Part shown: positions 1-64,000 of the stretch, piece by piece | Position numbering within the stretch: the stretch's first letter is position 1 | How the letters are laid out: each line of letters starts with the position of its first letter | Origin: Candidatus Parcubacteria bacterium | GTDB taxonomy: Bacteria > Patescibacteriota > Saccharimonadia > UBA4664 > JBIOIQ01 | Length of the DNA stretch: 64,000 nucleotides | Direction of reading: 5' to 3' | NCBI GenBank assembly: GCA_963718875.1 | Contig: OY970378.1 | Coordinates: 260,396 to 324,395, forward strand | Position numbers and translations under genes: made by a program | The notes under the pieces: generated by a model | The model's database searches: none | What the model was told of the DNA's origin: nothing | What the model saw: only the letters and a program-made list of their open reading frames with translations

Positions 1-2
1 GA

Positions 3-161
3 GCGCGTGCAGAGGTTGTGTATGAAGCAGATAGGAACCGTTTGATTGAGCAAGTTTCGTCCGTTGCTGGACCAGGCGATGTGGTGCTTTGTATGTCGGT
101 TAACGGATATGATCAAGTCGCCCAAGAGTTGGCAGCTAAAATAACGCTTAAACAAAGTTAA
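3..161 (+). CDS. C-terminal fragment of a gene entering from upstream (GDVVLCMS motif, possibly Mur-ligase-like C-terminus)
   Basis: Open frame 3 from window edge to TAA at 159-161; ...AGPGDVVLCMSVNGYDQVAQELAAKITLKQS. Confidence 0.3.
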   Translation, partial: ARAEVVYEADRNRLIEQVSSVAGPGDVVLCMSVNGYDQVAQELAAKITLKQS

Positions 162-223
162 AAATAGCTTTTCCTTTAGGTATTACTGATGATACGATAC
201 GCTTGTAAGTTAAGGCTTAAAGA

Positions 224-1021
224 ATGGTAAACGAAGAGCTTTTGCACCAATTATTTGAACTTTCGATTGATGTTATGTATAGCGTGTCGATACCTGACGG
301 TTTAATTTTGGCGTTATCACCAGCTTTTACCGGACTTACTGGTTGGCCAGCTGAGGATTGGATTGGCCGGGCTTTCATGGATTTAATTCACCCCGATGAT
401 CGTAAATTGGCTATGGAGGCTTTCAAGATGAGGGCCAATGGTAAAGAGCCGGGACCGACTAGTCTGAAAATACTGACAAGGAATAAGGGAGATCTTATAG
501 CTGAGTTTACTAGCGCTTTAGTCAAGATTGAAGGACGGCCAACATCGATAATTGGGATTGCTCGAAACGTTACAGAACGAAAAATGATTGAGGATGAGTT
601 GGGGCGACGTAGTCGTCAAGTCCTACATATTCTTGAAAGTATTACCGATGGCGTTTATTTGCTGGATAATGAATGGCGGTATGTTATGCTCAACGATACG
701 GCTGAGGAGTTAACCGGAAAGTCGAGCTCCGAGTTGATAGGCAAAGTGTTTTGGGAAGTACGGTCTCCCGAGACAGTTAAGGCGTTATCGCAAAAGTTCC
801 GAGAGGCTAAGGAAACTAGTAAGGTAGTGGTTTTTGAAGAAGCTGATTTAAGTGCGCGCAAATGGTATGAAATTCGCGCCTATCCTCACGTTGATGGGTT
901 GGCAGTTTATTTTACTGACATTTCATTACGCAAGCGCACTGAGGAGCAGTTAAAAAAGCACAGCGAAGGCGTGGAAAAGATTTTAGGAGACATTTTGGGG
1001 ATACAGGAGAAGTGGAGCTAG
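224..1021 (+). CDS. PAS-domain signalling protein (two PAS-like segments)
   Basis: PAS S-box-like motifs (ELLHQLFELSIDVMYSV..., ITDGVYLLDNEWRYVMLND...). Confidence 0.65.
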   Translation: MVNEELLHQLFELSIDVMYSVSIPDGLILALSPAFTGLTGWPAEDWIGRAFMDLIHPDDRKLAMEAFKMRANGKEPGPTSLKILTRNKGDLIAEFTSALVKIEGRPTSIIGIARNVTERKMIEDELGRRSRQVLHILESITDGVYLLDNEWRYVMLNDTAEELTGKSSSELIGKVFWEVRSPETVKALSQKFREAKETSKVVVFEEADLSARKWYEIRAYPHVDGLAVYFTDISLRKRTEEQLKKHSEGVEKILGDILGIQEKWS

Positions 1022-1077
1022 GTCGGGTCGCGCGTGGCAATTTGCTTATTGAGCTTGGTAGTGCATAATTAACAAAA

Positions 1078-1251
1078 TGAAACCCAAAATCGTTATCCTG
1101 AGTTGTGGTGGAACTATGGCCATGAAGTCCAATGGACATGGAGCTCTAGTCCCGGCTAAGACAGTTGATGAGTTAGTGGCGTTTTTGCCTCAAATTAGAG
1201 ATAGGGCTAATATCCACAGGGAAGATGGTATTGAGCTGGAAAATAGATGAT
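1078..1251 (+). pseudogene. L-asparaginase family N-terminal fragment (57 codons then stop)
   Basis: MKPKIVILSCGGTMAMKSNG resembles the asparaginase N-terminal TGGTIA signature; frame stops after 57 aa; below ORF-track cutoff. Confidence 0.3.
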
Positions 1252-1337
1252 TTAAAAACACTGACTAAATTAGCTTGGGAACGCGACCTTAGATAAGATA
1301 TTATAAGGTTTGATAAAATGGTCGCTTATGGTTATGA

Positions 1338-2546
1338 TTGTATCTGATGAATAACCAAGAGAACTCAGTCAAAAAAATTGTGATTGTTGGCGGTGGATTT
1401 GGTGGAGTCAGGCTGGCAAAGCTACTCTACAAACGGCCTGAACTGCAAATAACTCTTATAAGTGACCAAGATTATTTTGCTTATTATCCGCAGTTGTATC
1501 ATGCGGCTACAGGTGGATCGCGGTCAGAGGCCGCGATTCCTTTATCAGAACTATTTTCTGATACGTCAGTAAGGGTAGTTATCGACAAACTAGAAAAGGT
1601 TAACCCAACACGACATGATATCAGTACGGTTTCTGGCCAGACTTTTGCCTATGACTATCTTGTTCTGGCGCTAGGTAACGTTACCAATTACTTCGGTATA
1701 AGTGGCATGGAGGAGTATTCATACAACATTAAGACTATTGCCGGAGCGGATAAGTTTAAACGGCATTTACATCAAGAACTTATGGATGAGCATCGACTTG
1801 ATGCGAACTATGTAATTGTAGGGGCGGGCCCCACCGGGGTTGAGCTGTCGTCGGTTTTGGGTGAATATTTACGTAAGATTAGCGTGTACCACAAAGTTTC
1901 TACGCTTAATCTTAAGGTGGACTTAGTGGAGGCTGCGCCTCGAGTATTGCCAAGATCGCCTGAAGAGGTCAGTACTAAAATTTCAGACCGATTGGGGAGG
2001 TTGGGAGTAACAGTTATGACAGGTGTCACTGTAGAAGGTGAAACAGCTACAAAACTAAAATTAAAAGGGAAGGATTTAGTTACTGAAACAGTAGTCTGGA
2101 CAGCGGGAGTCGCAAATAATCCCTTCTATAAATTGCATCCGGAAATATTCAGCTTATCCAAGAATGGTCGCGTTGCCGTAGATGAACATCTTATGGCTGT
2201 TGATGACGTTTATGTTATAGGTGACAATGCCGACACACAATATAGCGGGATGGCTCAAACTGCCATTGCCGATGCTAATTACCTGGCAAGAGACATTGTG
2301 AGCCAGATTAAGCAGGGTCAGCGCAAACCGTATAAGCCAGCCAAGCCGATTAGCGTTATCCCTGTGGGCAAGGGATGGGCGGTAGTTGAGTGGGGCAATT
2401 TAAAAATCTATGGCAGGTTGGGGTGGTGGCTAAGACGACTGGCGGATTTAATAGCCTATCACGATATTGAAAGTTGGCCAAAAGCTGTTCGGGTGTGGCT
2501 TAAAGAACCGCTTGTTTATCATGACTGCCCGGTCTGTAAAGACTAA
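1338..2546 (+). CDS. ndh: Type II NADH dehydrogenase (NDH-2) / FAD-dependent pyridine nucleotide-disulfide oxidoreductase
   Basis: KKIVIVGGGFGGV Rossmann motif, second dinucleotide motif VIVGAGPTGVE, 402 aa. Confidence 0.75.
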   Translation: MYLMNNQENSVKKIVIVGGGFGGVRLAKLLYKRPELQITLISDQDYFAYYPQLYHAATGGSRSEAAIPLSELFSDTSVRVVIDKLEKVNPTRHDISTVSGQTFAYDYLVLALGNVTNYFGISGMEEYSYNIKTIAGADKFKRHLHQELMDEHRLDANYVIVGAGPTGVELSSVLGEYLRKISVYHKVSTLNLKVDLVEAAPRVLPRSPEEVSTKISDRLGRLGVTVMTGVTVEGETATKLKLKGKDLVTETVVWTAGVANNPFYKLHPEIFSLSKNGRVAVDEHLMAVDDVYVIGDNADTQYSGMAQTAIADANYLARDIVSQIKQGQRKPYKPAKPISVIPVGKGWAVVEWGNLKIYGRLGWWLRRLADLIAYHDIESWPKAVRVWLKEPLVYHDCPVCKD

Positions 2547-3316
2547 GAAGTAGCCGTTCGTTTAACTTGATCTACAACTTTCGCCACTTCGGCGGGTGTA
2601 ACATCTTCAAAGTGTTTGTTCCCGAGGTCAAGTAGGGGTACCCAAATCCGCTTAGCTTGTTTGTGGGTAAGGGTCGCATATTTGACCAGGATAACCATGA
2701 GCAAAGTAAAGCCAGTGCATAATATTGCTAGGAGCAGGCGAAAGAACAGTACATTGCCGTAGTCAGTTTGGAGCACAAAGAACAAGGTAACGCTAAATAA
2801 TACCAACAACACCAGCCACTCATGGCTATAGAGCTTGCTTTGGTAAAGGTTATTGAGTTCATCGCGATTTTCTTGGGTTTTACTAACTTGGTTGTAGATA
2901 TTATTCATAACCGGGTCGTCTTTGTAGTCTGCTTGCTTGGTAAAACGCAATAACTCATCATAATAGGGGTTATCAGCCTGGATGCTAGAATCGCCTGCGA
3001 TACTTTCTATATAGGCTTTGAGCTTAACTTTTAATTCGTGCCGGACGTTGGCAGGCAGTAAATGAGATTGGGCTAAAACATCGAGAATCATCATGGTTTC
3101 TTTACGGACTGTCTTAGCTAGTGAATCAACTCTGGCTTTTTGGCCATTCAAAATCGGGCTAAAATAAAAACCAAACAAAAATGTATTAACCGAAAATAAA
3201 GCGAGCTGCCCGGGAGTTAGCTGGATATGGTTAATGTACGTAAGTACTACTACGAACAAAACAAACAGGCTTGGGTACAAATAGGATAGGCGAATATTAA
3301 GTATGTTTTGAAGCAT
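2543..3316 (-). CDS. Membrane protein, unknown function (N- and C-terminal TM segments around a soluble core)
   Basis: Hydrophobic termini; 4-bp overlap with ndh stop. Confidence 0.45.
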   Translation of the reverse strand: MLQNILNIRLSYLYPSLFVLFVVVLTYINHIQLTPGQLALFSVNTFLFGFYFSPILNGQKARVDSLAKTVRKETMMILDVLAQSHLLPANVRHELKVKLKAYIESIAGDSSIQADNPYYDELLRFTKQADYKDDPVMNNIYNQVSKTQENRDELNNLYQSKLYSHEWLVLLVLFSVTLFFVLQTDYGNVLFFRLLLAILCTGFTLLMVILVKYATLTHKQAKRIWVPLLDLGNKHFEDVTPAEVAKVVDQVKRTATS

Positions 3317-3445
3317 GCAATGATTATATCATCTCGGCATAAGCACTTTAAATAATAATCTTTACTCGAAAATCAAAATTGTAAAAGCCATCTTAAGCGT
3401 TCTCTCAGATGGGGGGGTTAATGTAGTGCTCATTAAGGGGTAATT

Positions 3446-3931
3446 TTGCAAATGAAAAAAATATCTGTAGCCACAATTGTTCCAATTATAGCCATGGCGG
3501 TGGCTGGAGCTGGCGTATATGGTGTTAGTCGGGCGGTCGCCGACTCCAATGCTAATAAATCGACTATTGTGCAAGAAATTGCTGATACTTTTAAGCTTGA
3601 TAAGGCAAAAGTACAGGCAGTGTTTGATAAGCACAAAAACGAAGTCAGGGTGGATCACCAGGCTCGATATGAGGAGCGTTTGAATCAGGCTGTGAGTGAC
3701 AAGAAGTTGACCAGTGCTCAAAAAAAGGCAATTTTGGCTGAGCATAAAAAATTGCAGAGCCAAATGGAAGCAGCCCGTACAAGCGGTACTAATAAACGAG
3801 AAAATATGGAGAAAATTCGCTCAGAAGCCACTGATTGGGCCAAACAGAACGATATTGATGTTAAATGGCTGATGTTTGGTGGGGAGCGAATTCATGGTAA
3901 AGGGGTAAATACTGAAAATTTTTCTAAATAG
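3446..3931 (+). CDS. Secreted Lys-rich protein, unknown function
   Basis: N-terminal signal-peptide-like MKKISVATIVPIIAMAVAGAG; preferred over antisense ORF 3362..3763. Confidence 0.45.
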   Translation: MQMKKISVATIVPIIAMAVAGAGVYGVSRAVADSNANKSTIVQEIADTFKLDKAKVQAVFDKHKNEVRVDHQARYEERLNQAVSDKKLTSAQKKAILAEHKKLQSQMEAARTSGTNKRENMEKIRSEATDWAKQNDIDVKWLMFGGERIHGKGVNTENFSK

Positions 3932-4920
3932 TCGGCAATGTATCTAGTGATATATACAAGTCGCCCCCGCAAGGACGGCTTGTCCCTGGCGGGGGTTAAT
4001 TTTGGAGACGGAGTAGTGGAACTTGCGGAGTCTGGCAGTACTACCCAGAAGTTGCTGACTGGTCTTGGTCCGGACGACGGAATGTTGCGCAGCTCTCCGT
4101 CTACGACCATTTGAGTGGATCCGCCTCCATCTAGGTTGGCGGCGTCAGTGGCACCCAGTCTTAACATCAGGCTTGCTGCTTCATTGAGGCTCATACCGCT
4201 GCTCGCGCGTCCTTTGTCGACTGTGACGAAGATGATTTCTCCGGTTTGGGCGTTCCATCCCATCAAAGTTCGGGCTTGTCTGGATTCAGTGAAGATGGTG
4301 TGCTCTGAAATGGAGGTTTGTATGCCGTCTCGGAGTAGGCGGTAACTGGCCCCTAGGCTTTGAAAAGTCCCAGGTGGGATTTCTCCGTTTTCGCCGTAAC
4401 TAGGGCGGTTTGCTTTGTCGAGTGACACTTGGCTGTGATTGGTGACGGTGGGTCGGATGGGTTGGCCATCTGTAACAATTCCGCCAATCGGTATGCCGTT
4501 GTATAGGTGGATGTCCCCGTTGACCACTAGGAGCGCGTTTAGAGATTTGGCGATGTCGCTCGGCAGGGCCATGAAATGACCCTTGGAATCACGAGGAGCC
4601 AATATGGCCTTGATCTCTACTGCGGCATCTATAGGGATACGGGCGACGTTTATGACGTTCGCGGGATTCGTTTCGGTGATGGTTTGGTATGTCATGCTTG
4701 CTGGTAGCAAGGGAGCGACAGCGCGAGTAGTTGAGGTAGTTGGACTGATTGCGGAAGCCTCTGGCTCACCTATTCTGGATGAAGAGCCGAGAATTATTAT
4801 CAGGCATGCGACAAATGCCAGTCTGCGCATGACCCTCCTCTCTAGATTGTGATGTGCGCCGGTTTGGCTAATATTAGCATAAAGCCACGTAAGCATAAGG
4901 GCAACAATAAAAACACCCAT
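3892..4920 (-). CDS. Phosphodiester glycosidase family protein (NAGPA/DUF2233-like), secreted; GC-rich versus neighbours
   Basis: Motifs LVVNGDIHLYNG...GWNAQTGEIIFVTVDKG...ANLDGGGSTQMVVDG; signal peptide; GC-rich 3' hairpin at 3950-3990. Confidence 0.6.
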   Translation of the reverse strand: MGVFIVALMLTWLYANISQTGAHHNLERRVMRRLAFVACLIIILGSSSRIGEPEASAISPTTSTTRAVAPLLPASMTYQTITETNPANVINVARIPIDAAVEIKAILAPRDSKGHFMALPSDIAKSLNALLVVNGDIHLYNGIPIGGIVTDGQPIRPTVTNHSQVSLDKANRPSYGENGEIPPGTFQSLGASYRLLRDGIQTSISEHTIFTESRQARTLMGWNAQTGEIIFVTVDKGRASSGMSLNEAASLMLRLGATDAANLDGGGSTQMVVDGELRNIPSSGPRPVSNFWVVLPDSASSTTPSPKLTPARDKPSLRGRLVYITRYIADYLEKFSVFTPLP

Positions 4921-4955
4921 AGAATGGGTGTTTTTATTGTATGGGGTGGGGCGTT

Positions 4956-5681
4956 TTAAAACTTTTCTGGGTATTGTTTGACTATGGCGCTTGCCAGCGT
5001 ACTCATGAGGCTTTGAATATGCTTGGCTGCGGCTGCCTGGTCGGTGACTTCAAGGGTATAGTTTCCGGCTACGTGGTCGTCAATGACTTTGGCAGTCATG
5101 GCTACGTGGTCGCCAAAAGCTGACTCTAGAGTGGCTAGGGGCAGGTTGGGGTTAGCACCAGCAAGTAAAGCCGAGATGGGCTTGGTGTAGTTGGTAGCAA
5201 TATCGTTTAACGCAGCGGTTTTGTCGGCTTCTTTTTTGGCTTTGGCTGCCGTGGCGTAGTTTCCCAAAGCGTTTAAGTGGACATTCCAGATTTTTTGAAA
5301 CTCATCTTGAGTGGCTTGGCCGTAAACACTACCTATAGCAGCAGAAATCTCTGTTCCGTTAGCGGTAAGGGCTGCTTTTAGAACTGCAGCATCAGCTTTG
5401 CCGTCAAGGGCGGAATTGATTGCTTGGTTGGTTAAGTTCATATGGGTTGTTCCTAGAGCTACAAGAGTGGCACGGAGATCGGCAGATTTGGTAGTAGTGT
5501 CGGGGGTAGGTGCTGAGGGTGCCGGGGTGGAGGTGACGGTAGGCTCGGTTTGAGCTATGAGTTTGGCGGCGCCAAATCCTAGGGCTACTCCGATTACTCC
5601 TACAACTATTACAACGACAGTTCGTCCTCCTTTGGACGTATTTTGATCTACGTTATTGTCCATTTTATAACCACCTTTCAA
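4956..5681 (-). CDS. Membrane-anchored Ala/Thr/Pro-rich protein, unknown function
   Basis: N-terminal TM then TPAPSAPTPDTTT linker and Ala-rich domain. Confidence 0.45.
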   Translation of the reverse strand: MKGGYKMDNNVDQNTSKGGRTVVVIVVGVIGVALGFGAAKLIAQTEPTVTSTPAPSAPTPDTTTKSADLRATLVALGTTHMNLTNQAINSALDGKADAAVLKAALTANGTEISAAIGSVYGQATQDEFQKIWNVHLNALGNYATAAKAKKEADKTAALNDIATNYTKPISALLAGANPNLPLATLESAFGDHVAMTAKVIDDHVAGNYTLEVTDQAAAAKHIQSLMSTLASAIVKQYPEKF

Positions 5682-5875
5682 TTATGCATCATTTTAGCAT
5701 AAGAGCTTTATTTAAAACGATGCTTTCATTAGTTCACCTCAATTCATTACAGTCTATATCGCTGGGGACGTCAATATGCATGTCCATGTCTAGAGTCTAC
5801 TCGGCTTAAATAAGGGGTTTTAAAATAAAAAAACTTCGCTAAAAATTAGCGAAGCGAGAGTTAATAAGTTGAGGG

Positions 5876-5911
5876 CCGGGACGGCGACAGCAGATGCTGT
5901 CGCCGTCCCGG
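5876..5911. terminator. Perfect GC hairpin (CGGGACGGCGACAGC-AGAT-GCTGTCGCCGTCCCG) at 3' end of GC-rich island
   Basis: 15-bp perfect inverted repeat read directly. Confidence 0.55.
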
Positions 5912-5946
5912 AAGGGGGCGATGAAGGGACGTTGGGTGGAAGTCCG

Positions 5947-6258
5947 CTAGACGGACAGGAGGTTGCGGAGGGTGGCCCGGCTCATGTCTCCGATGGGGAT
6001 GCCGCCGAAAACCTGAGAGATCTCCCGGATGGTGATCAAGTAGACCTTCTCGTCGGTGCGGACCGAGAGCCCGATCCAGCTGGGCGTGCCGCGGCTGACG
6101 CAGCCGTCCATCACCTTGCTGTTGCGGATTGATGTGATCATGAGGTTCGTGATGACCTCCCGGGTGTCCGGGTCGTTGCTGTAGGCTCTCAACGTGTCGT
6201 CGTCCATGCTGACGACGAAGACCATGGGAGGGTTGGATTTGTCGGATATTGCCATGAC
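5947..6258 (-). CDS. Hypothetical protein on a GC-rich island (MAISDKSNPPMVFVV...)
   Basis: ORF in a visibly GC-rich segment 5.87-6.33 kb flanked by AT-rich DNA; start choice uncertain. Confidence 0.35.
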   Translation of the reverse strand, partial: VMAISDKSNPPMVFVVSMDDDTLRAYSNDPDTREVITNLMITSIRNSKVMDGCVSRGTPSWIGLSVRTDEKVYLITIREISQVFGGIPIGDMSRATLRNLLSV

Positions 6259-6420
6259 TGACTCCTTCTCTATGGGTCTAGGCGAGACTTCATCGCTGTG
6301 AATGATCAGCTTCTCGGATGAGTTATAGCCCACCCAAGAAAATCATTTTTTCATACTAACATATTAATTACTCTAAGTCAACTCTTTTTATCTGAACCGC
6401 TCTCATTCCCTCGCTCAAGC

Positions 6421-6480
6421 CTGTCATCCTGAAGAGAAAGGCCCCGCCTTGGCGGGGACATTTCTACCGTTCAGGATCTC
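6421..6480 (+). repeat. Hairpin repeat TGTCATCCTGAAGAGAAAG...TTCAGGATCTCT, copy 1 (left flank of polymerase module)
   Basis: ATCCTGAA / TTCAGGAT inverted arms enclosing a second GC hairpin; direct repeat with 8236-8290. Confidence 0.6.
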
Positions 6481-6682
6481 TCATCTAGATTAAGAGGCCC
6501 TGAAACAAGTTCAGGGTGACAATTTTGGAGGTCTTGGAGGCAAAGTGAGGGTGGCTCAGTCTTTTTATCACAAATTCAGGTTTAGTGACAAAGTCGTACT
6601 TCTCGTGGGGAAAGAAGTCTGACTTGTCTTGTGTTCGGTAATTGTTCGGTATATAATGAATACTCAAATCAAGAGGAGCGTG

Positions 6683-6946
6683 ATGCACGAAGCAGTTAAT
6701 GAACCGGTTGATGTTGTGGCTTCGTTTGTGCGCGGTCCCAAAAAAACCGTTAAGGTGCGCCCTCACATGCTGAAGTGGCAGGGCAAGCGGTACAAAGTTG
6801 ATACGTTTGGGTTGTACCATCCGGAGCGACGAGGGGCACAGTTATTCCATATATTTAGTTTTTCTTGTGGCTCGACGGCTTTTCGGGTGGAGCTAGATCC
6901 AGATACGTTGGGCTGGACTTTAACTCAAGTTTTTTACGGAGGTTAA
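6683..6946 (+). CDS. Small protein translationally coupled to the Y-family polymerase (possible YolD/UmuD-like accessory)
   Basis: RBS AGAGGAG before ATG 6683; its stop TAA 6944-6946 sits inside the RBS GGAGG of the polymerase gene. Confidence 0.4.
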   Translation: MHEAVNEPVDVVASFVRGPKKTVKVRPHMLKWQGKRYKVDTFGLYHPERRGAQLFHIFSFSCGSTAFRVELDPDTLGWTLTQVFYGG

Positions 6947-6951
6947 GGCAT

Positions 6952-8229
6952 ATGGAGCTAGATCATAACTCGGCACCGCCGGAAGTGATGCACATTGACC
7001 TAAACGGGGCTTTTGCAATGACCGAACAGCAGGCCAACCCCTTGATTCGCCATCGCCCGGTGGGCGTGACCAATAGGCTCAATGATTGGGCTATTTGCAT
7101 TACCACCTCTTATGAAGCTAAGCGCTTAGGTATTGTACTCGGGACGCGGATGCGAGAGGCCCGGCAAGTAGCGCCTAATTTTGTCATGGTTGAAAGCGAC
7201 GCAGCTAAATATTCGTACATCCATCAGCAACTGAAGAGTATTTTTGAAAGTTACTCCCCAGTGGTGTTCATGAAGTCGGTAGATGAAGGCATAATTGATT
7301 TTCGGGGAATGCAACCGATTCTCAAAGGGCGTACGCTGGCTGATATTGGGCTGGAAATCAAGCAACGGGTGCGGGATGAGGTGGGAGATTATATGACGGT
7401 CAATGTGGGTATTGCTCAAAACCGCTGGCTGGCCAAGCTAGCGGCTGGGTTTATGAAGCCGGATGGGTTATATCAAATTGATGCCAGTAATGCCGATGCA
7501 GTATACGGTATGTTGGATTTGTGTGAACTGCCTTATATTAAGCGTCGGAATGCATTACGTTTGGCTGGGGCCGGGATTTATAGCACACTGGATTTTTATC
7601 ATGCTCCTGAAGTTGTCCTAACCAAGCAGGTTTTTAAGAGCATTAATGGGCATCATTGGTACCTCAAGCTGCGCGGATATGAAACCGAGGTAGAGTTTGG
7701 TATTAAAACGGTGGGGCGTAATTATGTCTTGGAGCACCGCACGGCGGATCCAGTTGAGCTAGCCCAATTGTTTTATAAAGCGGCGGTTAAAATTAGTCGG
7801 CGACTACGTAAAAACCGACTGGCGGCTCGAGGATTGATGCTTTATTTGGGTTATGCGCAGGATCAAGGTAGTCATCGGGCGTGGGGAAATAGTACCGGCG
7901 CTGGTGGGTGGAGTATGCGCAAAATGTACAAAGTGGCGGCGACCAGGGCCGATCAAATTTACGCTAGAGCTTTGGAGCTGTATCAGATGAGCGGTGGGGG
8001 TGAGGTAGTGACAAGCTTGGTGATGACAACTTATGCTTTAGAGCTAGCTCAAACCAACCAAATGGGGTTGTTTTATGGTGAGGCGGAGAGGCGGGACCGT
8101 TTGGAAGTAGCAATTAATGCTGTTAACGACCGCTATGGGGAGCTAACGGTGGCTGCGGCGGCTGTAGCGGCTTCTAAAAACCCGATGAAGGATAAGATTC
8201 CCTTTGGCACCATCCGATATTTCGATTAG
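6952..8229 (+). CDS. Y-family DNA polymerase (DinB/UmuC-like translesion polymerase)
   Basis: IDLNGAFAMTEQ...RPVGV, VNVGIAQNRWLAKLAAGFMKPDGLY and HhH-like ELPYIKRRNALRLAGAGIYS match conserved DinB/UmuC blocks. Confidence 0.75.
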   Translation: MELDHNSAPPEVMHIDLNGAFAMTEQQANPLIRHRPVGVTNRLNDWAICITTSYEAKRLGIVLGTRMREARQVAPNFVMVESDAAKYSYIHQQLKSIFESYSPVVFMKSVDEGIIDFRGMQPILKGRTLADIGLEIKQRVRDEVGDYMTVNVGIAQNRWLAKLAAGFMKPDGLYQIDASNADAVYGMLDLCELPYIKRRNALRLAGAGIYSTLDFYHAPEVVLTKQVFKSINGHHWYLKLRGYETEVEFGIKTVGRNYVLEHRTADPVELAQLFYKAAVKISRRLRKNRLAARGLMLYLGYAQDQGSHRAWGNSTGAGGWSMRKMYKVAATRADQIYARALELYQMSGGGEVVTSLVMTTYALELAQTNQMGLFYGEAERRDRLEVAINAVNDRYGELTVAAAAVAASKNPMKDKIPFGTIRYFD

Positions 8230-8235
8230 CCGCTC

Positions 8236-8290
8236 TTTGTCATCCTGAAGAGAAAGCGAGGTACGAGCGCTTCTACTATTCAGGATCTCT
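8236..8290 (+). repeat. Hairpin repeat TGTCATCCTGAAGAGAAAG...TTCAGGATCTCT, copy 2 (right flank of polymerase module)
   Basis: Direct repeat of 6421-6480. Confidence 0.6.
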
Positions 8291-8389
8291 TAACTGCTAT
8301 CAACCGAACCAAGCGAATACATTTATTATTCAACTTATGCTTAGAATGATGAAAAACAACCATTCCATTGGTAACTTACTAGGTTTCTA

Positions 8390-8953
8390 TTGGTCGATCT
8401 TTTTGAGCTACTCTGTCATAATACCGGCATGTTTATAAATCAATTTGATAGCATTGCAGGTAGTTACGTAACCCGCTGGCCAGTTTGGTTACATCCAATA
8501 ATGATGGCGGCAACGATTGTAGGTTTGCCTGTGGTGGTGGTGGGTGTGGCACTAGCAGGAACAATAGTAGCCTGGAAACATGCTCAGTCCAAAATAGCCC
8601 TGGCTTTACTGGTTGGCGTGGCGGGATTAGGCGTTAATACGATTTTGAAGTATGGCATACATCGGATAAGGCCAGATACGCCATTCGCGTTGGCAATGAA
8701 GATTAAAAGTTATAGCTTTCCTAGTGGCCACGCTTTTGGTTCGGTGGCTGTATATGGACTATTGGCGTATTTGGCCTTAAGGTATTTGCCTAGTCCTTGG
8801 AACGGGCTCATCATGATGGCTTTGGTAGGCTTAATAACGATAATTGGCCTGTCCCGAGTTTATTTGGGGGCGCATTATCCTACGGACGTGTTGGGTGGAT
8901 GGATGCTGGGTCTAATAACATTGGCGCTAATCATTAACTTCATTAAGCCATAA
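8390..8953 (+). CDS. PAP2-family membrane phosphatase
   Basis: PSGHAFGS and RVYLGAHYPTDVLGG PAP2 motifs. Confidence 0.7.
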   Translation: MVDLFELLCHNTGMFINQFDSIAGSYVTRWPVWLHPIMMAATIVGLPVVVVGVALAGTIVAWKHAQSKIALALLVGVAGLGVNTILKYGIHRIRPDTPFALAMKIKSYSFPSGHAFGSVAVYGLLAYLALRYLPSPWNGLIMMALVGLITIIGLSRVYLGAHYPTDVLGGWMLGLITLALIINFIKP

Positions 8954-9816
8954 TGGCCAAGATATACGTCGTTTATAACCGTAATTCGGGTTCGAGCGAT
9001 CAGTTAGATGAACTTAAGCGAGCTTGCGACAAAAACAAATTGGAAGCGGAATTTATTTCGATCAAAGGCTTAGATGGCAGACTATCTGAAGCTAAGTCAA
9101 AGGGGCTAAAAACGATTGTGGCTGCCGGAGGGGATGGGACGGTGAGTGCGGTTGCCGCTCAAGTGGTGGGCACCATGTTCAATATGGGCGTGGTGCCGGT
9201 CGGTACGCTCAATCATTTTGCCAAAGATCTGAAAATACCGCTCGATATAAACCAGGCATTTAAGGTGATTGTTGCAGGAAAAACGACAAAAGTTGATACA
9301 GCTAGGGTTAATGGGCAACTTTTTATTAATAATTCTAGTATTGGAGTTTATCCTTTGGCTGTGCGATCGCGCGACAAGCTAGAATCAAAGATTGGAAAAT
9401 GGCCGGCGGCCTTGGTGGGGAGTGTTAAAGCTTTTTCAAAACTGAATTTATACCAAATCAGCCTCAACGTTGACGGAACGGTTAGCCAGCGTACTATCCC
9501 TTTTGCTTTTGTGGGGAATAACTCTTATAACGCTAACGAATTTGGTTTTACTAATCGCAAAACTTTAAACAAAGGTCAGTTGTGTTTGTACTTAGTTAGG
9601 GCAACGTCGAAGCGCAAAGTTGTACCGCTGGCGTTTAAAGCTTTTGGGGGCAAGGTTGATGACGAAGCCGCCTTTGAGCAGCATTTATGCAAAACAGTTG
9701 TTTTGGACAGCGACATGAAACAGATTGATATCGCTCTGGACGGAGAAGTAAAGCGCTTGTTATTTCCGCTAAAATACGAAATTGTACCTCAAAGTTTGAA
9801 CGTATTGGTTGCTTGA
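8953..9816 (+). CDS. DAGK-catalytic-domain lipid kinase (YegS/BmrU family)
   Basis: VYNRNSG...GGDGTVSAVA...NNSSIGVYP. Confidence 0.65.
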   Translation: MAKIYVVYNRNSGSSDQLDELKRACDKNKLEAEFISIKGLDGRLSEAKSKGLKTIVAAGGDGTVSAVAAQVVGTMFNMGVVPVGTLNHFAKDLKIPLDINQAFKVIVAGKTTKVDTARVNGQLFINNSSIGVYPLAVRSRDKLESKIGKWPAALVGSVKAFSKLNLYQISLNVDGTVSQRTIPFAFVGNNSYNANEFGFTNRKTLNKGQLCLYLVRATSKRKVVPLAFKAFGGKVDDEAAFEQHLCKTVVLDSDMKQIDIALDGEVKRLLFPLKYEIVPQSLNVLVA

Positions 9817-9989
9817 TACGACATGAGCCAGCCCATTATTCTTAATTCATGATTTGCGAGGAGTGTTAGCATGACCATGAACAGCACTTATAAATGTGTG
9901 CGGATAGCAAGCAGGCAAAATCGGTTGATTGTCTAATGCATCCTTTTTGCTAGCCGCGGCATGATCGGGGTACTAAAGGGAGATTGAAT

Positions 9990-10595
9990 ATGGCAAAAAT
10001 GATGTTGGGTGCATTTGAACATGTAGGTGACGCGGACTTGGCTTTGACGGAGCTTGAGGCTTTGGGTTATAAACCCTCTCAGTTGTCGGTTATTAGTAGC
10101 AAGAAAGAGTTTAGTAGTGCGCACGGAGAAGAGACACACAGTGCGGCGAGCGGAGCTAAAGAGGGAGCAGCTACGGGGGGTGTAATTGGGGGCATAGCGG
10201 GCCTTTTGGCTGGAGTTGGGGTAATACCTGCGCTGGCCGGGCTGTTCTTTGCAGGTCCAATTGTCGCTGCGCTGGGCATAGCTGGCGTGGTTGGCAGTAC
10301 AGTAGCAGGTGCAGCTACAGGAGCCGTAGCAGGGGGTTTAATTGGAGCGCTTGTAAAAGCTGGTGTTCCTAAAGAAACGGCCGAATATTACGATCGAGTC
10401 GTGACTGAGGGGGGTGTGTTATTGGGGGTATCTGCAGACACGATGGATACAGACGTGCAGTCGGTGTTTGAAAAACATAACGCGCGCAGTATCCAGGCTA
10501 TGGACATAGCCGAATCGGATAGGTCGGAGATTGAGAGTCAACCTGTTCGCCGAGCGGAACCTGCCTTTGGGGAGCGGCTAGACGACGACGTTTAA
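9990..10595 (+). CDS. Glycine-zipper stress-response protein (YflT/DUF1269-like)
   Basis: Gly/Ala-rich repeated GxxxG segment; RBS AAGGGAG before ATG 9990. Confidence 0.45.
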   Translation: MAKMMLGAFEHVGDADLALTELEALGYKPSQLSVISSKKEFSSAHGEETHSAASGAKEGAATGGVIGGIAGLLAGVGVIPALAGLFFAGPIVAALGIAGVVGSTVAGAATGAVAGGLIGALVKAGVPKETAEYYDRVVTEGGVLLGVSADTMDTDVQSVFEKHNARSIQAMDIAESDRSEIESQPVRRAEPAFGERLDDDV

Positions 10596-10609
10596 CAAAG
10601 TTTAGTGCA

Positions 10610-10643
10610 TTAAAAAAACGAGGCTTTACGGCCTCGTTTTTTT
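10610..10643. terminator. Bidirectional rho-independent terminator AAAAAAACGAGGCTTTACGGCCTCGTTTTTTT
   Basis: Hairpin flanked by A-run and T-run. Confidence 0.65.
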
Positions 10644-10738
10644 AATTGAATCAAATTGACAGTTGTAATGTACTGCTGTATATCTAAACCACGAGTACCT
10701 ACAAGTCAAAGGAGAGCCTAACCGATAACAACCTGATA

Positions 10739-11368
10739 TTGGGTTATGAGATGTGCAGTGCTTGTGGATGGAAAAACATCTTCCAAGCTGACAATAGGGA
10801 GCTGCGTCCACTGCTCATTTCTAGCTTGAAGTGGGGTAGTTACATTTGCCCCGCTTGTCACACTGATCAAGCAACCTCACGCATGGTTCTGTCTAGTCCA
10901 GTGCCTTACAGTGCGTTGTTCGATGACGAACAGGAGGGAGTGATGACTGTCTTAGAAACATCGGGTGATAAGATGACCCGAATGACCGTTTGCCAGCATC
11001 TACGGGCCTTGGCCCACTGGTTGGCTCCTTGGGATGAGGAAACGGGGGGACTTATCGCCGTCATTAACGTATTTTACCTCGGCATTCTCTTGATAGCTCT
11101 AGCGTTCAGAAATTGGGGGCTGGTAGAGGCTATGGGGGGTCTCTTCTGGTTATGTGCCCAGTTCTACCTGATACTTTTCTGCCTGCCATTCGCGGGTTTG
11201 ATCGCCATTGGGCGGATCTTGAACGGCAAGGCAGTCTGGGGGAATTTGAGGCTGGCCTGGCGCGAAGCTGGGGAAGAGGCCCTGTTCTCCAACCTCAGGC
11301 GAGAACTTGCTCGCAGGCGCTATGAACGGCGCAGTGAGGCATGCATGAGGAGGCACATTGACCAATGA
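10739..11368 (+). CDS. Zn-ribbon (CxxC..CxxC) membrane protein, GC-shifted
   Basis: CSACGW...CPACHTD then hydrophobic segments; hairpin terminator 11396-11440. Confidence 0.4.
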   Translation: MGYEMCSACGWKNIFQADNRELRPLLISSLKWGSYICPACHTDQATSRMVLSSPVPYSALFDDEQEGVMTVLETSGDKMTRMTVCQHLRALAHWLAPWDEETGGLIAVINVFYLGILLIALAFRNWGLVEAMGGLFWLCAQFYLILFCLPFAGLIAIGRILNGKAVWGNLRLAWREAGEEALFSNLRRELARRRYERRSEACMRRHIDQ

Positions 11369-11644
11369 ACGGAGATGAAGGTGCCTATTAAACCCCGATG
11401 AACGCGACGACAGCAGTCCCGTTTATCGGGGTCGTCGTTTGTTATTGGAACTTTATGATGGGTTTGCCAACGTAGAGCAGAGCATGAATTAGGATGAATG
11501 ATTGTCAAACGGGCACTGTTCCAAATATGGTGGGGATTTAGCTTGGGTTTTTGACCAGGTGTACATGATTTGGTTGTTCTAGATCTGTAAAATTCTAATC
11601 TGGTGCGGTAAGGCAATACGGTAAGTTAGCTTGTAAGTTCCCAT

Positions 11645-12214
11645 ATGAGACCAATTAAGGAGTTGCCCATGTTCAGTACGAGCAGAAGTACCCCGTGGAA
11701 GGCCTTCACGGCTTTCCTGATCAAGGCCAAGCTGTTCTTCTACGGAGCGGCTTGCGCCATCACTATCACCGGGTCGATCCAGAAGATGCGTACCCGTACG
11801 AGCCCCGCGAGCTCGATGCAGGTGCATGCTGAGATGCTGCGGAAGTCGTGGCTGACCCTCGTCCAGACCGAGAAGATCCCGCCGAGCAGTTTGATCTATC
11901 GCACGGCGATTTCAGCCCTGAACGCCATCGACGGGCTCGTAGCGGCGATCCCGCAACGGACGTACGACGAGGCACCATTCGCCTCGATCTCGACCCTCGA
12001 TGCCAGTCGATCCGGGCATGGCGACATCATGGTGATCGACACGACTGATCAGGCGCTGAACCTCCTCTACGAGGTGGCCGATCGACTGCCGGAGGATCAG
12101 CGCCAGACCTTCCGAGGGAGCCTGAACGCACTCGCCGAGAGCCTGCACGCAGTCAATGCGGCGTCTTCAGCCGGTGTCCACGACAGCGACCGGGTACCTG
12201 CAGCCGTCACGTAG
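11645..12214 (+). CDS. Hypothetical protein on a GC-rich segment
   Basis: GC-rich ORF; its antisense ORFs judged spurious; followed by hairpin CTGCCCCGCGC...GCGGGGCAG at 12226-12262. Confidence 0.4.
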   Translation: MRPIKELPMFSTSRSTPWKAFTAFLIKAKLFFYGAACAITITGSIQKMRTRTSPASSMQVHAEMLRKSWLTLVQTEKIPPSSLIYRTAISALNAIDGLVAAIPQRTYDEAPFASISTLDASRSGHGDIMVIDTTDQALNLLYEVADRLPEDQRQTFRGSLNALAESLHAVNAASSAGVHDSDRVPAAVT

Positions 12215-12369
12215 ATCCACCCTCTGCACCAAACCTCTGCCCCGCGCTTCGATTCAAGGAGTGCGGGGCAGTTCCCTTTTGTTACCCAATTATTATTGTG
12301 CTTATGCTTAAGTGGGTGTATGTTGAAACTAGCCAACAGGAGTTCCTACAAGTTCCGAAAGGGGGTGCC

Positions 12370-12849
12370 ATGAGCACCACAAGCATAGCAGACGTGATTT
12401 GCTCTGGATGTGGTTTCCCGAACGGTGTTTTCGATAACAACACCGTGATTGATCGCACCGTTGACCGGCCGGAGCTTGAGCACCTTCATGTGACATGCGA
12501 TTGGTGTTGCAGGTGCATACCGGTTTGGACCAACAAGCGACTGCTGTCATTAGCCGAAGAGCTCCATTTTCGTGCGGTGACGTGGTTCTTTCTTCGCCGC
12601 TGGGTACAGGAGGGCTACGAATCATTGCAGTGGGTGCATAGGCTAGGTCCAGACCAGGAAGAGGCTATTGCGGCTTCTCGGGAGGAATTGAGCCTATGCG
12701 AATCGACCCAATGGGCTTTGGACAGAATGAGAGGTGGAGAGGATTACAAGGGTTGTGATCTCCCTCCAGTTTGGGCTTGTGACTGTGGCAGTTCAGCCGG
12801 CTGTCAACCCCAACTGATCGCTGTTGGCCGCGCGCCCCTCGAGGTTTGA
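12370..12849 (+). CDS. Cys-rich Zn-ribbon protein
   Basis: CSGCGFPNG...CDWCCRC; start chosen at MSTTSIADV. Confidence 0.35.
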   Translation: MSTTSIADVICSGCGFPNGVFDNNTVIDRTVDRPELEHLHVTCDWCCRCIPVWTNKRLLSLAEELHFRAVTWFFLRRWVQEGYESLQWVHRLGPDQEEAIAASREELSLCESTQWALDRMRGGEDYKGCDLPPVWACDCGSSAGCQPQLIAVGRAPLEV

Positions 12850-12962
12850 GGGGCGCAAGCCTTTTAGAGGCAATTTTTTATGCAACTAACCAGCAACCAA
12901 CTGTATAATCAAAAGCGATTTATAATGATCCAAGTGACCTCTTGGCATATATGGATGACTGG

Positions 12963-14150
12963 CTAGAGTGATTTGACGGTCAGTTTTGATAGGATCCGGC
13001 GGCCTAGCAATAAGTAGAGTAGGGCTACAATTGTTATGATAATTCCGAACGTTCTAAATGCCACGATATTACCAGCGCGCTGGGCGATTAGGCCATATAG
13101 GAAGTAGGTCGCAACGGCTGTAATTTCTAACGCAAATCCGCTGACGGAGCTAATGGTAGCTCTTAAGCCGCCAGTAATTGTATGCTGGAGCCTTGCTTCG
13201 AAAACTACGCCCAACAACGTTATCAAAAATGTATAGGTTACCACCAAAGCAATAGTCCCCATATTTCCTATAAGCCCAACGCCGGTGAGGGCAAGCCCAG
13301 ATAGCGCTAACAGCTTCATAATGGCCATGGTAGAAAGTTTTGCAAAACGATGAGCGATTAAGCTTGCAAGGGCGGCGATCGCAACCGTGGCGGCAACCGC
13401 TAAAGATATAACGGGAAGATTAAAGCCGGTGTTCTCCATGAGCAACGGGACGTATTCCTCAAGCGAGCCGTAAACTCCCCCTATAAATCCACCCAGCAAA
13501 ATAATAGCTAACAGGGCCTTATTGCGGATAGATTGACTAATGCCGCTTTTGAGCATAGAAAAATAACGTTTATCGGCAACTTGCTCGAAGCGAGCAGTTT
13601 CTGGAAGACTATAAATAAGTAGGGCGGATGCCAATGCGACTCCAACGCTTGCACCAAAAACAAAGCCATAACTTAGCATTATGGCAACGCTTGCCAGGAC
13701 GGTGGCTGCAAGATCACCAATTAATGACCAACTGCGGGCTTGGCCAATGACTTTTGTGTATTGATTTTGTTGGTCGGCCGTTCGAAGTTCGTCATAAACC
13801 AGCGCCTCAAAAGTGCCATCTTCAAGCGTTCCTCCAATGCCCCACAGTATAAAGCCTAGCGCAAATCCGCCATATGTGGGTAGTATAGCCCAGGATACGA
13901 AACCAGCGCCTTTTAACAACTGGCCTATACTCAAAAGTGTTTTTCTAGAATACCTATCGGCTAATACGCCCGTAGGAATATTAATGACAAGGTCAGTGAC
14001 GGACCAAAGTATTAATAATGATGAAATTTGTAAGGCGTCTAGGCCGTTACCTGCCATAAAAATGCTGTAAAAAGGGTATATCAGGATAAAGTCGTCCAAA
14101 AAACGATAGGCGTAGATTTTGCGTAAAGTGTTTTTAAGGCTTACTGGCAT
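12963..14150 (-). CDS. MFS transporter
   Basis: About 12 TM, 395 aa, MFS-like loop motifs. Confidence 0.65.
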   Translation of the reverse strand: MPVSLKNTLRKIYAYRFLDDFILIYPFYSIFMAGNGLDALQISSLLILWSVTDLVINIPTGVLADRYSRKTLLSIGQLLKGAGFVSWAILPTYGGFALGFILWGIGGTLEDGTFEALVYDELRTADQQNQYTKVIGQARSWSLIGDLAATVLASVAIMLSYGFVFGASVGVALASALLIYSLPETARFEQVADKRYFSMLKSGISQSIRNKALLAIILLGGFIGGVYGSLEEYVPLLMENTGFNLPVISLAVAATVAIAALASLIAHRFAKLSTMAIMKLLALSGLALTGVGLIGNMGTIALVVTYTFLITLLGVVFEARLQHTITGGLRATISSVSGFALEITAVATYFLYGLIAQRAGNIVAFRTFGIIITIVALLYLLLGRRILSKLTVKSL

Positions 14151-14208
14151 GGGATAACTATAACAAACTATGAGTTAGACGGGCACTAGGTGTGTTAATG
14201 TAGCAGTA

Positions 14209-15114
14209 ATGGCAAGCAAACTTGATTACACCAGCATAAATCTGCTTTTCAACCCGGTAAGTACCGGTGATGCGGTAGGGCGTGCTGAAAAATTGTACAA
14301 GCAGCTAAAGGGGGTTATTAACAATATTCCGATCCGGCGCGTGGAGACAAAATATGCAGGACATGATGAAAAGTTAGCCTATAAGCTAGCGTGTGAAACC
14401 CGCAGGCCTTTAATTGTTTCGGTGAGTGGTGATGGTGGTTTTAATAATGTTATTAATGGTGCGGTTCGATCTGCAGATGTTAATAACACCATGCCAATTT
14501 GTGCTGTTCACGGGGCTGGGAATGCTAACGACAATCGGCGGACGCTGAAAGAGCTGCCGATGTTTGAAGCCATCATGTCTCAAAACAGTCGGGATGTTGA
14601 TTTGTTGCGCATAGAATTCACCTTAAAATCGGGTAAAACAGTGGCGCGGTATGCCCATTCTTATGCTGGACTGGGATTAACTCCGGAAGTTGCTGTGGAG
14701 TTGAACAAACAGGCGTTGACGCCATGGCGAGAACTTTTGCTGACAATTCAAACTTTTGCGGCATTTGAGCCATTTGTTATTGAGTTGCCGGATGGGAGTA
14801 AGCCAGAGTATGATAGCTTGCTGTTTGGCAATATTGATCAAATGGCCAAAGTTGTGACCTTGAGTAAGAATAGTACTCCCGATGATGGGAAGTTTGAGCT
14901 GATTGCAACGCCTCATGTCAGCAAGGTGCGCTTATTGGGCGTAGCGGCAAAAGCCGCCGTTGTAGGGTTTGATAAACAAACGAGCATTAATGAATTCGAA
15001 TTTAAGGTGGTTAAAGCATTGCCGATGCAGCTGGACGGTGAGGTGGTGCGGCTTAAGGCCGGTAATAATGTTCGTGTTGCGATATCTCCTCGTAAATTAA
15101 GGATGCTTGTATAG
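14209..15114 (+). CDS. Second DAGK-catalytic-domain lipid kinase
   Basis: VSVSGDGGFNNVINGAV glycine-rich kinase motif. Confidence 0.6.
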   Translation: MASKLDYTSINLLFNPVSTGDAVGRAEKLYKQLKGVINNIPIRRVETKYAGHDEKLAYKLACETRRPLIVSVSGDGGFNNVINGAVRSADVNNTMPICAVHGAGNANDNRRTLKELPMFEAIMSQNSRDVDLLRIEFTLKSGKTVARYAHSYAGLGLTPEVAVELNKQALTPWRELLLTIQTFAAFEPFVIELPDGSKPEYDSLLFGNIDQMAKVVTLSKNSTPDDGKFELIATPHVSKVRLLGVAAKAAVVGFDKQTSINEFEFKVVKALPMQLDGEVVRLKAGNNVRVAISPRKLRMLV

Positions 15115-15702
15115 GTCTTTGCTGGGGTTGGTTATGGTAAATGTCACGACTATTATCCAGACATGGAAGCCAATTGCAGGTAAGGCTTCGCCAATAGGAG
15201 CTATGCCTTTGGTAAATGAAAATACGGCTATCCCAAGTACAAATGCGCAAACTTCTAGCCTTAACAAATTTCCATAAACTTTTGCTCGTGGGGCACGTCG
15301 TTGGGAAGCATAAAACTGCTGTATTACGAATGGGAGCGAAAATGCTAGTGCGTAAGCAGCTAGGGTGTGGGTGAATTTATAGTTTCCGCCATAAGGAATA
15401 ATGGCGGCGATGGCTTGGCCGATTTGACCAAAAACAAGAAAATAAATGAACAGATTACTGATTCTGAGGGTATTTCTCAAATAAAAACCGAAACAGGTAA
15501 AGAGTATGGCGCTTGTTAATAAACTGGTCGTAAAGAGTAGTGAGGTTCTGGGGTTGATACCCAGATAACTTATGGGGCGGGGGTCGATAAGCCGGAGGCC
15601 AGCTTGGTTCATGCCGAAGGCGATGCCCAACCAGATTACTGCTACACCCGCAAGGCCGGTATATTTTTGAAGTTTTCGCAAATTTTTGTTGATTGAGTTC
15701 AT
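15097..15702 (-). CDS. Integral membrane protein, unknown function
   Basis: Start trimmed to MNSINKNL to avoid a 130-bp divergent overlap with the HAD gene. Confidence 0.4.
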   Translation of the reverse strand: MNSINKNLRKLQKYTGLAGVAVIWLGIAFGMNQAGLRLIDPRPISYLGINPRTSLLFTTSLLTSAILFTCFGFYLRNTLRISNLFIYFLVFGQIGQAIAAIIPYGGNYKFTHTLAAYALAFSLPFVIQQFYASQRRAPRAKVYGNLLRLEVCAFVLGIAVFSFTKGIAPIGEALPAIGFHVWIIVVTFTITNPSKDLYKHP

Positions 15703-15738
15703 ACTTATCTCAAGCATAGCATCTGCTATAGTAAATTC

Positions 15739-16881
15739 ATGCCAGAACGTTTTGAGCTGAATCCTGAGCCAGCCTTGAGAGGCGTTGAAACTAGCCCCGA
15801 CCAAGAGTTTTGGCAAGGGACTGCAATTAGTGAAAAAATTGCTCGACAGAGAGAGCGTGGATACGCACAAATTCGAGCGTTAATTACCGACCGTGATGGC
15901 ACACATTCGATGTGGGGTTATGGTTTTCGAGGAAGACCAGAGGAATTGGCGGAATATGATGAGGCTACTGCAAAGTTAAACGCTTACATTAAAGAAAGAG
16001 ACATACTGCTCATTATGAATACAGGTGGCAGCATTGAAATGATGGAATCGGCGTTAGCTGATGGTAGCGTTCCGGCAGATGCCGCCATTTCAGCCAGTGG
16101 GAGTGAATTTCACATAGTAAAAGATGGCCACTATGTGCTGTGGCCAGAGTATCAAACATATATTGAAAACGTAGTAGGGTTTAAGCGAGAAAATGTTTAC
16201 CCTGTATGTGCCGATTTTCTTGCACGAGTCGAGTCAGATGTATCTGATCCTGCAGCTCCGGTTGCGGATGTGGGTTTAGTATTTCAACCTCGAGACAGTC
16301 AAGAAAATGTTTTAAACTGGAGCTTGTATAATAACTCTCCATCGGAAAGTAGCGAGCCGCCAGAGTTTGAGGCTCCACAAAAAAATAAAATTTCATTTTA
16401 TTGCACTGGGGGCCCAGATGCTGCAGCCTGGGCTACTCGTGAGCTACAGAGAGCATTAACCGATCGCGGCATGGGTCATTTTAAGGTGGTGTTAACGGCT
16501 GACTCATACGAAGAAGGCCGTTTTTTAATTGACGTTATACCGCTTGGTAAACAAGAAGCAGCTGACATTGTTATAAACCTTTTGTCGAAGCAGTTTGGAC
16601 CTGTATTAGCGGCAGTGGCTGGTGATGCCCAGAATGATGCCGAAGTTATATTGAATAGTGGTACGGCGGCAATTGCCGTAGGCAACAGGGTGCCTGATTT
16701 AGAGCAAATTATTCAAGACCAGCCAACTACTCGTGAAACCAGGAATTTTAAAATTGTAGAGAATGAGCAAGGCGTGAAACGCTTAATTTATAAAGGGGAT
16801 AGCTCACAAACGGTAGGGGCGTCCTTGCTAAGAGGTATCCGTGCTCTGGAACGGGCGGATAGATTAATCAAAAACCGATGA
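15739..16881 (+). CDS. HAD-superfamily (IIB-like) hydrolase
   Basis: Motif I ITDRDGT near N-terminus; C-terminal AGDAQNDAEV. Confidence 0.5.
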   Translation: MPERFELNPEPALRGVETSPDQEFWQGTAISEKIARQRERGYAQIRALITDRDGTHSMWGYGFRGRPEELAEYDEATAKLNAYIKERDILLIMNTGGSIEMMESALADGSVPADAAISASGSEFHIVKDGHYVLWPEYQTYIENVVGFKRENVYPVCADFLARVESDVSDPAAPVADVGLVFQPRDSQENVLNWSLYNNSPSESSEPPEFEAPQKNKISFYCTGGPDAAAWATRELQRALTDRGMGHFKVVLTADSYEEGRFLIDVIPLGKQEAADIVINLLSKQFGPVLAAVAGDAQNDAEVILNSGTAAIAVGNRVPDLEQIIQDQPTTRETRNFKIVENEQGVKRLIYKGDSSQTVGASLLRGIRALERADRLIKNR

Positions 16882-17505
16882 GCGGTGTTTTAGCACATAC
16901 GCCCCAAAAGCAATCATCCAAATAGTTTGTGGATAGGCTGTTAGTCGTTCCATGCCGCCAACACCGAGCCCTAGATAGTTCTCGGTAATAAGTAGCATTA
17001 GTGCAGCTAATCCAATGACGCCGGAAAGCAGTGTATATAAGCGCCAGTTTTTGGGTAGCGACGTGAATGTATGCCCAAGCACTATCATGCCAAGGTTACC
17101 AAAAACAAATGGTAGCGCGGCTCCAATAATGTGAAGTGTGGAAATGGTGTTTTCAGGGTATAGACCCACTAGTAAGGTACCTAACCCGGCTAGTAATAGA
17201 CACGTAAAGCCAATAATTTTACCTGTACCAGGTTTAGATTGCCAATTCATTAGTAGGGTACCCAAAATCATGGTAATGCCAAGTGTAGCGAAGGATAAAT
17301 TCATGAGGTTGTGCCCGGGTGAGCAAATAATGTTTTTCAAACAAGTGCCCGAGCTTGTGTTGCCCAATGCGCTAATGGTGTTTTGACTTAGACTATACGT
17401 GGTGGTCCACATAGAGGCGACAATAACTTGGATAATAAAATACTGGATGCTGGAAATCCACAATAAAGCGCCAATTTGACTAGAGTGGTAGCGAGCTAAT
17501 GCCAT
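16864..17505 (-). CDS. Integral membrane protein, unknown function
   Basis: Multiple TM segments. Confidence 0.4.
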   Translation of the reverse strand: MALARYHSSQIGALLWISSIQYFIIQVIVASMWTTTYSLSQNTISALGNTSSGTCLKNIICSPGHNLMNLSFATLGITMILGTLLMNWQSKPGTGKIIGFTCLLLAGLGTLLVGLYPENTISTLHIIGAALPFVFGNLGMIVLGHTFTSLPKNWRLYTLLSGVIGLAALMLLITENYLGLGVGGMERLTAYPQTIWMIAFGAYVLKHRSSVFD

Positions 17506-17605
17506 GAGCTTACGTTAGCACAAAAACGTAAGCAATAGCTGCGGTAATTACGCATGATAAAACTCATGGTTACTTTAGCGGGCTTAGTTGTGCTATAAAT
17601 AACAC

Positions 17606-18121
17606 ATGAACCAACTAGCTGAACGGCACAAAGAAAAGCTAAGGCATAAGAAGCGCGTAATTCAAAGTTATCGGGCAAAAGCTGATGCTAGGCGGACGCC
17701 GGCTGATAAGGTAGCAGACTTTTTAACAGTTCGATTGGGTTCCGTAGTATTTTTATTTTTGAACGTCGTTTGGTTTTTGGTTTGGATAACCATTAACACA
17801 GGCCTCGTAAGCGGAATTAAGCCGTTTGACCCTTTTCCGTTTGGGCTACTTACCATGACGGTTTCGCTGGAGGCGATTTTTTTAGCTATTATTGTTTTGA
17901 TTTCACAAAATCGGGCTGCCAAGGTGGCTGAAATTCGTGAAGAGATTGATTTGCAGATAACCACCATTAGTGAAAGCGAAGTAACCCAAGCCATTTATAT
18001 GCTGACTATACTGCTCAACAAAAATGGTATAGACATTGAAAACGATCCAAAACTCGCGGATATGTTGAAGCCTTTAAAAAGTGAAGAGCTAGAAAAGACC
18101 ATTGAAGAACAAATAAGTTAA
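17606..18121 (+). CDS. DUF1003-family membrane protein
   Basis: Basic N-terminus, two TM, C-terminal coiled region typical of DUF1003. Confidence 0.55.
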   Translation: MNQLAERHKEKLRHKKRVIQSYRAKADARRTPADKVADFLTVRLGSVVFLFLNVVWFLVWITINTGLVSGIKPFDPFPFGLLTMTVSLEAIFLAIIVLISQNRAAKVAEIREEIDLQITTISESEVTQAIYMLTILLNKNGIDIENDPKLADMLKPLKSEELEKTIEEQIS

Positions 18122-18401
18122 AGGGTGTGCTCTTTTAGACCACTGTTGATCGATTGAGTATCATTGGTAGGTATGACTCGAACATTTTGAAAAGCTAGAG
18201 CTGTAAGGCTATTTTTGCTGTCCTCGAGACTGGCTTTTAAGGTGACCATAAGGTAAATAGTTTGACTTTTGGCCGTCTGCTCAGCCGACGTTGCGACCTG
18301 TTAAAAAATAGGGTTCTAGCGCATTTGAAGGTGGTTTCAAAGCCTTATAAAAAGTGAAGTCTCGTTGGGCTGTGAGATCAACCACTACCTCGTCCAGGTG
18401 T

Positions 18402-19142
18402 CTAAGTGATCTTGTTAAGGCGAAGTAAGCGTACCACTTCTGAAACTAAAGGTTCTCTGGCGCTTTTTGAAAAGTCGTGATCGGCATTCTTGATAGAGCT
18501 GTATGGGATGCTTTTTATAGGAGCTTGCTTTCCTAGCACGTTGTCTGCGTCTGCTAAAACCACATTAACTTGGTTACTTTTAGATAATTCAAGGTACAGT
18601 TCCTCGGGCTTTGTGGCTTTAAAATCACACCAGTAGTCGGGTCCGACTGTGGTGATAGAACCATCAGAGCGCTGCAAGATAGATTCACCGTCTATTTTCA
18701 AAACTGATCCAGGTCGTGACCATCCCGGAGTGGATGCAAATTTGACAGCGGCTGGAGAGGTGATTGGAGGAGCAAGTAGAATAACTTGACTGCTGGTTGG
18801 ACTAGTTTTAGCCACGACGATACAGCCTTGAGAGTGACCTATATATACGAGCTTGGTGATGCCGAAATTTTGCCGGACGTAGTCAACAACCTTGTTTAAC
18901 CGGTTCGCTTGAGCTGAAAACGGGAGGGCTGCCGTCACATCGTCTGTAATTACTGAAAAATCTCCTCTTACCGATAATGTTGAACTACAAATTTGGTTCT
19001 CAATGGCGGTAAACAACCCGCGCGAGTCTCGTTTTACGCCAAATCCATGTACGAATATAATGCCCGTGGTTGCATTGTTACTACCAGTTATCTCGACGTC
19101 AAAAGGCTGATTATCTCCTAGTGTTACAATTTTCGTTGTCAT
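18402..19142 (-). CDS. Alpha/beta hydrolase (esterase/lipase-like)
   Basis: IFVHGFG...IGHSQGCIVV nucleophile elbow. Confidence 0.6.
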   Translation of the reverse strand: MTTKIVTLGDNQPFDVEITGSNNATTGIIFVHGFGVKRDSRGLFTAIENQICSSTLSVRGDFSVITDDVTAALPFSAQANRLNKVVDYVRQNFGITKLVYIGHSQGCIVVAKTSPTSSQVILLAPPITSPAAVKFASTPGWSRPGSVLKIDGESILQRSDGSITTVGPDYWCDFKATKPEELYLELSKSNQVNVVLADADNVLGKQAPIKSIPYSSIKNADHDFSKSAREPLVSEVVRLLRLNKIT

Positions 19143-19198
19143 ACAAACATGATGAGTTAATTTATAGGGTTCTGCAAACTACTCAAGGATTTATGAAC

Positions 19199-19250
19199 GA
19201 AAAAGGCCCACGGGGTTGGACCGAAATGGTCTTTTCCGTGGGCTGTTAGC
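19199..19250. repeat. Module D hairpin/terminator AAAGGCCCACGGGGTTGGACCGAAATGGTCTTTTCCGTGGGCTGTT (copy 1 of 2)
   Basis: Near-identical copy at 41285-41337; both sit at the 3' end of GC-rich minus-strand genes. Confidence 0.65.
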
Positions 19251-19266
19251 CCATCTGATCGATGGG

Positions 19267-19719
19267 CTAGATGGGCTCCTGGTGGCGCTGAAGGGCGCCG
19301 GCCCACTCCTGCGGTTGGGGTTGGGTGTTGTCGTGGGACCAACTGTCCTGGGCGTGGATGGCCATGATGGCGAGGATGCTGATCACGAGGCCGGTGTTGA
19401 AGGCCACGAAGTTGGGGAGGACGAAGCGGGAGCCGAAGATAGACGAGATGAGCGGAACGAAGGTGAATCCGATCCCGATACCGATGCCCCCGTACTCGGC
19501 GAGCTCACCGGTGAAGTCCTTGATGCCCTGCGAGACGAAGACGGCCGCTACGCCGAAGGCGATGCCGATGGTGGCAAGCAGCCAGGTGGAGGCCACCAAT
19601 GAGAAGTACTGCCACGGTTTGCCGGTGTGGCCGACGTTGGAGCTAAGCACCACCACGAGGGCGAGTATGACGAGCGACAGGCCGGTCATGCAGACGGCGC
19701 GGATTTGCCTGATGGTCAA
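19267..19719 (-). CDS. Membrane protein on a GC-rich island
   Basis: GC-rich ORF with 4 TM; followed by module D. Confidence 0.4.
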   Translation of the reverse strand: MTIRQIRAVCMTGLSLVILALVVVLSSNVGHTGKPWQYFSLVASTWLLATIGIAFGVAAVFVSQGIKDFTGELAEYGGIGIGIGFTFVPLISSIFGSRFVLPNFVAFNTGLVISILAIMAIHAQDSWSHDNTQPQPQEWAGALQRHQEPI

Positions 19720-19876
19720 GGAGACCTCCTGAAGAACATTCTCTGGTTTGGGTTAGGGCCAGAGAGATACCCTATACTTCTTATAGTATCATAGAAATGC
19801 GTTTAAGTCAAGCGTAGTTGCCGTAATTGGTTTTCTTTTGCGGCAGGTTTTTTTGGTTGCTGTTATAATTTTGGGC

Positions 19877-20422
19877 ATGAGTGAAATTCCGGAAGACCCA
19901 GAGCGGAGACTTAGAATTGAAAGGAAATTAGCAGAGATAAGCTCTACGCCTGTAAGTGCAAAGTGGTCACAAGACTACGGAGATAAAGTTGATTTAACGC
20001 TGCCGTATCGGTGTAGCTTTTCAGGTGTTATTTCTGAAGCAAGCCAATCTAAAATGACAGGCGTATATTTAACTGTTCCTGAGGAACTCCGGGGTAACCA
20101 GATAGGAGAAAGGCTGACGCGGGCGCTCGCGGTGGTGGCTATTCAGTGCGGTTTGCCAATATTGAGGGCAGATTTGGAGTCACATTATGCATTGAATAGT
20201 TGGCGGAGGGCTTTTGGAGACGAGCGTCTAAGTTTTTATCATGATAACTCCAGCGAGCATACGGGACTTCTCCCTATGTCGGCGGATGAAGCTGTGCAGT
20301 CGTTGGAGCGAGCTTATTTGCTGGAGTCAGGGAATGAGGAGGGGGATATTAGCATAGATGTAGAGGTTGATTTAACCGGTTTGGATGTGTCTGAGTGGGA
20401 AATACCCCTAACGGTTAGTTAA
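19877..20422 (+). CDS. Hypothetical protein
   Basis: ORF only. Confidence 0.35.
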   Translation: MSEIPEDPERRLRIERKLAEISSTPVSAKWSQDYGDKVDLTLPYRCSFSGVISEASQSKMTGVYLTVPEELRGNQIGERLTRALAVVAIQCGLPILRADLESHYALNSWRRAFGDERLSFYHDNSSEHTGLLPMSADEAVQSLERAYLLESGNEEGDISIDVEVDLTGLDVSEWEIPLTVS

Positions 20423-20436
20423 GTGATGCTGGTTGC

Positions 20437-20949
20437 TTATATAAGTAGCATAATCAAGGCCATTACGCCCATTCCAACATTTTCAACTAGGCTGACTGTA
20501 CTGAGTGGTAGCTTGATTACATTGCCAAGGCAGGCGCAGTGGATGCCTGTCCGCTTGATAATTTCTTGAGCTACGCCTATTGAGCTGACGGACATTATTA
20601 TTAGCGTAACAATATCTCTAAGTGCCGGAGCGAGGTCAAAAAGGTACAGTATCGCTAAGCAGAGCTCAATAAAGGGGTAGGCTTGGCCATAAGCCTTGAT
20701 TCGCTTGGCGACTATGTCATATCCGGCAAACATTTGGGTAAACATGTTGTAGCCAATGAGTTTAAAGATGGCAAAAACTAAAAAGAAGACGCCCATAAAC
20801 CAGCGCAACCAACCGCTTAGTGTGTTTGGGCCATAAATACTAACGAGTAACCAGGTGGCTAGGGTGATTCCAGCTAGGATTAAGAGAAATTTGATGATTT
20901 CCCTTGGCGAGTGCTCGCTTTCAGCCATGTTTTGGTGGGTGTGATCCAT
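20437..20949 (-). CDS. Membrane protein with CxC motif, unknown function
   Basis: Hydrophobic; GIHCACLG. Confidence 0.4.
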   Translation of the reverse strand: MDHTHQNMAESEHSPREIIKFLLILAGITLATWLLVSIYGPNTLSGWLRWFMGVFFLVFAIFKLIGYNMFTQMFAGYDIVAKRIKAYGQAYPFIELCLAILYLFDLAPALRDIVTLIIMSVSSIGVAQEIIKRTGIHCACLGNVIKLPLSTVSLVENVGMGVMALIMLLI

Positions 20950-20994
20950 ATTTATATGTTATCAGAATCGTCAACATGGCTTGATAGCACTAGG

Positions 20995-21045
20995 TCGCCA
21001 CAAGGGCAGCTGTTGTGCTGTCGCCGTGGCGGCTCATTGAAGGTT
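20995..21045. repeat. Module F hairpin GCCACAAGGGCAGCTGTTGTGCTGTCGCCGTGGCGGCTCATTG (copy 1 of 2)
   Basis: Identical about 45 bp at 26290-26340; both at the left edge of GC-rich islands. Confidence 0.65.
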
Positions 21046-21486
21046 TGGTATTCGCGGCGGACCGCACAGTTGGTTGATCAGCGACCGGTAGTGAGGAGCA
21101 TGGAGCTGCGGTCTGCTGTGGCATCCAAAACAGCTTCTGTAATTTGCTCGAGTGTGGCAGGAAAAGGCGGAGGAGGGCCGTGGCCGTCGATTGCTTCCTG
21201 TGGCTCGAGTGGGGCGTAGTTGAATCATCGGTATTTGACTGTTGCCAAACCTGACGGCTCTAGCTACCCACCAGATGTCCGGCTGCTCAAAGAGCTGAAC
21301 CCGTACATTGGCTCCGGTTGGTATTTGGTGTGTGTCGCGATGGGGCGCTTGCGTTCTGACTTGAATGCCGAGACTGCCATCAGCCAGATGCAGGCAGACA
21401 TCGAACCAGCACACAGTTTCAGCTGGCTCTTCAAGCAGACGGCCAGCCATGGTTGAGCTACTGAAGAACTTTTGGTAATCCGGCAT
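21034..21486 (-). CDS. Hypothetical protein on a GC-rich island (start MPDYQKFF, RBS AAAGGAG)
   Basis: 3' end runs through module F, so the C-terminus is doubtful. Confidence 0.3.
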   Translation of the reverse strand: MPDYQKFFSSSTMAGRLLEEPAETVCWFDVCLHLADGSLGIQVRTQAPHRDTHQIPTGANVRVQLFEQPDIWWVARAVRFGNSQIPMIQLRPTRATGSNRRPRPSSAFSCHTRANYRSCFGCHSRPQLHAPHYRSLINQLCGPPRIPNLQ

Positions 21487-21527
21487 ACGAATACGCTCCT
21501 TTGGGACAGACCAAAACACTTACGAGG

Positions 21528-21600
21528 TCTAGTATATTTTGCTACAAACTTGAGCTCAATTCAAGCATGAGCAATTTAGTTGTTCATTTTCCGACAAAAC
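21528..21600. promoter_or_regulatory. Module B (bidirectional promoter module GTATATTTTGCTACAAA...CAAGCATGAGCAATTTAGTTGTTCA), solo copy
   Basis: Same sequence as 27316-27372 and 39300-39335. Confidence 0.5.
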
Positions 21601-21757
21601 TTTTGAAGCTTAAAAAATATAAGATTAATGCTTGAAGCGAAAATCATAGTCGCAAGTATTCTCTTAACCCATACCATTCCGTTTTTTGGAGCAAGGCTAG
21701 CGCTGATATAGCCGCCAATTATTGAACCTAACGATAGGTTGAAGGCTGATAGGTGGG

Positions 21758-22708
21758 TTAACTAACAATTTTCAAATGATTATTTATAACTAAATCAGCT
21801 AAAGCCTTGATAAATAAGAGGTCAACATTGGGGAGCTCTATTCGATGGTAGCCGATGTTTGCGTTGCTGGCTTGTTCCGCCGCTGCGATGTCGAGGTCAT
21901 ACAGCACCTCGAGATGATCGGACAAAAATTGGATTGGTACAACTAATACAGCTGGAACCTCTTGCGCGCTAAGTGTGTTTAAAACATCTTGTAGATCTGG
22001 CTTTAGCCATTCTTCCGGTGTGTGACCAGCACTTTGATATGCCGCCACCCAGTCGTCGTCATCAAGGCCAGCCTTCCTAACAATAGCCGCAATGGTTTGC
22101 CGTAACTGTTGCAAATACCCCGGATCACGTTTTACTACACTCTTGGGTAAACTGTGGGTGCTAAAGATTATGGGAACTGGCCCCGCGTAACGAGCTGCCA
22201 GTTCTGCTCGAGATGAGACTAATCGCTCAGATAGCAGTTGGATAAATTTTGGCTGATTTGGCCAAGGTCCAATTACCTGGTAATCCTTGATTCCGGCCTC
22301 GGCCGCCGCATGGGCTAAAGCTTGTTCGTAGCCGCTCATTATGATGCTCGAATACTGCGGAGACAGTAATAAGCCAATAACTTTTGTACAGCCGGCTTGG
22401 GCTAAGTTGATTACGGCATTATCGATATAAGGGGCAGAGTGCAGCATGCCGGCTTTAACAATGTAGGCATTTTGCCCGCATCGCTTTTTTAGCTCAAGTT
22501 CAAGGGCGTGGGCCTGTGCTGTAGTTATCTCAACGAGAGGTGATGATCTGATAAGGTCAAACCGCCGCTTGAATTCGTTGATTACACTTGCAGGAGGCGT
22601 AATGCGATAAACGTGGGTCAAAAAATCAGGCACATCACGGGCGGTGGTGGCCGAGCCGTAGGTCATCATTACCACCCCAATCGGGCTAGACTCAGTGGGT
22701 GTGGACAT
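21758..22708 (-). CDS. hemH: Ferrochelatase (probably coproporphyrin ferrochelatase)
   Basis: Ferrochelatase blocks (MMTYGS..., FSTHSLP, QSAGHTPEEWLKP, SDHLEVLYDLD). Confidence 0.85.
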   Translation of the reverse strand: MSTPTESSPIGVVMMTYGSATTARDVPDFLTHVYRITPPASVINEFKRRFDLIRSSPLVEITTAQAHALELELKKRCGQNAYIVKAGMLHSAPYIDNAVINLAQAGCTKVIGLLLSPQYSSIIMSGYEQALAHAAAEAGIKDYQVIGPWPNQPKFIQLLSERLVSSRAELAARYAGPVPIIFSTHSLPKSVVKRDPGYLQQLRQTIAAIVRKAGLDDDDWVAAYQSAGHTPEEWLKPDLQDVLNTLSAQEVPAVLVVPIQFLSDHLEVLYDLDIAAAEQASNANIGYHRIELPNVDLLFIKALADLVINNHLKIVS

Positions 22709-23717
22709 AGTCGACGAGTCGTTTTAGCATCTCAGGTTCAGCCTGCTTGTAAACGCCATGGCCCAGATTAAAAATGTAGCCGTTGCGGGAGCTGAGCGAG
22801 GCGAGTATTTGATCAGTCTTAGCCGTGATTGTGGCGAAACTGCTTGTAAGTACGGCTGGATCCAGATTGCCTTGGATAGCTTTAGTACCTGCAAATAATT
22901 TTTGGGCCGCATCAATATCTACGCGCCAATCAAGGCCTACTACTTCACAGTCAACAGATGCAAAGTCGTTCAGAATTGACCCGGTGTCGGTACCAAAAAT
23001 AATCCGCGGCACCTTACATCTGGCCAGCGCGTCCATGATCCGGCGGTTATATGGTAAGACATTTTCCCGAAAATCGGCTCCCGATAAGCAGCCCACCCAA
23101 CTGTCGAATAATTGGAGAGCTTGTGCTCCGGCTTTGACTTGTTCCTCGAGGTAAAAAATTATACTGGAAGTGAGCTTTTCCATAAGTTGGCTCCATAGTT
23201 TTGGCTGGTTGTACATAAATTGCTTGGTCGCAAACCAGTCTCTGGTAGGTTTACCTTCAATCAGATAGCTAGCTAGGGTAAACGGCGCCCCTGAAAAGCC
23301 AATCAATGGGACGGTTAGCTCGCGCCTCACTAGCTTGATAGTCTGCGTTAGGTAATCAATTTCGCTGGAGCCAAAATTTTGCATAGCCTCAATATCTCTT
23401 TTATTCCGTATCGGATGGTTAATTATCGGGCCGACCAAATCCACAATCTTCACATCAACGCCCATGGCAATCGGCACCAGCATTATATCGGCAAACAAAA
23501 TGGCAGCATCTACCCCTAAATAATCGACCGGCTGCATAGTGATCTGGGCAGCTAGCTCCGGAGTTTGGGTTAGGGTTAGCATCTCGTATTTCTCGCGCAA
23601 CTTGCGATATTCGGGCATGTAACGTCCCGCCTGGCGCATAAACCAAACTGGCGTATAATCGGTCGATTCCCGGCGGCACGCCCGCAAAAAAGTATCGTTA
23701 AATGTGGCTACAGGCAT
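22692..23717 (-). CDS. hemE: Uroporphyrinogen decarboxylase
   Basis: TDYTPVWFMRQAGRYMPEYR N-terminal signature. Confidence 0.85.
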   Translation of the reverse strand: MPVATFNDTFLRACRRESTDYTPVWFMRQAGRYMPEYRKLREKYEMLTLTQTPELAAQITMQPVDYLGVDAAILFADIMLVPIAMGVDVKIVDLVGPIINHPIRNKRDIEAMQNFGSSEIDYLTQTIKLVRRELTVPLIGFSGAPFTLASYLIEGKPTRDWFATKQFMYNQPKLWSQLMEKLTSSIIFYLEEQVKAGAQALQLFDSWVGCLSGADFRENVLPYNRRIMDALARCKVPRIIFGTDTGSILNDFASVDCEVVGLDWRVDIDAAQKLFAGTKAIQGNLDPAVLTSSFATITAKTDQILASLSSRNGYIFNLGHGVYKQAEPEMLKRLVDYVHTH

Positions 23718-24376
23718 TCGAGCAACTCGACGATTGGCTTATAGATGCAGGTAAATGTGGGCTGGTCATTCTCGGTATAGCGTCGCACCTCAGTTGAGCG
23801 TAGAGCTATCACCAAATCCTGGAACTCTTCTAAGCTTGGCGCCTCATATGAAACGATAAATTCTTGGTCATCCACTCCATAGCTATAAAGTAAACACTGT
23901 CGAACGGTAGGATGCTTTATGCCAACCATAATGTGGGCTTTCATCAGGGCGGCCCGGGTCTCGAAACTAAGAAAGTACCAATCAATAGTTTTGGTAAATG
24001 GGTAAATTATAAGATACGACAGCGGTTGGCCAGGCTTAATAACTTGTTCGGGTGCCTGGGGGGTGCGGCTGTATTGCGACTGACGGATCATGCCAAACAT
24101 AGTTCGGTTGAGTTTAAGCCACTGACCCAGTTTAGTTTTCCATAAACTCTTGAGCAGCGCTTGAACAGCTTCGGGTTGGTCGCTACGGCACCAAAACACC
24201 AGATCACTATCCGGTTTAAAGCCGCGCGAGAGATAGGCGGTTACGCTAATGCTTTTTTGACCCTGGAACCATTTAACAAAGTCGGCTTTTATCACGATTT
24301 GTTCTTTATCTGGCAAACCATAAAATTTCGGCTTAAGTTTAAAGAACAGATAGTGGTGGTAAGGTTGCTTTTCCAT
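23708..24376 (-). CDS. hemQ: Coproheme decarboxylase / chlorite-dismutase-family HemQ
   Basis: Cld-family fold motifs; position between hemE and hemD. Confidence 0.7.
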   Translation of the reverse strand: MEKQPYHHYLFFKLKPKFYGLPDKEQIVIKADFVKWFQGQKSISVTAYLSRGFKPDSDLVFWCRSDQPEAVQALLKSLWKTKLGQWLKLNRTMFGMIRQSQYSRTPQAPEQVIKPGQPLSYLIIYPFTKTIDWYFLSFETRAALMKAHIMVGIKHPTVRQCLLYSYGVDDQEFIVSYEAPSLEEFQDLVIALRSTEVRRYTENDQPTFTCIYKPIVELLECL

Positions 24377-24392
24377 ACTTATTTATACTAGC

Positions 24393-24578
24393 AGAATTAA
24401 TTCAGATTAGACCTCTTTCCAAACCCCCTCAAAAAATCCGAAAACCCGTTTTAGTTGCAATATAGTGGCTTTCTTACGACAAGAGATAGCCATAGTGCTA
24501 CCTTGAGAAGTAAAAAGCCGATAGATTGCCCTATAAACGAGTTTGCAAAGACGGGAGGGTTTGGAAAGAGGTCTAATA
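24393..24578. repeat. About 185-bp element with roughly 25-bp terminal inverted repeats (AGACCTCTTTCCAAACCC / GGGTTTGGAAAGAGGTCT) between hemQ and hemD
   Basis: Inverted repeat read directly; intergenic within the operon; its 3' arm overlaps the hemD stop. Confidence 0.55.
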
Positions 24579-25325
24579 GTTCAGCTGGTCTATCAGCCCT
24601 ATTATGTCAGGTTTGGCTGCAGTGCGGATATGGTTAAATCCAGCGGTTGAAAGTTGACTAGCTATGTGCGGTCCAATCGCTATTACGGGTAGGCTTTGAG
24701 CATGTCCGATGCTTTTATCTTGTTGCAAGCGAAGCTTAAATCCGGCCAAGGCGGAAGGACTGGCAAAGACGATGGCGCCGATTCCGCCGGTATTTAGTAG
24801 CTGGTTAAAACCTAGGTCGGGCGCGGTTATGAGCTTAGTTTTATACACTGCCACGCCGGTTAATTTAGCTGAGCGGGCTAACAGGTTCTGGATTGGTTCT
24901 TTTGGAGCAATATCGGCATGCAGCCAGAGTACTTTTTGGTTTGCGACATCAGGAAGTTCACGGGCTAGCGTCATACTATCGGCCTGGGAGGGGACAAATG
25001 AGACTGCTAGACCAAGCGCCCTAACATGGGTAGCGGTTTGGTTGCCAACAACGGCAATTTTTATTTCATTCATAATACTAATATCAATTTTGAGCTCATC
25101 TAGAAGATTTTTGAGCTGTTTAACCCCGGTCGAACTGGTAAGAATTAACCAGTCGTACGCGCTGATTCGTTCTATTAATGTACGGAGATGGGGGGTAGTC
25201 TCCATTGGGATCATCTGGATACAGGGTAATTCGTAGGGAATGTACCCTTGATCTGCTAATGTAGACGCCCACAATTTATTACCTTCTTGGTCGCGGGTGA
25301 GAACAATGAATTGACCAGTTTTCAT
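24573..25325 (-). CDS. hemD: Uroporphyrinogen-III synthase
   Basis: HemD-like 250-aa protein in heme operon. Confidence 0.65.
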   Translation of the reverse strand: MKTGQFIVLTRDQEGNKLWASTLADQGYIPYELPCIQMIPMETTPHLRTLIERISAYDWLILTSSTGVKQLKNLLDELKIDISIMNEIKIAVVGNQTATHVRALGLAVSFVPSQADSMTLARELPDVANQKVLWLHADIAPKEPIQNLLARSAKLTGVAVYKTKLITAPDLGFNQLLNTGGIGAIVFASPSALAGFKLRLQQDKSIGHAQSLPVIAIGPHIASQLSTAGFNHIRTAAKPDIIGLIDQLNY

Positions 25326-26257
25326 CCTGTCTCAGTCATGATATCGAGCTGCAAGCTAAAATCGCATTTTTTAAGTATTTTGCGCGCCAAATTTTTGGCC
25401 AGATCTAGAGATTGGCTTGTTGAGCCCGCTATTGAGTCTTTAAGTATGATCTTGCCGTCGCCAGAGGCGATCATGCCATACAGTTGTATACTTGTTCCCG
25501 TAATTTTGCCGTAACAGCCAATGGGTAATTTGCAGCCGCCGCCAATGGTTAATGAAAACTGGCGCTCGGCCATGACGGCTTGGTTGGTTTGTTGGTCCTG
25601 AATGTCATTAAGATATTTGGCCAGCTGCGAGTCATCACGGCGGATTTCGACCGCCAGTGCACCTTGCCCAACGGCGGGAACATATTTGAGAGGGTCAAAA
25701 AATTCAGTGACCTCACTTATTCTACCCAGCCGGGCAATTCCGGCCGCGGCAATAACGATAGCGTCGTAATTTTCCTCGCGGAGTTTGCGAAGTCGGGTGT
25801 CAACGTTACCGCGAATGCTTTTAACAACCAAATCAGGTCTACTTGCCAACACCTGGACCTGTCGCCGTCGGCTGTCGGTGCCTATAACTGAGCCTGGTGA
25901 CAGTTGTGCCAGCGTTTTGCCATCGGCTGATATCAGGACATCGCGTGGATCATCGCGCTTCAAAGCTGAGGTTAGCAGCAGGCGCTCATTAATTTCTATC
26001 GGCATATCTTTTAGGCTGTGTACGGCCAAATCGATTTGTTTTTCCAGCAAGGCATTTTCAATCTCGGCCGTAAACCAGGCCTTACCTACAACTCGCTCGG
26101 GAATAGGGCCAGGAAAGGTGTCACCGGCAGTTTTTATAATTACAATTTCAATGTTGAGCTCAGGATGGAGCTTGGTAAGTGATTGGGCAATGAGGTTTGT
26201 TTGTATCTGAGCAAGGTTGCTGCCACGGGTCCCAATTCTAATAGTTTGCGCAGTCAT
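25322..26257 (-). CDS. hemC: Hydroxymethylbilane synthase (porphobilinogen deaminase)
   Basis: IRIGTRGSNLAQIQT...; cofactor-binding C-terminal domain. Confidence 0.85.
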   Translation of the reverse strand: MTAQTIRIGTRGSNLAQIQTNLIAQSLTKLHPELNIEIVIIKTAGDTFPGPIPERVVGKAWFTAEIENALLEKQIDLAVHSLKDMPIEINERLLLTSALKRDDPRDVLISADGKTLAQLSPGSVIGTDSRRRQVQVLASRPDLVVKSIRGNVDTRLRKLREENYDAIVIAAAGIARLGRISEVTEFFDPLKYVPAVGQGALAVEIRRDDSQLAKYLNDIQDQQTNQAVMAERQFSLTIGGGCKLPIGCYGKITGTSIQLYGMIASGDGKIILKDSIAGSTSQSLDLAKNLARKILKKCDFSLQLDIMTETG

Positions 26258-26289
26258 GTTGCTATCGTAGCATTTAGCCCCATAAATGC

Positions 26290-26340
26290 ACTAGGCCGCC
26301 ACAAGGGCAGCTGTTGTGCTGTCGCCGTGGCGGCTCATTG
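26290..26340. repeat. Module F hairpin, copy 2
   Basis: Identical to 20995-21045. Confidence 0.65.
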
Positions 26341-26369
26341 GGAGGTTGGGATTCGGTTTGGCCCGCAGA

Positions 26370-26790
26370 GTTGGTTGATTCGAGCTTGAGCTTGAGGATC
26401 TGGGAGTCTTGCTTCGGCTTCAACCACTTCTTGCTGATTGTGGTGGGATAGCCAGCCCTGCTGAACTCGTGCTAGCTGCGCTAGCTTCGCGTCCCTGAAC
26501 GGTGGGTTCATCATTGCTACTCCTCTCGTGTGCTTAGCGCCCGGTGGCTTCGTGGGTGATGTCGTCCTCGCCCTTGATGACATTGATCACGATGGCCAGG
26601 AGAAATAGCCCCACAAACCTTGGAACCAGAATGCTTCTGATGACGCTCGCTCCGTCTTCACGGTTAAAGATGTATCCATGTATAGGAAGCCGAGTACGAC
26701 TACCGACGCGAGCCCGACAGAAGCAATTACAAAGATGTTCTCTAGCATTGAAACTCCTGGGATCGAAGGGATGCCTAAATGGTAATCCAA
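26370..26790 (-). other. GC-rich island with two small minus-strand ORFs, each with a good RBS: about 52-aa TM peptide (start about 26745) and about 47-aa protein (start 26511, MMNPPFRDAKLAQLARVQQGW...)
   Basis: RBS GAGGAG before ATG 26511; RBS AGGAG before ATG about 26745; GC-rich. Confidence 0.3.
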
Positions 26791-26825
26791 GTCGAGGTTA
26801 ATCGCTAGTATTAATTAGCTTTTTA

Positions 26826-26860
26826 TAAAGTGAAAACCCCGCTGGATGCGAGGCTCACCA
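26826..26860. repeat. Module G (ATAAAGTGAAAACCCCGCTGGNTGCGAGGCTCAC), copy 1 of 2
   Basis: Copy at 38403-38437. Confidence 0.5.
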
Positions 26861-26902
26861 TTACAGTGATGCTCGCCCCCAGCGGGGCAGTTGGTAGGAC
26901 GC

Positions 26903-27277
26903 CTATGAGGTAGCGGAGATGTAGTTGAGGATGACCAGGATGGTGACTTCAAAAGCTTCGAAGTACTTCTCCAGGGCTACCTGCATTTCAAGTCGCAGCT
27001 TCTCTAGCAGTCCCGGCGTCAACTCGAAGCCCCAGGTCGTGACGGTGGTGACGATGTCGATGGGTATCGAGCCGCTGACCGCGATGGAGTCTGTCTTGAC
27101 GTTCTTGCCGACGACGAGGGGCTTGTCGAGAATGGGGCTGTAGAGGTTTGCCAGCACCCCTTCAAACCATCTTGTGTAGGCTTGCAGCTGGCGATCAGCT
27201 ACCCAGCTCGCGTTGTGGTTGATCGTAACTATGGCATCTCTGCCACTGTCACTAATGATGTGGCTTATACGAGGCAT
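26903..27277 (-). CDS. Hypothetical cassette protein (124 aa); its 3' 150 bp is duplicated at 37213-37365
   Basis: ORF preceded by module B; duplicated 3' end. Confidence 0.4.
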   Translation of the reverse strand: MPRISHIISDSGRDAIVTINHNASWVADRQLQAYTRWFEGVLANLYSPILDKPLVVGKNVKTDSIAVSGSIPIDIVTTVTTWGFELTPGLLEKLRLEMQVALEKYFEAFEVTILVILNYISATS

Positions 27278-27315
27278 GCCGCCTACTTTCGGGTGGAGGA
27301 CGGAAACAAGATCCG

Positions 27316-27420
27316 GTATATTTTGCTACAAAAGTAAGCTCAATGCAAGCATGAGCAATTTAGTTGTTCAGTAACATAACCGAGATATGTTTGACAAAAT
27401 GTGTGTATTGTGATAAAATG
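27316..27420. promoter_or_regulatory. Module B with sigma70-like promoter TTGACA(27391)-17 bp-TAAAAT(27414) and leader hairpin CTGACGAAAGTCAG
   Basis: -35/-10 hexamers read directly; drives 27546..27965 (+); minus-strand 26903..27277 starts on the other side. Confidence 0.55.
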
Positions 27421-27545
27421 AAGCCATTCTGACGAAAGTCAGCGCTCCTTATGTGCAGTTGGATCTTTCGTGTTTGTTGGTGCCTAATTGGTTTCACTAG
27501 GTGAAGCTGGCTATGCATCAGCAATCGACAACGAAAGGAAAGCTC

Positions 27546-27965
27546 ATGTCCGTAGCAACTGACCGCAAGAGTGCCCGCCAGATGGAGTTCAAGTCGCATG
27601 GCGTGGACCAGCTTCTGGCTGCTCTGAACCTGTTCTTCGGTGAGGGAGCCAGGGAGGTCTACTGGTGCGTCGACGACAAGGGCTACCACCTAGCTCACAG
27701 GTACGAAGGCAGATCGTTCATCCCTCGGGGGGCATGGGTATCTAACACGCCCATATCCGCTCATCTTCCTGCCATTGCCTTCGACATCATCAGGTGGCTC
27801 GACAGCCTTGGCTTCGACAAGAAGCGTGAGATCTGTGGTTCTTGGCCGACAGAAGCCGCCTACACCCGTGATCCGGGTCTGGACTTGGTCGGCTTCCGCA
27901 TCACCAGCGACCGTTCGCTGGATGGAGAGAACTACATGCTCACCATCGTGCCTGCGTGGGTGTAG
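27546..27965 (+). CDS. Hypothetical GC-rich cassette protein
   Basis: RBS AAAGGAAAG before ATG 27546; followed by module E. Confidence 0.45.
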   Translation: MSVATDRKSARQMEFKSHGVDQLLAALNLFFGEGAREVYWCVDDKGYHLAHRYEGRSFIPRGAWVSNTPISAHLPAIAFDIIRWLDSLGFDKKREICGSWPTEAAYTRDPGLDLVGFRITSDRSLDGENYMLTIVPAWV

Positions 27966-27997
27966 GGCGATCGCAATCCTCAAAGCCCTGTAACTAA

Positions 27998-28073
27998 GCC
28001 TCGCCGTTCACCTTAGGGTGGGCGGCGAGGCCGATTCCCAAGTTAATTTATATAAGTTGGTTTAGGAATCGAT
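27998..28073. repeat. Module E hairpin (AGCCTCGCCGTTCACCT-nnnn-GGTGGGCGGCGGGGCCGATTCCCAAG) plus tail (i), copy 1 of 5
   Basis: Copies at 43066, 47508, 48467, 49074; stems conserved, 4-nt loop differs in each copy. Confidence 0.65.
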
Positions 28074-28118
28074 AATGACTTTAGAACGAGCTCCTGAAAT
28101 GACATCCTTGATCGAAAC

Positions 28119-28628
28119 TCAACCACAGAATGACCCTTTGTAGGGAAAGCCGCCAATCTTTTCCTTCATACGAATACTTGCGGCTAAAGAAAAGTTAAGT
28201 TCATTGGTATAAGTAGTAATCTGTATATCCCAATCATTCTTTTTAATGGTGTAGCTGGCTGGATTAGGCCCAGGTGTAGATTTAATAACTCTTAAATTAG
28301 CTTTGGTGGCAGCGGACTTAAGTTCCTTAGCTTGCTTAGGTGAAATTTCTTTCGTATCGTGCCTTAAAGAATATCCTTCGAACGCATCCGTGGGACCACA
28401 ATCCGCACTTAAGTACCAATTATCTAGCTTTCCTATGCCGACAGTTATTAAAAGGCTATCAATTTCAATTATCTGTTTATTCGGGTCAGTGGTAGTGACT
28501 TTATCCTTATGTGGAGGCCCTGATATGTACCAAAGAGTAATACAAATAGCTATGATGCCAGTTAATACTAAAAGTATCTCGATAAGGCTAAAGCCCTTGT
28601 TGAATGTTGGCGCGAGCCTAACTTTCAT
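28119..28628 (-). CDS. Type IV pilin/pseudopilin-like protein
   Basis: Prepilin leader MKVRLAPTFNKG|FSLIEILLVL with Glu at +5. Confidence 0.6.
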   Translation of the reverse strand: MKVRLAPTFNKGFSLIEILLVLTGIIAICITLWYISGPPHKDKVTTTDPNKQIIEIDSLLITVGIGKLDNWYLSADCGPTDAFEGYSLRHDTKEISPKQAKELKSAATKANLRVIKSTPGPNPASYTIKKNDWDIQITTYTNELNFSLAASIRMKEKIGGFPYKGSFCG

Positions 28629-28783
28629 ATGTGTTGGATCATAACATAAATAAGCAGAGGTCTATTGAGCAGGCTAGAGTTCGCTTTTAGAGTGCACATT
28701 ACCAAATATAAACAAACAAGAATTATCTGATTTTGTTAGTTATAATACTTTATTATGTATTTTTGCAGGTATAAGCTTAAGCA

Positions 28784-29500
28784 ATGCTTGAGATACTGAA
28801 TGACATTCCTAGGCCTAATAAGCAGTTGCTCGACACAATTCGTGATATCAACATCCATGAGCATGTCTGTTTGCTTTATCGCGATAATGACGAAGGCTTG
28901 ATAACTGCCGGCGCGTTTATTCAGGCTGGATTCGGACAAAATGACCAGTGTGTGTATATAGCCGACGATAACTCTTTAACAGTAGTAATGGAGGCGCTTT
29001 CTAAGCGGGGTATCCATACTGAAACTACCCTGAAAACCCAACAACTCATATTTAGCTCCAAACAGGAAACATATCTTAAAGATGGATACTTTGATCCCGA
29101 CCGAGCCATAGCCTTCTTTGCTCAAGCGGCTCGTGACGCACAATCAAATAGCTTCCGGGCTATTCGTGGATGCGCCGAAATGACCTGGCAGCTCGGCGGA
29201 GAGCCAGGTACAGAACGACTTTTAGAATACGAGTCAAAGATGAATAAAGATTTATTTCCTAAAAATAGTGCGCTTGGGGTTTGCCAATATAATCTTAGTC
29301 GCTTTTCTCCGTCGATTATTCGCGAAGTTATCTATACCCATCCTGTGGTTATAATTGGGGGTTTAGTTTGTGTGAATCTTTATTACAAACCCCCTGAGAT
29401 TTATCGTCCAAACTTGTTCAACGGCAACGCTGAATTAGATGTAAGGCGCATGATCAAAGAAATTTTTGCATTTGCAAAAATTAGGTATGACTTGGTCTAG
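28784..29500 (+). CDS. MEDS-domain protein
   Basis: HVCLLYRDNDE...AIRGCAEMTW pattern typical of MEDS sensory domains. Confidence 0.5.
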   Translation: MLEILNDIPRPNKQLLDTIRDINIHEHVCLLYRDNDEGLITAGAFIQAGFGQNDQCVYIADDNSLTVVMEALSKRGIHTETTLKTQQLIFSSKQETYLKDGYFDPDRAIAFFAQAARDAQSNSFRAIRGCAEMTWQLGGEPGTERLLEYESKMNKDLFPKNSALGVCQYNLSRFSPSIIREVIYTHPVVIIGGLVCVNLYYKPPEIYRPNLFNGNAELDVRRMIKEIFAFAKIRYDLV

Positions 29501-29523
29501 TAGTCAGTGATATATTGGCGTGG

Positions 29524-30252
29524 TTACCTGCTTCGCCTAGTCGGACCTTCCTCAAGAATGCCCTGCAGGATGTTGGTTATTCGCTGGTTAGCATCGCGCA
29601 GTTCGGCCGTTCTGGCCTGAACCTTCTTCTCCAAGCTACTGCGGGCATCCTCTAGCTGCTGGATTGATCTGCGGTTGTGATTGGCTAGAATGGTGGTAAA
29701 TATGACCGCTATCAGCACTGGCCAGGTGTGCGCAAAGAGCGACAGGTCATTACGGCCATACTGGTAGACCCAGAACGGCGCAACGTAGTTTAGGATGCCG
29801 TGGTGGAGACCCACCAGCACCAGCATCAACCAGCCTAGTCGCCAGTCGGAGTAGATTAGCACCAGGGTGATCATGGCAAAGAAAAGAAAGTGCATTTCTA
29901 TGGCCCCACCGGCAATGAAGACCATTAGGTATGCGTAGATAGTAAGCGTTGAGGTAACCAGTAAGCGCCAGTAGTAATGGTTCTTGATCTTCCCGCGCGC
30001 CAGTGTGACCAGACAGGTGCTGAATAGCCCAAGTGCCAATGCGCCTAAGGCCTCGGCCGGGCTCATTATTCGCCAAGACAGAGGCGATGGATATTGGTTG
30101 GCAATCTTGGCTACCGCGGTCAGGAAAGCAAATAAGGCCAGGCTGCCAAAGCTCCACCAGTGAATCGTAACTATAAACTTATCCGCCCAAGGATAGTTCA
30201 TCTCCGTGGCATAATCTAGGTTGATATCTGATTTTATTTCTATCCACTTCAT
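29524..30252 (-). CDS. Membrane sensor fragment (MASE-type TM domain plus coiled coil) ending at the start of a PAS-like segment; paralog of 32141..33277
   Basis: C-terminus ...RTAELRDANQRITNILQGILEEGPTRRSR* parallels ...EANSRMTNILSGILNDKADTTPRSS* of 32141 ORF. Confidence 0.45.
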   Translation of the reverse strand: MKWIEIKSDINLDYATEMNYPWADKFIVTIHWWSFGSLALFAFLTAVAKIANQYPSPLSWRIMSPAEALGALALGLFSTCLVTLARGKIKNHYYWRLLVTSTLTIYAYLMVFIAGGAIEMHFLFFAMITLVLIYSDWRLGWLMLVLVGLHHGILNYVAPFWVYQYGRNDLSLFAHTWPVLIAVIFTTILANHNRRSIQQLEDARSSLEKKVQARTAELRDANQRITNILQGILEEGPTRRSR

Positions 30253-30710
30253 TGGATGATGATGGTTCCATGCGCTGACGGGTTGATATGATCGTGAAAG
30301 CCAAAACTGCCCTTCGTTTTAATCATAATCCTTGCGCTCCGGCCGGGCAATATGCTGAGAACAAACTTGCCGGAGGACACCTCACGATTGCCGGTATGCA
30401 CGGGGTGAGGATCGGCCCCAATCTCCACTTCTTTGTTTGTTTGATTGACCCAAGTAACGCTTTCTCCTGCCGTAAGACGTGTGCAGAGTGGCGTAACCTT
30501 GCCGGATTGGAATATTATTCTGGGCTCCTCATTGTGAGCGCTGGCGATACCGGGGGCACAACCGGATTTGGGCACGCGGTTGATCAGCCAAAAGGCTCCC
30601 AGCCAAAGGGCAACCACTGCAGGTAGAAAGAGCCAACTTCTTTGTTTTTGCGGTTTCTTGTTCACTCCATAAACATAACATATTGCCCTGGGTGGCCAAA
30701 ACAAGACCAA
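30249..30710 (-). CDS. Cupredoxin-like domain protein (putative copper-binding)
   Basis: FGFHDHINPSAHG and VHTG His clusters; start uncertain. Confidence 0.35.
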   Translation of the reverse strand: MVLFWPPRAICYVYGVNKKPQKQRSWLFLPAVVALWLGAFWLINRVPKSGCAPGIASAHNEEPRIIFQSGKVTPLCTRLTAGESVTWVNQTNKEVEIGADPHPVHTGNREVSSGKFVLSILPGRSARIMIKTKGSFGFHDHINPSAHGTIIIQ

Positions 30711-30848
30711 TAAGGTATAAGAAAATCAGCATAAAAAACCCGACTACGGTAGGACTGAAAGCACTGTTCAGAAAGCTCCTGCTCGCTTCTTAGACGGGCA
30801 AGTTCTCCTGGGAGATTACAAAAAGAGATTTTTACGTGTTTGATAAGG

Positions 30849-30871
30849 TGGTTCGGACGAACGGTTTATAC
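30849..30871 (+). repeat. Degenerate A-repeat remnant (GGTTCGGACGAACGGTTTATACC) at the distal end of the array
   Basis: Matches right half of A (TTCGAACGGTTTTAGCC). Confidence 0.4.
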
Positions 30872-31043
30872 CTTAAAATCTTCATTTCTAAGTTGTGATT
30901 GACGAAGAATGGATCGAAAAGTTCCCAGCGGAATTTCTTTCTTGCCGGCTGGAATGATAACAGTAAGATTGGCTTTGCGATATTTGGCATGACTACCTTT
31001 GGAAAACAAAAATAAAGCCCTTGGCTTCTAAGACTTTGATCAT
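30865..31043 (-). pseudogene. hicA: hicA-like toxin gene with frameshift in a T-run (N-term MIKVLEAKGFIFVFQR* in one frame, ...KGSHAKYRKANLTVIIPAGKKEIPLGTFRSILRQSQL in the next)
   Basis: Both halves resemble HicA (KGSH...GTxRSILKQ) but lie in different frames around TTTATTTTTGTTTTCC. Confidence 0.5.
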
Positions 31044-31062
31044 GTGTCGAGACGAATAAAGT

Positions 31063-31281
31063 TTAGGCACTCTGGAGGGTGAGAGTTTTAAAATGAGGAG
31101 CATCTATTACCGAAATATCTGGAGAAAAAGTATTTTCAAAATATAGCTCAAGGGCCTCTTTAAAGCTGTCTAAAGCTTGTTGCTCAGTATCGCCAAAGCT
31201 TGATACGTCAACATTAAGACACTGGGCAACGTAATATTTGCCATCTTTATAAACAACATTTTGTAATTCTAGTTGAGCCAT
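31063..31281 (-). CDS. hicB: HicB-like antitoxin (UPF0150/RNase-H-like fold)
   Basis: MAQLELQNVVYKDGKYYVAQCLNVDVSSFGDTEQQALDSFKEALELYFEN. Confidence 0.5.
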   Translation of the reverse strand: MAQLELQNVVYKDGKYYVAQCLNVDVSSFGDTEQQALDSFKEALELYFENTFSPDISVIDAPHFKTLTLQSA

Positions 31282-31318
31282 GTTGAACCCATTATACATG
31301 ATAATAATCATTGATATA

Positions 31319-31360
31319 GGTGGGCTGATTAACGATTTTCGAACGGTTTTAGCCTCGTAA
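31319..31360 (+). repeat. A repeat (pseudo-tRNA-Asp 3' end) copy
   Basis: GGTGGGCTGATTAACGATTTTCGAACGGTTTTAGCCTCGTAAAGC. Confidence 0.7.
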
Positions 31361-31418
31361 AGCAAAGCGCCCTCCATACTGGCAGGGCGCCGAGCGTGGA
31401 GGGCGATGGTGGCTGGGG

Positions 31419-31724
31419 CTACCGATGTAACTCAAAGTCCGTGCCTTTCAGAAGGCTTTCCGCCGCCGAGAAGCAATGGGGAGCATTCCTCACAGGTTGA
31501 CCCGCGAGAACACTCGCCAACGCCTGAGCCGTCATCTGCAGGGCTCCTTGCAAGCTGTGAAGAGGCTGTACCGGCATCACTTCGAACTTCTCGCTGAGGG
31601 GATTGTGGCATTGCCCTTGCTCTGACGCGTTGGGAGCGGGGCAGGTGAGCAGGTCTTCCTCGTCGACCGAGATGAGACCGTGGGTGGTGCACTCCCTGAC
31701 CGGCCAACACCTATCAGCGTCCAT
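31419..31724 (-). CDS. Cassette protein of the WPVREC-THGLISVDE paralog family (copy 1)
   Basis: N-terminus RCWPVRECTTHGLISVDEEDLLTCPAP matches 44849..45226 (RSWPVRECNTHGLISVDEQDQTTCPAP). Confidence 0.5.
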   Translation of the reverse strand: MDADRCWPVRECTTHGLISVDEEDLLTCPAPNASEQGQCHNPLSEKFEVMPVQPLHSLQGALQMTAQALASVLAGQPVRNAPHCFSAAESLLKGTDFELHR

Positions 31725-31726
31725 TA

Positions 31727-31968
31727 TCAGCAGCCCAGATTTGCACGGTTGATGCGTCTGAGGCTGCTACGAAGCGCTTCCTCAGTATAGACCTCGGGTC
31801 CGACGAGACGATCGTCATGGCGGAACTCGATGACGTAGTCTTCGTCACCCTCGTCGCGGTTGATGGCTCCGATCTCCTTTGCAAAGGCGATCACGGCATC
31901 TGGCTCTTCTGGGCCCTCAATGACTACGCAGGGGCAGTCGTATTGGGCTGCGTAACCTTCGTGCATGA
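31727..31968 (-). CDS. Small acidic Cys-containing protein upstream of and abutting 31419..31724
   Basis: Start MHEGYAAQYDCPCVV...; stop 3 bp before the next start. Confidence 0.35.
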
Positions 31969-32067
31969 TTCTCCCTTTTGAGGTTGAGGAGTACGGCTGA
32001 AGCAGTTTGGGATAATGAATATTAGCATAAATTTGATCCGAAGTCAATTAAAATTGAACGTAGCAAA

Positions 32068-32096
32068 CAAAAAGAGACCCTACAAGGTCTCTTTAA
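32068..32096. terminator. Module C hairpin (AAAAAGAGACCCTACAAGGTCTCTTT) abutting an A repeat
   Basis: Analogous hairpins at 33298, 40487, 42128, 43290, 45350, always followed by TAAGCATAAG..TAT then GGCGGGAGC. Confidence 0.55.
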
Positions 32097-32108
32097 GCAT
32101 AAGCATAT

Positions 32109-32137
32109 TGGCGGGAGCTGATTAATGATTTTCGAAC
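32109..32137 (+). repeat. A repeat copy (left half only)
   Basis: TGGCGGGAGCTGATTAATGATTTTCGAAC. Confidence 0.7.
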
Positions 32138-32140
32138 TCG

Positions 32141-33277
32141 CTAGAGCCGATCAGAATCAGAGCTTCTAGGGGTTGTGTCGGCCTTATCATTGAGGATACC
32201 AGATAGGATGTTTGTCATTCGGCTATTGGCTTCTTTTAATTGGACCTCTAGGCCTTTTCTTTGTTCTACTTCTTCGAGCACGATGGCTTGGCTTTGTTCT
32301 AATTCGATAGTCCTTGCCTTTAAGGTTTGTTCAGCGCTCCTGCGCTCTGACTCGGTAGCCGCTAAAATGAGAGATGTTGTATAAACCGTAAAAATAAAGA
32401 GATGCAAGAAAATTAAGTTTTGATCAGTCGATTGCCCTATCGAAAAAGGCCCCAATTTATTAACGGTTCCCCAAACCGCCGACATGGATATAAGCAATGT
32501 GGCCGTGACCACCCCGATTTGCTCAAACTTTAGGGCTACCCAGATGAGTAACGGAAAGATGATATAAGGAGCTTCAGTTAAACCGCTGCGTTGCGACTGA
32601 GAAAAAACTAATACGCTTGTGGCCAGAATTAGGGTCAGTAGCAAGCCAAATTGTCTTAATTGCTTGAATGAAAAATGGATTTGGTGGATGCCGCTGTAGA
32701 CCAGTATGAGTGGAGCAAAAATTAGAGCTCCCATGGCATCACCAACCCACCAAACAGCCCAATTTGCCGTAAAAGTCGACCAGGTTACAAGTTTGCCCAA
32801 GGCTAAACTTAGGGTGCCAATGGTGGCACCTACGAGGGGACTAATGAGGGCTGCAACTACAATAAAGACCAATACGTTTTGCAAACCGGATAGTTTTTGG
32901 CTTATCTTGGTCCGGCGTAATAGGTAGGCGCCGGTTAGCGCTTCGAGCGTGTTACCGATGCCAATACCTAATGCCACTGCCACTGGTTCGTGAGTCAAGA
33001 TATTAGCAACAAAGGCTCCCGCTAGGATACTAGGCCAATATTTAAAACCAAGCAAAAATAAGGCGGCAATGGCGATACCGGTGGGAGGCCAGACTGCCGT
33101 TATTTGTTTGGTAGTAAAGGCTAGTGATAAGCCCAATTTGGCTGAGATTACATAGATAAGCACCAACAAAACGGCTTTCATCAAATAGCGGGAATTTAAG
33201 TTGGGAATATGGCTTCTCAAATTACTTAACCGACTAGCCATTTTATACCTGTTAATTAAATAGTTTGCTAATATCAT
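32141..33277 (-). CDS. MASE1-type membrane sensor fragment, low-GC, truncated at an A repeat just where a PAS domain would begin
   Basis: About 8 TM then coiled coil ending ...TNILSGILNDKADTTPRSSDSDRL*; stop 3 bp from A copy. Confidence 0.45.
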   Translation of the reverse strand: MILANYLINRYKMASRLSNLRSHIPNLNSRYLMKAVLLVLIYVISAKLGLSLAFTTKQITAVWPPTGIAIAALFLLGFKYWPSILAGAFVANILTHEPVAVALGIGIGNTLEALTGAYLLRRTKISQKLSGLQNVLVFIVVAALISPLVGATIGTLSLALGKLVTWSTFTANWAVWWVGDAMGALIFAPLILVYSGIHQIHFSFKQLRQFGLLLTLILATSVLVFSQSQRSGLTEAPYIIFPLLIWVALKFEQIGVVTATLLISMSAVWGTVNKLGPFSIGQSTDQNLIFLHLFIFTVYTTSLILAATESERRSAEQTLKARTIELEQSQAIVLEEVEQRKGLEVQLKEANSRMTNILSGILNDKADTTPRSSDSDRL

Positions 33278-33400
33278 ACTATGCGGCTGTGTTCGACACC
33301 AAAAGAGGCTTCGTAAAGCCTCAGTAGTAGATAACCAGAGCATAAGTATATTTATAAAAAAACAATCTTCAATGTGGCTGCTCGTTTCATTTAACGCGAT

Positions 33401-33437
33401 CTTATTAACGATTTTCGAACGGTTTTAGCTTCATAAA
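33401..33437 (+). repeat. A repeat copy (right two-thirds)
   Basis: CTTATTAACGATTTTCGAACGGTTTTAGCTTCATAAA. Confidence 0.7.
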
Positions 33438-33506
33438 AAGCACTCGGCCACCCAGAGAGCAGCTTTGTGCAGATACTGAGTGGCCATTTTTATTGCAGCC
33501 TTGTAA

Positions 33507-34100
33507 CTAGGATGTCTGATCGAGGAACCTTATTATTGCCCGACGGTAAAACAACATCACAGTGACGATGCTTTGCGAGTGGTTGATTCCGGCCACACGA
33601 TGCACCTTTGCGCCTGCAAGCCGCATGGTGGAAAGCGGCACAAAGTCACGCCAAGGCTCCATGATAAGGGTTCGATTGAGCTGATGATCTGTTAGGAGCC
33701 GTTGGGATTGCTCACAGGCTACGGCTGACTCCTGGAATGCCTCGCTTGATCCTACAGACTTAGCAAATTTTGGTGGTGGGTCACTCATTAGTCGGAGGGC
33801 CCCACAGACGCTTACAACACCTACGAGCTGTGGGCGAGCAGCATAGGCATTAATGATGAGACTTGCACCAGCGCTGATGCCAATAAGGGCTACTGGATCG
33901 CCAGTTGCAAGTAATTCATCGATCACGGCCAGGAGCTTGGCTAATTTAGGCGAATACTTATTACCGTCGCGCCAGCCAACAGCCAAAGGGTAAAGCTGAA
34001 CATCCTTTGTGTTCCATACCTTTGTGAGCAAGGCAGGAAAGTTGAATTTGCCGTCATCGAGTCCAAATACAAGGACAATCCGAAGCTTTCGATTAGACAT
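33507..34100 (-). CDS. Alpha/beta-hydrolase-fold protein (GISAG nucleophile elbow)
   Basis: LIGISAGASLIINAYA. Confidence 0.45.
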   Translation of the reverse strand: MSNRKLRIVLVFGLDDGKFNFPALLTKVWNTKDVQLYPLAVGWRDGNKYSPKLAKLLAVIDELLATGDPVALIGISAGASLIINAYAARPQLVGVVSVCGALRLMSDPPPKFAKSVGSSEAFQESAVACEQSQRLLTDHQLNRTLIMEPWRDFVPLSTMRLAGAKVHRVAGINHSQSIVTVMLFYRRAIIRFLDQTS

Positions 34101-34126
34101 GAATGGATTATAACAAAAAAGCTTCA

Positions 34127-34148
34127 GAAGGGTTCGGCCTCATAAAGC
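34127..34148 (+). repeat. Partial A repeat (right tail GAAGGGTTCGGCCTCATAAAGC) followed by shared hairpin GAGCCGCCCAGCAGGCGGTCTTGCGCTGCTGAACGGCT
   Basis: Same tail plus hairpin at 37365-37420. Confidence 0.55.
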
Positions 34149-34252
34149 ACAAGAGCCGCCCAGCAGGCGGTCTTGCGCTGCTGAACGGCTGTAAAACTGA
34201 GGAACGATCGCTGGTGACTTGCGTGGATCTCCAACTCGGAGCTGGAGCCGTC

Positions 34253-34552
34253 TCAGCTGCCTCGACGGCCAGTCTCGATGTCCAAGCCAGCCTGCTCTCG
34301 GGCTCTTCTGACGTGACCCGAGTACGGCGGCACTTCCTCGACACTCGAGATAACCCCGGCTTCCAGCAGAACACTGGTTACCCAGCAGCCGTGGCAAACC
34401 TCCTTGCAGGCAAGATTATCGTTGTGGAGGCCGTGTTTCAGCCCACTGTGGGCCGTAGCCATGAGAACTCTCATGGCATGCTTGACAGAGGTGGGACTTG
34501 CGGTTTGCAGCATCTGCTCGAGTTCTTGTTGCCTGGTGACAGCGGTAATCAT
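34253..34552 (-). CDS. Hypothetical 99-aa cassette protein (RBS AAGGAG)
   Basis: GC-rich; ...HGLHNDNLACKEVCHGCW. Confidence 0.4.
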   Translation of the reverse strand: MITAVTRQQELEQMLQTASPTSVKHAMRVLMATAHSGLKHGLHNDNLACKEVCHGCWVTSVLLEAGVISSVEEVPPYSGHVRRAREQAGLDIETGRRGS

Positions 34553-34595
34553 GCTCGTACTCCTTTGCTAGGCGAACGGAACGAGTGGCAATATT

Positions 34596-34763
34596 TACGA
34601 CGGTGATGCAAAGAGCGCTTAGAGAAAGCTTGTCATTTCCGCGTACTCGAGAGCATGAACTTGGTGGGGGCAGGTTTCGCAGAGGGGCAACCCACAGGTT
34701 GTGGGTGAAGTGCCTTCGAACCGGCACTTCTTAACTGCAGGCTTCCCGCAGGTACAGCGTTTG
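34596..34763 (-). CDS. 55-aa Cys-rich Zn-ribbon protein (METNKRCTCGKPAVKKCRFEGTSPTTCGLPLCETCPHQVHALEYAEMTSFL)
   Basis: Translated by hand; RBS GAGGAG 6 nt before ATG; below ORF-track size cutoff. Confidence 0.4.
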
Positions 34764-34880
34764 TTTGTTTCCATAAGTCTCCTCGTGTGCTCGACGTGGT
34801 GAGTGAAGCTTGGTTTATTTATACTCCAGATAAGTCATTATTCAAGCACGAGCGTATTGGTAAAATCTGCTTGCCGATTA

Positions 34881-34920
34881 GCTAATTAACGATTTTCGAA
34901 CTTTGATTCTATGGCGGGCC
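34881..34920 (+). repeat. Rearranged A repeat (GCTAATTAACGATTTTCGAAC then TATGGCGGGCC) followed by module H
   Basis: Module H GGAGGAGCAGGTTAGAACTCATTTT also at 44700-44745. Confidence 0.5.
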
Positions 34921-34963
34921 GTTCCGTCAACTGACGGAGGAGCAGGTTAGAACTCATTTTCTG

Positions 34964-35527
34964 TTAAGCGCTCTGGGCAAGTAGAACAACAAAGAATATG
35001 CCCAGTACATTTAAAAGATACGATACAGCCAAAAAATGGGTGTTATTCATTTTAGAAGCACCTATTAGGCTTACGCCTAGCTCGTCTGGTAGTGGAGAGG
35101 CGATGATTAAGGCTCCTGACAACGGAAGTAGCCAGGCAAAGTAGGGTGTTTTAAAAAGTCGCTTCAGTTTTGGAGTGCCAACTTTTGCCAGGTAGGGCTT
35201 AAGCTCTTTTGTTACCTTGTCTCGGATGAATCTAAAAATAATGTAATCGCCCAGCATTGATCCTATACCAGCTACAATAGCGATTTCGAGTGGGTTGAGA
35301 TGTTTGGCAAGTTCAAACAGGACGTATCCAGCTGGGAGCACGGTATAGGTGGAAACAAAGAGAAAGCCTGCAACAAGTGCTCCGATGTATCCAAGAGAAC
35401 CAAGTCCTTGGATGAGTCCGGCTACTTCAGATGTTTTTGCTAGGAAATAAAAAACAATCATGCCTAGTAGAAGTAGGAATGTGTTTTTAAAACCCCATCC
35501 TCTCCATTTACCTAAAAGCATATCCAT
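34964..35527 (-). CDS. DedA/VTT-family membrane protein
   Basis: TVP38/DedA-like topology and G-rich re-entrant motif (GIGSMLGDYIIFRF). Confidence 0.5.
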   Translation of the reverse strand: MDMLLGKWRGWGFKNTFLLLLGMIVFYFLAKTSEVAGLIQGLGSLGYIGALVAGFLFVSTYTVLPAGYVLFELAKHLNPLEIAIVAGIGSMLGDYIIFRFIRDKVTKELKPYLAKVGTPKLKRLFKTPYFAWLLPLSGALIIASPLPDELGVSLIGASKMNNTHFLAVSYLLNVLGIFFVVLLAQSA

Positions 35528-35680
35528 AATTAAAGTTTACCATGATACAAAAAAGCATAGTAAAGGCTTAATAATTGCTGATGGGTTGTAACTGCCTAAA
35601 AATTGTTAAGCCAGGAAGTCTTTGAACGCTACAGTCGCATAAGCGTCTTTTGTGCTACCTTATTAGCATGAGTGTATTAG

Positions 35681-37201
35681 GTGATTAATGTAAGCAGCAT
35701 AGAAAAAGCTTTTTGGGAGCTGAACGCAGATGATGGTACGGGTTTGCGTACAAGTACAGGCTTGTTTTATAACCATACTGTTTTTGCTCGTGATGTGGCT
35801 ATGATTGCACGATGGATTTTACCCTTGGGTAAAAATTATCAGCAAGTGAGCAGGGAAGTAATTCTGACTTTGTGTTGGCACCAAGGAGTGGAAACCAATC
35901 CTCGGGCTGAAGAGCAGCCAGGACGAATCCATAATGAGTACCGAAAGTTTTCTGCTTGGCAGGCTCCTATGGGAGTAAAAACAATTGGTCGGTTGGTGTC
36001 ATTGCTGTGGGGCGGGAATTTGCATGAGTATACCAGCTATATTGCTGTGGATACGACGCCGTTGTTTGTTCAATTGGTTTGCGCCTATGCGACGCAAGTT
36101 GATCGAGGCATTTTGGACGAAGTGGCGGTACGACACGACGGTCGCGAGGTGAGGGTAGGGCAGTGCTTGAAAGAAGCAATAGACTGGATAGTACATCATC
36201 GCCAGGGTTATGGCCTAATCGCAAACGCCCGCAGTAACCCATTGAGCTTGTATTATGAGGTTTGGAAGGATTCTCATACAGCTCTAATTCACAATAATGG
36301 CCGCTTAGCCTCATTGTCTCGTCCGGTGGCATACTTAGATACACAATTATTGGCAGTTGATGCGCTGCGTGCAGCTGCCGGTTTGCTAGCAGCTGAAAAT
36401 TTAGAATCTAGTCAGTCTTGGCTCAAAATTGCCGATGAGCTGGTGGAGGTAACATTGGAGCGTTTTTGGGAACCAGGGGAGCAGCGGTTTTACGCGGCCT
36501 TGGACCATGATCGGCAGGGTAAATGGAGGCCAGTTATGGCTGAGGGCTCTAACTCAGGATGGTTGCTCGACAGTACTTTTTTTGACAATCTAGAGGGTAA
36601 ACCGTATATGGAAGCGATTGTCAGGCAATTGTTGGGACCGGACTTTTTGACTCCAGCAGGAATCAGGGCGAGGGCAGTTGGTTCAGATAAATGGATTAAG
36701 GCAGCTGATTATCACGGTTCGCACACGGTATGGCCGGTGGATAATTATGTCTTTGCAAGGGGTTTGCGCCGTCAGGGACTACCGCAACTAGCTGAAGTCG
36801 TGGAGCAACGTTTATTACGAGCTGTAGAGAAAGCGGGGGCTTTCTATGAGTACTTTTTGGTTGCTTCAGATGGTCGGGTTGTGTACGAGCCTCATCGTGT
36901 GGTTAAGGAGCGCTATCAGTCACGTTATCGTCGTTTGCCCCGGATGCCTGTGCAGATACTCCCGGAGCGTCAGCTAGCTTGGACAATTTCGGCTTGTTTG
37001 CTCATACAAAAAGGGAGTACGCAAGCTGCTCCCTCTAATACATGGGCGCAGGCGTTGCAGGAGAAGCTGGTGCCACATTTGCTTGAAGTGGAGACAGAAA
37101 ATGATGAAGTTCCGTTTGTTCCAGCCCTCTACCGAGGTGCCGGACGCATAACTCAGATAGCGATCGAGCAATGGGTGCGCGAATATATTTTTCGACGCTA
37201 A
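35681..37201 (+). CDS. (alpha/alpha)6-barrel glycoside hydrolase, amylo-alpha-1,6-glucosidase (GDE_C)/GH63-like
   Basis: 506 aa; blocks (WLLDSTFFDNLEG, TPAGIRARAVGSDKW, TVWPVDNYVFARGLRR) resemble the GDE_C family. Confidence 0.45.
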   Translation: MINVSSIEKAFWELNADDGTGLRTSTGLFYNHTVFARDVAMIARWILPLGKNYQQVSREVILTLCWHQGVETNPRAEEQPGRIHNEYRKFSAWQAPMGVKTIGRLVSLLWGGNLHEYTSYIAVDTTPLFVQLVCAYATQVDRGILDEVAVRHDGREVRVGQCLKEAIDWIVHHRQGYGLIANARSNPLSLYYEVWKDSHTALIHNNGRLASLSRPVAYLDTQLLAVDALRAAAGLLAAENLESSQSWLKIADELVEVTLERFWEPGEQRFYAALDHDRQGKWRPVMAEGSNSGWLLDSTFFDNLEGKPYMEAIVRQLLGPDFLTPAGIRARAVGSDKWIKAADYHGSHTVWPVDNYVFARGLRRQGLPQLAEVVEQRLLRAVEKAGAFYEYFLVASDGRVVYEPHRVVKERYQSRYRRLPRMPVQILPERQLAWTISACLLIQKGSTQAAPSNTWAQALQEKLVPHLLEVETENDEVPFVPALYRGAGRITQIAIEQWVREYIFRR

Positions 37202-37212
37202 TATTTTGCAAC

Positions 37213-37365
37213 CACGGGCAGTTGGTAGGACGCCTATGAGGTAGCGGAGATGTATTTGAGGATGACCAGGATGGTGACTTCGAAAGCTTCGAAGTACTTC
37301 TCCAGGGCTAACTGCATTTCAAGCCGCAGCTTCTCCAGCAGTCCCGGCGTCAACTCGAAGCCCCA
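37213..37365 (+). repeat. Orphan duplicate of the 3' 150 bp of cassette gene 26903..27277, about 90% identical
   Basis: Alignable base by base with 26880-27030. Confidence 0.6.
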
Positions 37366-37418
37366 CCTCATAAAAGCACAAGAGCCGCCCAGCAGGCGGT
37401 CTTGCGCTGCTGAACGGC

Positions 37419-37922
37419 TTATAGATCAGATGGGCAGCCGTGGACGGCCAAGCTCTTGTTCTTGTAGCGGGGGTCGTCGGTGACTTCGATCGCTTCTCCG
37501 AAGAGCTCCACCGGGAACACATATGCCTCCGCTTCGGCCCTAAGGGCTACTTCATCTTCGGGAGGCCCAACCCATTCGGCTTCGACCATCTGCAGGCCCC
37601 AGAGAGGACCATAAAAAATATCCCATTCTAGGGTGGGTGGCCCTGGGATGGAGACTCTCAAGCGATTCTTTTGGATCATGTTCGAGGTCGAGAGGACAAG
37701 TTGGTTGAAGACCCACTCGGGAATTTCCACTTCCCATTCGGAGCGGCTGATGGTCCCGTCACCTTTGACAGTCAGGAAGAACTTTCCGCCCTTGGTTCGA
37801 ATGCGAAGCTCTCCCGGCTCCATGATGATGTAGCCCTGAACAATCTCCTCGCTTCGTAGGCCCGATAGTGTTGCCGGCTTACGGAGAACCCACTTGCGTT
37901 CAATTTCGATCTGGTCAGACAC
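37419..37922 (-). CDS. CYTH-domain protein (class IV adenylyl cyclase / triphosphatase fold)
   Basis: VSDQIEIERKWVL...EIVQGYI...LTVKGDG..SRSEWEVEI; GTG start with RBS AAGGAG. Confidence 0.55.
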   Translation of the reverse strand: MSDQIEIERKWVLRKPATLSGLRSEEIVQGYIIMEPGELRIRTKGGKFFLTVKGDGTISRSEWEVEIPEWVFNQLVLSTSNMIQKNRLRVSIPGPPTLEWDIFYGPLWGLQMVEAEWVGPPEDEVALRAEAEAYVFPVELFGEAIEVTDDPRYKNKSLAVHGCPSDL

Positions 37923-37990
37923 GACTTCTCCTTGATAGGGGGAGTTCTTATATTGTGCTATTAGGGAGCGGAAAAGCAAGCATGAGCAAT

Positions 37991-38347
37991 TTATTTGCTC
38001 AATAAGCCTACTCGACCTAAATCGCTTTCGGGTAAGCCAAGTACCACAAAGACTTCGTGGATAGTTGGGATCACACTACACTGATCGTCGCGTACGGGTG
38101 GGTAGAGCCAGCCTGAATTCCAGCAGCTTGGTTTCTGATCGCCTGTGGGGGTACAGACGGCTACCAGGTATTCAGCGGTGCTCTCAGTTTTTCTACATAT
38201 TCCTGATCGGTTAAGATAGGGGGCCCTGTGTATGGATAGAGACGGTAACCCGTACGACCTGTTCCTGCTACGGCTGGTCTGTGGATGAGGCGGTAAATAC
38301 CACGTAAAAATCCAAATATCATGTCGGCCTCTCTGTAGGGGTGACAT
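37991..38347 (-). CDS. Hypothetical GC-rich cassette protein
   Basis: ORF only. Confidence 0.3.
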   Translation of the reverse strand: MSPLQRGRHDIWIFTWYLPPHPQTSRSRNRSYGLPSLSIHRAPYLNRSGICRKTESTAEYLVAVCTPTGDQKPSCWNSGWLYPPVRDDQCSVIPTIHEVFVVLGLPESDLGRVGLLSK

Positions 38348-38402
38348 AGGCGGTGTTTTAATAAGATATATCTAAACTGCTATGAGCACAAGAATTCTGC
38401 AT

Positions 38403-38437
38403 TATAAAGTGAAAACCCCGCTGGTTGCGAGGCTCAC
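38403..38437. repeat. Module G, copy 2
   Basis: Matches 26826-26860. Confidence 0.5.
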
Positions 38438-38497
38438 TTTGCGGGTGATTCTTGCTTTTGCGGGGTGTTTGTGACGGTCTGACCGTCGTGTTGCGAA

Positions 38498-38935
38498 CTA
38501 CGTCGGGTCGATTCTGGCCTTTGCGTATCTACGGCCGTACTCCTCGGCGCCACTCAGGACTTCGGCGATGTGGGGGTCTTTATCCGACAGCCTTTCCAGA
38601 TGGAGCTTCACGGTGTCTCGTGCGTTGGTCTGATTGACGAACCATTCCACGCACCTCACCCGCGCCTTGTCGCTGTCGGCGGTGATGATATCGCCCTCAC
38701 GAGGTGGGATGGGGAAGCCGTTGACTGGGTAGGGGTCATCCGTCAGACGAGGATCCTGCCCGATAAGCGGCAACAACCACAAGCATGGGTACCTGCTGCC
38801 GCCCTCCACGATCCATTCCACCTGCGCCACGATGTAGGTGAACTCGGCGATGTGGAAGATGTCACCCCTAGAGGGAACTGCATCCATCTCACGGGTACCG
38901 GCACTATATCCGGTTGTGGTATCAACTCTCATCGG
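38498..38935 (-). CDS. Hypothetical cassette protein (start MRVDTTTGY), overlapping operon with 38922..39260
   Basis: GC-rich; 14-bp overlap with upstream ORF. Confidence 0.35.
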   Translation of the reverse strand, partial: PMRVDTTTGYSAGTREMDAVPSRGDIFHIAEFTYIVAQVEWIVEGGSRYPCLWLLPLIGQDPRLTDDPYPVNGFPIPPREGDIITADSDKARVRCVEWFVNQTNARDTVKLHLERLSDKDPHIAEVLSGAEEYGRRYAKARIDPT

Positions 38936-39260
38936 AGGCTCCTGTCTCGGCTTTCTTCTGCCATGCAGAGAGGGCGCAAGCGAGAAGGTAGTCTGCAAGG
39001 ACGGCAGCCATTGGGGTGCTCGTTTGAGGAATTTCCACGGGTACTCCGGCTTTGTTGTCTGCTTCGACTAACTCACGGATGAGATCCCACCGCTCGTCGT
39101 CGGTCAAAAAACGAAGAGCCAGAATTGCAGGTCCGTTGTCGGGATCGGGGTGACTGTGGCCACGGGCTTTGATCTCTTGGGCTTTGGCCATCAAGGCTTC
39201 GAGGTGTTGTCCCATTATATTCAAACCTCTGTCTCCACCGGATGAGAGCGCACCGGTCAA
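38922..39260 (-). CDS. Hypothetical cassette protein
   Basis: GC-rich. Confidence 0.35.
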   Translation of the reverse strand: MTGALSSGGDRGLNIMGQHLEALMAKAQEIKARGHSHPDPDNGPAILALRFLTDDERWDLIRELVEADNKAGVPVEIPQTSTPMAAVLADYLLACALSAWQKKAETGASDES

Positions 39261-39299
39261 CGCATTCAGAACGAATTGACAACTATACTATTTAATCCT

Positions 39300-39420
39300 G
39301 CTTAATGCAAGCACGAGCAATTTAGTTGTTCAATAATATAACCGAGAAAGTATTTACAAAGCAAGAAAATGCAAGCAGGGAAGTTTACGTGTCCTAATTC
39401 AATGGCAGCTTCAGCGAGCT
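39300..39420. promoter_or_regulatory. Module B copy upstream of parB-like gene
   Basis: CAAGCACGAGCAATTTAGTTGTTCAATAATATAACCGAGAAAGTATTTACAAAGC. Confidence 0.5.
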
Positions 39421-39652
39421 CAATGCTGCGGTGGAAGCTGTATGGGTGATAGCACTTTTTGTATTGTTTGATTATTGGTACACTGTGCGTGAGATCAAGG
39501 TGTTTCCAATTTTGCTCATGCTTATGTAATATAGAAATATCCTTTGTACGCTTCAAATAAGTACCAACTTCGCCTTGGCAGATTGGGCATTAATTGTTAA
39601 CGCTCAGCCTGCCGAGAGTCCGGACCGTCCGGACACGCGGAGGAGGATTGAT

Positions 39653-40390
39653 ATGACTGGACTTCGCGTAGTAAAGGATGACGCGCAGGTCAAGCCTGGT
39701 ACTGAGTTCTTTGAGCTGCCACTGGACCTATTGGTCATTGGCGATGACTTCAGGCTAGACGAGGATCTTGAGAGTCTGCAAGCGTTGGCTGAATCAATTG
39801 CGGAACTGGGAGTGTTACAACCGTTACTGGTGCGGGCGAAGGGGGAGGTTTGGGAAGTGGTGGCTGGTCGTCGTCGTCTGGCGGCATCCCGCATGGCCAA
39901 CCTGGAAACCGTGCCGTGTATTGTGGTCAATTCCACTGCAGATCGACCGCTTGATGCTACTTTGGCGGAGAACTTGCATCGCCGCAACTTGTCTCCGATT
40001 GAAGAAGCTCTGGCGTATGCTCGCTTAAGAGATGGAGACGGATTGAACCAGAGACAGATTGCGGATCGCGTGCGCCGCTCCCAGTCACATGTGTCAATGC
40101 ACCTGCGTCTTTTGGATCTATCCGCTGAGGTACAAACCGCGGTCCATCAAGGCAAGCTTTCTTACGTTACGGCCCTTAGGGGACGTAATCGGCCCGGTGG
40201 GCGGGAAGGGGGAGCGGACATCAAGCCGCTTTACGGTGATGAAGGAGCCCTGGCTTCTCATTGGCGTCGCCGTCACGATAGACTGATGACGGCTCTCACG
40301 GTTCTGCTCAGGGCACATCCCGCGAACGTTGCGGAATATCGCCAAATGATTGAGCGGGTAAGAAAGCTGGACGCAAAGCCGCTAGCCTAG
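39653..40390 (+). CDS. ParB/Srx-fold N-terminal-domain protein with HTH (ParB-like nuclease/DNA-binding protein), stand-alone
   Basis: LQPLLVRAKGEVWEVVAGRRRLAASRMANLETVPCIVV...QRQIADRVRRSQSHVSMHLRLL; RBS GGAGGAGG; no parA nearby. Confidence 0.55.
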   Translation: MTGLRVVKDDAQVKPGTEFFELPLDLLVIGDDFRLDEDLESLQALAESIAELGVLQPLLVRAKGEVWEVVAGRRRLAASRMANLETVPCIVVNSTADRPLDATLAENLHRRNLSPIEEALAYARLRDGDGLNQRQIADRVRRSQSHVSMHLRLLDLSAEVQTAVHQGKLSYVTALRGRNRPGGREGGADIKPLYGDEGALASHWRRRHDRLMTALTVLLRAHPANVAEYRQMIERVRKLDAKPLA

Positions 40391-40516
40391 GCGGTATCTA
40401 TGGGTTACGGGGCGGGAAGACCATCTGGTTTTCCCGCTACCGGGCCCTTTTTTAGTTTGCCATGAAGTTATTAATCTATTTCAAAAAGCCCTCACATAAG
40501 GGTGAGGCATTTGCAT

Positions 40517-40562
40517 TGGCGGGAGCTGATTAACGATTTTCGAACGGTTTTAAACTCATAAA
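40517..40562 (+). repeat. A repeat copy (full length)
   Basis: TGGCGGGAGCTGATTAACGATTTTCGAACGGTTTTAAACTCATAAA. Confidence 0.75.
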
Positions 40563-40613
40563 CGCGTTGCGCCCCCAAGCTGAGCAGGGACGCGCGGCGT
40601 GAGGGCGGCGATA

Positions 40614-41195
40614 CTAGAAGCGACTAGGTTTCTTTCGCTTGGCGAAGCGAGGGAAGAACCGGGGGGTTGTAGCTTTATATTTCCTGTACGCATTTCCGAA
40701 GCGCTTTTCCAAGATCTTTTCCTCTTGAGGGACGCGCAAGAAGAATAGGAGAAAAGGGATTGAGTTTCCAAGGGTAGCAACCCAATTGGCGGATACGATG
40801 CCGAACCCGAGGGCAATTATGCCGTACCCGACGTATATCGGATTACGCACGAAATGATACGGCCCATGTGTAACTAGTTGGTGCTTTTTGTTCAGCCCTA
40901 CGCCGCCAACAAAGTTTTTGCCTATGGCTCTCCTACTGTAAATAACAAGCTGGAGCCCGCCGCAAAAGAACAATGCTGCTACAAATCGCCAGGCTGTTCC
41001 ATGCACGGGGAGGTTGGCAAACTCTAACCAGGTTGGATAGAGGTAAAAGATGGTTGTAGTGACGCAGGCGATGCAGATGGAGCATCCGATAATCAGTTCG
41101 CGGAATGGTACTCCTTGCGGCCTTCTGTGTAGTCTATGCGCTATAACAAGGAAGATTGCAAGCTCAAAAGCAGGCAAAGCATAGTGTGCGAACAC
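40614..41195 (-). CDS. Isoprenylcysteine carboxyl / phospholipid methyltransferase family membrane protein
   Basis: HQLVTHGPYHFVRNPIYVGY...EEKILEKRFGNAY matches the C-terminal SAM-binding region of ICMT/PEMT. Confidence 0.55.
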   Translation of the reverse strand: MFAHYALPAFELAIFLVIAHRLHRRPQGVPFRELIIGCSICIACVTTTIFYLYPTWLEFANLPVHGTAWRFVAALFFCGGLQLVIYSRRAIGKNFVGGVGLNKKHQLVTHGPYHFVRNPIYVGYGIIALGFGIVSANWVATLGNSIPFLLFFLRVPQEEKILEKRFGNAYRKYKATTPRFFPRFAKRKKPSRF

Positions 41196-41284
41196 AGCGA
41201 CTCCAGTATGGTCGAGGGATAACTTATTATATCATAAATGTGATTTTAGAACGAAAGTAGCGATGATTACTCGGTTTAATAACG

Positions 41285-41337
41285 AAAAAGGCCCACGGGG
41301 TTGGACCGAAATGGTCTCTTCCGTGGGCTGTTGCCCA
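41285..41337. repeat. Module D hairpin/terminator, copy 2
   Basis: Matches 19199-19250. Confidence 0.65.
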
Positions 41338-42027
41338 TTATGAGGAGGGCGGGATCTCTTTGTATAGCTCCCAACGCTGGTGCCGCTTGCCAGACAACGT
41401 GAGTCCGGATCGGCCGAGAGCTTCACGAATTGCTTCGAAGCGGTCGAGAGCTTTCTGAACAACTCGCTCAGTTCGACCGTACCCAGCAAGCATCAGCCTG
41501 CAAACGGTGAACTCATCAAGTTCCGTCAGTGCTTCGACCGTGGTGATCCCAGCGTCGAGGATCAGTTGGAGCGCGACCTGTGCGTCATGCGATCCGGCCA
41601 GACTAAGACCCTGCAGTGCGTGAGCGCGGGGATGAGGGGAAATCAGCAGCGGTGCTTCCATGCGATTGAGGTTTTCGAAGTAACTGTTGGCCCATGTTAT
41701 CGCTCGACGTCCAATCTCCTCCAGGAAGTCGTCAATAAGGTGGGTCATTGCTCCGCATGAATTGCAGTATCCGGTCCTTCTCTGGCTCCGCGGGTTAACG
41801 GCGATGTCGGACTGCTCGACTGGCGAGCCGGGGCTGGCGGGCTCGAAGTAGGTGCCTTTGAGTTGTCCCACGATGTATGCACCGAGGGTGACACGACTTC
41901 CTCTAGATCCGCTGGGGCATCCAGCATGGCAGGTGACCTGCGGGGATGCGTAGACAAGTCCTTCGCCGTCGGGCTGGTCGCTTTGACGGGAGAAGTGAAC
42001 GTGAAGGAGTCTCTGTCGACGACTCAT
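41338..42027 (-). CDS. Hypothetical cassette protein with C-terminal helix-hairpin-helix-like segment
   Basis: GC-rich; RBS GGAAAGGTGG; LILDAGITTVEALTE...LAGYGRTERVVQKALD. Confidence 0.35.
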   Translation of the reverse strand: MSRRQRLLHVHFSRQSDQPDGEGLVYASPQVTCHAGCPSGSRGSRVTLGAYIVGQLKGTYFEPASPGSPVEQSDIAVNPRSQRRTGYCNSCGAMTHLIDDFLEEIGRRAITWANSYFENLNRMEAPLLISPHPRAHALQGLSLAGSHDAQVALQLILDAGITTVEALTELDEFTVCRLMLAGYGRTERVVQKALDRFEAIREALGRSGLTLSGKRHQRWELYKEIPPSS

Positions 42028-42175
42028 GATGTTACCACCTTTCCAAGTGGTTGGGGGAACGCTTCAAGTATCCAAGAAGCTTTATTAACTATAACATACT
42101 TCAGCAATAAAAACAAGTTATCACAAAAAGAAACAAAAAGAGACTCCGAAAAGTCTCATTTAAGCATAAGTACTA

Positions 42176-42208
42176 TGGCGGGAGCTTATTAACGATTTTC
42201 GAACGGTT
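42176..42208 (+). repeat. A repeat copy fused directly to module B
   Basis: TGGCGGGAGCTTATTAACGATTTTCGAACGGTT then ...AACCGAGATAAGTTTGACA. Confidence 0.75.
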
Positions 42209-42214
42209 ACGGCT

Positions 42215-42300
42215 CAAGCTTAACCGAGATAAGTTTGACATAACGTAAGAATTATGATAAGATGAAGCGATTCTGACGAAAGTCAGCGCTCCTCTCCTGC
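42215..42300. promoter_or_regulatory. Module B promoter TTGACA(42235)-17 bp-TAAGAT(42258) plus leader hairpin CTGACGAAAGTCAG
   Basis: About 85% identical to 27380-27450. Confidence 0.55.
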
Positions 42301-42339
42301 GAGTTGGAATTGGCATTTAGGTAAGTAGGCAAAAAGTAG

Positions 42340-43023
42340 TTGCTTGAATGCCAAGTCCAAATACAGGAGGTATCCGAAATGACAAAGACAATGACCGGCC
42401 CCCAGACCCTCGACGCATTGATTCAGAACTGGTTCATGCTGAGCGATGCCCATTTCATCTCCGTCCTTGGTGACGGCGAGCAGGCACATGAGCTTCTTGA
42501 AGCACTCGACTGCATCGATGAGTCCATCCGCGCCTGCATTGCTCGCGATATCAGACTTGTGCTTGACAACGAGCTGCTCCTCACCAATGAGCGTGTTTGG
42601 CGGTTGCTCTACCACGGAGAAAAGTTAGTAGACGCCATGCTCATGCAGGACTCAGTCCCACGCTTGGCATGGAGTTATGCGCTCAAGTATGTACCTCGAC
42701 GACGCATCCAGGTAGCCGACAGATTGATCGCTGACGGTCAATCCCGGATGCTTCACATAATCGCCCGGATGGTTCCGGAGCGGGCGCGGCTAGCGTGGGA
42801 GATGCTCTGGGGAGGGCCGAGCAATCCTTCCCTGAACACGATCTTGTCGATCGCTAAGGCAAACCCCATGTTCCGTGCCGAAGTCGCCCAGATGCTGCTC
42901 GAGGGTTACCCAAGGGACCGAATTAGTGCCAAATCCATGGCGTGGGTCAGGCGCTACGGCGAGCCTGCTCAACGTTTGGAGGCAGAAGCTCAGCTCGAGC
43001 GTCTGAAGGCTGACCCTCGCTAA
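42340..43023 (+). CDS. Hypothetical 227-aa cassette protein
   Basis: GC-rich; followed by module E. Confidence 0.4.
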   Translation: MLECQVQIQEVSEMTKTMTGPQTLDALIQNWFMLSDAHFISVLGDGEQAHELLEALDCIDESIRACIARDIRLVLDNELLLTNERVWRLLYHGEKLVDAMLMQDSVPRLAWSYALKYVPRRRIQVADRLIADGQSRMLHIIARMVPERARLAWEMLWGGPSNPSLNTILSIAKANPMFRAEVAQMLLEGYPRDRISAKSMAWVRRYGEPAQRLEAEAQLERLKADPR

Positions 43024-43065
43024 CCGTTCCTCTGAACCGCGCCGCTGGTCGTTCCCAACCTGCAC

Positions 43066-43338
43066 AGCCTCGCCGTTCACCTCCATGGTGGGCGGCGGGG
43101 CCGATTCCCAAGTCAATTTATGTAAGTTGGTTTAGGAATCGAAAAAAGCTGGGCTCGACCCTTCGATAAACTCAGGGTAAACCGGATACGGGCTTGACTA
43201 CGTCAACCCTGGCTGCCCGATCGGTCACAGTGCTCCCTCGGGCTAGTCGAACCGGCAGAAGATCGCCGATTCGAATATTCGCTAGCGCTCATCAAGAAAA
43301 GCCGACAACCACAAGGGTCATCGGCTTTTCTTGGCGGG
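43066..43338 (+). repeat. Composite block: module E hairpin, tail (i), about 190-bp segment carrying an inverted partial tRNA-Asp copy (GAACCGGCAGAAGATCGCCGATTCGAA) and hairpin GAAAAGCCGACAACCACAAGGGTCATCGGCTTTTC, ending in TTGGCGGG. Duplicate of 49074-49324
   Basis: Alignable throughout with the block abutting the real tRNA-Asp; 24-bp indel at 43160-43183. Confidence 0.7.
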
Positions 43339-43377
43339 AGCTTATTAACGATTTTCGAACGGTTTTAGCCTCATAAA
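43332..43377 (+). repeat. A repeat copy (full length), occupying the position the tRNA-Asp 3' end occupies in the 49.3-kb copy of the block
   Basis: TGGCGGGAGCTTATTAACGATTTTCGAACGGTTTTAGCCTCATAAA. Confidence 0.8.
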
Positions 43378-43427
43378 TGACGAAAGCTCCCAAACAGGCG
43401 AACTTTCGTTGGCTGCTTGAGAGCTGA

Positions 43428-43913
43428 TCAAACCCTTGAATGGGCGTTCCAGACGGGAGTGCGTACTTCAGAACTCTCTACCTGGAATGCTTCCATCAAG
43501 GCCAGGATATTGCGTCCCCATTGAGTAGTGCGGTCCAGCTCCTCCAAGTACTGCGAAGCTTTGCGGGTGCCAGCATTGACCTCGGCGGTGAGTTTTGCAT
43601 GAGTCGCGAGAATGTCCTGGATGATCAGCTGGATGGCTTCCTTCTGCGACATGTCGCAGGCTTCAGCGAGACGTTGGCACATGTCGAGAAAATCCTCGAA
43701 GGGCGCATCCATGCTTCTCACGACCGTCCCATCGTCTGGTATGTAGGACTCATTGCTGTCACGCGTGGCGCCAGCAGCCAGGTTCCAGGTAATGGCAGCG
43801 AGGTTCTTTGGATTTACGCCATCGCTGCGGATCCCTAGCGGATGCCAAAAACCCCGCAAGTCAAACTGTGTCATGACGATGGCACGGTCGATATTGGGCC
43901 TGAAAAAGGGCAT
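43428..43913 (-). CDS. Hypothetical cassette protein (start MPFFRPNIDRAIV, RBS GGAGG)
   Basis: GC-rich. Confidence 0.4.
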   Translation of the reverse strand: MPFFRPNIDRAIVMTQFDLRGFWHPLGIRSDGVNPKNLAAITWNLAAGATRDSNESYIPDDGTVVRSMDAPFEDFLDMCQRLAEACDMSQKEAIQLIIQDILATHAKLTAEVNAGTRKASQYLEELDRTTQWGRNILALMEAFQVESSEVRTPVWNAHSRV

Positions 43914-44180
43914 AGTATTGCCTCCAAGGTAGGTACGAGTAGGGCTTGGATCTATGCGGCACATAATATCATAAAATAAACAAAATGGCAATAATTTTAA
44001 CCTGAGCCACCAGCACAGAGGATGGCTTTCTATATCTCGTTCACTTTGAGATAAGCAAACAAATAGCTTAAGTAAGCAATAATAAAAGTTAACTTTTTAT
44101 AGGGTTGTTGCTACTGGAAATTCACAAGTCACCTCTTTAACGCTATGATTCAATTACGTCTTGCGATCTAGGAGGTCGTC

Positions 44181-44600
44181 ATGAAGTCCCTACTGTTTAA
44201 TCAATGTCCAAAGCCGGATGTAAACGGCCGGGTTCCGCTAGGTGGCGAGAGACTTGCCCAAATCGATAGCTACACAGTCAAGATCGATACGGCTTCTGGC
44301 TGGTGGGTGTTGGGTTGCATCGCCTTCACTCTGGTGTGCGCTGCTCTTGCCGCCCTTTTATCTCCAATTAGCGGAGACCTTCGCTGGATGTTCTTAATCG
44401 GTGGGGTCATCTTGGGGATGGGCGCATGTTGCGGTCTCTTCGCTGCTGTAGTGGCAGCAGACTATCGTGAGCATGTCAGAAAAGGCGGCCGGGTAGAATA
44501 TATGTCTCATCCATACCCCCATTTGCTCACCTGCGTGGGGCTAGGACGAGATACCAAAGACCCTTACGGCAGGAGGTGGCCAGGGCCGAAATCGGCCTGA
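44181..44600 (+). CDS. Small membrane protein (cassette, divergent from 43428..43913)
   Basis: RBS AGGAGG; two TM. Confidence 0.4.
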   Translation: MKSLLFNQCPKPDVNGRVPLGGERLAQIDSYTVKIDTASGWWVLGCIAFTLVCAALAALLSPISGDLRWMFLIGGVILGMGACCGLFAAVVAADYREHVRKGGRVEYMSHPYPHLLTCVGLGRDTKDPYGRRWPGPKSA

Positions 44601-44848
44601 GATGATGTTAAAAAGCCTGGACGGGGTGGAGGGCTAAGTGCCTCCTGTCCAGGTTAGCGGCCGGGAGAAATTCCGGCCTTTTGTATTGCTGGCGCGTTAC
44701 GTCAACATGGAGGACCAGGTTAGAACTTATTTTATGGTTATTTGAGCATATAAAAGGTGAAACCCCGCCAGAATCAGCGAGGCCACCTTGGAAGATGGTA
44801 CTGATCTTGACGGGGCTGTGGCTTGTAAGTGCTCCCGGTCTGGCTGCT

Positions 44849-45226
44849 CTAGTTCGGATTAAAGATGCGCTTGATGAGCCCGACTGCCCAGAAGGGTGGG
44901 CTTAGCAGAAGACTCAGCCAGATCAATCCCTCCCACCAGACCATCTTTACATCTTCTTCGTAATCGTAAACCAGCTCGGTGAGTACGCCCATGCCGACGA
45001 GCCAGCCGCAGATGAAGAGCAGAAAGGCGAAGATGGCGATTCCATCTCCGGTGCTCAGGTTCTGCTTTCCCGATGGGGAAAAGACTTCGAACCTCTTGCT
45101 CAGTTTCATTCCGCACATGCCGCTGCCTGAGCTGGATGGGGCAGGACATGTGGTTTGGTCTTGTTCGTCGACGGATATGAGTCCGTGGGTGTTGCACTCG
45201 CGAACCGGCCAGCTACGTACTTGCAT
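44849..45226 (-). CDS. WPVREC-THGLISVDE paralog family (copy 2) with C-terminal TM extension
   Basis: Shared N-terminal 35 aa with 31419..31724; promoter TTGACT-16 bp-TATTAT about 60 bp upstream. Confidence 0.5.
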   Translation of the reverse strand: MQVRSWPVRECNTHGLISVDEQDQTTCPAPSSSGSGMCGMKLSKRFEVFSPSGKQNLSTGDGIAIFAFLLFICGWLVGMGVLTELVYDYEEDVKMVWWEGLIWLSLLLSPPFWAVGLIKRIFNPN

Positions 45227-45377
45227 TTGGATTCTCCCGTAGTAGGGCAGAGCGCTTAGATGCGCTTCGCTTGATGACTTGCAGAGATTACGTATGATAA
45301 TAGCATTTTTTTATAAAAAGTCAATCGAAATTAAATAAACAAACAAAAAAGAGGCTTCGTAAAGCCTCAATAATTGC

Positions 45378-45406
45378 ATGGCGGGAGCTTATTGATGATT
45401 TTCGAA
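45378..45406 (+). repeat. A repeat copy (left half)
   Basis: TGGCGGGAGCTTATTGATGATTTTCGAAC. Confidence 0.7.
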
Positions 45407-45497
45407 CTACAGCTGCATTATAAAATGACGATGCCCCCAAAGATGCCTTGCGGCGTCCGAGGGGGCAGTTCGTCAGTCGAGCGAAGGAGCGGCCTTA

Positions 45498-45794
45498 TCA
45501 AGAGGCAATGACGGTGTAGTGGATGCGATGCCAGAGGCCTGTTTTGTAGGGCAGGATGCCCGCATCGTTCAGGTAGAGGCGCTCGGGGGAGCCGGGGTGA
45601 CCAACTTCTCTGACCATGACGAACGGCGCTTCTTCGGTTTCTACGCCGCTGACGATTTCGAACTTCATGCCGCCGTGGAATCGCGTGTCATGTCGTCGGA
45701 TGATGGTTCCTGGTGTGAGGAGGTAGAGATCGTCGGGCCCGAGAGCACCGGGGTGTTGCGGTCGGACGTCGGTAAGATCGGGGTCGGCTCTCAT
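45498..45794 (-). CDS. Hypothetical 98-aa cassette protein
   Basis: GC-rich. Confidence 0.35.
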   Translation of the reverse strand: MRADPDLTDVRPQHPGALGPDDLYLLTPGTIIRRHDTRFHGGMKFEIVSGVETEEAPFVMVREVGHPGSPERLYLNDAGILPYKTGLWHRIHYTVIAS

Positions 45795-45928
45795 CGTTGA
45801 CTTTTATTCGGCTGACGGATGTACTGATGCATTTTCGCACCATTAATGTTGATTATAGCATAAGCATGATAATAAGTCAATAATCTTGATTACATAACAA
45901 AAATAGGCAAGACCTTAATAAGTATTAT

Positions 45929-45980
45929 TGCGGGAGCCTGTTTGCCGACAGGCAGGCTAATTAACGATTTTCGAACCGTT
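45929..45980 (+). repeat. A repeat copy interrupted by a 20-bp hairpin insert (GCGGGAGC-CTGTTTGCCGACAGGCAGG-CTAATTAACGATTTTCGAACCGTT)
   Basis: Read directly. Confidence 0.65.
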
Positions 45981-46041
45981 TACTCGGTTTAATAACGGAA
46001 AGAGCCCCCAGGCAGAGGGATTTCCGTATTGCTTGAGGGCT

Positions 46042-46278
46042 TCAATTGGAAGGTCGCTTGATGCGCCGTACGAATTCATCGACATCGTCTTGATGTATAC
46101 GTGTCGCATGGTGGTTGCCGTCATCGATCTTGAATCGCAAGCCCCTCCCTAGGGCTGGCCTACCCGCTATGCCTTCGATGAAATAGCTGACATACTGCGT
46201 CTGCCGACCAACTAGATCTGATACCACCATCAGTGGCACATAGCCATCGGCGTCCGGTGAGTTATCGAAGATGGGCAT
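46042..46278 (-). CDS. Hypothetical 78-aa cassette protein
   Basis: ORF only. Confidence 0.3.
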   Translation of the reverse strand: MPIFDNSPDADGYVPLMVVSDLVGRQTQYVSYFIEGIAGRPALGRGLRFKIDDGNHHATRIHQDDVDEFVRRIKRPSN

Positions 46279-46290
46279 CTTTGGCCAGAT

Positions 46291-46605
46291 TCAATTAGTT
46301 TTCTCGGCTGCAGTCTCGATGTTGACTTTGGCTTCCATGACAGCGACTTGCCCCATGTACTTGGGGATCATTGCGATGGCAGCCTTTCCGGCACGTGCTT
46401 TGGCAGCCTCTTCCGTCTCAGCCGAGAGACTGAAGTCAAACCTGACCTCACAGAAGACGTTTGGGTCTGGTTCGATGAAGATTTCCAAACCCCAGAAGTC
46501 GTAATCATGGAGCAGGGTTTGACGGATTTCGGCCTCGTGTTGAGGAAGCAGGGTTGTAGCCGGACCTACCAAGGACAGGGTGACGTGGGCTTTCCAGTCT
46601 TGCAT
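46291..46605 (-). CDS. Hypothetical 104-aa cassette protein (start MQDWKAHV, RBS AAGGAG)
   Basis: GC-rich. Confidence 0.35.
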   Translation of the reverse strand: MQDWKAHVTLSLVGPATTLLPQHEAEIRQTLLHDYDFWGLEIFIEPDPNVFCEVRFDFSLSAETEEAAKARAGKAAIAMIPKYMGQVAVMEAKVNIETAAEKTN

Positions 46606-46639
46606 TGCGACTCCTTTTGTCGGGGGTTCCACCGGATGA

Positions 46640-46762
46640 AAGCGCACCGGTCCACGCATTCAGAACGAATTGATAACTATGCTACTAAAATACGCTTATT
46701 GCAACCATAAGCGGCAAAGCTTATCGAGAAAGTATTGACAAAGCATAAGTATTGTGCTAGTA
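46640..46762. promoter_or_regulatory. Module B copy with promoter TTGACA(46734)-17 bp-TAGTAT(46757)
   Basis: Shares CAACGCATTCAGAACGAATTGA(C/T)AACTAT with 39252-39280. Confidence 0.55.
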
Positions 46763-46886
46763 TTGTTGGATTCAATCGTTAAGGTTGAAATGTTCCTTAC
46801 AACTTCCTTTCTTGGTGTTTGTCGACTTGGTCACTAACAGCTTTAGCTGCTAGATCGACAGACATCTCAACGAAAGGAAAACTGTC

Positions 46887-47495
46887 ATGACACTGGCCGT
46901 CCAGATCTTCATCCACTCCAACCCCTTTGTCGGGATCATTTCCGACGTGGCATTCAACCGCATCGTTTCACGAGCGGTTTACGCAAGGGCCGAGGACATC
47001 CAGAAGCGCTACATGGCGGGCGAATACCCCCGCGATTCCTTCAGCTTCACCATACTCGACCCCACAGCTCCGGCCTCAACACCGAGCGAGGACGCCATCA
47101 TGGTGCTTGCCCTCATCGGGCCAGAGGGAGCAGACTTCGCTCCCAACGGCCTTGCCAAGGCAATCGAACACCGGGACTCGGGTACGGAGTGTGGTGTGCT
47201 GGTGTACACCCAGAAGCACCGGCTGCCCAGTGGAAGCTTCCGCTACGGGTTCTCCGTCTGCCTCGACGGCACCTACGTCGGCGGCAGTGGCGAAACCGAA
47301 CTTCAGGACCGCTACCAGTGCACCCTTCTCGCCGCGGATTTCAACCTCCGCATCGACACGACCATCAAGGAGTGGGAAGAGGTTCACGGCCCCGGTCGCT
47401 GGTTCAGCGAAGACAACAAGCCGGGCAGACGCATCACAGACGCGCTTGTATCGGTCATGTCAAGCCACCCCATGAGCCGTCCTGGCACGTCATGA
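46887..47495 (+). CDS. Hypothetical 202-aa cassette protein
   Basis: GC-rich; antisense ORFs rejected. Confidence 0.4.
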   Translation: MTLAVQIFIHSNPFVGIISDVAFNRIVSRAVYARAEDIQKRYMAGEYPRDSFSFTILDPTAPASTPSEDAIMVLALIGPEGADFAPNGLAKAIEHRDSGTECGVLVYTQKHRLPSGSFRYGFSVCLDGTYVGGSGETELQDRYQCTLLAADFNLRIDTTIKEWEEVHGPGRWFSEDNKPGRRITDALVSVMSSHPMSRPGTS

Positions 47496-47507
47496 CGTAA
47501 GCAGCAC

Positions 47508-47630
47508 AGCCTCGCCGTTCACCCTAGGGTGGGCGGCGGGGCCGATTCCCAAGCCCGTTAACGCAAGTTAATTGGCTTAGTAGTCGAAAGACTGATTTAC
47601 ATTCCCACAACCGCTCTGAAAGGAGCAACC
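47508..47630 (+). repeat. Module E hairpin plus promoter/leader module (ii) (...TTAACGCAAGTTAATTGGCTTAGTAGTCGAAAGACTGATTTACATTCCCACAACCGCTCTGAAAGGAG) running into the next start codon
   Basis: Near-identical copy at 48467-48590; related copy at 59640-59736. Confidence 0.65.
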
Positions 47631-47996
47631 ATGCTGAATTCTGTCGCCCGAGCCTCCCAGGCACTGGCAATCTGGCGCATCGCCGAAACCGGAGTCACCA
47701 ATGAGACGGACAACCGGGCCGATCTGAAAGGAGCGGTAGTACAAGCCCATCAGCAGTTCTTGCAGGCGGCCTACGACGTCGCCTTTGAACTGGTCCCCTT
47801 GCTTCTGAAGCACGGGGAAGTAGTCGCCAAGACTACAGTTCGCTACTCGGCTACTCCGGCCAACGGCGGCTTCGTACTGCAGGCGATGTCCGAAGACGAT
47901 CCCGGCATGCCGCTGAATCCCAACTCGCACGTCGAGCGGATACTCCAGCTCATGGTCGACCTGACGGAGCTGCTCGAGATCCTAGGGGTAGAGTAA
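47631..47996 (+). CDS. Hypothetical 121-aa cassette protein
   Basis: Stop overlaps start of next ORF (ATGA-type coupling). Confidence 0.4.
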   Translation: MLNSVARASQALAIWRIAETGVTNETDNRADLKGAVVQAHQQFLQAAYDVAFELVPLLLKHGEVVAKTTVRYSATPANGGFVLQAMSEDDPGMPLNPNSHVERILQLMVDLTELLEILGVE

Positions 47997-48454
47997 TGGA
48001 GTGCCCCAATTGTGGAGAGTCTGGACAGCCCGGTCATCACTGGTTGGCTGGGCAAGGATACGTCTGCTTCAACAAAGATGGGGGAGACGACGTTCCTCCT
48101 CCTGATATCCAGCTCTCGAAAGGAGCGGTAATGCCAGACACCGATGAGGTCCGTGTTTCGGATCTCCACCAGAGCTGTACTTTCAACGTCATCTACCATC
48201 CCACGAGCAACAGTCCGCTCTGTAACAAGCCCGCTACGTCGTTGGTGATGGTGACCGACGCTCCGCGCGTAAGCCAGCCGCCCAAGTGGCGGTGCGACGA
48301 GCACGAGGGCATGGTCAGCAGAGACGAGCGAGGAGAAGTTGTCACAGCCATGCCGCGTGAGCTGGCGGATTCGTTGACAGATCGCAGGCTTGGCAAGCCT
48401 GGCAACCCCATCCGGGCTTGGCTCGACATGCCGCCCCACGATGAGCCGTACTGA
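47996..48454 (+). CDS. Zn-ribbon (CPNCGESG...) cassette protein
   Basis: N-terminal CxxC plus downstream Cys/His. Confidence 0.4.
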   Translation: MECPNCGESGQPGHHWLAGQGYVCFNKDGGDDVPPPDIQLSKGAVMPDTDEVRVSDLHQSCTFNVIYHPTSNSPLCNKPATSLVMVTDAPRVSQPPKWRCDEHEGMVSRDERGEVVTAMPRELADSLTDRRLGKPGNPIRAWLDMPPHDEPY

Positions 48455-48466
48455 TCGCTTGTAGCA

Positions 48467-48590
48467 AGCCTCGCCGTTCACCTTCTGGGTGGGCGGCGGG
48501 GCCGATTCCCAAGTCTGTTAACGCAAGTTAATTGGCTTAGTAGTCGAAAGACTGATTTACATTCCCACAACCGCTCTCGAAAGGAGCATC
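48467..48590 (+). repeat. Module E plus promoter/leader module (ii), copy
   Basis: As 47508-47630. Confidence 0.65.
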
Positions 48591-49070
48591 ATGCGAACTC
48601 TGTCAAGTTTGGAGTACAGCGAAGCCAGGCTGCTTCTCGAGTACATCGTCGATCAAGCTGGAGATGCCAAGGTTGCAATCTGCGTAGTGGACGCAACCGG
48701 CAAGCTTTTGGCTGCGGCTTCAATCAACGGCGCCGCCTCTCACTACATGACCTTCGCCCTGGCCAAAGCCATCACCGGTCTTCACGAAGAGGATGACACG
48801 GCTGGTTTCCGCCACGATCAGCCTGACCACAGCAGTTGGGTCCCGAAGGAAGAAGGCCAAGGCTGGTCCGAGGGGGAACTAATTCTTGCCGCGCAGCTCA
48901 GCCCAGGCTTCTGCGGCTGGGCAGGGGGCTCAGTCGTAATAGATCCTTCCGAAGAGCTTCACATCTGTGGCTCCATCGGTGTCAGCGGTTTGATGGAGTT
49001 GGAGGATCAAGAGTTGGCGGACAAGCTGCCTGCCCGATTGGTAGCTTTGATACTTACATCGCTATCGCAG
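48591..49070 (+). CDS. GlcG/HbpS-like DUF336 protein (putative heme/cofactor-binding); listed ORF continues to 49232 by reading through module E, so the true 3' end is uncertain
   Basis: A..DAKVAICVVDATGKLLAAASINGAA...FALAKAITG pattern typical of DUF336. Confidence 0.5.
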
Positions 49071-49073
49071 CAT

Positions 49074-49324
49074 AGCCTCGCCGTTCACCTCCGGGTGGGC
49101 GGCGGGGCCGATTCCCAAGTTAGTTATAAAGTTAACTGGTTTAGGAATCGAAAAAAGCTGGGCTCGACTGGATACGGGCTTGACTACGTCAACCCTGGCT
49201 GCCCGATCGGTCGCAGTGTTCCCTCGGGCTAGTCGAACCGGCAGAAGATCGCCGGTTCGAACATTCGCTAGCGCTCATTAAGAAAAGCCGACAACCACAA
49301 GGGTCATCGGCTTTTCTTGGCGGG
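49074..49324 (+). repeat. tRNA-proximal copy of the composite block (E hairpin, tail (i), 190-bp segment with inverted partial tRNA copy, hairpin) ending in the tRNA-Asp 3' end
   Basis: Duplicate of 43066-43338. Confidence 0.7.
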
Positions 49325-49394
49325 CTCGACCGGATTCGAACCGGCGATCTTCTCCGTGACAGGGAGACATGTTGGGCCTCTACACCACGAGCCC
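49318..49394 (-). tRNA. tRNA-Asp (anticodon GTC), GC-rich
   Basis: Cloverleaf read by hand: acceptor GGGCTCG, anticodon arm TCTCC-CTGTCAC-GGAGA, T-arm GCCGG-TTCGAAT-CCGGT, CCA encoded. Confidence 0.8.
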
Positions 49395-49665
49395 TTGTCG
49401 CTTGTAATCTCGAGCGCGCTTCGGCGGCGACCTTTCCGCCTCGCCTCGCCGTACGTTTCGAGTACGGCTTGTTACGATGCTCAAGGTCTTCTTGAATCGC
49501 ATCTCTATATTCTAAGCTTCCGTTGTACAAAATGCCGCGGACGTGCCAGCAAATTAACTGCTCAATCTTAGCAGAGTCGGCAGGGTAGTTCAACTTAGCC
49601 TAGAGTGGTAATGTTTGTTAGTGGTATAATAAAACACAATAATTGTAGAAAGAGCGTAATACACA

Positions 49666-49974
49666 ATGGCAAATCAGGGTTCAAAGCAGAGTTTAGATGG
49701 TATTGTCCGGACTAAGCCAGCAAATCAAGGGGTCGTAAGGGCTAAGCCAGTGGAGCCTATCGCGCCGCCACCGCCTAAACCTCCCAGATTACAGCCAAGG
49801 CCGGTAGTGGCCGAACCACCTCAGCCCGTTCTAGCGGAGTCGTCTCGGCCAGCAGAGGAGGAAGTGGTTAAAAAAAGCCGATTTCGTAAAATCATTAAAA
49901 CTGTAGTGGTTTTGTTGGTGCTAGCGACTTTTGGATTTGGAATTTGGTGGGTGTATTTGTCATATTTTGCATAA
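49666..49974 (+). CDS. Small Pro-rich protein with C-terminal TM anchor
   Basis: ORF with plausible RBS-less ATG; low-GC. Confidence 0.35.
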   Translation: MANQGSKQSLDGIVRTKPANQGVVRAKPVEPIAPPPPKPPRLQPRPVVAEPPQPVLAESSRPAEEEVVKKSRFRKIIKTVVVLLVLATFGFGIWWVYLSYFA

Positions 49975-50254
49975 CCAAAACTGACATAATTAACATGAGC
50001 ATTGTTTGTAGGAAGATCTAATGTTTTGAGGTTTAACCTGAGTGATACTAAACATGTATTAACGAGGGGTAAAATGGTGAGCAATTCACGAGGGAGCAAA
50101 GTAAAATCAAGAAATCAAAAGCTTGAAGGCGATGTGTTTTGGATGAACCTAGAGGAGGCCAAGCAGGCTATTGCCGACAAGTACGAATACTTGGGTGACA
50201 GATATGAAGTTAAAACGCCCAAAAAGCCTATTTAAGACTATCAAAATAACAAAA

Positions 50255-50287
50255 AAGACCGGGCTTAGCTCCTGGTCTTTTTTTGTT
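50255..50287. terminator. Rho-independent terminator AAAAAAGACCGGGCTTAGCTCCTGGTCTTTTTTTG
   Basis: Hairpin plus T-run. Confidence 0.6.
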
Positions 50288-50297
50288 GAATAAATCC

Positions 50298-50373
50298 TGG
50301 AGCCACCTATCGGATTTGAACCGATGACCTTTGCTTTACGAAAGCACTGCTCTACCAACTGAGCTAAGGTGGC
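50298..50373 (-). tRNA. tRNA-Thr (anticodon CGT)
   Basis: Acceptor GCCACCT/AGGTGGC, D-arm GCTCAGTTGGTAGAGC, anticodon loop TTCGTAA, T-arm ATCGG-TTCAAAT-CCGAT, CCA encoded. Confidence 0.75.
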
Positions 50374-50630
50374 TCGTCGAAAACGCATTTCAGACTACAT
50401 AATGTGCCCAAAGCATATTATTCCGCCTTGCACGCGTTTCCTCCTCTAAACAAGTCAAACGGCCGGGCGGCCTGATTTGACTTGTTTTTGGACGCATTAC
50501 TAGAATTTACGAAGAGAAGGCTATATTAGCATATCAAGCTCATGTAAGTAACGCCACAAAGAGAAGCGCCCCTCGAAAGTCCCGGCAAGAGGATTTTCGA
50601 GGGGCGAGGGGACGGGTTGGGCGGTGCTTG

Positions 50631-50984
50631 TCAGCCGCGGGGGCAGTTGGGTGTGTTGGCGGGGCTATTGCTCCAATTCCGGTAGTCGGGACTGGCCGGT
50701 TGGCCGGCAGCGGCCAGGGCGCGGTTGATGGCGGCCTGGACCAGAGCGTAGAAGCGGAGGCTGGCTTCGAACGCAGGCTGGTTGGTGCCCTCGAGGTTGC
50801 AGGTGCTTGCCACGATGGTTTGCTCGAGAGAGTAGGCCCCGGCAAACCCGGACGGGGCCACGATGGGGGCGGGAGGACCGCCATTGGGATCGCCACCAGC
50901 CCAGGCGGGCGTGCCCAGCGAGAGGACGGCAGTGACAGTGATGGCTGTGGCGGCGATGAAACCGCGGATCAGAGAACGCCTCAT
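50631..50984 (-). CDS. Small secreted protein on a GC-rich island
   Basis: Signal peptide MRRSLIRGFIAATAITVTAVLSLGTPAWA; GC-rich; hairpin CCCCTCGAAA...TTTCGAGGGG at 3' end. Confidence 0.45.
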   Translation of the reverse strand: MRRSLIRGFIAATAITVTAVLSLGTPAWAGGDPNGGPPAPIVAPSGFAGAYSLEQTIVASTCNLEGTNQPAFEASLRFYALVQAAINRALAAAGQPASPDYRNWSNSPANTPNCPRG

Positions 50985-51194
50985 GGAAGGTACCTTTCGG
51001 TCGGCGTCACATTGTTGTGACGTTTGTTATACCCAGCAGGTTACCAAAAGTTTCAATAATTATCTAAGTTGAGCGTAAAACCTATCAGGTTGTGGTGCGG
51101 AAGTAAGTAAAAAACTTAGAGACTCGTCTCCTGGAGGCAGGCTTGTTCGACGGAAATATTTAACCACAACTGGTATTATTAAGTTTGAAACTTT

Positions 51195-51749
51195 TTGGCT
51201 GGACATGGATATAAAGGGTGTATGGACGAACTAGAGACTATAAAACGCGTTAAGGGTGGGGACGATGCAAGCTACGCTGAGCTTATTGAAGCCTACCAGC
51301 GCGGGCTGATTCGTTACTGCTATACCATAACTAAGGATATTGATGTGGCCGAAGACATAGCTCAGGAGGCATTCATAAAAGCCTACGAACAGATAGAAAA
51401 GTATGATCCTAAGTACAAGTTTTCAACTTGGTTATACAAAATTGCTCATAATGGGGCTCTCAAAAGCTTGCGCAAGGCTCCAGTCCTGCCATTCGATGAA
51501 GAGGTAGAGATCCCGTTTGAAGACCAAACGCAGGATAAAATTGATATTGAGGTCAGAGAGTCAACGGTTCGGGAAGCTGTCTCCTCTTTGCCCCAGCATT
51601 ATCAGATGGCCGTTAATTTGCACTACTGGGAGGACAAAGATTATACGGAAATAGCTGAAATTATGAGTGTGCCCGCTACAACCATTAAGACCTGGCTGTA
51701 TCGGGCAAGGTTGGCTGTAAAGGAGAAGTGCTATGAGCTCGCTCGATAA
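51195..51749 (+). CDS. ECF-type sigma-70 family RNA polymerase sigma factor
   Basis: Region 2 (YLIRYCY.., DIAQEAFIKAY) and region 4 HTH (TEIAEIMSVPATTIKTWLYRAR). Confidence 0.75.
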   Translation: MAGHGYKGCMDELETIKRVKGGDDASYAELIEAYQRGLIRYCYTITKDIDVAEDIAQEAFIKAYEQIEKYDPKYKFSTWLYKIAHNGALKSLRKAPVLPFDEEVEIPFEDQTQDKIDIEVRESTVREAVSSLPQHYQMAVNLHYWEDKDYTEIAEIMSVPATTIKTWLYRARLAVKEKCYELAR

Positions 51750-53166
51750 GATGTTAAGTAAATCTGCTCCAGATAGCTTGCGCCAAACGTCGCTGGTAAA
51801 CCCGGTTATGGCAAAAATCAAACAGCGCAAAGCTCGGGCCAAATTAGTAAATCGTGCTTTAGTGGGTTGTCTGGTAATCGGACTACTGGCATTGCTGGCT
51901 GCGCTCATAAAAGGCAACACTTTTGACGTAGTCAATTTAGCTGTACACAAAGTTAGTTCATTACAAGCTCATCCTGGCCTTTATGCTCGGGCTTTACTCG
52001 AGACTTTGCCGTGGCCATTGATAGGTACGGTTGCCGGAATTGCATTGTTGGCACGCATTATGCAGCGGAACAAAGTTGCCATTACTCGTCATGCAACGGC
52101 TGCCATGAGCGTCGCTGCCGGAGCCATGCTAGTAACCGCCAGCGCCTCGGCAGCCACCATTGTGACGACCGACAGTCAACCTGGTCCGGTACAACAGCAG
52201 TTGGAGCGCACGGTCAACGGAATTGGTAAGCAACAGGTTACCATTAACGGCCACACTTACGATTTTAGTCCTGGTTTGACCGATGAGCAGATTCTCGGTC
52301 AGGTAGAAATGGCCGAGTTTGCTCGGCTTAATAAAGAGCTCAATGTGGCTACAGGTGGATCAGATGGCGGAACTTTAGGGTGTATGTGCAAAGTAACGGC
52401 TATATCACCGACATCAATCAGTTTTGGCCCATACATTGATACTCCTGGAACGCTGCCGTTTAATCCCGATACCTATACTCTTACGGGCCAAACTATCTAT
52501 CTGGTCGGCGCAACCAAGGTACCTAAATATGAGCTTTTGGTAGGGGATTTGGTGGTGGTTGCTCCAAATGTGGACCTGAAGACAGCAGCTTATGTGGCAA
52601 AGCTCGACCTGTCCTACGATGCATATTTCTATGCCGGTGGTTTTTCCACGGTGGCGGCGGCACATCGCAGCGATGGTAAGTGTTACAACAATGAGGCGGA
52701 TAAATGCCCCAATATTCCGGCTGTTCAAGAGTTATTTAACACGGCTCAGTATGACATTCTGCCTGATGACGCAGTTGTAAGAGAGGTGTTTGGGCAGATG
52801 ATTAGCTTTGATGCTGATAATGTAAAGGTTAAAACTAGCTCGGGAGCAGTGTGGACGTTTAGCGCCGGCGATTCCATCACTGCTCATAATCAGGCTGGTT
52901 ACACTTCCATCTACTCGAACAAACCAAACCGTGATTTTCAGATTAAACCAGGAGATTATTTGAGAATTGAGTTTTGGCAGCATAAAAAAGATTTGGCCAA
53001 ACGGGAGGTTATTAGCCAGGCTTTTAAAGGTACGAATGGTGAGGCGCGCGAGTTAGCTTTGCAGGGTAAGCTAGATCTGCATCCAGAGACATACATACGC
53101 GCGGTGCAAGTAGCTCTACAGAAGCCCTGGAACTATGAAGGTATCCCGCTTAAATTTAAGCCCTAA
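51733..53166 (+). CDS. Membrane-anchored protein downstream of and overlapping ECF sigma (candidate anti-sigma factor with large extracytoplasmic domain)
   Basis: 17-bp overlap with sigma gene; single TM about residue 45. Confidence 0.4.
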   Translation: MSSLDKMLSKSAPDSLRQTSLVNPVMAKIKQRKARAKLVNRALVGCLVIGLLALLAALIKGNTFDVVNLAVHKVSSLQAHPGLYARALLETLPWPLIGTVAGIALLARIMQRNKVAITRHATAAMSVAAGAMLVTASASAATIVTTDSQPGPVQQQLERTVNGIGKQQVTINGHTYDFSPGLTDEQILGQVEMAEFARLNKELNVATGGSDGGTLGCMCKVTAISPTSISFGPYIDTPGTLPFNPDTYTLTGQTIYLVGATKVPKYELLVGDLVVVAPNVDLKTAAYVAKLDLSYDAYFYAGGFSTVAAAHRSDGKCYNNEADKCPNIPAVQELFNTAQYDILPDDAVVREVFGQMISFDADNVKVKTSSGAVWTFSAGDSITAHNQAGYTSIYSNKPNRDFQIKPGDYLRIEFWQHKKDLAKREVISQAFKGTNGEARELALQGKLDLHPETYIRAVQVALQKPWNYEGIPLKFKP

Positions 53167-53178
53167 TATAAGGAGAAT

Positions 53179-53940
53179 ATGATGAAAAAAAGATTCAAAT
53201 CTCAACATGGAAGTTTGTTAATCGAGGTCGCATTAGCGCTGATAGTTTTAGGAGCAATTGGAGGAGCCATTTACACTTCCCAGCAAGCTAAAAGGAGCCA
53301 AGTAGCGGTAAAATCGTCCACAACTGAGTCTGAATCCTCGGCTGCAACTGAATATAAGGGGTGGAAAAGCTATACGTCACGCGATGAAGGCCTAACGTTT
53401 AAATATCCGTCTGATTGGCGGATAGAAGTAACTAGCGATGGGCTCTACGATAAGGCAATCTTAACTAGCCCCAATGGTATGGCTCTGCGCTACATGGCGG
53501 ATGTTTCCGGGCTTGGCGGTGGGTGCATGTCGCCCGAATGTCCAGATGTAGCAACTTATAAGCTGGAAAAGATAGCCGATACAAATTCTCCTACAGACTT
53601 ATATTATGTTGAAGGCAGCATTAAGAGTAATGCTAACGGAGATAAACTTAAAAACTTGTATGTACCTCGTATGGGTATCATAAGCAAAACCGAGGGGACT
53701 GAATTGCCAAAAATCGGAGAAGAGCTTGATAGATACCCTTACTATATTTTTGCGCAGAAAAGGAAAAAGCCCACAGGCGAGTTTAAAAGTAACCTGTTTG
53801 GATTGTTTTTCGAAATATATCCTACTCAAGAATCAGATGCGTTGAAGTGGGGATTTGATTCCAAGGCCAAAGTTCAACAGTTCCTCAACTCCAAAGACGC
53901 ACAGACAGCCAAATTAATTTTTAAATCGACCAAGTACTAA
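53179..53940 (+). CDS. Type IV pilin-like protein (prepilin-type leader G|SLLIEV)
   Basis: MMKKRFKSQHG|SLLIEVALALIVL with Glu +5. Confidence 0.5.
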   Translation: MMKKRFKSQHGSLLIEVALALIVLGAIGGAIYTSQQAKRSQVAVKSSTTESESSAATEYKGWKSYTSRDEGLTFKYPSDWRIEVTSDGLYDKAILTSPNGMALRYMADVSGLGGGCMSPECPDVATYKLEKIADTNSPTDLYYVEGSIKSNANGDKLKNLYVPRMGIISKTEGTELPKIGEELDRYPYYIFAQKRKKPTGEFKSNLFGLFFEIYPTQESDALKWGFDSKAKVQQFLNSKDAQTAKLIFKSTKY

Positions 53941-54016
53941 GTGACTGATTCGCAACCGGCGTTACTTCAATAGCATCACTATGACAAGAGAACAGTCCCA
54001 GGTAATTTGAGGCTGT

Positions 54017-54041
54017 TTTCTTGGAGCGAGTGACGGGAATG
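54017..54041 (+). repeat. 25-bp duplicate of the tRNA-Gly 3' end (TTTTCTTGGAGCGAGTGACGGGAAT), an att-like direct repeat
   Basis: Identical to 54183-54207 inside and abutting the tRNA. Confidence 0.65.
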
Positions 54042-54187
54042 TGTCTGGCGCCACCTCCCTGTGGTGCTCGGTATGATCTCAAGCAAGCTTGGCTCAACCT
54101 GCGCTCCTCGTCCATCGGACCTAAAGGTCCGCTTCCCGCACCCAGCTTAGCAAGAAAATACCCCGAGACTAGCTCAGGGTATTTTCT

Positions 54188-54263
54188 TGGAGCGAGTGAC
54201 GGGAATCGAACCCGTGACTCGACCTTGGGAAGGTCGCATTTTACCCCTAAACTACACTCGCGC
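54188..54263 (-). tRNA. tRNA-Gly (anticodon CCC)
   Basis: Acceptor GCGCGAG, D-loop TAGTTTAGGGGTA, anticodon arm CGACC-TTCCCAA-GGTCG, T-arm ACGGG-TTCGATT-CCCGT, CCA. Confidence 0.75.
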
Positions 54264-54334
54264 GCGCGATTGCTATCATACTGCACCATACTGGTTCGCA
54301 GCAATGGTTAAGGCCAGCTTTTACTGGTATAATC

Positions 54335-54742
54335 GTGCTTATGAATCGGCTTAGTCCCGGATCGATAAAAACTCAGTTGAGCGCTACCATGAACGAAATT
54401 CGCGGGTTGCGCTTTTTTCAAGATCATCTATCTTTGGCGTTGTTGTTACCTGCAATTGGGTTTAATATAACGGCTTTTATTGTGATGTTGGTACGAGTAC
54501 ACCCCACAAACTTTTTGGTACCCATACATTACTCTAATCTGGGTGGTTTTGATCAGCTGGGGCCATGGTATGCACCTTACCGCATAGCAGTATTTGGCCT
54601 AGTGGTTACTGTTTCAAATTCGGTATTAGCAGCGTACAGTTTTAGCCGTAGTCGGATTGTCAGCTTTTATTTATTAATCGGAGCATTTGTAGTGTCTTTG
54701 TTTTGTTTAATTATCGGCACTGCATTTGCGGTAGTAGTTTAG
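54335..54742 (+). CDS. Small membrane protein
   Basis: 3-4 TM. Confidence 0.4.
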   Translation: MLMNRLSPGSIKTQLSATMNEIRGLRFFQDHLSLALLLPAIGFNITAFIVMLVRVHPTNFLVPIHYSNLGGFDQLGPWYAPYRIAVFGLVVTVSNSVLAAYSFSRSRIVSFYLLIGAFVVSLFCLIIGTAFAVVV

Positions 54743-54750
54743 GCGCTACC

Positions 54751-56439
54751 ATGGAAACATCTATTAAGCTGCATTTTGTAGATAGGCCATCAGTGGTGAG
54801 ATTTTTAGAAATTTTCCCGGGTTTGGTGTCGTGGCTTTTTTTATTGACACCGATTCTTTTGAGTTTGACACACCCGGTAATAGTAGCCTATTTCATCATT
54901 GCCTTTGACCTGTTTTGGCTTACTAAGTCATTGCGTTTAAGTTTTTACCTGGTGAGGGGTTACCGCAGATTGCATAAAAACCAAAAGGTAGACTGGGAAT
55001 CTAAGCTTCAAATATTGGAACATCTAGATCAAGCTTTGCTTGATACGGAAGCTAAGATTGATAAATTAGTACAAAAGTATCCCTCTATTATTAAAAGATG
55101 GTTTCGATCACCAAAAGCGGCTTTAAAGCGACCTCACTATCAGGCTTTGGTGCTTGAACTAAAAGATTTACAAGACTTATTAGATAGGCGAACAACGATT
55201 ATTAATCCCAAGGATTTGATAAACGTTGTAATAATTGCAACATATAATGAGAGTTTAAAAATTCTTCAACCTACAATTGAAGCAGTATTAAACACAAACT
55301 ACAGTAGCAAGCAGATCTGGCTGGTAATTGCATATGAGCAAAGGGGTGGTGATGAGATTGCCAAGAATGCTCATAAGTTAGTTGGGCAGTATAGTCAGCA
55401 GTTTGGTAAAGCTATGGCTATCGAACATCCTGATAATGTAGCAGGAGAATTTAAGGGAAAAGGGGCCAATATAACTTATGCTGGTAGGGAAGTGGCTAAA
55501 ATTGTTTTTGAACAAAAAATTGATCCGGAAAACGTTATTGTAACCACGCTCGATTCCGATAACCGTCCAGGTAGGGATTACTTTGCTAGTTTAAGTTATA
55601 TTTACGCTACCAATGTTAATCGAATCCGCAAATCATACCAACCGATTGCCATGTTTCTTAACAATATTTGGGATGCTCCGGCTCCTATGAGGGTTATTGC
55701 TACCGGAAATTCTTTTTGGAACATTGTGGAGTCGGTGCGGCCTCATCGCTTGCGTAATTTTGCGGCTCAGTCGCAAGGTCTGCAAACTTTACTTGATACA
55801 GATTTTTGGAGTGTTACGAGCATAGTTGAAGATGGCCACCAGTATTGGAGGACCTATTTTACCTATGATGGCGATCACCAAGTGGTGCCTTTGCCGACTC
55901 CGGTATATCAAGATGCAGTGCTGGCTGACGGTTATTTAAGAACCTTCAAGGTCCAGTATTTGCAGTTGCGCAGATGGGCTTCGGGTGTAACCGACTTTCC
56001 TTATGTGGTTCGGAATTCGATTAAAAATAACCGGATTCCGTGGTCTGACAAGCTGCTGCAAATTGGCCGCTTATTTGAAGGTCATTTTAGCTGGGCTACA
56101 GCGCCGCTTATTATTACATTCGTGGCCTGGTTGCCATTGTTTTTAAACCGGGGCTTTTCGGAATCGGTCTTGGCTCATGAACTGCCTATTATTGCTGGGT
56201 GGATTATGACGATTGCCTTGATTGGATTGTTTGTAACTATTTGGATAAGTATTATCTCGCTACCCCCCAAACCGGTTCGTTATCGCAGGACGAGGGCATT
56301 GGGGATGCTGGCTCAGTGGTTGTTGATGCCAGTAACAACCATTATTTTTAGTGCCACGGCAGCTTTAGACGCTCAGACTAGGATGATGATAGGGAAGTCG
56401 CTAGCGTTTGAGGTAACGGAAAAGGCTACTAAGGAATGA
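54751..56439 (+). CDS. Processive family-2 glycosyltransferase (cellulose/chitin/PNAG-synthase-like) with TM domains
   Basis: IIATYNE, LDSDN (DxD), QLRRW (QxxRW). Confidence 0.65.
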   Translation: METSIKLHFVDRPSVVRFLEIFPGLVSWLFLLTPILLSLTHPVIVAYFIIAFDLFWLTKSLRLSFYLVRGYRRLHKNQKVDWESKLQILEHLDQALLDTEAKIDKLVQKYPSIIKRWFRSPKAALKRPHYQALVLELKDLQDLLDRRTTIINPKDLINVVIIATYNESLKILQPTIEAVLNTNYSSKQIWLVIAYEQRGGDEIAKNAHKLVGQYSQQFGKAMAIEHPDNVAGEFKGKGANITYAGREVAKIVFEQKIDPENVIVTTLDSDNRPGRDYFASLSYIYATNVNRIRKSYQPIAMFLNNIWDAPAPMRVIATGNSFWNIVESVRPHRLRNFAAQSQGLQTLLDTDFWSVTSIVEDGHQYWRTYFTYDGDHQVVPLPTPVYQDAVLADGYLRTFKVQYLQLRRWASGVTDFPYVVRNSIKNNRIPWSDKLLQIGRLFEGHFSWATAPLIITFVAWLPLFLNRGFSESVLAHELPIIAGWIMTIALIGLFVTIWISIISLPPKPVRYRRTRALGMLAQWLLMPVTTIIFSATAALDAQTRMMIGKSLAFEVTEKATKE

Positions 56440-56458
56440 TTGGTGTTGGGCTAATATC

Positions 56459-57514
56459 GTGACGTATCTAGTTGCTTTTCTATTAGCAGCGGCATTGAGC
56501 GGGCTTATAACACCATTTGTCAGGCGTTACGCTATACGCAAAAACATTATGGCTCGTCCAAGTGCGCGTAAAATTCATACTAGCCCGGTGCCTTACTTGG
56601 GGGGAGCAGCAATTTTTGTAGGCTTTGTGATCCCTGCTCTTATAATGTTACCTTTGCACCGGCGCTTCGTGGCTTTGATTTTGGGCATTGCCATACTGGT
56701 AGTTTTAGGTATAGCCGATGACATTCGGCCGATAAGGCCTTTGTATAAGCTAGTATGGCAAGTAGTGGCAGCCTTGGTCGTGCTGGCGGGGGGGATTGGG
56801 ATTGTTCAAATCAACAACCCGTTTGGCGGTGTTATAAACTTGTCGGAATGGCGATACGCTGTTGATTGGAACGGATTTCATTTTCATATTGCGCCGCTGG
56901 CTAATTTTTTAAGCATTTTGTGGATGGTGGGCTTAGTAAATGCTATGAATTTTTTAGACGGTCTCGATGGATTAGCGTGTGGCGTTTCGGCCATTGCGGG
57001 GCTGACGATGTTTTTACTTTCAATTGGTCCCAAGGTTAATCAACCCCAGGTAGCTTTACTAGCTATAATCATGACTGGTGCAGCTATTGGTTTTTTGCCG
57101 TTTAATTTTTACCCTGCAAAAATTTTTATGGGTGACGGAGGCGCGTATTTCTTGGGGTTAACATTGGCGCTGCTTTCCATCTATTCTGGCGGTAAGCTAG
57201 CTACGGCGGCCTTGGTATTGGGTTTTACAATTTATGATGCAGTTTGGGCCGTAGTGAGAAGGCTATACCACAAAACCTCGCCTTTTAAGCCCGACAAGGG
57301 ACACTTGCATCATCTTTTGCTTGAGGCTGGGTTTTCTCAACGTCGAGCGGTGATGACGCTTTATGCCCTGGCTTTGCTGTTTGGTATGGTGGCGGTATAC
57401 TCTGGCAGTTTTGTAAAGTTAGTTAGTTTGGTAGTGCTGTTCATAATTTTGACAACAGCAACGGCCTTTTTGACAACGCTGTCGTGGCGTAAGAGTAAAA
57501 AACTGTCTAGCTGA
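56459..57514 (+). CDS. Undecaprenyl-phosphate N-acetylhexosamine-1-phosphate transferase (WecA/TagO, MraY-like GT4)
   Basis: Polyprenyl-phosphate HexNAc-1-P transferase topology and DDxxD-like MNFLDGLDG. Confidence 0.65.
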   Translation: MTYLVAFLLAAALSGLITPFVRRYAIRKNIMARPSARKIHTSPVPYLGGAAIFVGFVIPALIMLPLHRRFVALILGIAILVVLGIADDIRPIRPLYKLVWQVVAALVVLAGGIGIVQINNPFGGVINLSEWRYAVDWNGFHFHIAPLANFLSILWMVGLVNAMNFLDGLDGLACGVSAIAGLTMFLLSIGPKVNQPQVALLAIIMTGAAIGFLPFNFYPAKIFMGDGGAYFLGLTLALLSIYSGGKLATAALVLGFTIYDAVWAVVRRLYHKTSPFKPDKGHLHHLLLEAGFSQRRAVMTLYALALLFGMVAVYSGSFVKLVSLVVLFIILTTATAFLTTLSWRKSKKLSS

Positions 57515-57590
57515 ATCGATGTTATTCAAAAGTTGAATTTGAATTGTTGCTGCAGCCTTGCTATAATGCAACAACAAGTAAGAGGGCACT

Positions 57591-57929
57591 ATGAGTAGGA
57601 AACAGTTACAAGAACTCATCAAAAACTTACAAGAGTTTTATAAGTGCCCATCTTGTGAGACCCATTATCATTTTGACGACATAAAAGTGTTGGGTCAGAT
57701 AGATCAGTATTGTTTTGTTCAGCTAGGGTGTCACGAATGCTCAATGCCGGTGCTTGCTACAGTTTCACTGGGCGCAAAACCGGGTCGTAGGCGTGGATCT
57801 GATCTCAAGGCTAATGAGGGTGCAAAATTCGCGAGCAAAGGCTCGATTACAGCTGATGAAATTGCCGGATTCCATCGTTTCCTTTCGGAAATGCGTGGAA
57901 GCTTTGGGAAAATCAGCCGTAGCAAATAA
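57591..57929 (+). CDS. Zn-ribbon protein, unknown function
   Basis: CPSCETH...CHEC. Confidence 0.35.
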   Translation: MSRKQLQELIKNLQEFYKCPSCETHYHFDDIKVLGQIDQYCFVQLGCHECSMPVLATVSLGAKPGRRRGSDLKANEGAKFASKGSITADEIAGFHRFLSEMRGSFGKISRSK

Positions 57930-57975
57930 ACTAAACACTCTTACTAAACTTATAAAAAGGGCTTATAGCTAAAAA

Positions 57976-58659
57976 ATGGATAAAATTATGTTAGCTGCGA
58001 CCACACGCAGCGAATTGGGCAAACAAGTTAAAAAACTCCGAGTAACCGGTAAGGTTCCAGCTATTGTCTATGGTCATGGATCTACGCCAGAACCAATTAC
58101 GCTCGATAGTCAGGTAGTGGAAAAAGTTTATTCCCATGCTGGCAGTAATAAGATTGTAGAGCTTAAAGTTAGCGATGCAAAGGCCCAAAATGTATTGTTT
58201 TATGATGTGCAACACGACAGTCGAACTGGTGCCATAACCCATGCCGACCTATATCGAGTAAGAATGGATGAGAAAATTCGAACCGAGGTGCCTTTGCACT
58301 ACGTGGGTGAATCAACAGCGGTCTATCAGCTAGAAGGTACCTTATTGAAAAATCTAGAAACCATTGAGATTGAGGCCTTGCCGGCTGATTTGCCTGAGTC
58401 TATTGAAGTTGATATCTCGATTTTGGACGATTTTGAGAAAACTATTCACGTTCGAGATCTTATAATCCCATCTGGAGTTACACTTTTAACTGAAGAAGAA
58501 GAGCTTGTTGCCAAGGTTGAGGAGCCTCGCAGCGAAGAAGAATTGGCCGAGCTTGATGCTGAAGTTGTGGAAGAGCTACCTGAAGGCGCCGTTGAAGATA
58601 CTGAGGTGATTGTTGAGGAAAATGAGGGTGGTAAGGACAAGCAAGACAAAGGCGAGTAA
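57976..58659 (+). CDS. rplY: 50S ribosomal protein L25 / general stress protein Ctc
   Basis: L25/Ctc N-terminal beta-barrel plus acidic C-terminal tail. Confidence 0.7.
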   Translation: MDKIMLAATTRSELGKQVKKLRVTGKVPAIVYGHGSTPEPITLDSQVVEKVYSHAGSNKIVELKVSDAKAQNVLFYDVQHDSRTGAITHADLYRVRMDEKIRTEVPLHYVGESTAVYQLEGTLLKNLETIEIEALPADLPESIEVDISILDDFEKTIHVRDLIIPSGVTLLTEEEELVAKVEEPRSEEELAELDAEVVEELPEGAVEDTEVIVEENEGGKDKQDKGE

Positions 58660-58860
58660 GCACGTATCTCGTACTTTACGCATTACGTTGTCGAAGTCTC
58701 CAGTCCTTACTCGCCGTAGTATTGTCTACGCCTCATTCCGGGCTTCATCTTCTTCTAGTACTGCATTAAGGTACGAGATACTCTAGCCTTTAGCGCATCA
58801 CTGATTTGATCCAGTAAAAAAGCAGCCAAGTTGGCTGCTTTTTTGATCTTCGGAATACCA

Positions 58861-58893
58861 AAACTTGTCATCCTGAATGTATTTCAGGATCCA
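58861..58893 (+). repeat. Third, short copy of the TGTCATCCTGAA...TTCAGGAT hairpin repeat, downstream of rplY
   Basis: CTTGTCATCCTGAATGTATTTCAGGATCC. Confidence 0.5.
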
Positions 58894-59020
58894 CTACATA
58901 GGTTTGGAGTTATGGCCTCAGCCTGTCCGATCTGAGTGTAATCTAAAGGCAGAAGGTCTCTCGTAGCTTCAAAGTTGGCCTTCGACTACGCTCAGGCAAT
59001 AAGATTTTGACGCACAGCCG

Positions 59021-59467
59021 CTAACTGTACTTTTTAAGCTCCCGCTTTATCTCGGCGTTTGAGCTTAGTGAGGCGTGGGAGCTAAGGAAGCGCAAGAAAG
59101 CCGGCATGTGGTAGTGCTTAAGAGTGTAGAGAATAATACTTGTGACCTCAGCTTTGGATACTACTGTTTTTTGTAGATCTAGAATTTTAGCCTCAATAGT
59201 GTCTGTAACGGCCTCGACAGTGTCGGGGTCTGCTTGGTTGTGCTCAAAGCTAGCATAAATATCACTAAACAAGCGAGAACGGTTGTAGGGTCGTATGAGC
59301 CCGCTGGAGCCGCTTATGCTTAAAAACCCTAAATCTACCTGTTCGTAAGTAGTAAAGCTCTTAGAACAGCTCTGACAGCGTCTACGACGCCATATTTGGC
59401 TACCAAAGCGCGTGGCGCGGGAGTTAAAGACCTGGCTATTGCTTTCACGGCAAAAAGGACATTTCAT
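59021..59467 (-). CDS. nrdR: Transcriptional repressor NrdR
   Basis: MKCPFCRESNSQVFNSRATRFGSQIWRRRRCQSCSKSFTTYE Zn-ribbon plus ATP-cone. Confidence 0.8.
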   Translation of the reverse strand: MKCPFCRESNSQVFNSRATRFGSQIWRRRRCQSCSKSFTTYEQVDLGFLSISGSSGLIRPYNRSRLFSDIYASFEHNQADPDTVEAVTDTIEAKILDLQKTVVSKAEVTSIILYTLKHYHMPAFLRFLSSHASLSSNAEIKRELKKYS

Positions 59468-59639
59468 GACAACATGTTGTCATATGACTATTAAAAAGTC
59501 GAGTGGAAAACTTTAGTGAAAATGGGGATAAAGGGGATGACATCGAGTAATTATTGATTTTAAGGTCGTTCGATACTATAATAAGCCGACGCCTTGGCTG
59601 CAAGTCGAGGGGAACCAAATCGTCACAGATCAGCCCAGC

Positions 59640-59736
59640 CCTGTACCGATGTATTGGTACAGGACCGATTCCTAAAGTTGGCTTAGTAACCGAAATGTCC
59701 GATTTACAACTCAACTCTCTCGAAAGGAGAGCAGCA
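59640..59736 (+). promoter_or_regulatory. Hairpin (CCTGTACCGATGTATTGGTACAGG) plus promoter/leader module (ii) variant
   Basis: Alignable with 47540-47630 (GGCTTAGTA..CGAAA...GATTTACA....CTCTCGAAAGGAG). Confidence 0.5.
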
Positions 59737-60057
59737 ATGGATCTAGCTGTGAGATTGGGACTCGGAGTGGCCGTAACGCTTTGTGTTCTGACTTTCATCG
59801 TGAGCGTTGCAAAAATTTTCCTGGCGGACGACCCGGTGGGCGCAGACGCTGCTTTGTCAAAGGCATGCGGAAGCCTGGGGTTGAGTTTGATCTTTACCTC
59901 GGGGATCATGCTTAAGATTCATCAGTATTACTGGATGCTGATTCTGCTTGCCCTAGCCGGACTTGCTCATGGTGCATGGTGGTGTATTCGTAGGCAGCGC
60001 ATCAGGATGGGCGAAGCAACCCCGCTGCGAGAATGGTTTCGTCGCCCGACACTTTGA
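59737..60057 (+). CDS. Small GC-rich membrane protein
   Basis: RBS AAAGGAGAG; 2-3 TM. Confidence 0.4.
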   Translation: MDLAVRLGLGVAVTLCVLTFIVSVAKIFLADDPVGADAALSKACGSLGLSLIFTSGIMLKIHQYYWMLILLALAGLAHGAWWCIRRQRIRMGEATPLREWFRRPTL

Positions 60058-60104
60058 TACTGGCTTGATTGAAAACCTACGATCTCTTTCGAAAGGAGAG
60101 TATC

Positions 60105-60503
60105 TTGATTCCGAGCAGAGATGCTGTTGATGGCTTCATGATAGCCACGTCGTTGTTAGTGCCGTTTGTTACCTGCTTGGGGCTGGGCCTGTCCCGTCGC
60201 TTCCGGTTCGGGTTTCGGGTGGCGAGCGTAGCTGTGTTTCAGCTTGGTTGCGTTGGTGTCATTCTGTGGCTACTGACCCGGTTTGGTTGGAGTCAGACTT
60301 GGGAGGCCGCAAGACATGTCCGCCAGGTAAACGTGGTTGGGGGGTGGGTCTTGAACATATTGTTCTATATATGCCTGGCCTCACCCTTACTCTCGCTGGG
60401 TTTCTTGTGGGACTGTTTCCGGTACTCTCGAGGTCTCGCCGTTGCTCCTTTTGGCTTGAGGATTTACGTTGTCAAGCCAATCTATCGTAAAGGAGTGGTC
60501 TAG
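60105..60503 (+). CDS. Small GC-rich membrane protein; same leader as previous gene
   Basis: Leader CTCTTTCGAAAGGAGAG then TTG start; 3-4 TM. Confidence 0.35.
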   Translation: MIPSRDAVDGFMIATSLLVPFVTCLGLGLSRRFRFGFRVASVAVFQLGCVGVILWLLTRFGWSQTWEAARHVRQVNVVGGWVLNILFYICLASPLLSLGFLWDCFRYSRGLAVAPFGLRIYVVKPIYRKGVV

Positions 60504-60608
60504 CGTGGCAGAATGATCGAGAGTGCGCTTAGAATCGGCCTATGTCGGCTAACTAGTCCCCGTAAAATACCTTGCATTAGTGCGGGGTCCCTACGGGGAC
60601 TTCGTACT

Positions 60609-61058
60609 TTAGGACCGCGCTGCCACTAATTCATCGCTGGCCTTTGCTTGATCTTTGGACTTGGTAAGCTCCTGCTTGGCCTTGAGGTACTTTATCAATC
60701 CCCAGCTTTGCTTAATGAGTAGGGTGTAGTCATTAATGATTTCTGTTATTTGCTCGCGACTAGCAGTCTGGTGGTTTTCGAGCAGGCGAATGGTTTCTTC
60801 GGCAGCGATCCTAGCGGCGTGAAGGCATTCTAGCTTAATTACATAGCTATATCGACGATGTGTTTCGGCAATATAGTGGGCTACGGCAGCACTGGATCGG
60901 CGTAAATCATTGCCTAGGGGATAAAACTGTTCGGCCGGAATACTTTTAGCCAAATCATAAACTTGGTCTTCAAGTGACCTTGCCAACTGGTAGATCCTTA
61001 GGTGCTCTATTGAAGTATTTGTTTTGTTTGGGTTTGTTGTAGTATCTGATTGACTCAT
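60609..61058 (-). CDS. Four-helix-bundle protein (23S rRNA intervening-sequence protein family, TIGR02436-like)
   Basis: LRIYQLARSLEDQVYDLAKSIPAEQFYPLGNDLRRSSAAVAHYIAETHRR matches family consensus. Confidence 0.55.
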   Translation of the reverse strand: MSQSDTTTNPNKTNTSIEHLRIYQLARSLEDQVYDLAKSIPAEQFYPLGNDLRRSSAAVAHYIAETHRRYSYVIKLECLHAARIAAEETIRLLENHQTASREQITEIINDYTLLIKQSWGLIKYLKAKQELTKSKDQAKASDELVAARS

Positions 61059-61704
61059 AGTCCAATCTCCTCATTAGTTAACCCCTCCCTAAATCAGGAT
61101 AACCGAACAAATACCGAACTGTCAAGACATGAAAATGCCCGCTTTTTTCTTTCTGGATTCCCTACCCGGAGTGCCAAGCTAGGCAATGGTTGGACTTGGC
61201 TTCCGATAGGGAATGACGGATGGGGGGTTAGTGAATAAGGTGCGCGGGTGAATTAAATTGTCTAGCTAGCTAGGAGTCTCGTTTGGAGGTAATGGGTTTT
61301 GCAAGTCTTCTGTAAGTTTATGAACATTTTCTTGGCTTAAGCCAACACCCACATCTGTTTCTAAAGAGTCGAAATCAAGCGTTTCATGTTTGTTGTGGGT
61401 TAGTTCAATATCTTCATAAAAACTGTCGTGGTCAAAATTGTACTTGTATTGTTTTTCCACCATACGCTCAAAGCTTCCCTATCGTAAAAAACCTTGTTAC
61501 AAAGTCACAAATAATTTAGTCAGGGGGTATTGTATCTGGATGCTATAGATACAACAACCGCTCATGCTCACAAAAAAAAGCACTTAAAACGTACAACTAT
61601 TTGGAACATTGAGGAATACGTTCATGATTAGGCTCAATATTGAGTGGCAAAAGAATAATTGACTATTAAGCCAAAATAAGCTACTCTGATATGTAATTGC
61701 GAGG

Positions 61705-64000
61705 GTGAGAAGGAATTTTAACCTCATTCTTAGGCGTTTCAAAACATTCAAAATATTGAGTTTACTCGTTGTTGCGAGTGTTTTTTTATTTAACAACGAA
61801 ACGCGAGCTGCTGATAGGGGTTGGATAAAAACTGCCTTTTCCGGATCTTCCGTTAGTTTTGTTGGGGTTAACCCCTATCAGCAGGCAGAAGTGCTTGTGG
61901 TTGTAGATGGTAGCGCCCAATTAACCCTGGATGGAGGTATATTGTGGCGCCCAACACCAATTCCTTCCATGATTACGTCACTAGCGTTCGACCCAGTACA
62001 CCCAGATGTTATGTATGCAGGTACTCAAAGAGGAGTTTATAGAAGTACTGATCTGGGTATTAGCTGGCAGCTATTCGGGAGTTTGCAGTCTCAGGTGCTA
62101 CTTGTATCGAGTATTGCTATCAATAACGATGCTATTTTTACAACGGAATATGCTGGAACAGGTAGTGGATATCAAGAGATGTTTAAATTTGATCGTAATG
62201 GACATACGACACAATTGACATTCCCTGGTGTATTACCGCAGACGCTAACATCTGATTCAAGTACAGGAAATGTATATGTTGGAACAGTAGGTTCGCTGTA
62301 TCGTACGAAAGACAGCGGTGTTAGCTGGCAAAATGTCGCTAACGTGGGGTCGATAGGGGCTTTTACAAATAAAATTGTGGCTCAAAACGGGCAAATATGG
62401 CAAACCTCGCCAAGTGGAGTATATAAATCGGATAATTCTGGCATCTCGTGGATTAGATTGGGAGGATATCCTGAGATCGAAGAATTTTATCCAGGGCTGA
62501 ACAGTCATACTCGCGGCTTGGCTAATAATGGGGTAAATGCTTTCTTTGGTTTAAAGGAAACTTTTTCTAAAATTCATGAGGTTTACCAGCTTGGTGGAGG
62601 AGCACCTAATAGTTTAAGTTTCCCTGACTTTCCAAATGATATCGCTGCGGGCAATGAGCAGCTTTGGGTAGCAGGAGATACTGGACTTTGGCGTATCGGG
62701 GGAATAGTAAAGAATCAAGCTCAAATCAAGCGTCCGTTGGTTGTTGTACCAGGGACTTTGGGAAGCTGGAGTGTGTTAGGGAAATGGAAGCTAGATCCAA
62801 TTACTGGGACCTACAATAACCTAATGAAGGCATTAGAAGAGAAAGGTTATATAAAAGGCGTAACGCTGTTTGATTTTCCCTACAATTGGCGTGCGGATAA
62901 TAATGACTCGGCGCATTTGTTGGCCGAAAAAATAGCCGGTATTAAGTTGTCATGTCAATGTGAGGGCGTAGATGTAATAGGCCACTCTCAAGGTGGTCTG
63001 GTTGCTAGGGCTTACATTCAAAGCAATTATTATCTTAATGACGTTGCAAACTTGATTCAGCTTGGAACGCCCAATGCTGGCTCAGTTGAGGATTATTCGA
63101 TATGGGAAGCGGGGGTGAGTAGCGATCGGGACAAGTACATACGTTTAATGATGAAGCTTTTTAACATCGAATCAGTAGAGAACGGGTTCCTAAATTTAAC
63201 TACTTATATAAGAGCTAGAGTACCATCTGTAAATCAGCTCTTGCCTACGTTCAGTTATATAAAAGGTAGAGAGTACCCTGATGGTTATCCTCTCAATTCC
63301 TTTCTCGATACACTGAATGCTCCTGCTAATGTAGCTTTATTAAGAACTCGAACGAACTTATACATAGTTGGCTCTAAAAGTAAGATAACTCTTGAAGAAA
63401 TCGAAGTTGGTAGTAAGGGGGAAGGTGGTAATTGGCCTCACGGAAAAATAGTAAAAAAGATATATGGCGAAGGAGATGATACTGTTCCTTTCAAAAGCCT
63501 TGCTGCATTGTCCTCGCCAAGCTTACTAGACGACGAGGATCATGGTGGGCTAGCAAAACATCCCAATCAGATATGGATCCAGCATCTACTCGGGGATGAA
63601 GTGAAAAAATCATCTTATACTAATGATCCTAACAGGCTCATGCTCGTTTATGTGCAATCACCAGTACGAATTTCAATAACTGATCCAAATGGCCAACAAT
63701 TAAATGATGATGTTAGCCAAATAGAAGGGGCGTTCTACACTGGCTCAAATGAAATTGTGCAGTTTGCAACAATACCTCAACCGACAACTGGTCGTTACCA
63801 AATCAAGCTCACTGGTAAGTCTAGTGGTAAATACACAATTGGTGTGGCTATTTTTGACGATGAGAAAGGAGATATAGATGTACAGCAGGGTGGAGAAACG
63901 ACTTCAAGTCAAACTAACGAATATGATTTTATACTAGAAAAAAATACTTTAGAAGAACGTTCATCGCTGCCCAAGACTAATACTAGATTAGTGATGGAAA
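61705..64000 (+). CDS. Large secreted multidomain protein (partial; continues past window end): BNR/sialidase-type repeats, then PGAP1/lipase-like alpha/beta hydrolase (GHSQGG), then PPC-like beta-domain
   Basis: Hand-translated frame 1 open from 61690 to window end; SxDxGxSW repeats at least 4 times; VIGHSQGGLVARAY; signal-peptide-like ILSLLVVASVFLF; absent from ORF track (no stop in window); start codon uncertain (GTG 61705 or TTG 61756). Confidence 0.5.
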   Translation, partial: MRRNFNLILRRFKTFKILSLLVVASVFLFNNETRAADRGWIKTAFSGSSVSFVGVNPYQQAEVLVVVDGSAQLTLDGGILWRPTPIPSMITSLAFDPVHPDVMYAGTQRGVYRSTDLGISWQLFGSLQSQVLLVSSIAINNDAIFTTEYAGTGSGYQEMFKFDRNGHTTQLTFPGVLPQTLTSDSSTGNVYVGTVGSLYRTKDSGVSWQNVANVGSIGAFTNKIVAQNGQIWQTSPSGVYKSDNSGISWIRLGGYPEIEEFYPGLNSHTRGLANNGVNAFFGLKETFSKIHEVYQLGGGAPNSLSFPDFPNDIAAGNEQLWVAGDTGLWRIGGIVKNQAQIKRPLVVVPGTLGSWSVLGKWKLDPITGTYNNLMKALEEKGYIKGVTLFDFPYNWRADNNDSAHLLAEKIAGIKLSCQCEGVDVIGHSQGGLVARAYIQSNYYLNDVANLIQLGTPNAGSVEDYSIWEAGVSSDRDKYIRLMMKLFNIESVENGFLNLTTYIRARVPSVNQLLPTFSYIKGREYPDGYPLNSFLDTLNAPANVALLRTRTNLYIVGSKSKITLEEIEVGSKGEGGNWPHGKIVKKIYGEGDDTVPFKSLAALSSPSLLDDEDHGGLAKHPNQIWIQHLLGDEVKKSSYTNDPNRLMLVYVQSPVRISITDPNGQQLNDDVSQIEGAFYTGSNEIVQFATIPQPTTGRYQIKLTGKSSGKYTIGVAIFDDEKGDIDVQQGGETTSSQTNEYDFILEKNTLEERSSLPKTNTRLVME

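Follow-up and report, generated by a model that had tools for sequence, protein, structure and literature searches.

GC-rich gene islets near a tRNA-Asp cassette array in a probable Saccharimonadia genome, some of them possibly the older part of one tRNA-anchored island

Within the window, the whole 64,000-nt stretch of DNA analysed here, short units of foreign composition carrying one to three genes occur outside the tRNA-Asp array, as the initial annotation had proposed. Those that share modules with the array all lie at 19.2-28.1 kb, at most 12 kb from the array's distal copy of its junction repeat, D1, at 31318, and a degenerate D1 lies at hemH. The most fitting reading is therefore that these three islands extend the tRNA-Asp island itself and form an older portion of it; independent landings fit less well. 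The cassette system had been thought to be genome-wide; this is not what the profile scan shows, as it found no module-sharing island beyond tRNA-Asp on the other side or below 19 kb. In the fullest form of our preferred reading, held with about even confidence, the islets combine an older distal part of a tRNA-anchored island, reshuffled by recombination, with separate singleton acquisitions.

The mean GC of the window is 47.9%. All eight islands named in the initial annotation contain 200-nt windows with GC of at least 54%, and all are k-mer outliers, scored as the z of trinucleotide distance with Pfam-supported backbone as the reference (Table 1). Six strong island ORFs have a GC3 of 0.73-0.90, against 0.451 ± 0.041 for the backbone genes (n=31), and the solo ORFs differ from the backbone in GC3 (Mann-Whitney p = 1.6e-6). 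The islands are thus compositionally deviant as described. The idea of best hits from high-GC taxa found no support: each island ORF is either an ORFan or a member of a very small family confined to metagenomes.

Table 1. Array, junction repeats and islands, with trinucleotide z (interval in brackets) and GC3
Feature	Position	Strand	Details
tRNA-Asp array	31318-49394	-	tRNA-Asp at 49318-49394
D1 cores (nine)	starts 31328, 32121, 33404, 34885, 40529, 42188, 43344, 45391, 45960	same strand	
Degenerate D1 (tenth copy)	21751-21782	+	24/32 matches to 31318 copy; array orientation
NAGPA-domain gene (weak)	3892-4920	-	GC3 0.52; z 5.1 (4001-4800)
Solo unit	5876-6381	-	no array module; z 5.8 (5601-6800)
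Promoter TTGACT-17-TAGTAT	6353-6381	-	Shine-Dalgarno sequence present
ORF, 102 aa (strong)	5947-6255	-	GC3 0.90, z = 10.9
Three consecutive promoter-ORF-hairpin units	10656-12856	+	no array module; z 10.5 (10801-12800)
ORF, Zn ribbon and TM segments (weak)	10751-11368	+	GC3 0.60 (as 10739-11368); hairpin 11393-11431
Second ORF (strong)	11669-12214	+	GC3 0.78 (as 11645-12214); hairpin 12237-12271
Cys-rich ORF (weak)	12370-12849	+	GC3 0.55 (as 12298-12849); hairpin 12832-12856
Module-sharing unit	19183-19811	-	z 8.8 (19001-20000)
Promoter TTGACT-17-TACTAT	19783-19811	-	promoter scan
ORF, 150-aa membrane protein (strong)	19267-19719	-	GC3 0.89
Terminator module D	19183-19257	-	array 41267-41342, 94% identity, E = 1.7e-21
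Module-sharing unit adjoining hemH	20987-21588	-	z 4.2 (20801-21600)
Promoter module B	21522-21588	-	matches 27306-27373, 39269-39335, 37941-38004
Module F	20987-21078	-	87% identity to 26288-26379
Composite island directly upstream of hemC	26288-28075	both	z 6.5 (26201-28200)
Module F	26288-26379		hairpin 26295-26334
Small ORFs	26335-26514, about 26590-26750	-	
G hairpin	26816-26878		array 38395-38457
ORF, 124 aa (strong)	26903-27277	-	GC3 0.73
Truncated cassette copy in array	37216-37365	-	last 44 codons + 18 nt of ORF 26903-27277, 97%
Promoter module B	27306-27373	-	
Promoter/leader module	27377-27462		array 42221-42307
Promoter TTGACA-17-TAAAAT	27391-27419	+	leader to 27545
ORF, 139 aa (strong)	27546-27965	+	GC3 0.73
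Double hairpin E	27991-28074		3' of 139-aa ORF; matches four array copies
Solo unit	50568-50984	-	no array module; 5' side of tRNA-Thr; z 8.2 (50401-51200)
ORF, 117 aa (strong)	50631-50984	-	GC 0.675, GC3 0.78; hairpin 50568-50605
Two small membrane ORFs (weak)	59554-60503	+	59554-60057, GC3 0.52; 60069-60503, GC3 0.61; z 3.5 (59801-60600)
Promoter TTGATT-17-TATAAT	59554-59582	+	
Hairpin with E-like tail	59640-59663	+	E = 0.08

Module sharing was judged by self-blastn and by nhmmer with module profiles. Array-type modules, which the initial annotation had placed in the islands generally, are present at 19.2, 21.0-21.6 and 26.3-28.1 kb only; the profile scan found no significant array module at 3.9-6.3, 10.7-12.9, 50.5-51.0 or 59.5-60.6 kb, and the E-like hairpin at 59640-59695 (E = 0.08) does not hold up as a module. 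The islands without modules resemble the array only in composition and in generic anatomy (promoter, Shine-Dalgarno sequence, ORF, hairpin). The reported 150-bp duplicate is real, 26885-27034 matching 37216-37365 at 97%, and places a piece of the 27-kb cassette inside the array. A ribosome-binding-site motif, YTCGAAAGGAGA, is also shared (4 occurrences against 0.6 expected). Around ORFans that are unrelated to one another, the modules supply promoters, leaders and terminator hairpins. We regard these modules as regulatory parts because of the promoter-scan matches (11/12 at 27391-27419, together with B at 21531-21559 and the 19.8-kb promoter) and because the hairpins lie directly 3' of stop codons.

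In the unit adjoining hemH, B and F are separated by about 440 nt of GC-rich sequence with shifting coding phase. The 161-aa ORF there (21034-21519) has no GC3 signal and its GC phase shifts, so it is probably decayed. Module F consists of a shared 14-codon C-terminus and a hairpin (20996-21031), and a mauE-like gene starts 38 nt past its end, with F upstream. Two relatives, L025 and L026, lack the islands on either side of the hem operon, though both are too distant to show empty sites, with only 60-76% amino-acid identity and a rearranged gene order.

The units without array modules vary in strength. The hairpin of the 5.9-kb unit (5876-5911) is perfect, as noted, at 16 bp instead of 15, with a folding energy of -40.8 kcal/mol (z = -7.6); the array module ascribed to this unit was not found by profile scan. 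Neither ORF 5947-6255 nor any of the three ORFs at 10.7-12.9 kb matched a Pfam, PHROG or PADLOC family. Motif TGCTTATGCTTAAG occurs at 12299, within the latter island. An independent Logan contig lists the same three ORFs in the same order in its gene table. Three stretches of the window, 6.5-19.2, 21.0-24.4 and about 47.6-48.5 kb, are collinear with the gene tables of independent short-read contigs of sample ERR12037361, and on that ground we rejected an assembly artefact; by the same tables these contigs stop near modules D, F and E. The NAGPA gene is a weak case: module scan and folding gave neither an array module nor the GC hairpin credited to it, the hairpin at 4905-4939 being AT-rich and overlapping the annotated NAGPA start. 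A homologue of the neighbouring gene (4956-5681), at 38% identity, occurs in the relative L025.

The array itself is punctuated by the 32-nt repeat D1, whose 17-nt core, ATTAACGATTTTCGAAC, occurs there in nine same-strand copies against 0.16 expected, with units of 0.57-5.6 kb between the cores. Five copies finish in ...AGCTCCCGCCA, which is how tRNA-Asp itself ends at its 3' side; a terminator hairpin comes next, and the terminator downstream of the copy at 43334 is the same as that of tRNA-Asp itself. Judged from sequence, the copies with the tRNA-Asp 3' end look like att junctions from successive integrations. The likeness of D1 to tRNA-Asp is limited to TTCGAA and AGC.CCCGCCA, and D1 is not a true tRNA half. 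The core is absent from all solo islands, allowing up to three mismatches. The degenerate copy at hemH has 24/32 matches, a score reached by none of 300 Markov-simulated 45-kb sequences, and overlaps the last eight codons and stop of hemH, codons that are not conserved in relatives. Further points count against the extended-island reading: a scan of roughly 70 ORFs in the window yielded no recombinase, module F is limited to the two solo islands at 21.0 and 26.3 kb and missing from the array, and the hemH relic is a single 75% match.

We picture the islets as horizontally acquired genes with a putatively accessory role; the genome that carries them is small and probably belongs to the Saccharimonadia (CPR), judging by the nearest named homologues of a single protein. 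Each islet would be a self-contained expression unit in which a GC3-rich ORFan follows a sigma-70-type promoter and leader, both AT-rich, and precedes a GC-rich stem-loop, and it would come from a presumed donor pool shuttled by tRNA-targeting integrative elements and mobilised by a recombinase probably acting in trans. Such elements may have piled up at the tRNA-Asp 3' end, each array unit closed by D1 as a mimic of that end, with every new arrival restoring the tRNA and shifting older units outward. The islands at 19.2, 21.0-21.6 and 26.3-28.1 kb would then be the older, distal part of this island and not independent landings. Their D1 repeats would have decayed, leaving one relic at the hemH stop, and recombination between common promoter and terminator modules would have rearranged their cassettes. 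At 5.9, 11.6 and 50.6 kb the GC3-rich singletons, which have no shared parts, may each have arrived separately from a similar pool.

It is possible, though somewhat unlikely, that the solo islands are instead array cassettes independently relocated to the backbone through recombination at the shared promoter and terminator modules. Homologous or illegitimate recombination, perhaps with natural transformation, would then let the pool colonise the chromosome beyond the tRNA site. The full ORF 26903-27277 lies outside the array and its truncated relic inside, which fits such copying out, as does the occurrence of modules in varied combinations around unrelated ORFs. Both B...F units are placed alike, each about 30-40 nt before the point where a backbone gene begins. 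In L023, a related contig from a metagenome, the 26.9-kb cassette (92% nucleotide identity) stands in an array context of different order, after the 3' terminus of the 38.5-kb array ORF and before the G hairpin and then D1. The cassettes thus move or reshuffle, and this order, together with the relic in the array, speaks for the preferred reading as well. However, the confinement of module-sharing islands to 12 kb beside the array, the array orientation of the hemH relic and the edges of these islands, with no visible target duplications or terminal repeats, all speak against copying out.

The family of the 139-aa ORF (24 matches among 1.84 billion representatives) shows such cassettes in a mobile context elsewhere, in line with the preferred reading; it was followed in five contigs that represent three or four distinct loci. 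In L027 the homologue lies downstream of tRNA-Ala with two partial-tRNA repeats. In L031 a large serine recombinase that abuts tRNA-His lies about 5.7 kb away, with an AAA_25 gene alongside, and in L029 a serine recombinase beside tRNA-His lies about 5.9 kb away, with a duplicated tRNA-Arg 3' end nearby. The homologues are only 29-45% identical, yet all are GC3-rich (0.65-0.81), with neighbours at about 0.34-0.50 in L027, L028 and L031 and up to about 0.6 in L029. In L031 the core genes of the carrying element have a GC3 of 0.43-0.49 and its four cargo ORFs 0.65-0.78; the vehicle therefore does not explain the GC-rich cargo. These patterns could reflect a local process instead of foreign origin: selection on the mRNAs, for example, or GC-biased gene conversion where a flexible gene pool recombines intensely, might keep cassette ORFs GC3-rich wherever they reside. 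The promoters and leaders would agree with it, as they remain AT-rich and their conservation (92% over 37 nt) far exceeds that of the coding sequence (43% amino-acid identity). We consider this unlikely, as some array cargo, at 32141-33343, 34964-35527 and 35681-37201, is not GC-rich (GC3 0.37-0.45), and repeated recent import from an unsampled GC-rich reservoir gives the same pattern.

Saccharibacteria live as epibionts, and genes might have been captured directly from their high-GC (actinobacterial) host cells. GC3 values of up to 0.9, the HbpS-like haem-degrading protein encoded in the array and the Ala/Gly/Pro-rich ORF 50631-50984, whose N-terminus reads by eye like a signal peptide, would suit this idea. 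It seems very improbable, since that ORF has no homologue among 5.8 billion protein clusters and tblastn of all 12 solo ORFs gave no match in 50,697 phage and 72,556 plasmid records. All context-resolved members of the 139-aa family lie in contigs of modest GC, several beside tRNAs, and not in high-GC genomes, and the cassettes have the consensus AT-rich sigma-70 promoters and conserved leaders common to such contigs. An integron-like system, with the GC hairpins as attC sites and cassettes captured by an integron integrase, might be suggested by small, mostly single-ORF units with structured repeats between them and no recombinase within, but is hardly credible: no IntI or tyrosine recombinase domain was found in the window, the units own their promoters and occupy both strands, the hairpins, placed as terminators, fall into six or more sequence families without relation to each other, and D1, the sole repeat punctuating the array, is not an imperfect inverted repeat and finishes in a tRNA 3' end.

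Integron arrays and CALINs (attC clusters without integrase) do share with the tRNA-Asp array small recombinase-free units, a recurring site, cassette order that varies between strains and many ORFans; they differ in that IntI, attI and attC features are missing here and the 3' end of a tRNA serves as the anchor. Tandem accretion at one tRNA also characterises CIMEs (cis-mobilisable elements), which lack an integrase, keep att-type ends and would need a recombinase in trans. Our units resemble them in these respects, but a CIME is usually what is left of a decayed ICE or IME and spans many kilobases, whereas the units here are minimal expression cassettes with mix-and-match regulatory modules. 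In the Xer-dependent dif/pdif modules of Acinetobacter plasmids, short conserved sites likewise bound small gene modules and the recombinase is encoded elsewhere; unlike them, D1 has by inspection no 11-6-11 XerC/XerD-type architecture, every one of its sites has the direct orientation, and the array lies on the chromosome and is linked to a tRNA.

The preferred extended-island reading has a close parallel in the tycheposon-shaped, tRNA-anchored islands of Prochlorococcus, built by successive integrations (bioRxiv 10.1101/2020.12.28.424599). Common to both are a streamlined genome with a flexible island beside a tRNA, partial-tRNA-like att remnants between units, displacement of older units outward with degenerate remnants farther out, and cargo mostly of unknown function. 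The related locus L031 adds a tyrosine-free large-serine-recombinase vehicle with a replication-type gene. In contrast, the units of the window are much smaller, often with a single ORF, and carry neither a recombinase nor a replication module. The junction repeat is a conserved pseudo-tRNA end and not a plain tRNA copy, promoter, leader and terminator modules come separately with every ORF, and the cargo is strongly GC3-rich relative to host and vehicle. The tRNA-Gly of the window also has a 19-nt duplicate of its 3' end.

Of the solo GC-rich islands, those that share modules with the array are best read as belonging to an extended flexible island of miniature expression cassettes anchored at tRNA-Asp, and a few others as unrelated GC-rich singletons. 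The cassettes do exist and, in the evolutionary sense, are mobile. The initial annotation suggested that solo units with array-type modules (among them B, D, E, F and G) appear genome-wide. Self-blastn and nhmmer profiles built for each module gave agreeing results: array-type modules are carried by the islands at 19.2, 21.0-21.6 and 26.3-28.1 kb and not by the others. Neither method found a significant array module at 3.9-6.3, 10.7-12.9 or 50.5-51.0 kb, the E-like hairpin proposed at 59.64-59.70 kb scored only E = 0.08, and across the window the profiles matched nothing below 19 kb or past tRNA-Asp. A genome-wide system is not shown: module sharing is confined to 19.2-28.1 kb beside the array, with all three islands at most 12 kb from the outermost copy (31318) of D1, the 32-nt array junction repeat. 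The 150-bp duplicate said to link a solo cassette to the array is real, with 37216-37365 in the array matching 26885-27034 at 97%.

Coordinates of the shared modules outside the array, the tRNA genes and the haem operon
Feature	Position	Strand	Remark
Module D	19183-19257		outside array
Module F	20987-21078 and 26288-26379		joins two hem-flanking islands; no array copy
Module B	21522-21588		outside array
hemC-hemD-hemQ-hemE-hemH operon	21758-26257	-	
Module G	26816-26878		outside array
Module B	27306-27373		outside array
Promoter/leader module	27377-27462	+	outside array
Module E	27991-28074		outside array
tRNA-Asp(gtc)	49318-49394	-	
tRNA-Thr	50298-50373	-	
tRNA-Gly(ccc)	54188-54261	-	

The modules are regulatory parts around unrelated ORFs. 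Module B has a promoter-like TTGAGC-17-TATACT on the minus strand with an imperfect palindrome before it, and the promoter/leader module contains the region's best promoter match, TTGACA-17-TAAAAT with a TG extension. Modules D, F, G and E all fold into strong stem-loops and are directly preceded by stop codons, on the minus strand for D, F and G and on the plus strand for E. All-vs-all blastp of the window ORFs showed almost no paralogy except that produced by DNA repeats. The islets at 5.9, 10.7-12.9, 19.3 and 50.6 kb have a consensus promoter, a Shine-Dalgarno sequence, a GC3-rich ORF and a GC hairpin, an anatomy that is generic for bacterial genes. A common ribosome-binding-site motif occurs four times, against 0.6 expected.

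The array abuts the 3' end of tRNA-Asp, where it ends, as a tRNA-targeting integrative-element (tycheposon-like) island does, and its units are separated by direct repeats of a putative att core. The 17-nt core of D1, ATTAACGATTTTCGAAC, is present in nine copies (0.16 expected by chance), all on a single strand at 31.3-46.0 kb; none was found elsewhere in the window at up to three mismatches. Read on the tRNA strand, D1 is a GC hairpin followed by TTTATGAGGCTAAAACC-GTTCGAAAATCGTTAATMAGC, after which five of the nine copies continue with TCCCGCCA and a T-tailed hairpin. The terminal AGCTCCCGCCA of five copies corresponds to AGCCCGCCA at the 3' end of tRNA-Asp; the tRNA's own end is ...GGTTCGAATCCGGTCGAGCCCGCCA. 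The terminator downstream of the copy at 43334 is the one that follows tRNA-Asp, and a 279-bp repeat (43062-43338 and 49070-49324) begins to diverge exactly inside TTGGCGGG. The units between D1 cores measure 0.57-5.6 kb. There is also a 12-nt copy of the tRNA-Asp 3' end at 41835-41846 and a 19-nt copy of the tRNA-Gly 3' end at 54022-54040. This pattern is what would be expected if elements with an att site mimicking the tRNA 3' end integrated repeatedly at tRNA-Asp, displacing earlier arrivals outward.

Integrative-element accretion at tRNAs shapes the islands of Prochlorococcus (10.1101/2020.12.28.424599) and is the closest known analogue. The window differs from those islands in unit size, in its recombinase-less units, in the pseudo-tRNA junction repeat and in cargo composition. 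It holds no element-encoded tyrosine or large serine recombinase and no replication module, and Pfam or NCBIfam scans of approximately 70 window ORFs, among them every array ORF of 80 aa or longer, detected no recombinase domain. The sole partition- or plasmid-type gene within the array is ParB-like (39575-40390, ParB N-terminal and HTH domains).

The island may extend beyond the array. A tenth D1-like sequence (21751-21782, same strand) shares 24 of 32 positions with the 31318 copy, a level reached by 0 of 300 Markov-simulated 45-kb sequences. The shared positions include CCCACCTAT, which trails the core in that array copy only. It covers the hemH stop codon and the last eight codons, a tail that is unconserved in the ferrochelatases of two distant relatives (contigs L025 and L026). 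In the grammar of the array, this copy at the end of hemH would assign the hem operon, with all that lies distal to it, to an older and decayed section of the tRNA-Asp island. It is degenerate and is the sole D1-type repeat found at the solo islands, none of which has a partial tRNA copy. L025 and L026 keep the hemC-hemH operon without islets at its flanks; at 60-76% amino-acid identity and with rearranged gene order, both are too remote for a strict comparison of presence and absence. The closest named homologues of HemC are 51-58% identical and annotated as Candidatus Saccharimonadia, Paceibacterota or Patescibacteria, and a hemC scan of genome contigs found no close relative, the top match being 51% identical. 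The operon, with islets on both sides and the D1 relic at its end, looks complete and coproporphyrin-type, with a chlorite-dismutase-like HemQ, and, judged by the HemC homologues, probably belongs to a Saccharibacteria-type genome.

The only close cassette relative found was L023, a 1,239-nt contig from a JGI soil-type metagenome, which contains ORF 26903-27277 at 92% nucleotide identity. Its order is the 3' end of array ORF 38498-38998 (93%), ORF 26903-27277, module G, D1 and AT-rich sequence. Cassette order is thus strain-variable, and the natural context of the ORF 26903-27277 cassette is an array. The L023 order and the truncated relic (37216-37365) jointly suggest that the cassette moved or was rearranged from the array to the 26.9-kb site; the difference in order is the sole hint of excision or integration. 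Among metagenome contigs the D1 pattern was found in L023 and a second contig, L024, only; viral contigs gave no match.

The initial annotation's view that the islands are compositionally atypical held for all eight named regions. Mean GC was 47.9% for the window as a whole, 0.37-0.46 for stretches of backbone and 0.54-0.63 for the islands. GC3 was 0.73-0.90 in six islet ORFs against 0.451 ± 0.041 in backbone genes (n=31; z = 6.7-10.9); it was mildly raised in four further islet ORFs (0.52-0.61), and stood at 0.52 in the NAGPA gene. Trinucleotide distance to the backbone gave z = 3.5-10.5 in all eight regions, and a handful of regions outside them also reached z = 3-4. Atypical against core genes, the islets are by composition candidates for horizontal acquisition. 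ORF 21034-21519 is without the GC3 signal and its GC phase drifts along its length, so it is probably a decayed coding sequence. The GC hairpin described at 3.94-4.93 kb turned out to be AT-rich (4905-4939) and to overlap the annotated start codon. The GC richness of the array is itself uneven, as three of its genes have a backbone-like GC3 of 0.37-0.45: 32141-33343 (PAS/sensor-like), 34964-35527 (small, no significant family match) and 35681-37201 (glycoside-hydrolase-like).

The 139-aa ORF at 27546-27965 allowed the signature to be followed in other carriers. Its family is tiny: a search of 1.84 billion representative proteins gave 24 matches, 29-45% identical, and viral contigs gave none. 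We compared five contexts of the family; L032 duplicates part of L031, and the L030 protein is the same as that of L029. In the four contigs where the homologue was scored (all but L033), its GC3 was 0.65-0.81; neighbouring genes that could be scored had about 0.34-0.50 in L027, L028 and L031 and up to about 0.6 in L029. In L027 the homologue lies approximately 550 nt downstream of tRNA-Ala, past two incomplete repeats of that tRNA's 3' end. The L031 homologue belongs to a set of four GC-rich cargo ORFs, on a contig with a large serine recombinase abutting tRNA-His and an AAA_25 gene, both low-GC core genes. In L029 it is approximately 5.9 kb from a similar recombinase beside tRNA-His, in a tRNA cluster that is split by insertions and has a duplicated tRNA-Arg 3' end. 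The recombinases of these unrelated contigs share only 23% identity, and each ends inside or against the tRNA-His 3' end on the opposite strand (L029 7763-9432, L031 135-1735).

The GC3 signature holds across deep divergence and different carriers; to account for it, some biased process or a GC-rich reservoir not yet sampled is required. The searches with the ORFs lend no support to genes having been captured directly from high-GC host bacteria. Pfam, PHROG and PADLOC matched none of the solo ORFs except NAGPA at 3892-4920, tblastn of all solo ORFs against phage and plasmid collections found nothing, and ORF 50631-50984 had no detectable homologue. The 139-aa family model was confident (pLDDT 86.4), yet had no fold match.

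An integron or CALIN was rejected on anatomy: the window has no IntI domain, attC-type boundary or promoterless one-way cassettes. An IntI, expected with attI and Pc at one end of an integron array, was absent from the ORFs scanned for recombinase domains. An integron attC is an imperfect inverted repeat (R''-L''/L'-R') with a GTTRRRY core, whereas D1, compared by inspection only, is no inverted repeat and carries the tRNA-Asp 3' end terminally. The hairpins in the window belong to at least six unrelated families and follow stop codons, unlike attC at cassette boundaries. Integron cassettes are promoterless and in one orientation; the ORFs here are on both strands, and the units hold consensus promoters internally, such as TTGACA-17-TAAAAT at 27391-27419. 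A MITE or IS origin was also rejected on anatomy, as the solo islands are bracketed by no inverted-repeat pair and showed no duplications at their flanks, and a transposase domain was likewise not found. Independent short-read contigs (ERR12037361) have gene tables that reproduce the islets, being collinear with 6.5-19.2, 21.0-24.4 and ~47.6-48.5 kb, which rules out assembly chimeras; by the same tables, modules D, F and E lie close to the points where these contigs terminate.

Saccharibacteria and other CPR bacteria rely on host cells and have tiny genomes, and little is known of how accessory genes are acquired and replaced in them. The tRNA-Asp-anchored island suggests that a large share of this region's flexible content arrives as ready-to-express mini cassettes stacked at the tRNA, and that these are later reshuffled via shared regulatory modules. 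The composition of the cargo fits neither host nor carrier element. A further reading, which we consider unlikely, is that Saccharibacteria-type CPR bacteria have an undescribed tRNA-anchored capture system for minimal, recombinase-less, GC3-rich single-gene cassettes. The units would be 0.6-2 kb, each with its own promoter, structured leader, terminator module and D1 pseudo-tRNA att end, and would be inserted successively at the 3' ends of tRNAs by a trans-acting recombinase, for which the large serine recombinases beside tRNA-His in the related contigs are possible candidates. A dedicated reservoir or biased recombination would keep the GC3 of the ORFs far above that of host and vehicle. Such a system would work as a tRNA-anchored counterpart of the integron in a lineage whose genomes are very small. 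If the main reading, cassettes stacked at a tRNA and later reshuffled, were general across genomes, the D1 junction, module families and GC3 contrast would form a searchable grammar for the flexible gene pool, giving a handle on which small proteins are exchanged, perhaps as mediators of host interaction, and would show the haem operon within or beside a flexible region. If it is not general, this would be an ordinary tRNA-linked genomic island.

The 139-aa family has a leader of approximately 130 nt (window 27420-27545, L027 3822-3940, L028 100-209, L031 7270-7409) that is much better conserved than the coding sequence, with 92% in the last 37 nt ahead of the ATG and 43% amino-acid identity in the protein. 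RNAalifold predicts that its CUCCUU block pairs with the Shine-Dalgarno AAGGAG around a long hairpin. The leader has no Rfam match, and its first 86 nt are also found upstream of an unrelated ORF, at 42221-42307. In the related contigs, AACTGCAAYAAGGAG (or GCAAGGAG) follows the cassette coding sequence (L027 ~4364-4400; L028 ~642-680; L031 5560-5590, 6189-6215 and 7830-7860). This 3' sequence repeats the leader block CTCCTTA..TTGCAGTT in inverted orientation, so that leader and 3' end flank the ORF as an inverted repeat in L027, L028 and L031; in the window, hairpin E occupies this position.

At gathering scores Rfam matched only the three tRNAs in the window, and a cut-off as loose as E = 5 added nothing relevant. 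The 3'-terminal 19 nt of tRNA-Gly(ccc) and an upstream hairpin are duplicated 166 nt away (53985-54040 and 54151-54206), which looks like the mark left at a second tRNA by a very small insertion. Just downstream of tRNA-Asp lies an inverted 19-20-nt piece of it (49243-49261, variable arm to T-loop), present again at 43257-43276 within the 279-bp repeat. Beside the weak island at 59.6-60.5 kb is a gene (60609-61058) encoding a 23S rRNA intervening-sequence protein. The motif TGCTYRTGCTTRMA has nine copies against 0.42 expected (12299, 21560, 27344, 32092, 34841, 37975, 39306, 42159 and 59311). It lies in promoter module B and straight after the CCA of three D1 junctions, as well as inside nrdR and where the third ORF begins in the 10.7-12.9 kb island. 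It may serve as a -35/UP element or as a site for protein binding.

What the first reader, a model, noticed from the sequence alone, without database searches (positions are those of the whole stretch)
21528..48590. Cassettes are built from a small vocabulary of shared promoter and terminator modules attached to unrelated ORFs
Unrelated ORFs are flanked by the same short sequence modules. Module B is a bidirectional promoter block (...CAAGCATGAGCAATTTAGTTGTTCAATAATATAACCGAGAAAGTATTTGACAAA... with TTGACA-17 bp-TAnnAT and a CTGACGAAAGTCAG leader hairpin); copies are at 21528, 27316, 37960 (partial), 39300, 42215 and 46640. Module (ii) is a promoter/leader ending in CTCTCGAAAGGAG immediately before the start codon, at 47553, 48513 and 59640. 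Module E is a long GC hairpin AGCCTCGCCGTTCACCT-nnnn-GGTGGGCGGCGGGGC, with five copies whose stems are conserved but whose 4-nt loops differ (TAGG, CCAT, TAGG, TCTG, CCGG). Module D (19199, 41285), module F (20995, 26290), module G (26826, 38403), module H (34912, 44685) and the C hairpins abutting every A repeat complete the set. The same module flanking different cargo suggests either modular recombination or a cassette backbone that supplies expression signals to captured genes.
Basis: seen in the sequence. Interest (0 to 1): 0.8.

Follow-up and report, generated by a model that had tools for sequence, protein, structure and literature searches.

The report
Shared promoter/terminator parts in cassette island
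In a tiny (about 1.2 Mb) Saccharimonadia (candidate phyla radiation) genome, a 30-kb island next to the tRNA-Asp gene consists of small self-contained gene units that reuse a few promoter, leader and hairpin sequences around unrelated, compositionally foreign genes, which points to an undescribed cassette-style route of gene gain in these bacteria.

Summary
Copies are 78-98% identical, and similarity drops to background within 150 nt on both sides. Adjacent ORFs are unrelated. All copies share one orientation, and all lie in 19.2-49.3 kb except one (ii) copy at 59.6 kb, which also sits beside GC-shifted ORFs.

The window belongs to a ~1.19-Mb genome whose relatives are labelled Saccharimonadia. 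The region is a hypervariable island ending at the 3' end of tRNA-Asp(GUC). Nine co-oriented 45-nt 'A' repeats divide it into cassettes. Intact A copies end in the same 7 nt (CCCGCCA) as the tRNA.

By sequence features the modules are:
- intrinsic terminators (the C hairpins, D, G);
- a divergent sigma-70-type promoter block (B);
- a double hairpin fused to a promoter/leader/RBS (E plus ii).

Three other genomes have A repeats beside tRNA-Asp, and one of them shares B-left and other island segments with different cargo.

My best reading is a pool of small expression cassettes added at tRNA-Asp and reshuffled through their shared non-coding parts. No recombinase was found, expression is untested and the rest of the genome could not be read. 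I rate it a new variant of known kinds (tRNA-anchored islands, integron-like arrays, phage PeSL cassettes).

The parts
49318..49394 (-). tRNA-Asp(GUC), the anchor of the island. Its 3' end (CCCGCCA) faces the island.
   Evidence: ARAGORN; Rfam. The same tRNA sits next to A repeats in L003, L004 and L007.
31314..45983 (-). Array of nine co-oriented 'A' repeats. On the + strand the consensus reads TGGCGGGAGCTKATTAACGATTTTCGAACGGTTTTAGC. Copies are at 31314-31354, 32106-32142, 33390-33429, 34869-34906, 40512-40553, 42171-42213, 43329-43370, 45375-45416 and 45943-45983. They are the probable cassette boundaries or attachment sites.
   Evidence: A2 and A5-A8 carry the 7 nt TGGCGGG that is also the reverse complement of the tRNA-Asp 3' end; A9 has a variant of it. 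The duplication 43062-43338 / 49070-49324 ends exactly at that 7-mer.
49137..49317 (-). Flank X. It holds the tRNA-Asp terminator hairpin, an inverted copy of the tRNA 3' half and a degenerate tRNA 3'-end copy. It is duplicated at 43128-43338, where it joins repeat A7.
43128..43338 (-). Second copy of flank X, at the start of cassette IV. It is 96% identical to the first copy over the last 158 nt.
32071..32094 (-). T2 ('C') hairpin next to A2. On the - strand it is a canonical intrinsic terminator (stem plus U-tract). Equivalent hairpins are at 40490-40507, 42140-42157, 43297-43331, 45351-45368 and 49283-49317.
   Evidence: Terminator scan; folds. They have the same style as the terminators of tRNA-Thr and tRNA-Gly.
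41275..41343 (-). Module D, a T1-type hairpin followed by U-rich TTTTTCGTT on the - strand. Other copies are at 19190-19258 and 45988-46042. The same architecture (GC hairpin plus UUUAUGAG) lies just upstream of A1, A3, A5, A7 and A8, and in the 'D18' pair at 34131-34194 and 37360-37423.
26823..26890 (-). Module G, a hairpin plus UUUUCACUUUAU after the gene at 26903-27277. The second copy, at 38402-38470, follows the unrelated gene at 38498-38998.
20987..21105 (-). Module F, holding the last ~15 codons (INQLCGPxRIPxxQ*) plus a GC hairpin without a U-tract. The second copy is at 26288-26406. The two copies bracket the heme-synthesis operon.
27306..27374 (-). B-left, a - strand promoter block (TTGAGC-17-TATACC or TTGCAT-17-TATAGT) placed in front of unrelated - strand genes. 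Other copies are at 21522-21590, 37946-38004, 39234-39336 and 46628-46730. The last two also share a ~50-nt leader.
   Evidence: A 68%-identical copy in L004 (3769-3873) precedes a different gene.
27377..27463 (+). B-right, a + strand promoter (TTGACA-17-TAAAAT with a TG extension) plus a leader hairpin. Other copies are at 42221-42308, 46722-46799 and 39339-39412 (degenerate).
   Evidence: The hexamers are conserved while the spacer varies.
47502..47589 (+). Module E, a double hairpin. P1 has 15 bp including 3 G.U pairs that exist only on the + strand. P2 is CGAUUCC...GGAAUCG. E lies 12-45 nt after + strand stop codons. Other copies are at 27992-28075, 43061-43145, 48464-48549 and 49068-49153.
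   Evidence: The + strand folds better (-46.4 vs -34.4 kcal/mol).
48502..48593 (+). Module (ii), the E tail followed by TTGGCTTAGTAGTCGAAAGACTGATTTACA and an RBS hairpin (GCTCTCGAAAGGAGC) just before the ATG. Other copies are at 47542-47633 and 59640-59736. A 13-nt RBS fragment is at 48113-48125.
34907..34963 (.). Module H, a non-coding segment immediately to the right of A4. The second copy is at 44681-44736. Its function is unclear.
37216..37365 (-). A gene-end fragment 97% identical to 26885-27034, the 3' end of gene 26903-27277. It is fused to a D18 terminator copy (37366-37419, which matches 34138-34190 at 98%). I read it as a recombination scar.

Best explanation
The window comes from a ~1.19-Mb genome of the Saccharimonadia (CPR/Patescibacteria). 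Positions ~19.2-49.3 kb are a hypervariable island anchored at the 3' end of tRNA-Asp(GUC).

The tRNA-proximal 18 kb is an array of at least nine small cassettes (0.6-5.6 kb). Read on the tRNA strand, a typical cassette has these parts in order:
2. one to six genes with their own sigma-70-type promoters;
3. a second terminator (T1: hairpin plus UUUAUGAG);
4. the 45-nt A repeat, whose last 7 nt equal the tRNA's 3' end.

I infer that cassettes are added at the tRNA end by site-specific recombination, with the crossover in the shared 7-mer and a recombinase encoded elsewhere. Older cassettes are pushed inward, where they decay.

The 'vocabulary' (B, E+ii, D, F, G, H, C) is the non-coding backbone of this cassette pool. 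It makes each unit an autonomous transcription unit, like a phage moron. The pieces are shared because cassettes descend from a few backbones. I also infer that the 50-280-nt homologous pieces let ordinary recombination swap, duplicate and delete the cargo between them, as shown for PeSL cassettes of T4-type phages.

Shown here: the repeats, their orientation, their boundaries, their anatomy, their cross-genome occurrence and the compositional foreignness of the cargo.
Inferred: transcriptional activity, the recombination mechanism and its enzyme, and the direction of growth of the array.
For: Modules and cargo:
- The modules are real and discrete, with abrupt boundaries.
- The cargo ORFs are unrelated to one another.
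- Most module-flanked ORFs scanned have no Pfam, PHROGs or PADLOC match.

Orientation and location:
- Every copy of every family, and all nine A repeats, lie on the same strand.
- All lie in 19.2-49.3 kb except one (ii) copy.

Anatomy:
- T2, D and G are hairpins with U-tracts on the - strand, like the terminators of the real tRNAs.
- B carries good -35/-10 hexamers with variable spacers on both strands.
- E folds as a + strand-specific double hairpin just after + strand stop codons.
- (ii) ends in an RBS hairpin 5-8 nt before the ATG.

Recurrent unit designs with different inserts:
- B-right -> ORF -> E, three times.
- (ii) -> ORF(s) -> E, twice.
- B-left is paired with F, G, D or D18.

Array logic:
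- The duplicated tRNA flank joins A7 exactly at TGGCGGG.
- A copies far from the tRNA have lost the core, and none remain beyond 31 kb.
- ORF GC3 falls with distance from the tRNA (rho -0.54, p=4e-4).

Other genomes:
- A repeats lie 0.4-3.3 kb downstream of tRNA-Asp in L003, L004 and L007, which share no flanking proteins with the window.
- The L004 island also has B-left, D18, the A1-type terminator and flank X, next to non-homologous ORFs.
- The L007 cassettes carry a RelE/ParE-type toxin pair.

Recombination scars: 37216-37419, and the A-less junction in L004.

Independent assembly: a short-read assembly of the same sample has contigs that break at the repeats, including one of 959 nt that matches the 960-nt E/(ii) spacing.
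Against: - No integrase or other recombinase domain was found in any ORF scanned, nor within 10 kb of the L007 array.
- Beyond the terminal 7 nt, A is no more similar to tRNA-Asp than shuffled sequence (488/2000 shuffles). The att-site reading therefore rests on one junction and on position.
- The distal 19-31 kb has modules but no A repeats.
- One (ii) copy lies outside the island, next to nrdR. Module spread therefore does not strictly need A or the tRNA.
- E and F lack U-tracts.
- Only one other genome (L004) shares modules other than A, and at 68-92% identity.
- There is no transcript, excision or population-variation evidence.
- The rest of the genome was not searchable, so a genome-wide distribution cannot be excluded.
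Confidence: 0.55

Rival explanations
1. The modules arose by local duplication and decay, with no mobile cassettes. The island grew by repeated segmental duplication of a few ancestral units. Cargo was later replaced or diverged beyond recognition, and gene conversion kept the short non-coding pieces similar.
For: - Some copies are nearly identical and local: 26885-27034 vs 37216-37365 at 97%, 34138-34190 vs 37366-37419 at 98%, and 43181-43338 vs 49167-49324 at 96%.
- F and E+(ii) carry bits of coding sequence.
- No recombinase was found.
- The distal half of the island has no A repeats.
Against: - Similarity falls to background within 150 nt on both sides of every module, while the intervening ORFs show no residual protein similarity.
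- Module-flanked ORFs are compositionally foreign (GC3 0.6-0.76 vs about 0.46 in core genes).
- The same island segments occur in L004 beside different ORFs, and A occurs beside tRNA-Asp in three further genomes with unrelated neighbours.
Confidence: 0.2
2. The modules are ordinary dispersed intergenic repeats (REP/BIME- or MITE-like) of this genome. They look island-specific only because a single 64-kb window was read.
For: - One (ii) copy lies at 59.6 kb, outside the island, next to nrdR.
- E, D, G and F are hairpins, as REP elements are.
- A true MITE-like element with 21-bp terminal inverted repeats exists at 24406-24577.
- The rest of the genome could not be searched.
Against: - There are several unrelated families, not fragments of one repeat.
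- All copies share one orientation.
- The modules have no terminal inverted repeats or target duplications.
- They contain promoter hexamers, leaders and ribosome-binding sites placed correctly for the adjacent genes.
- None occur in the other 33 kb of the window or in ~85 kb of core DNA of relatives, although those relatives are distant.
- The outlying (ii) copy also precedes GC-shifted ORFs.
Confidence: 0.1
3. Selection for common regulation keeps the modules similar. On this view they are operator, sigma-specific promoter or cis-regulatory RNA elements of a regulon, and mobility or recombination plays no part.
For: - The ~50-nt leader shared by 39234 and 46628, and the ~90-nt (ii) leader with its RBS hairpin, look like regulatory 5' UTRs.
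- An ECF sigma / anti-sigma pair lies 2 kb from the island.
Against: - No Rfam family matches, even at E<=5.
- Similarity covers terminators and gene 3' ends as well as promoters.
- Identity of 80-98% over 60-280 nt is far more than a binding site needs.
- This reading does not explain the A array, the uniform orientation or the recombination scars.
Confidence: 0.1
4. The repeats are an assembly or binning artefact, meaning a chimeric or collapsed region of a metagenome-assembled genome.
For: The source is probably a metagenome-derived genome, and repeats are where assemblies fail.
Against: - Independent short-read contigs from sample ERR12037361 carry the same genes in the same order and break at the repeats.
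- Comparable arrays exist in three other assemblies from other studies.
Confidence: 0.03

Closest known systems
PeSL (promoter-early stem-loop) mobile regulatory cassettes of T4-type phages (Arbiol et al. 2010, PMC2839356; PMC4122927)
   Same: - Short composite promoter-plus-stem-loop motifs repeat in one orientation between unrelated ORFan genes of hyperplastic regions.
- Each ORF becomes its own transcription unit.
- The shared motifs are proposed to be substrates for recombination that shuffles cargo.
- E+(ii) is such a hairpin-promoter composite.
   Different: - The host here is a cellular CPR genome, not a phage.
- Several distinct module families are involved rather than one motif.
- The array is also punctuated by a 45-nt repeat tied to a tRNA 3' end.
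- Mini-circles and promoter or terminator activity are not shown here.
tRNA-anchored genomic islands built by serial integration, e.g. tycheposon islands of Prochlorococcus (10.1101/2020.12.28.424599)
   Same: - The island sits at the 3' side of a tRNA gene.
- Repeats mark successive insertions, and older material appears to be pushed inward and to decay.
- The cargo is flexible, niche-type or unknown genes in a streamlined genome.
   Different: - No element-borne integrase or replication module was found.
- The units are 0.6-5.6 kb rather than several to tens of kb.
- The repeat shares only 7 nt with the tRNA, not the ~40-nt partial tRNA typical of those islands.
- True 17-24-nt tRNA-end copies are seen only in L007, and in degenerate form in flank X.
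Integron gene-cassette arrays
   Same: - A co-oriented array of small cassettes is separated by a repeated site.
- New units are inferred to enter at one end.
- The cargo is mostly unknown or accessory genes, with toxin-antitoxin cargo in a relative (L007).
- The recombinase is presumed to act in trans on cassettes that lack their own.
   Different: - No intI was found.
- A is not an attC. It has no R''/L''/L'/R' imperfect palindrome and no GTTRRRY core.
- The cassettes carry their own promoters and terminators instead of depending on Pc.
- The entry site is a tRNA 3' end, not attI.
Phage morons
   Same: Autonomous promoter-ORF-terminator units are inserted between other genes, and they often differ in base composition from their surroundings.
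   Different: Morons are single insertions in prophages. They are not arrays sharing a set of parts, and they have no boundary repeat.
REP/BIME and MITE-type intergenic repeats
   Same: They are short, repeated, hairpin-forming intergenic sequences.
   Different: - Here there are several unrelated families.
- All copies share one orientation.
- The pieces have promoter and RBS content.
- There are no terminal inverted repeats or target-site duplications.
- Within the DNA available, the copies cluster in one island.

Membership tests
Integron | An IntI-type tyrosine recombinase gene adjacent to the array | tested here: not met
   No Phage_integrase or other recombinase domain in the roughly 90 ORFs scanned across the window. 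A gene elsewhere in the genome cannot be excluded.
Integron | attC sites: 57-141-nt imperfect palindromes with RYYYAAC / GTTRRRY cores | tested here: not met
   The A repeat has neither core. Except for the A7/tRNA family, it has no inverted partner.
Integron | A co-oriented array of small cassettes separated by the recombination site | tested here: met
   Nine A repeats on one strand, spaced 569-5644 nt apart.
tRNA-targeted integrative island (tycheposon-like) | The island abuts a tRNA gene at its 3' side, and this is conserved across genomes | tested here: met
   tRNA-Asp(GUC) sits at the island end in the window. A repeats lie 0.4-3.3 kb downstream of tRNA-Asp in L003, L004 and L007.
tRNA-targeted integrative island (tycheposon-like) | Direct repeats that are partial copies of the tRNA (att sites) | tested here: inconclusive
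   A shares only the terminal 7 nt with the tRNA. The wider similarity is not significant. Genuine 17-24-nt tRNA-Asp end copies flank the L007 mini-cassettes. A 19-nt tRNA-Gly end copy exists at 54022-54040.
tRNA-targeted integrative island (tycheposon-like) | Element-encoded integrase (with or without a replication module) | tested here: not met
   None was found in the window island or within 10 kb of the L007 array.
PeSL-type mobile regulatory cassettes | A repeated composite of a sigma-70-like promoter and a stem-loop between ORFans of a hyperplastic region | tested here: met
   The E hairpin plus the (ii) promoter/leader occurs 3 times. B promoters and T1/T2 hairpins flank unrelated ORFs. 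This rests on sequence features only.
PeSL-type mobile regulatory cassettes | Demonstrated promoter and terminator activity, and recombination between motifs (indels between close relatives, mini-circles) | not testable with these tools
   No transcript data were available, and no closely related genome could be read. Scars at 37216-37419 and in L004 (4735-4760) are only suggestive.
PeSL-type mobile regulatory cassettes | Residence in a T4-type phage genome | tested here: not met
   The context is cellular (L25, NrdR, tRNAs, glycosyltransferases). There are no PHROG matches and no phage DNA similarity except to the tRNA.
REP/BIME/MITE | One repeat family dispersed genome-wide in both orientations; for MITEs, terminal inverted repeats and target-site duplications | tested here: inconclusive
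   Within the window there are several families, all copies in one orientation, and no terminal inverted repeats. The genome-wide distribution could not be tested.
Xer/dif modules (IMEX, pdif) | An 11-6-11 XerC/XerD-type site, located at the terminus or flanking modules in alternating orientation | tested here: not met
   A has no dif-like arms (by inspection). GC skew does not switch sign across the array. All A copies are direct repeats.

The most novel reading that the evidence does not exclude
Saccharimonadia carry a previously undescribed, integron-like gene-acquisition system. Ready-to-express mini-cassettes (own terminator, promoter, ORF, terminator) are assembled from a small shared parts list. 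A recombinase encoded elsewhere inserts them one after another at the 3' end of tRNA-Asp, through a 45-nt site that ends in the tRNA's last 7 nt. This could be a main route by which these ultra-small episymbionts take up and immediately express foreign, higher-GC genes.
Probability: 0.3. Interest if true: 0.85.

Novelty: new variant of a known kind. Interest (0 to 1): 0.62.

Why it matters
CPR/Patescibacteria have tiny genomes and few recognised mobile elements, yet horizontal transfer clearly shapes them. The routes are poorly known.

A tRNA-anchored array of self-expressing mini-cassettes with interchangeable regulatory parts would give a concrete, testable mechanism for gene gain. It would explain why short-read assemblies of these genomes break at this locus. 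It would also extend the idea of regulatory modules as recombination handles, so far shown for T4-type phages, to a cellular genome.

The conserved B and (ii) promoter/leader blocks and the T1, T2 and E hairpins are also candidate native expression parts for organisms that are only now becoming genetically tractable.

Tried and rejected
- Rfam, at gathering thresholds and at E<=5 over 18-50.5 kb and 59.4-64 kb, found only the tRNAs. The modules are not a known RNA family.
- Exact-pattern scans for A and E in IMG/VR found nothing, and the same was true in JGI metagenomes.
- A scan for the E/(ii) tail in IMG/VR gave one hit in a coding-like sequence with no hairpin. About six such hits are expected by chance, so I dismissed it.
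- The single GTDB genome scan, spent on A, gave three true loci and one chance hit.
- BLAST of 42.1-49.4 kb against phages and plasmids matched only the tRNA-Asp.
- I tested whether A is a tRNA-Asp 3' half. Apart from the last 7 nt the similarity is not significant, and A cannot form a T-arm.
- I tested whether A is part of a palindrome, like an attC or a folded CTX-type site. This holds only for A7 and the tRNA itself.
- A 9-codon mini-ORF inside A is not conserved among the copies, so I rejected it.
- I tested for covariation in E. The stems do not vary, so the result is uninformative.
- Core-neighbour proteins were used to fetch related arrays. The contigs of close relatives stop at the island (L005, L006). 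More distant relatives (L008-L010) have tRNA-Asp but no A.
- A search with an L004 ORF found nothing.
- Look-ups of island proteins found them only in the source genome and its own sample.
- PHROGs and PADLOC gave no function for the cargo.

Full report
**1. What the window is**

The window has about 47% GC and positive GC skew throughout. It carries three tRNA genes, all on the - strand: Asp 49318-49394, Thr 50298-50373 and Gly 54188-54261.

The protein encoded at 51733-53166 is on record on a 1,189,924-bp contig. Homologues of a neighbouring core protein in related loci are named Candidatus Saccharimonadia, Saccharimonadales or Patescibacteria by their sources. The gene order on the right side (glycosyltransferases, L25, NrdR) matches that of the Saccharimonadales loci L009 and L010. 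I conclude that the window is about 5% of a ~1.19-Mb genome of the Saccharimonadia (candidate phyla radiation).

**2. The observation**

Exact coordinates are in the parts list.

- Module identity is 0.78-0.98. The 150 nt on either side score 0.52-0.61, which is the random background of 0.55 +/- 0.03. The modules are therefore discrete blocks with abrupt edges.
- All-against-all BLASTP of the 277 ORFs of at least 50 aa finds almost no similarity among neighbours of the same module.
- All copies of all families, and all nine A repeats, lie on the same strand. The only inverted matches are hairpins.
- All copies lie between 19.2 and 49.3 kb except one (ii) copy at 59.6 kb.

Details needing correction are listed under the observation check.

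**3. Anatomy of the island**

Nine 'A' repeats occupy 31.3-46.0 kb. On the + strand the consensus is TGGCGGGAGCTKATTAACGATTTTCGAACGGTTTTAGC.

Read on the tRNA strand, A ends in CCCGCCA, which is identical to the last 7 nt of tRNA-Asp. A 255-277-nt block that forms the downstream flank of tRNA-Asp (49070-49324) is duplicated at 43062-43338. The two copies diverge exactly after TTGGCGGG, one continuing into the tRNA and the other into A7. This is the signature expected of a crossover within that 7-mer. Beyond those 7 nt, A is no more similar to the tRNA than shuffled sequence.

On the tRNA strand a typical unit has four parts in order:
1. It has the same A-tract/stem/U-tract style as the terminators of tRNA-Asp, tRNA-Thr and tRNA-Gly.
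2. Next come genes on either strand.
3. Then comes a second terminator, T1, a GC hairpin followed by UUUAUGAG or a similar U-rich tail. Module D, module G and the 'D18' pair are of this kind.
4. The unit ends with A.

No further A copies exist in the window. The 19-31 kb part therefore carries modules but no A.

**4. The individual modules**

- **B-left**, read on the - strand, carries TTGAGC-17-TATAC(T/C) or TTGCA(T/A)-17-(T/C)ATAGT. A leader, a ribosome-binding site and the start codon of an unrelated gene follow in each case. The 39234 and 46628 copies also share a ~50-nt leader.
- **B-right** carries TTGACA-17-TAAAAT/TAAGAT/TAGTAT, and most of its differences fall in the spacer.
- **E** is a double hairpin. 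P1 has 15 pairs, three of them T-G on the + strand. These form G.U wobble pairs in + strand RNA but would be A-C mismatches on the other strand. P2 pairs CGAUUCC with GGAAUCG.
  - The + strand folds better (-46.4 vs -34.4 kcal/mol; z -6.5 vs -2.3).
  - E begins 12-45 nt after the stop codons of + strand ORFs and has no U-tract.
  - The P1 stems are invariant except for one G.U-to-A-U change, while the loops differ. This gives no covariation signal.
- **(ii)** continues directly from E and ends in a small hairpin that holds the ribosome-binding site 5-8 nt before the ATG.
  - The copy at 59.6 kb has a different first hairpin but the same tail.
  - The RBS motif recurs at 48113, where an independent gene call starts a 107-aa gene.
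- **F** contains the last ~15 codons of two otherwise unrelated ORFs plus a hairpin.

The same designs recur with different inserts:
- B-right -> ORF -> E occurs three times (27.4-28.1, 42.2-43.1 and 46.7-47.6 kb).
- (ii) -> ORF(s) -> E occurs twice.
- B-left is combined with four different 3' hairpin modules (F, G, D, D18).

**5. Cargo**

Recognisable cargo includes:
- a heme-synthesis operon (hemC, hemD, a chlorite-dismutase-like gene, hemE, hemH; 21.7-26.3 kb), bracketed by direct copies of F and B-left;
- MEDS, cupredoxin-like, MASE1, glycoside hydrolase, CYTH, ParB-like, PEMT/ICMT and HbpS-like proteins.

Most module-flanked ORFs have no Pfam, PHROGs or PADLOC match.

Island ORFs average GC3 0.56, against 0.46 for flanking genes. 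ORFs next to a shared module average 0.62, against 0.52 for the other island ORFs (p=0.003). GC3 falls with distance from tRNA-Asp (Spearman -0.54, p=4e-4). The A copies farthest from the tRNA (A1, A3, A4) have lost the TGGCGGG core. These trends fit growth at the tRNA end and ageing inward.

**6. Other genomes**

In all three, A lies 0.4-3.3 kb downstream of a tRNA-Asp(GUC). None of them shares flanking proteins with the window.

- **L007** is the long-read genome behind L002. There the tRNA is followed by two or three mini-cassettes, one of them a RelE/ParE-type toxin pair. Each ends in A, a T2 hairpin, about 100 nt and a 17-24-nt copy of the tRNA-Asp 3' end.
- **L004** has at least two A copies plus B-left, D18, two copies of the A1-type terminator and flank X. 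All have the same orientation relative to the tRNA as in the window and lie next to non-homologous ORFs. One L004 junction has lost exactly the A core.
- No module occurs in about 85 kb of core DNA of relatives. Those relatives are distant, so this is a weak control.
- More distant relatives (L008-L010) have tRNA-Asp but no A.
- Short-read contigs of close relatives stop at the island. Contigs from the source sample break at the repeats. This argues against an assembly artefact.

**7. Interpretation**

The simplest account that covers all of this is a pool of small, self-contained expression cassettes that accumulates at the 3' end of tRNA-Asp. The shared modules are the cassettes' own boundary and transcription signals.

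A T2 terminator at the leading edge makes functional sense. Any insertion right after the tRNA separates it from its own terminator, so an incoming unit must bring one.

Three features fit recombination between the shared pieces, as demonstrated for PeSL cassettes in T4-type phages (PMC2839356):
- the free combination of promoter, cargo and terminator;
- the abrupt similarity edges;
- mosaic scars such as 37216-37419, a 3' gene fragment fused to a D18 terminator.

The accretion pattern resembles tRNA-anchored islands such as those built by tycheposons (10.1101/2020.12.28.424599), and the array form resembles integrons.

The island is a member of none of these. No integrase was found. A is not an attC and not a partial tRNA. 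The host is a cell, not a phage.

What remains inferred:
- the transcriptional activity of the modules;
- the recombinase and the crossover site;
- whether cargo is captured into a backbone or whole cassettes move;
- the genome-wide distribution.

The (ii) copy next to nrdR shows that at least this module is not restricted to the A array.

**8. Literature**

Three full-text searches combining Saccharibacteria or Patescibacteria with genomic-island, tRNA, integrase and mobile-element terms found no description of tRNA-Asp cassette arrays or shared regulatory modules in these bacteria. A 2025 study reports many genomic islands in Patescibacteria but does not mention tRNA, integrase or cassettes in its text.

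**9. Verdict**

The feature is best classed as a new variant of known kinds. It is of moderate to high interest, mainly because it offers a concrete and testable mechanism of gene gain in CPR bacteria.

Noticed in passing
window 53985-54261: The terminator hairpin plus the last 19 nt of tRNA-Gly (TGGAGCGAGTGACGGGAAT) are duplicated 166 nt downstream of the gene. The ~110 nt in between shares a motif (GGAGGTGGCGC..AG.CAC followed by the tRNA 3' end) with the short 'X' element found after tRNA-Asp in L007, L004 and the window. This suggests a small tRNA-end-targeting element or an att remnant at more than one tRNA.
   Followed up: partly
window 24406-24577: A 172-nt element with perfect 21-bp terminal inverted repeats sits between the chlorite-dismutase-like gene and hemD of the heme operon. 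It is MITE-like. No other copy exists in the window.
   Followed up: partly
window 10739-12849: Three ORFs with no Pfam match have elevated GC3 (0.55-0.78) in the otherwise ~0.44 left flank. This may be a separate foreign insertion. It carries none of the shared modules.
   Followed up: no
window 48113-48133: The 13-nt ribosome-binding motif of module (ii) plus an ATG lies inside the mechanical ORF 47996-48454. An independent gene call starts a 107-aa gene there, so the first 45 codons (a Cys-rich stretch) may be a separate or fused piece.
   Followed up: partly
window 31419-31724 and 44849-45226: Two cassette ORFs share a 46-aa Cys-rich N-terminal segment (65% identity) but have unrelated C-terminal parts. 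Modular shuffling therefore also occurs at the protein level.
   Followed up: no
window 61000-64000: About 3 kb has almost no ORF of 80 aa or more, has low GC (0.40-0.43) and has no Rfam match. It lies downstream of a gene for a 23S rRNA intervening-sequence protein.
   Followed up: partly
window 59640-60600: A two-gene unit (predicted membrane proteins, GC3 0.55-0.61) sits behind a hairpin plus module (ii), next to nrdR. It looks like a cassette inserted outside the tRNA-Asp array, without A repeats.
   Followed up: partly
L004 4856-5782: An ORF in the L004 tRNA-Asp island combines an Lsr2 dimerisation domain with sigma-70 region 4 and RNA polymerase alpha-CTD domains. Lsr2 is typical of Actinobacteria and their phages, so this hints at gene flow from the presumed hosts of Saccharibacteria.
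   Followed up: no
L004 4735-4760: The junction TGGCGG|ACTAATTTAG is an A site that has lost exactly its ~21-nt core. The flanking T1 terminator is intact.
   Followed up: no

Follow-up and report, generated by a model that had tools for sequence, protein, structure and literature searches.

Organization of the tRNA-Asp locus

The window, a 64-kb stretch of the genome of an ultra-small bacterium (Patescibacteria, Saccharimonadia-like), contains a series of small gene cassettes that adjoins the 3′ end of an intact tRNA-Asp(GTC) gene. ARAGORN and Rfam (tRNA, 62 bits) both identified this gene on the minus strand, exactly where the earlier note had ended the array. A ~45-bp repeat, A, occurs in nine full copies, all of them on the + strand and within 31.3-46.0 kb. 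The features of the region are listed below.

26258..30848, no strand: probable older part of the island; modules common to the array (Pfam)
26270..26286, +: right-half A; hemC start codon 13 nt away
30849..30878, +: weak A remnant with an internal deletion (nhmmer E=3)
31318..31361, +: A1; core degenerate (AGGTGGG-CTGATT..); nhmmer E=1.8e-12
31362..45928, either strand: eight A-bounded cassette units of 0.55-5.6 kb, 1-6 ORFs each
32109..32153, +: A2; terminator hairpin and TTTAAGCATAAGCATAT before it; core search, nhmmer
33392..33437, +: A3; TGGCGGG portion degenerate; core search, nhmmer
34127..34190, +: right-half A (..GCCTCATAAA) and type-2 terminator hairpin
34859..34913, +: A4; variant with a 19-nt insertion between TTGG and AGCTAATTAACG; nhmmer
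37365..37419, +: right-half A (..GCCTCATAAA) and type-2 hairpin
40517..40562, +: A5; 42/45 identical to A7; core search, nhmmer
42176..42218, +: A6; left arm homologous to that of A2; core search, nhmmer
43150..43331, +: S element and terminator hairpin T1, joined to A7
43332..43377, +: A7; left arm 96% identical to the tRNA-Asp flank; nhmmer
45379..45424, +: A8; core search, nhmmer
45929..45996, +: A9; variant with an 18-nt hairpin insertion after TGCGGGAGC; nhmmer
45997..49156, mixed strands: tRNA-proximal unit; two small minus-strand ORFs and a four-ORF + strand run
49157..49317, +: second S and T1 copy, joined to tRNA-Asp
49318..49394, -: tRNA-Asp(GTC), intact

Using the A core ATTAACGATTTTCGAAC with a tolerance of up to three mismatches, we obtained nine matches, 9/9 on the + strand, starting at 31318, 32108, 33392, 34878, 40516, 42175, 43331, 45378 and 45950. 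Shuffled sequence gave an expectation of 0.16 matches, and none of 100 shuffles reached nine. An nhmmer profile of A recovered the same nine copies (E 3e-15 to 4e-8), with no other match in the window below E=1. The earlier note had counted 12 or more copies; nine of them stand as full copies on the same strand, whereas those at 30849, 34127 and 37365 are partial or remnant. The copies that it placed at 34881 and 45929 are real, but they are variants with 18-19-nt insertions, and its near-identical pair at 42176 and 43332 was indeed identical at 33/33 positions. A second TGGCGGG lies at 34915, just after A4. An identical 47-nt hairpin trails both right-half copies (34127 and 37365), and the type-2 hairpin also trails an A copy in L003. 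The right-half copy at 37365 adjoins a segment (37216-37365) in which the 3′ end of the gene at 26903-27277 recurs in truncated form.

The island had been given an extent of 18.5 kb. It probably extends left to ~26.26 kb rather than stopping at 30.85 kb, as suggested by several modules at 26.3-28.1 kb that recur in the array and by the right-half A at 26270, which is the probable eroded distal border. The added segment includes GC-rich mini-genes, a B repeat (27997-28075), and pilin-like, MEDS, membrane and cupredoxin-like genes. Cassette modules are also present outside the A-bounded region at 19.2, 21.0 and 26.3-28.1 kb; together with the degenerate and halved A copies, they indicate that deletions and other rearrangements have also shaped the region.

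Cassette units and their cargo

The cassettes display a common anatomy. In the direction of the tRNA, the first component is a terminator hairpin, often with TTTAAGCATAAGC after it, that comes to lie immediately behind the tRNA. Next come the cargo genes, from one to a few, under promoters and terminators of their own, and last the A site (...GTTCGAAAATCGTTAATnAGCTCCCGCCA). A different terminator hairpin is found at the same position after every A and every tRNA-Asp; since the hairpins differ while their position is constant, it is their function that is conserved and not their sequence. The earlier note had assigned each unit its own sigma70-like promoter and terminator. The six best sigma70-like sites (at least 10/12 matches) are all located upstream of cassette ORFs; the overall counts exceed those of shuffled sequence only modestly (promoters, 23 vs 15.9; terminators, 26 vs 19.7).

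Recognisable cargo of the eight units includes a MASE1 membrane protein, abhydrolase-like, glycoside-hydrolase-like and CYTH proteins, a PEMT/ICMT methyltransferase and, in the largest unit, a ParB-like protein; no family was assigned to their remaining ORFs. In the tRNA-proximal unit, B hairpins separate the four + strand ORFs (46887-47495, 47631-47996, 47996-48454 and 48591-49232, the last HbpS-like). A small AT-rich two-gene unit (30850-31311) is followed by the weak A remnant (30849-30878); its genes appear hicAB-like by eye, a reading that Pfam does not confirm. Most units are GC-rich, as had been described (0.50-0.56 vs 0.45-0.47 in the flanks), with the exception of the MASE1 unit (0.44) and the unit at 30.8-31.3 kb (0.37), and GC3 in the array reaches 0.76. 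The composition of the cargo is foreign. The cargo proteins are singletons at 90% identity, and they are unrelated between genomes as well as between units.

The two B+S+T1 copies, which are 85-96% identical, could suggest that the array arose by local tandem duplication and divergence of one ancestral unit, without any mobility. Nevertheless, an all-against-all BLASTP comparison of the cargo proteins gave only three weak partial pairs, which already contradicts this origin; the units range from 0.55 to 5.6 kb, and other genomes carry the same site with different cargo. We regard such an origin as hardly credible.

Sequence and nature of the A site

The last bases of tRNA-Asp, ...CCCGCCA, correspond to TGGCGGG on the + strand (49318-49324), the anchor and putative crossover core. 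These 7 nt and a TTCGAA-like box are all that A and the tRNA have in common. In 11 copies of A, drawn from four genomes, a 29-nt segment hardly varies. A6 is identical at 30/30 positions to the copies in L001 and L002, whereas identity between the tRNA genes is no more than 92-93%; this between-genome identity, higher than that of the tRNA itself, points to A being a constrained DNA site. A simple Cre/Xer-type core site would be expected to have two inverted arms, and these are missing from A.

A functional RNA could also be envisaged, in which A would serve minus-strand transcripts, for instance as a tRNA-like 3′ tag or as a processing signal with a terminal CCA, and would have spread alongside minus-strand genes without being a recombination site. 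A does terminate in ...GCTCCCGCCA downstream of minus-strand ORFs and, at A7 only, an upstream GGGAGCT could pair with AGCTCCC. However, RNAalifold analysis of 11 A copies revealed no consensus pairs, no covariation and no conserved fold, and Rfam gave no match at A. The absence of a conserved fold indicates a DNA site rather than an RNA, and it leaves the designation of A as a pseudo-tRNA repeat only marginally supported, by the 7 nt and the TTCGAA-like box. Additionally, A sits behind the terminator hairpin and T-tract of the cargo itself and is restricted to one locus, where the adjoining cargo faces either way. An RNA role for A is therefore very improbable.

Junctions and related loci

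The S element begins as a degenerate version of the tRNA-Asp 3′ end, after which comes T-arm sequence arranged as a 10-8-10 palindrome. One copy of S with T1 abuts A7 and the other abuts the tRNA. The 158-nt left arms at these two places are identical at 152/158 positions, and our breakpoint alignment places the end of the identity immediately past TGGCGGG, a precise junction that supports the site-specific insertion at a tRNA attB that the earlier note had proposed. Six metagenome loci contain exact 18-nt repeats of the S type, and three others contain near copies.

In a collection of 185,579 species, the exact A core was present in three metagenome-assembled genomes (MAGs). Each of the three has A in the same orientation at a distance of 0.5-3.3 kb downstream from its own tRNA-Asp, with flanking genes that differ from those of the window; the link between A and tRNA-Asp is conserved, which again supports repeated insertion at the tRNA. 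A 29-bp variant, A′, occupies the matching tRNA-Asp position in four metagenome contigs. In 120 metagenome loci, a generalized A/A′ pattern gave five same-strand matches downstream of the tRNA, against 0, 1 and 0 matches in three control compartments.

Evidence of insertion was provided by a related pair of metagenome contigs that represent the empty (L088) and occupied (L016) site. With flanks ~95% identical, L016 differs from L088 by 2,056 additional bp located exactly between '...TTTAAGCATAAGCTACTTGGCGG' and the tRNA body. The insert comprises two integrase-less cassettes, encoding a 429-aa HExxH protein and a NUDIX hydrolase, both of which begin with A′ (TGGCGGGACATAGAGTCGKATTTCCGAAC) and end in their own hairpin. 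Given the variant bases on either side (TAC/AAT on the left, G/A on the right), the join must fall within the 7 bp TTGGCGG. This evidence, which also favours site-specific insertion, concerns the A′ variant in other genomes and not strains of the present genome, whose nearest relatives share a flank protein of only 52-58% identity and have contigs that break before the locus. For the present genome itself no presence/absence variation could be shown, and a short-read contig from the same sample is colinear with the window.

Natural transformation followed by homologous recombination, without a dedicated recombinase, would be another route. Saccharibacteria are naturally transformable, and the tRNA, A and the hairpin with TTTAAGCATAAGC could be mere homology anchors, as in the minimal mobile elements of Neisseria. 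Comparison between genomes shows 76-100% conservation of the non-coding modules around ORFs that differ, the modules are shuffled and present outside the array too, and no recombinase was found. However, the sequence common to the L016/L088 junctions is only 23 nt with two mismatches, far under the usual length for RecA-dependent exchange, and the switch occurs within 7 bp; in the window, A and the tRNA have only 7 nt in common. The strict single orientation and the position at a tRNA gene end are, moreover, hallmarks of site-specific integration. We consider exchange by homology alone improbable.

Absence of a linked recombinase

Pfam and PHROGs searches found no integrase, transposase, relaxase or phage structural family in the array, and Pfam found none in the rest of the 64-kb window. 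The recombinase search around the array that the earlier note had proposed yielded no such gene across the whole 64 kb, and none was found in the inserted L016 cassettes. No helper element is known, because neither A nor A′ was found in the IMG/VR, phage and plasmid collections searched. In 10 related metagenome loci, an Xer-type gene is located at a distance of 1-3.9 kb from tRNA-Asp; an Xer link to the locus is only a lead.

These results could also be read as decay: full-size prophages or integrative elements would have inserted serially at tRNA-Asp and then lost their integrases and most of their genes, leaving A copies as decaying attR scars with nothing mobile now. The half or degenerate A copies at 30849, 34127, 37365 and 26270, the truncated gene fragment at 37216-37365 and a short-read contig from the same sample that is colinear with the window are consistent with this scenario, as is the ParB-like gene in the largest unit, given the ParB-domain genes in the Dehalococcoides ssrA integration module (PMC3146451). 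Nevertheless, the conservation of A between genomes exceeds that of the tRNA gene, unlike that of scars; no integrase fragments were seen in any frame examined; units as small as 0.55 kb are complete expression units; and the freshly inserted L016 cassettes are likewise integrase-less single genes. We consider decay unlikely.

The locus is, in our judgement, probably an integration hot spot for integrase-less tandem cassettes at the 3′ end of tRNA-Asp, and the likely process is that cis-mobilizable mini-cassettes accrete site-specifically through a recombinase that is unlinked and unidentified. A circular cassette would recombine through the 6-7 bp CCGCCA(A) common to the cassette and the tRNA gene end; the tRNA would remain intact and gain the terminator of the cassette, the A site would stay at the distal junction, and successive insertions would displace older cassettes outward. 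The recombinase would come in trans from another element, or possibly be a host Xer-type enzyme. Because it has not been identified, this mechanism is inferred from the junctions alone, and the circular intermediate, the insertion order and the identity and type of the recombinase are all inferences.

Comparison with known systems

The array resembles the Dehalococcoides ssrA islands, the tycheposon islands and, functionally, integrons. What sets it apart from them is the size of its cassettes, the promoters and terminators built into these, the A site and the lack of a linked integrase. Integron arrays are one-ended and built of small mobile cassettes (1-3 genes), with one recombination site each, on a fixed platform; their cargo is mostly of unknown function and includes no recombinase. 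The present array shares the one-ended arrangement, the single site per cassette, the mostly unknown cargo and the recombinase-less cassettes. However, no intI, attI or Pc was found beside it, A has no attC-like imperfect palindrome or fold, the cassettes face both ways with their own promoters and terminators, and the platform is a tRNA gene. The integron-like platform considered in the earlier note was rejected, since no defining feature is met.

The Dehalococcoides ssrA-specific islands (McMurdie et al. 2011, PMC3146451) lie in tandem downstream of a single small-RNA gene (tmRNA), each flanked by a 20-bp direct repeat of the 3′ end of the gene, and measure ~12 kb; 16/31 have a module with a serine recombinase (DsiB) next to the attachment site, the 15/31 without an integration module have been read as cis-mobilizable and gathered by accretion, and a ParB-domain gene belongs to the system. 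The present array is similar in its tandem elements downstream of one small-RNA gene, its ParB-type gene and its missing integration modules. In contrast, its target is tRNA-Asp with only 6-7 bp of gene identity, its repeat is an element-specific 29-45-bp site, its units span 0.55-5.6 kb, and they lack a recombinase in every genome examined.

In the tRNA-anchored islands of Prochlorococcus (tycheposons; Hackl et al., bioRxiv 10.1101/2020.12.28.424599), ~40-nt partial tRNA copies split adjoining elements, newcomers push older ones inward, degenerate remnants are scattered throughout, and tyrosine or serine recombinases and replication modules are present. A streamlined genome, a tRNA-seeded island, adjoining elements and degenerate remnants are common to both systems, but the present array has no recombinase or replication gene, and no more than 7 nt of its repeat correspond to a tRNA.

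SCC and pseudo-SCC composite islands at rlmH, and CIMEs with accretion-mobilization at ICE/IME attachment sites (reviewed in PMC5704250), share with this array the tandem pile-up at one site and the reliance, here inferred, on the recombinase of another element. Known CIMEs are usually ICE/IME decay products at sites with a known cognate integrase-bearing element, whereas the present array has no known cognate element and its units have the look of expression cassettes purpose-built for single genes. Xer-dependent IMEX and Acinetobacter pdif modules are also small, with one to few genes, no recombinase and short conserved sites at their borders, and a host tyrosine recombinase is presumed to act on them (PMC6449649). 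Their likeness to the present cassettes lies in this modular, recombinase-less design; pdif sites, however, are 28-bp 11-6-11 dyads, plasmid-borne and alternating in orientation (PMC6449649), whereas A is asymmetric, chromosomal, in a single orientation and tied to the end of a tRNA gene.

Repeat A and its tRNA-Asp anchor

Three tRNA genes were found in the window, one of which is an intact tRNA-Asp(GTC) gene at 49318-49394 on the minus strand (Rfam, 62 bits; ARAGORN). The array border coincides with the last base of this gene, confirming the claim of the earlier note that the array ends exactly at the tRNA-Asp 3' end. The ~45-bp repeat A has the consensus TTGGCGGGAGCTnATTAACGATTTTCGAACGGTTTTAGCCTCATAAA, and its 17-nt core occurs nine times at up to three mismatches, always on the plus strand, against 0.16 occurrences expected from shuffled sequences. 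A profile search recovered the same nine copies, A1 to A9, with E values of 3e-15 to 4e-8, and detected no further copy below E = 1 elsewhere in the 64 kb.

Start positions of the full A copies (profile search)
31318, plus strand
32108, plus strand
33392, plus strand
34878, plus strand
40516, plus strand
42175, plus strand
43331, plus strand
45378, plus strand
45950, plus strand

The same note had listed twelve copies, all on one strand; the strand holds for 9/9 full copies, and three of the listed positions are not full copies. Those at 34127 and 37365 contain only the right half of A, each directly followed by an identical 47-nt hairpin, and that at 30849 is a weak remnant with an internal deletion. 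The copies listed at 34881 and 45929 are A variants with an 18-19-nt insertion. A dispersed repeat of the MITE or REP type was rejected, since A is confined to one strand of one 15-kb stretch, with none elsewhere in the 64 kb.

Nature of the A site

The match between A and tRNA-Asp is restricted to TGGCGGG, the complement of the terminal CCCGCCA of the tRNA; a TTCGAA-like box is also present in A, but with a different spacing from that in tRNA-Asp. Based on 11 copies from four genomes, a 29-nt part of A, GTTCGAAAATCGTTAATnAGCTCCCGCCA (tRNA strand), is near-invariant, and the alignment of these copies with 60 nt of flank revealed neither a consensus structure nor covariation. ARAGORN and Rfam identified no tRNA or Rfam family at the A sites. 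A tRNA or tRNA-like RNA gene was therefore discarded, as was the proposal that A acts as an RNA element, for which no fold was found. Because its 29 nt are near-invariant and there is no fold, covariation or Rfam match, A is, as judged from its sequence, a constrained DNA site, neither an RNA gene nor a decaying tRNA fragment.

Apart from the TTCGAA hexamer, no inverted-arm dyad is visible in the alignments of the A consensus. The left arms differ among copies, while the right half (GGTTTTAGCCTCATAAA) corresponds to the T-tract that follows the terminator hairpin of the adjoining minus-strand cargo gene. In the direction of the tRNA, a terminator hairpin of fixed position and variable sequence follows every A and every tRNA-Asp examined, and TTTAAGCATAAGC often comes after this hairpin. 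The motif AAGCAYRAGY occurs at 14 sites of the window versus 1.2 expected (e.g., 12300, 21563, 27347, 32095, 37978, 39309, 42162 and 46741). These sites are mostly intergenic, next to promoters or in the interval from a terminator hairpin to the TGGCGG core, and the same motif (TTTAAGCATAAGC) comes before the core in three metagenome tRNA-Asp loci (L016, L088 and L100) and one related metagenome-assembled genome (MAG; L002). It may serve the recombination site as a second box for protein binding, or else act as a promoter element.

Junctions in the window and the S element

The left arms of A7 (43181-43338) and of the tRNA (49167-49324) are identical at 152 of 158 nt. This identity stops directly past TGGCGGG, where one arm continues into A and the other into the tRNA body. 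We interpret this switch, in which the same left arm leads through a single short core into two unlike right arms, as the footprint of a site-specific exchange. The left arm carries an S element, composed of a copy of the tRNA-Asp 3' end, in degenerate form, and a 10-8-10 palindrome, TCGAACCGGC-AGAAGATC-GCCGGTTCGA, which consists of tRNA-Asp T-arm sequence in both orientations and is shaped like a simple tyrosine-recombinase core site.

Copies of the 10-8-10 palindrome
49233-49260, perfect, in the S element beside the tRNA
43247-43274, one mismatch, in the S element beside A7

As a far-end repeat of the displaced tRNA fragment, A offers only TGGCGGG; the S element offers a longer one, but it is degenerate in the window. 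In the S element of a third related MAG (L003), the first 18 nt repeat the tRNA 3' end exactly. An exact 18-nt copy was also found 130-200 nt downstream of the tRNA in 6/120 metagenome loci, with near copies in three more, and in L100 two such copies enclose a 3.1-kb unit that has two NUDIX-type genes and no integrase.

Occupied and empty sites

Scanning metagenome contigs with the tRNA-Asp body yielded 120 loci, none of which contains the strict A sequence. Two of them, L016 and L088, have flanks ~95% identical and differ by 2,056 bp exactly at the tRNA end. In the empty locus, L088, an arm 'hairpin-TTTAAGCATAAGCTACT' is joined via TGGCGG to the tRNA body. In the occupied locus, L016, the same arm is joined via TGGCGG to a 29-bp variant, A' (TGGCGGGACATAGAGTCGTATTTCCGAAC), followed by cassette 1, a second A' and cassette 2, after which a new arm, 'hairpin-TTAAGCATAAGCAATT', joins the tRNA. 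The bases that vary on either side (TAC versus AAT on the left, G versus A on the right) leave TTGGCGG as the only place for the exchange. Neither cassette codes for a recombinase: their products are a 429-aa protein carrying an HExxH motif and a NUDIX hydrolase. A' has the length of the conserved part of A, and both have the boxes TGGCGGGA and ATTTYCGAAC, equally spaced. The common A/A' pattern gave five matches on the same strand downstream of the tRNA in the 120 loci (two in L016 and one each in L028, L046 and L100), versus 0, 1 and 0 in three control compartments.

Repeated site-specific insertion at the tRNA, as postulated in the earlier note, is supported by the window junctions and, from relatives rather than from variation within this species, by the L016/L088 pair. 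Two other explanations are contradicted: units that were the eroded remains of full-size elements are at odds with the conservation of A and with the fresh single-gene insertions in L016, and uptake by transformation followed by homologous recombination is at odds with a join of only 7 bp.

Related genomes and short-read contigs

An exact scan for the A core in one genome per species (185,579 species) identified three MAGs, assigned to an uncultured bacterium, Candidatus Saccharimonadia and, by its label, Candidatus Parcubacteria. In 3/3, the strand of A is the same and its distance downstream from a minus-strand tRNA-Asp is 0.5-3.3 kb, and the genes across the tRNA are unlike those of the window. 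Two of them, L001 and L002, are arranged as S-T1 (the S element with its terminator hairpin), A, one cassette, hairpin and tRNA, which is the expected product of a single insertion between the tRNA and the old flank. The A6 copy is identical to those of L001 and L002 at 30/30 positions, while the tRNA genes are 92-93% identical. In a comparison of the window with L003, the non-coding modules (A, the terminator hairpins and a promoter module) reach 76-92% identity, whereas the intervening ORFs are unrelated. The relatives detected with the flank protein at 51733-53166 share only 52-58% identity, and the contigs that hold them stop short of the tRNA-Asp locus. SurA-like, SOD and bPH genes were observed on the 3' side of tRNA-Asp in 15 metagenome loci, and SurA-like and bPH genes on its 5' side in L001 and L002; thus, in some lineages the tRNA gene seems to be inverted with respect to the genes around it.

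A 4,252-bp Logan short-read contig from the sample of the window (ERR12037361) is colinear with 43335-47586, beginning at A7 and ending at a B repeat (a separate hairpin repeat), and a second contig ends inside A2. The A and B repeats break short-read assemblies; thus, arrays at this locus are probably under-counted in MAG collections. By hand count, contigs end on the 3' versus the 5' side of tRNA-Asp in 9 versus 6 whole-contig loci, with no clear excess.

Cargo and expression signals

Most units have a GC content of 0.50-0.56, compared with 0.45-0.47 in the flanks, as the earlier note had described, but two units are not GC-rich. Its description of units with their own promoter and terminator is likewise borne out in part: ORFs occur on both strands, each with its own hairpin, and the six best promoter-like sites are all upstream of cassette ORFs, but the overall excess of such sites over shuffled sequences is only modest.

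Pfam identified a MASE1 membrane protein and glycoside-hydrolase-like, CYTH, ParB-like, PEMT/ICMT methyltransferase and HbpS-like proteins in the array; the remaining ORFs match no Pfam family. PADLOC detected no defence system in the cargo. PHROGs confirmed the ParB-like partition protein, placed the CYTH protein in a phage family whose function is unknown, and gave nothing else. The cargo proteins are mutually unrelated, which is evidence against local duplication as the origin of the units. Each of those looked up forms a singleton at the 90% identity level among 15 billion collected proteins, and no word-sharing relatives were found for the HbpS-like protein. A 202-aa cassette protein belongs to a small family (77 representative clusters) with relatives in contigs of 61-63% GC and in a Patescibacteria-like contig; these relatives point neither towards nor away from actinobacterial hosts as the source of the GC-rich cargo.

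The otherwise unrelated ORFs 31419-31724 and 44849-45226 have only their first 46 codons in common (65% aa and 84% nt identity; segments 31652-31706 and 45157-45211). No Rfam family matches this stretch, which could be a common 5' leader instead of coding sequence. By eye only, the L003 cassette protein at 4856-5782 (minus strand) has an N-terminus like the Lsr2 dimerisation domain, followed by regions resembling sigma-70 region 4 and a helix-hairpin-helix, and window ORF 41338-42027 has a C-terminal motif like that of this protein.

Extent of the island

The earlier note placed the array start at 30849. Nevertheless, elements of the array recur to the left of this position; thus, the island most likely spans ~26.26-49.32 kb and would have been eroded by deletions, an extent read from these recurrences.

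Array elements to the left of 30849
26270, right-half A, 13 nt from the hemC start
26885-27034, equal to 37216-37365 at 96.7% (150 nt)
27997-28075, plus strand, B hairpin
19.2, 21.0 and 27.3 kb, shared promoter and terminator modules

Similar GC-rich single genes are found further left. Those at 5947-6333, 11645-12214 and 19267-19719 are isolated; their GC3 is 0.78-0.89, against a genome GC of 45%, and they have sharp AT-rich promoter/terminator borders. Gene 19267-19719 and array gene 41338-42027 have terminators that are 94% identical. The region 21758-26257 contains a complete haem-synthesis operon (Pfam: ferrochelatase, URO-D, chlorite-dismutase-like HemQ, HemD and HemC), unexpected in a Saccharimonadia-like genome. 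It lies between two GC-rich mini-genes that share a terminator (20987-21078 and 26288-26379, 87%) and a promoter module (21532-21586 and 27316-27370, 93%), and might itself be acquired cargo.

The B repeat consists of a GC-rich hairpin with a 15-bp stem (GCCTCGCCGTTCACC..GGGTGGGCGGCGGGGC) followed by CGATTCCCAAG. In 4/5 copies it directly follows a plus-strand cassette ORF, and the fifth overlaps an ORF end. It is not a standard terminator, because the hairpin is not followed by a T-tract.

Further copies of the B repeat
43066-43145, plus strand
47508-47589, plus strand
48466-48549, plus strand
49074-49154, plus strand

The missing recombinase

No integrase, transposase, relaxase or phage structural family was detected by Pfam in the array, in agreement with the earlier note, or in the rest of the 64-kb window (50.3-62 kb precomputed). 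The poorly coding stretches at 34.2-34.7 kb and 38.4-39.3 kb contain no recombinase pseudogenes. No integrase gene lies beside the attachment site in the window, L001-L003, or the L016 and L100 units, and no linked recombinase was present in any of the eight loci seen. The strict A pattern had no match in JGI metagenome contigs, IMG/VR, or phage or plasmid collections, nor did the generalized A/A' pattern or the tRNA-Asp 3' end in IMG/VR.

In 10 metagenome loci (L019, L030, L039, L060, L071, L072, L074, L096, L113 and L114), a gene for an Xer-type tyrosine recombinase of 305-313 aa is located 1-3.9 kb downstream of tRNA-Asp. These proteins score above the NCBIfam cut-off for XerA and below those for XerC and XerD. 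The pattern looks like the conserved synteny of a housekeeping gene; the gene was not considered part of the element and is only a lead for the enzyme.

Proposed mechanism and significance

The best-supported reading is the repeated site-specific insertion of circular integrase-less cassettes at tRNA-Asp, with a recombinase that has not been identified. A circular cassette would insert via a 6-7-bp core common with the terminal CCGCCA(A) of the tRNA, would supply its own terminator for the tRNA, and would leave its A site at the distal junction. A broader proposal, which we advance tentatively and hold to be possible without being probable, is that this is an undescribed Saccharimonadia gene-capture system that fulfils the role of an integron in a different way. 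Single-gene cassettes ready for expression (each with promoter, ORF and terminator, plus a terminator serving the tRNA) and bearing a 29-45-bp A-family site would be inserted one by one into the tRNA-Asp terminal CCGCCA by a recombinase unlinked to the array, possibly the Xer-type enzyme of the cell, from a cassette pool common to lineages of differing GC.

For Patescibacteria, whose genomes are tiny and which rely on host cells, the ways of acquiring genes are poorly known. The locus represents a defined, sequence-specific route that adds single foreign genes at one safe site, and a concrete target for study, with a short site, a join narrowed to 7 bp and a pair of empty and occupied loci at hand. 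If the recombinase is unlinked or a housekeeping enzyme, the system would be a platform for cassettes that works without integron integrases, and the A site and tRNA-Asp end could then be a handle for gene insertion in bacteria that are hard to manipulate.

Comparison with known systems

An integron-like platform, the second possibility raised in the earlier note, failed the defining tests. An integron has intI, attI and Pc beside its first cassette, and no Phage_integrase or other recombinase family was detected in the 64 kb here. Integron attC sites are folded imperfect inverted repeats with a GTTRRRY core, whereas A has no consensus structure (11 sites) and its GTTAATC does not fit GTTRRRY, as read from the sequence without a dedicated attC model. 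Integron cassettes are mostly promoterless and co-oriented, in contrast to ORFs on both strands with their own promoter-like sites. Similarly, the 28-bp IMEX/pdif site comprises two inverted 11-bp arms and a 6-bp centre, a dyad that A lacks, and a tycheposon carries a tyrosine or serine recombinase and a replication module, neither of which was found here. In Dehalococcoides, the half of the tandem ssrA-specific islands that has no integration module has been read as cis-mobilizable (PMC3146451), and the tRNA-anchored islands of Prochlorococcus hold tandem tycheposons (10.1101/2020.12.28.424599).

Insertion at the 3' part of a tRNA gene that is regenerated, as in tRNA-targeting islands, is seen here, with an intact tRNA-Asp and the join in TTGGCGG (L016/L088), but the integrase that such islands carry beside the attachment site was not found. 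Arrays of cis-mobilizable elements (CIMEs) consist of att-bounded units without integration or transfer genes, as is the case here, and the locus agrees with this definition in all but the cognate element, of which none is known from the 64 kb of this 1.19-Mb genome or from the IMG/VR, phage and plasmid collections. Full-text literature searches found no published description of such arrays in Patescibacteria. Unusual here are the absence of a linked recombinase, an element-specific A site with 6-7 bp of target identity, and very small expression-ready cassettes; tandem site-specific accretion at a tRNA gene is known. Integron arrays and Xer-dependent pdif modules (PMC6449649) are functionally close, and the closest described systems are the Dehalococcoides ssrA islands and the Prochlorococcus tycheposon islands.
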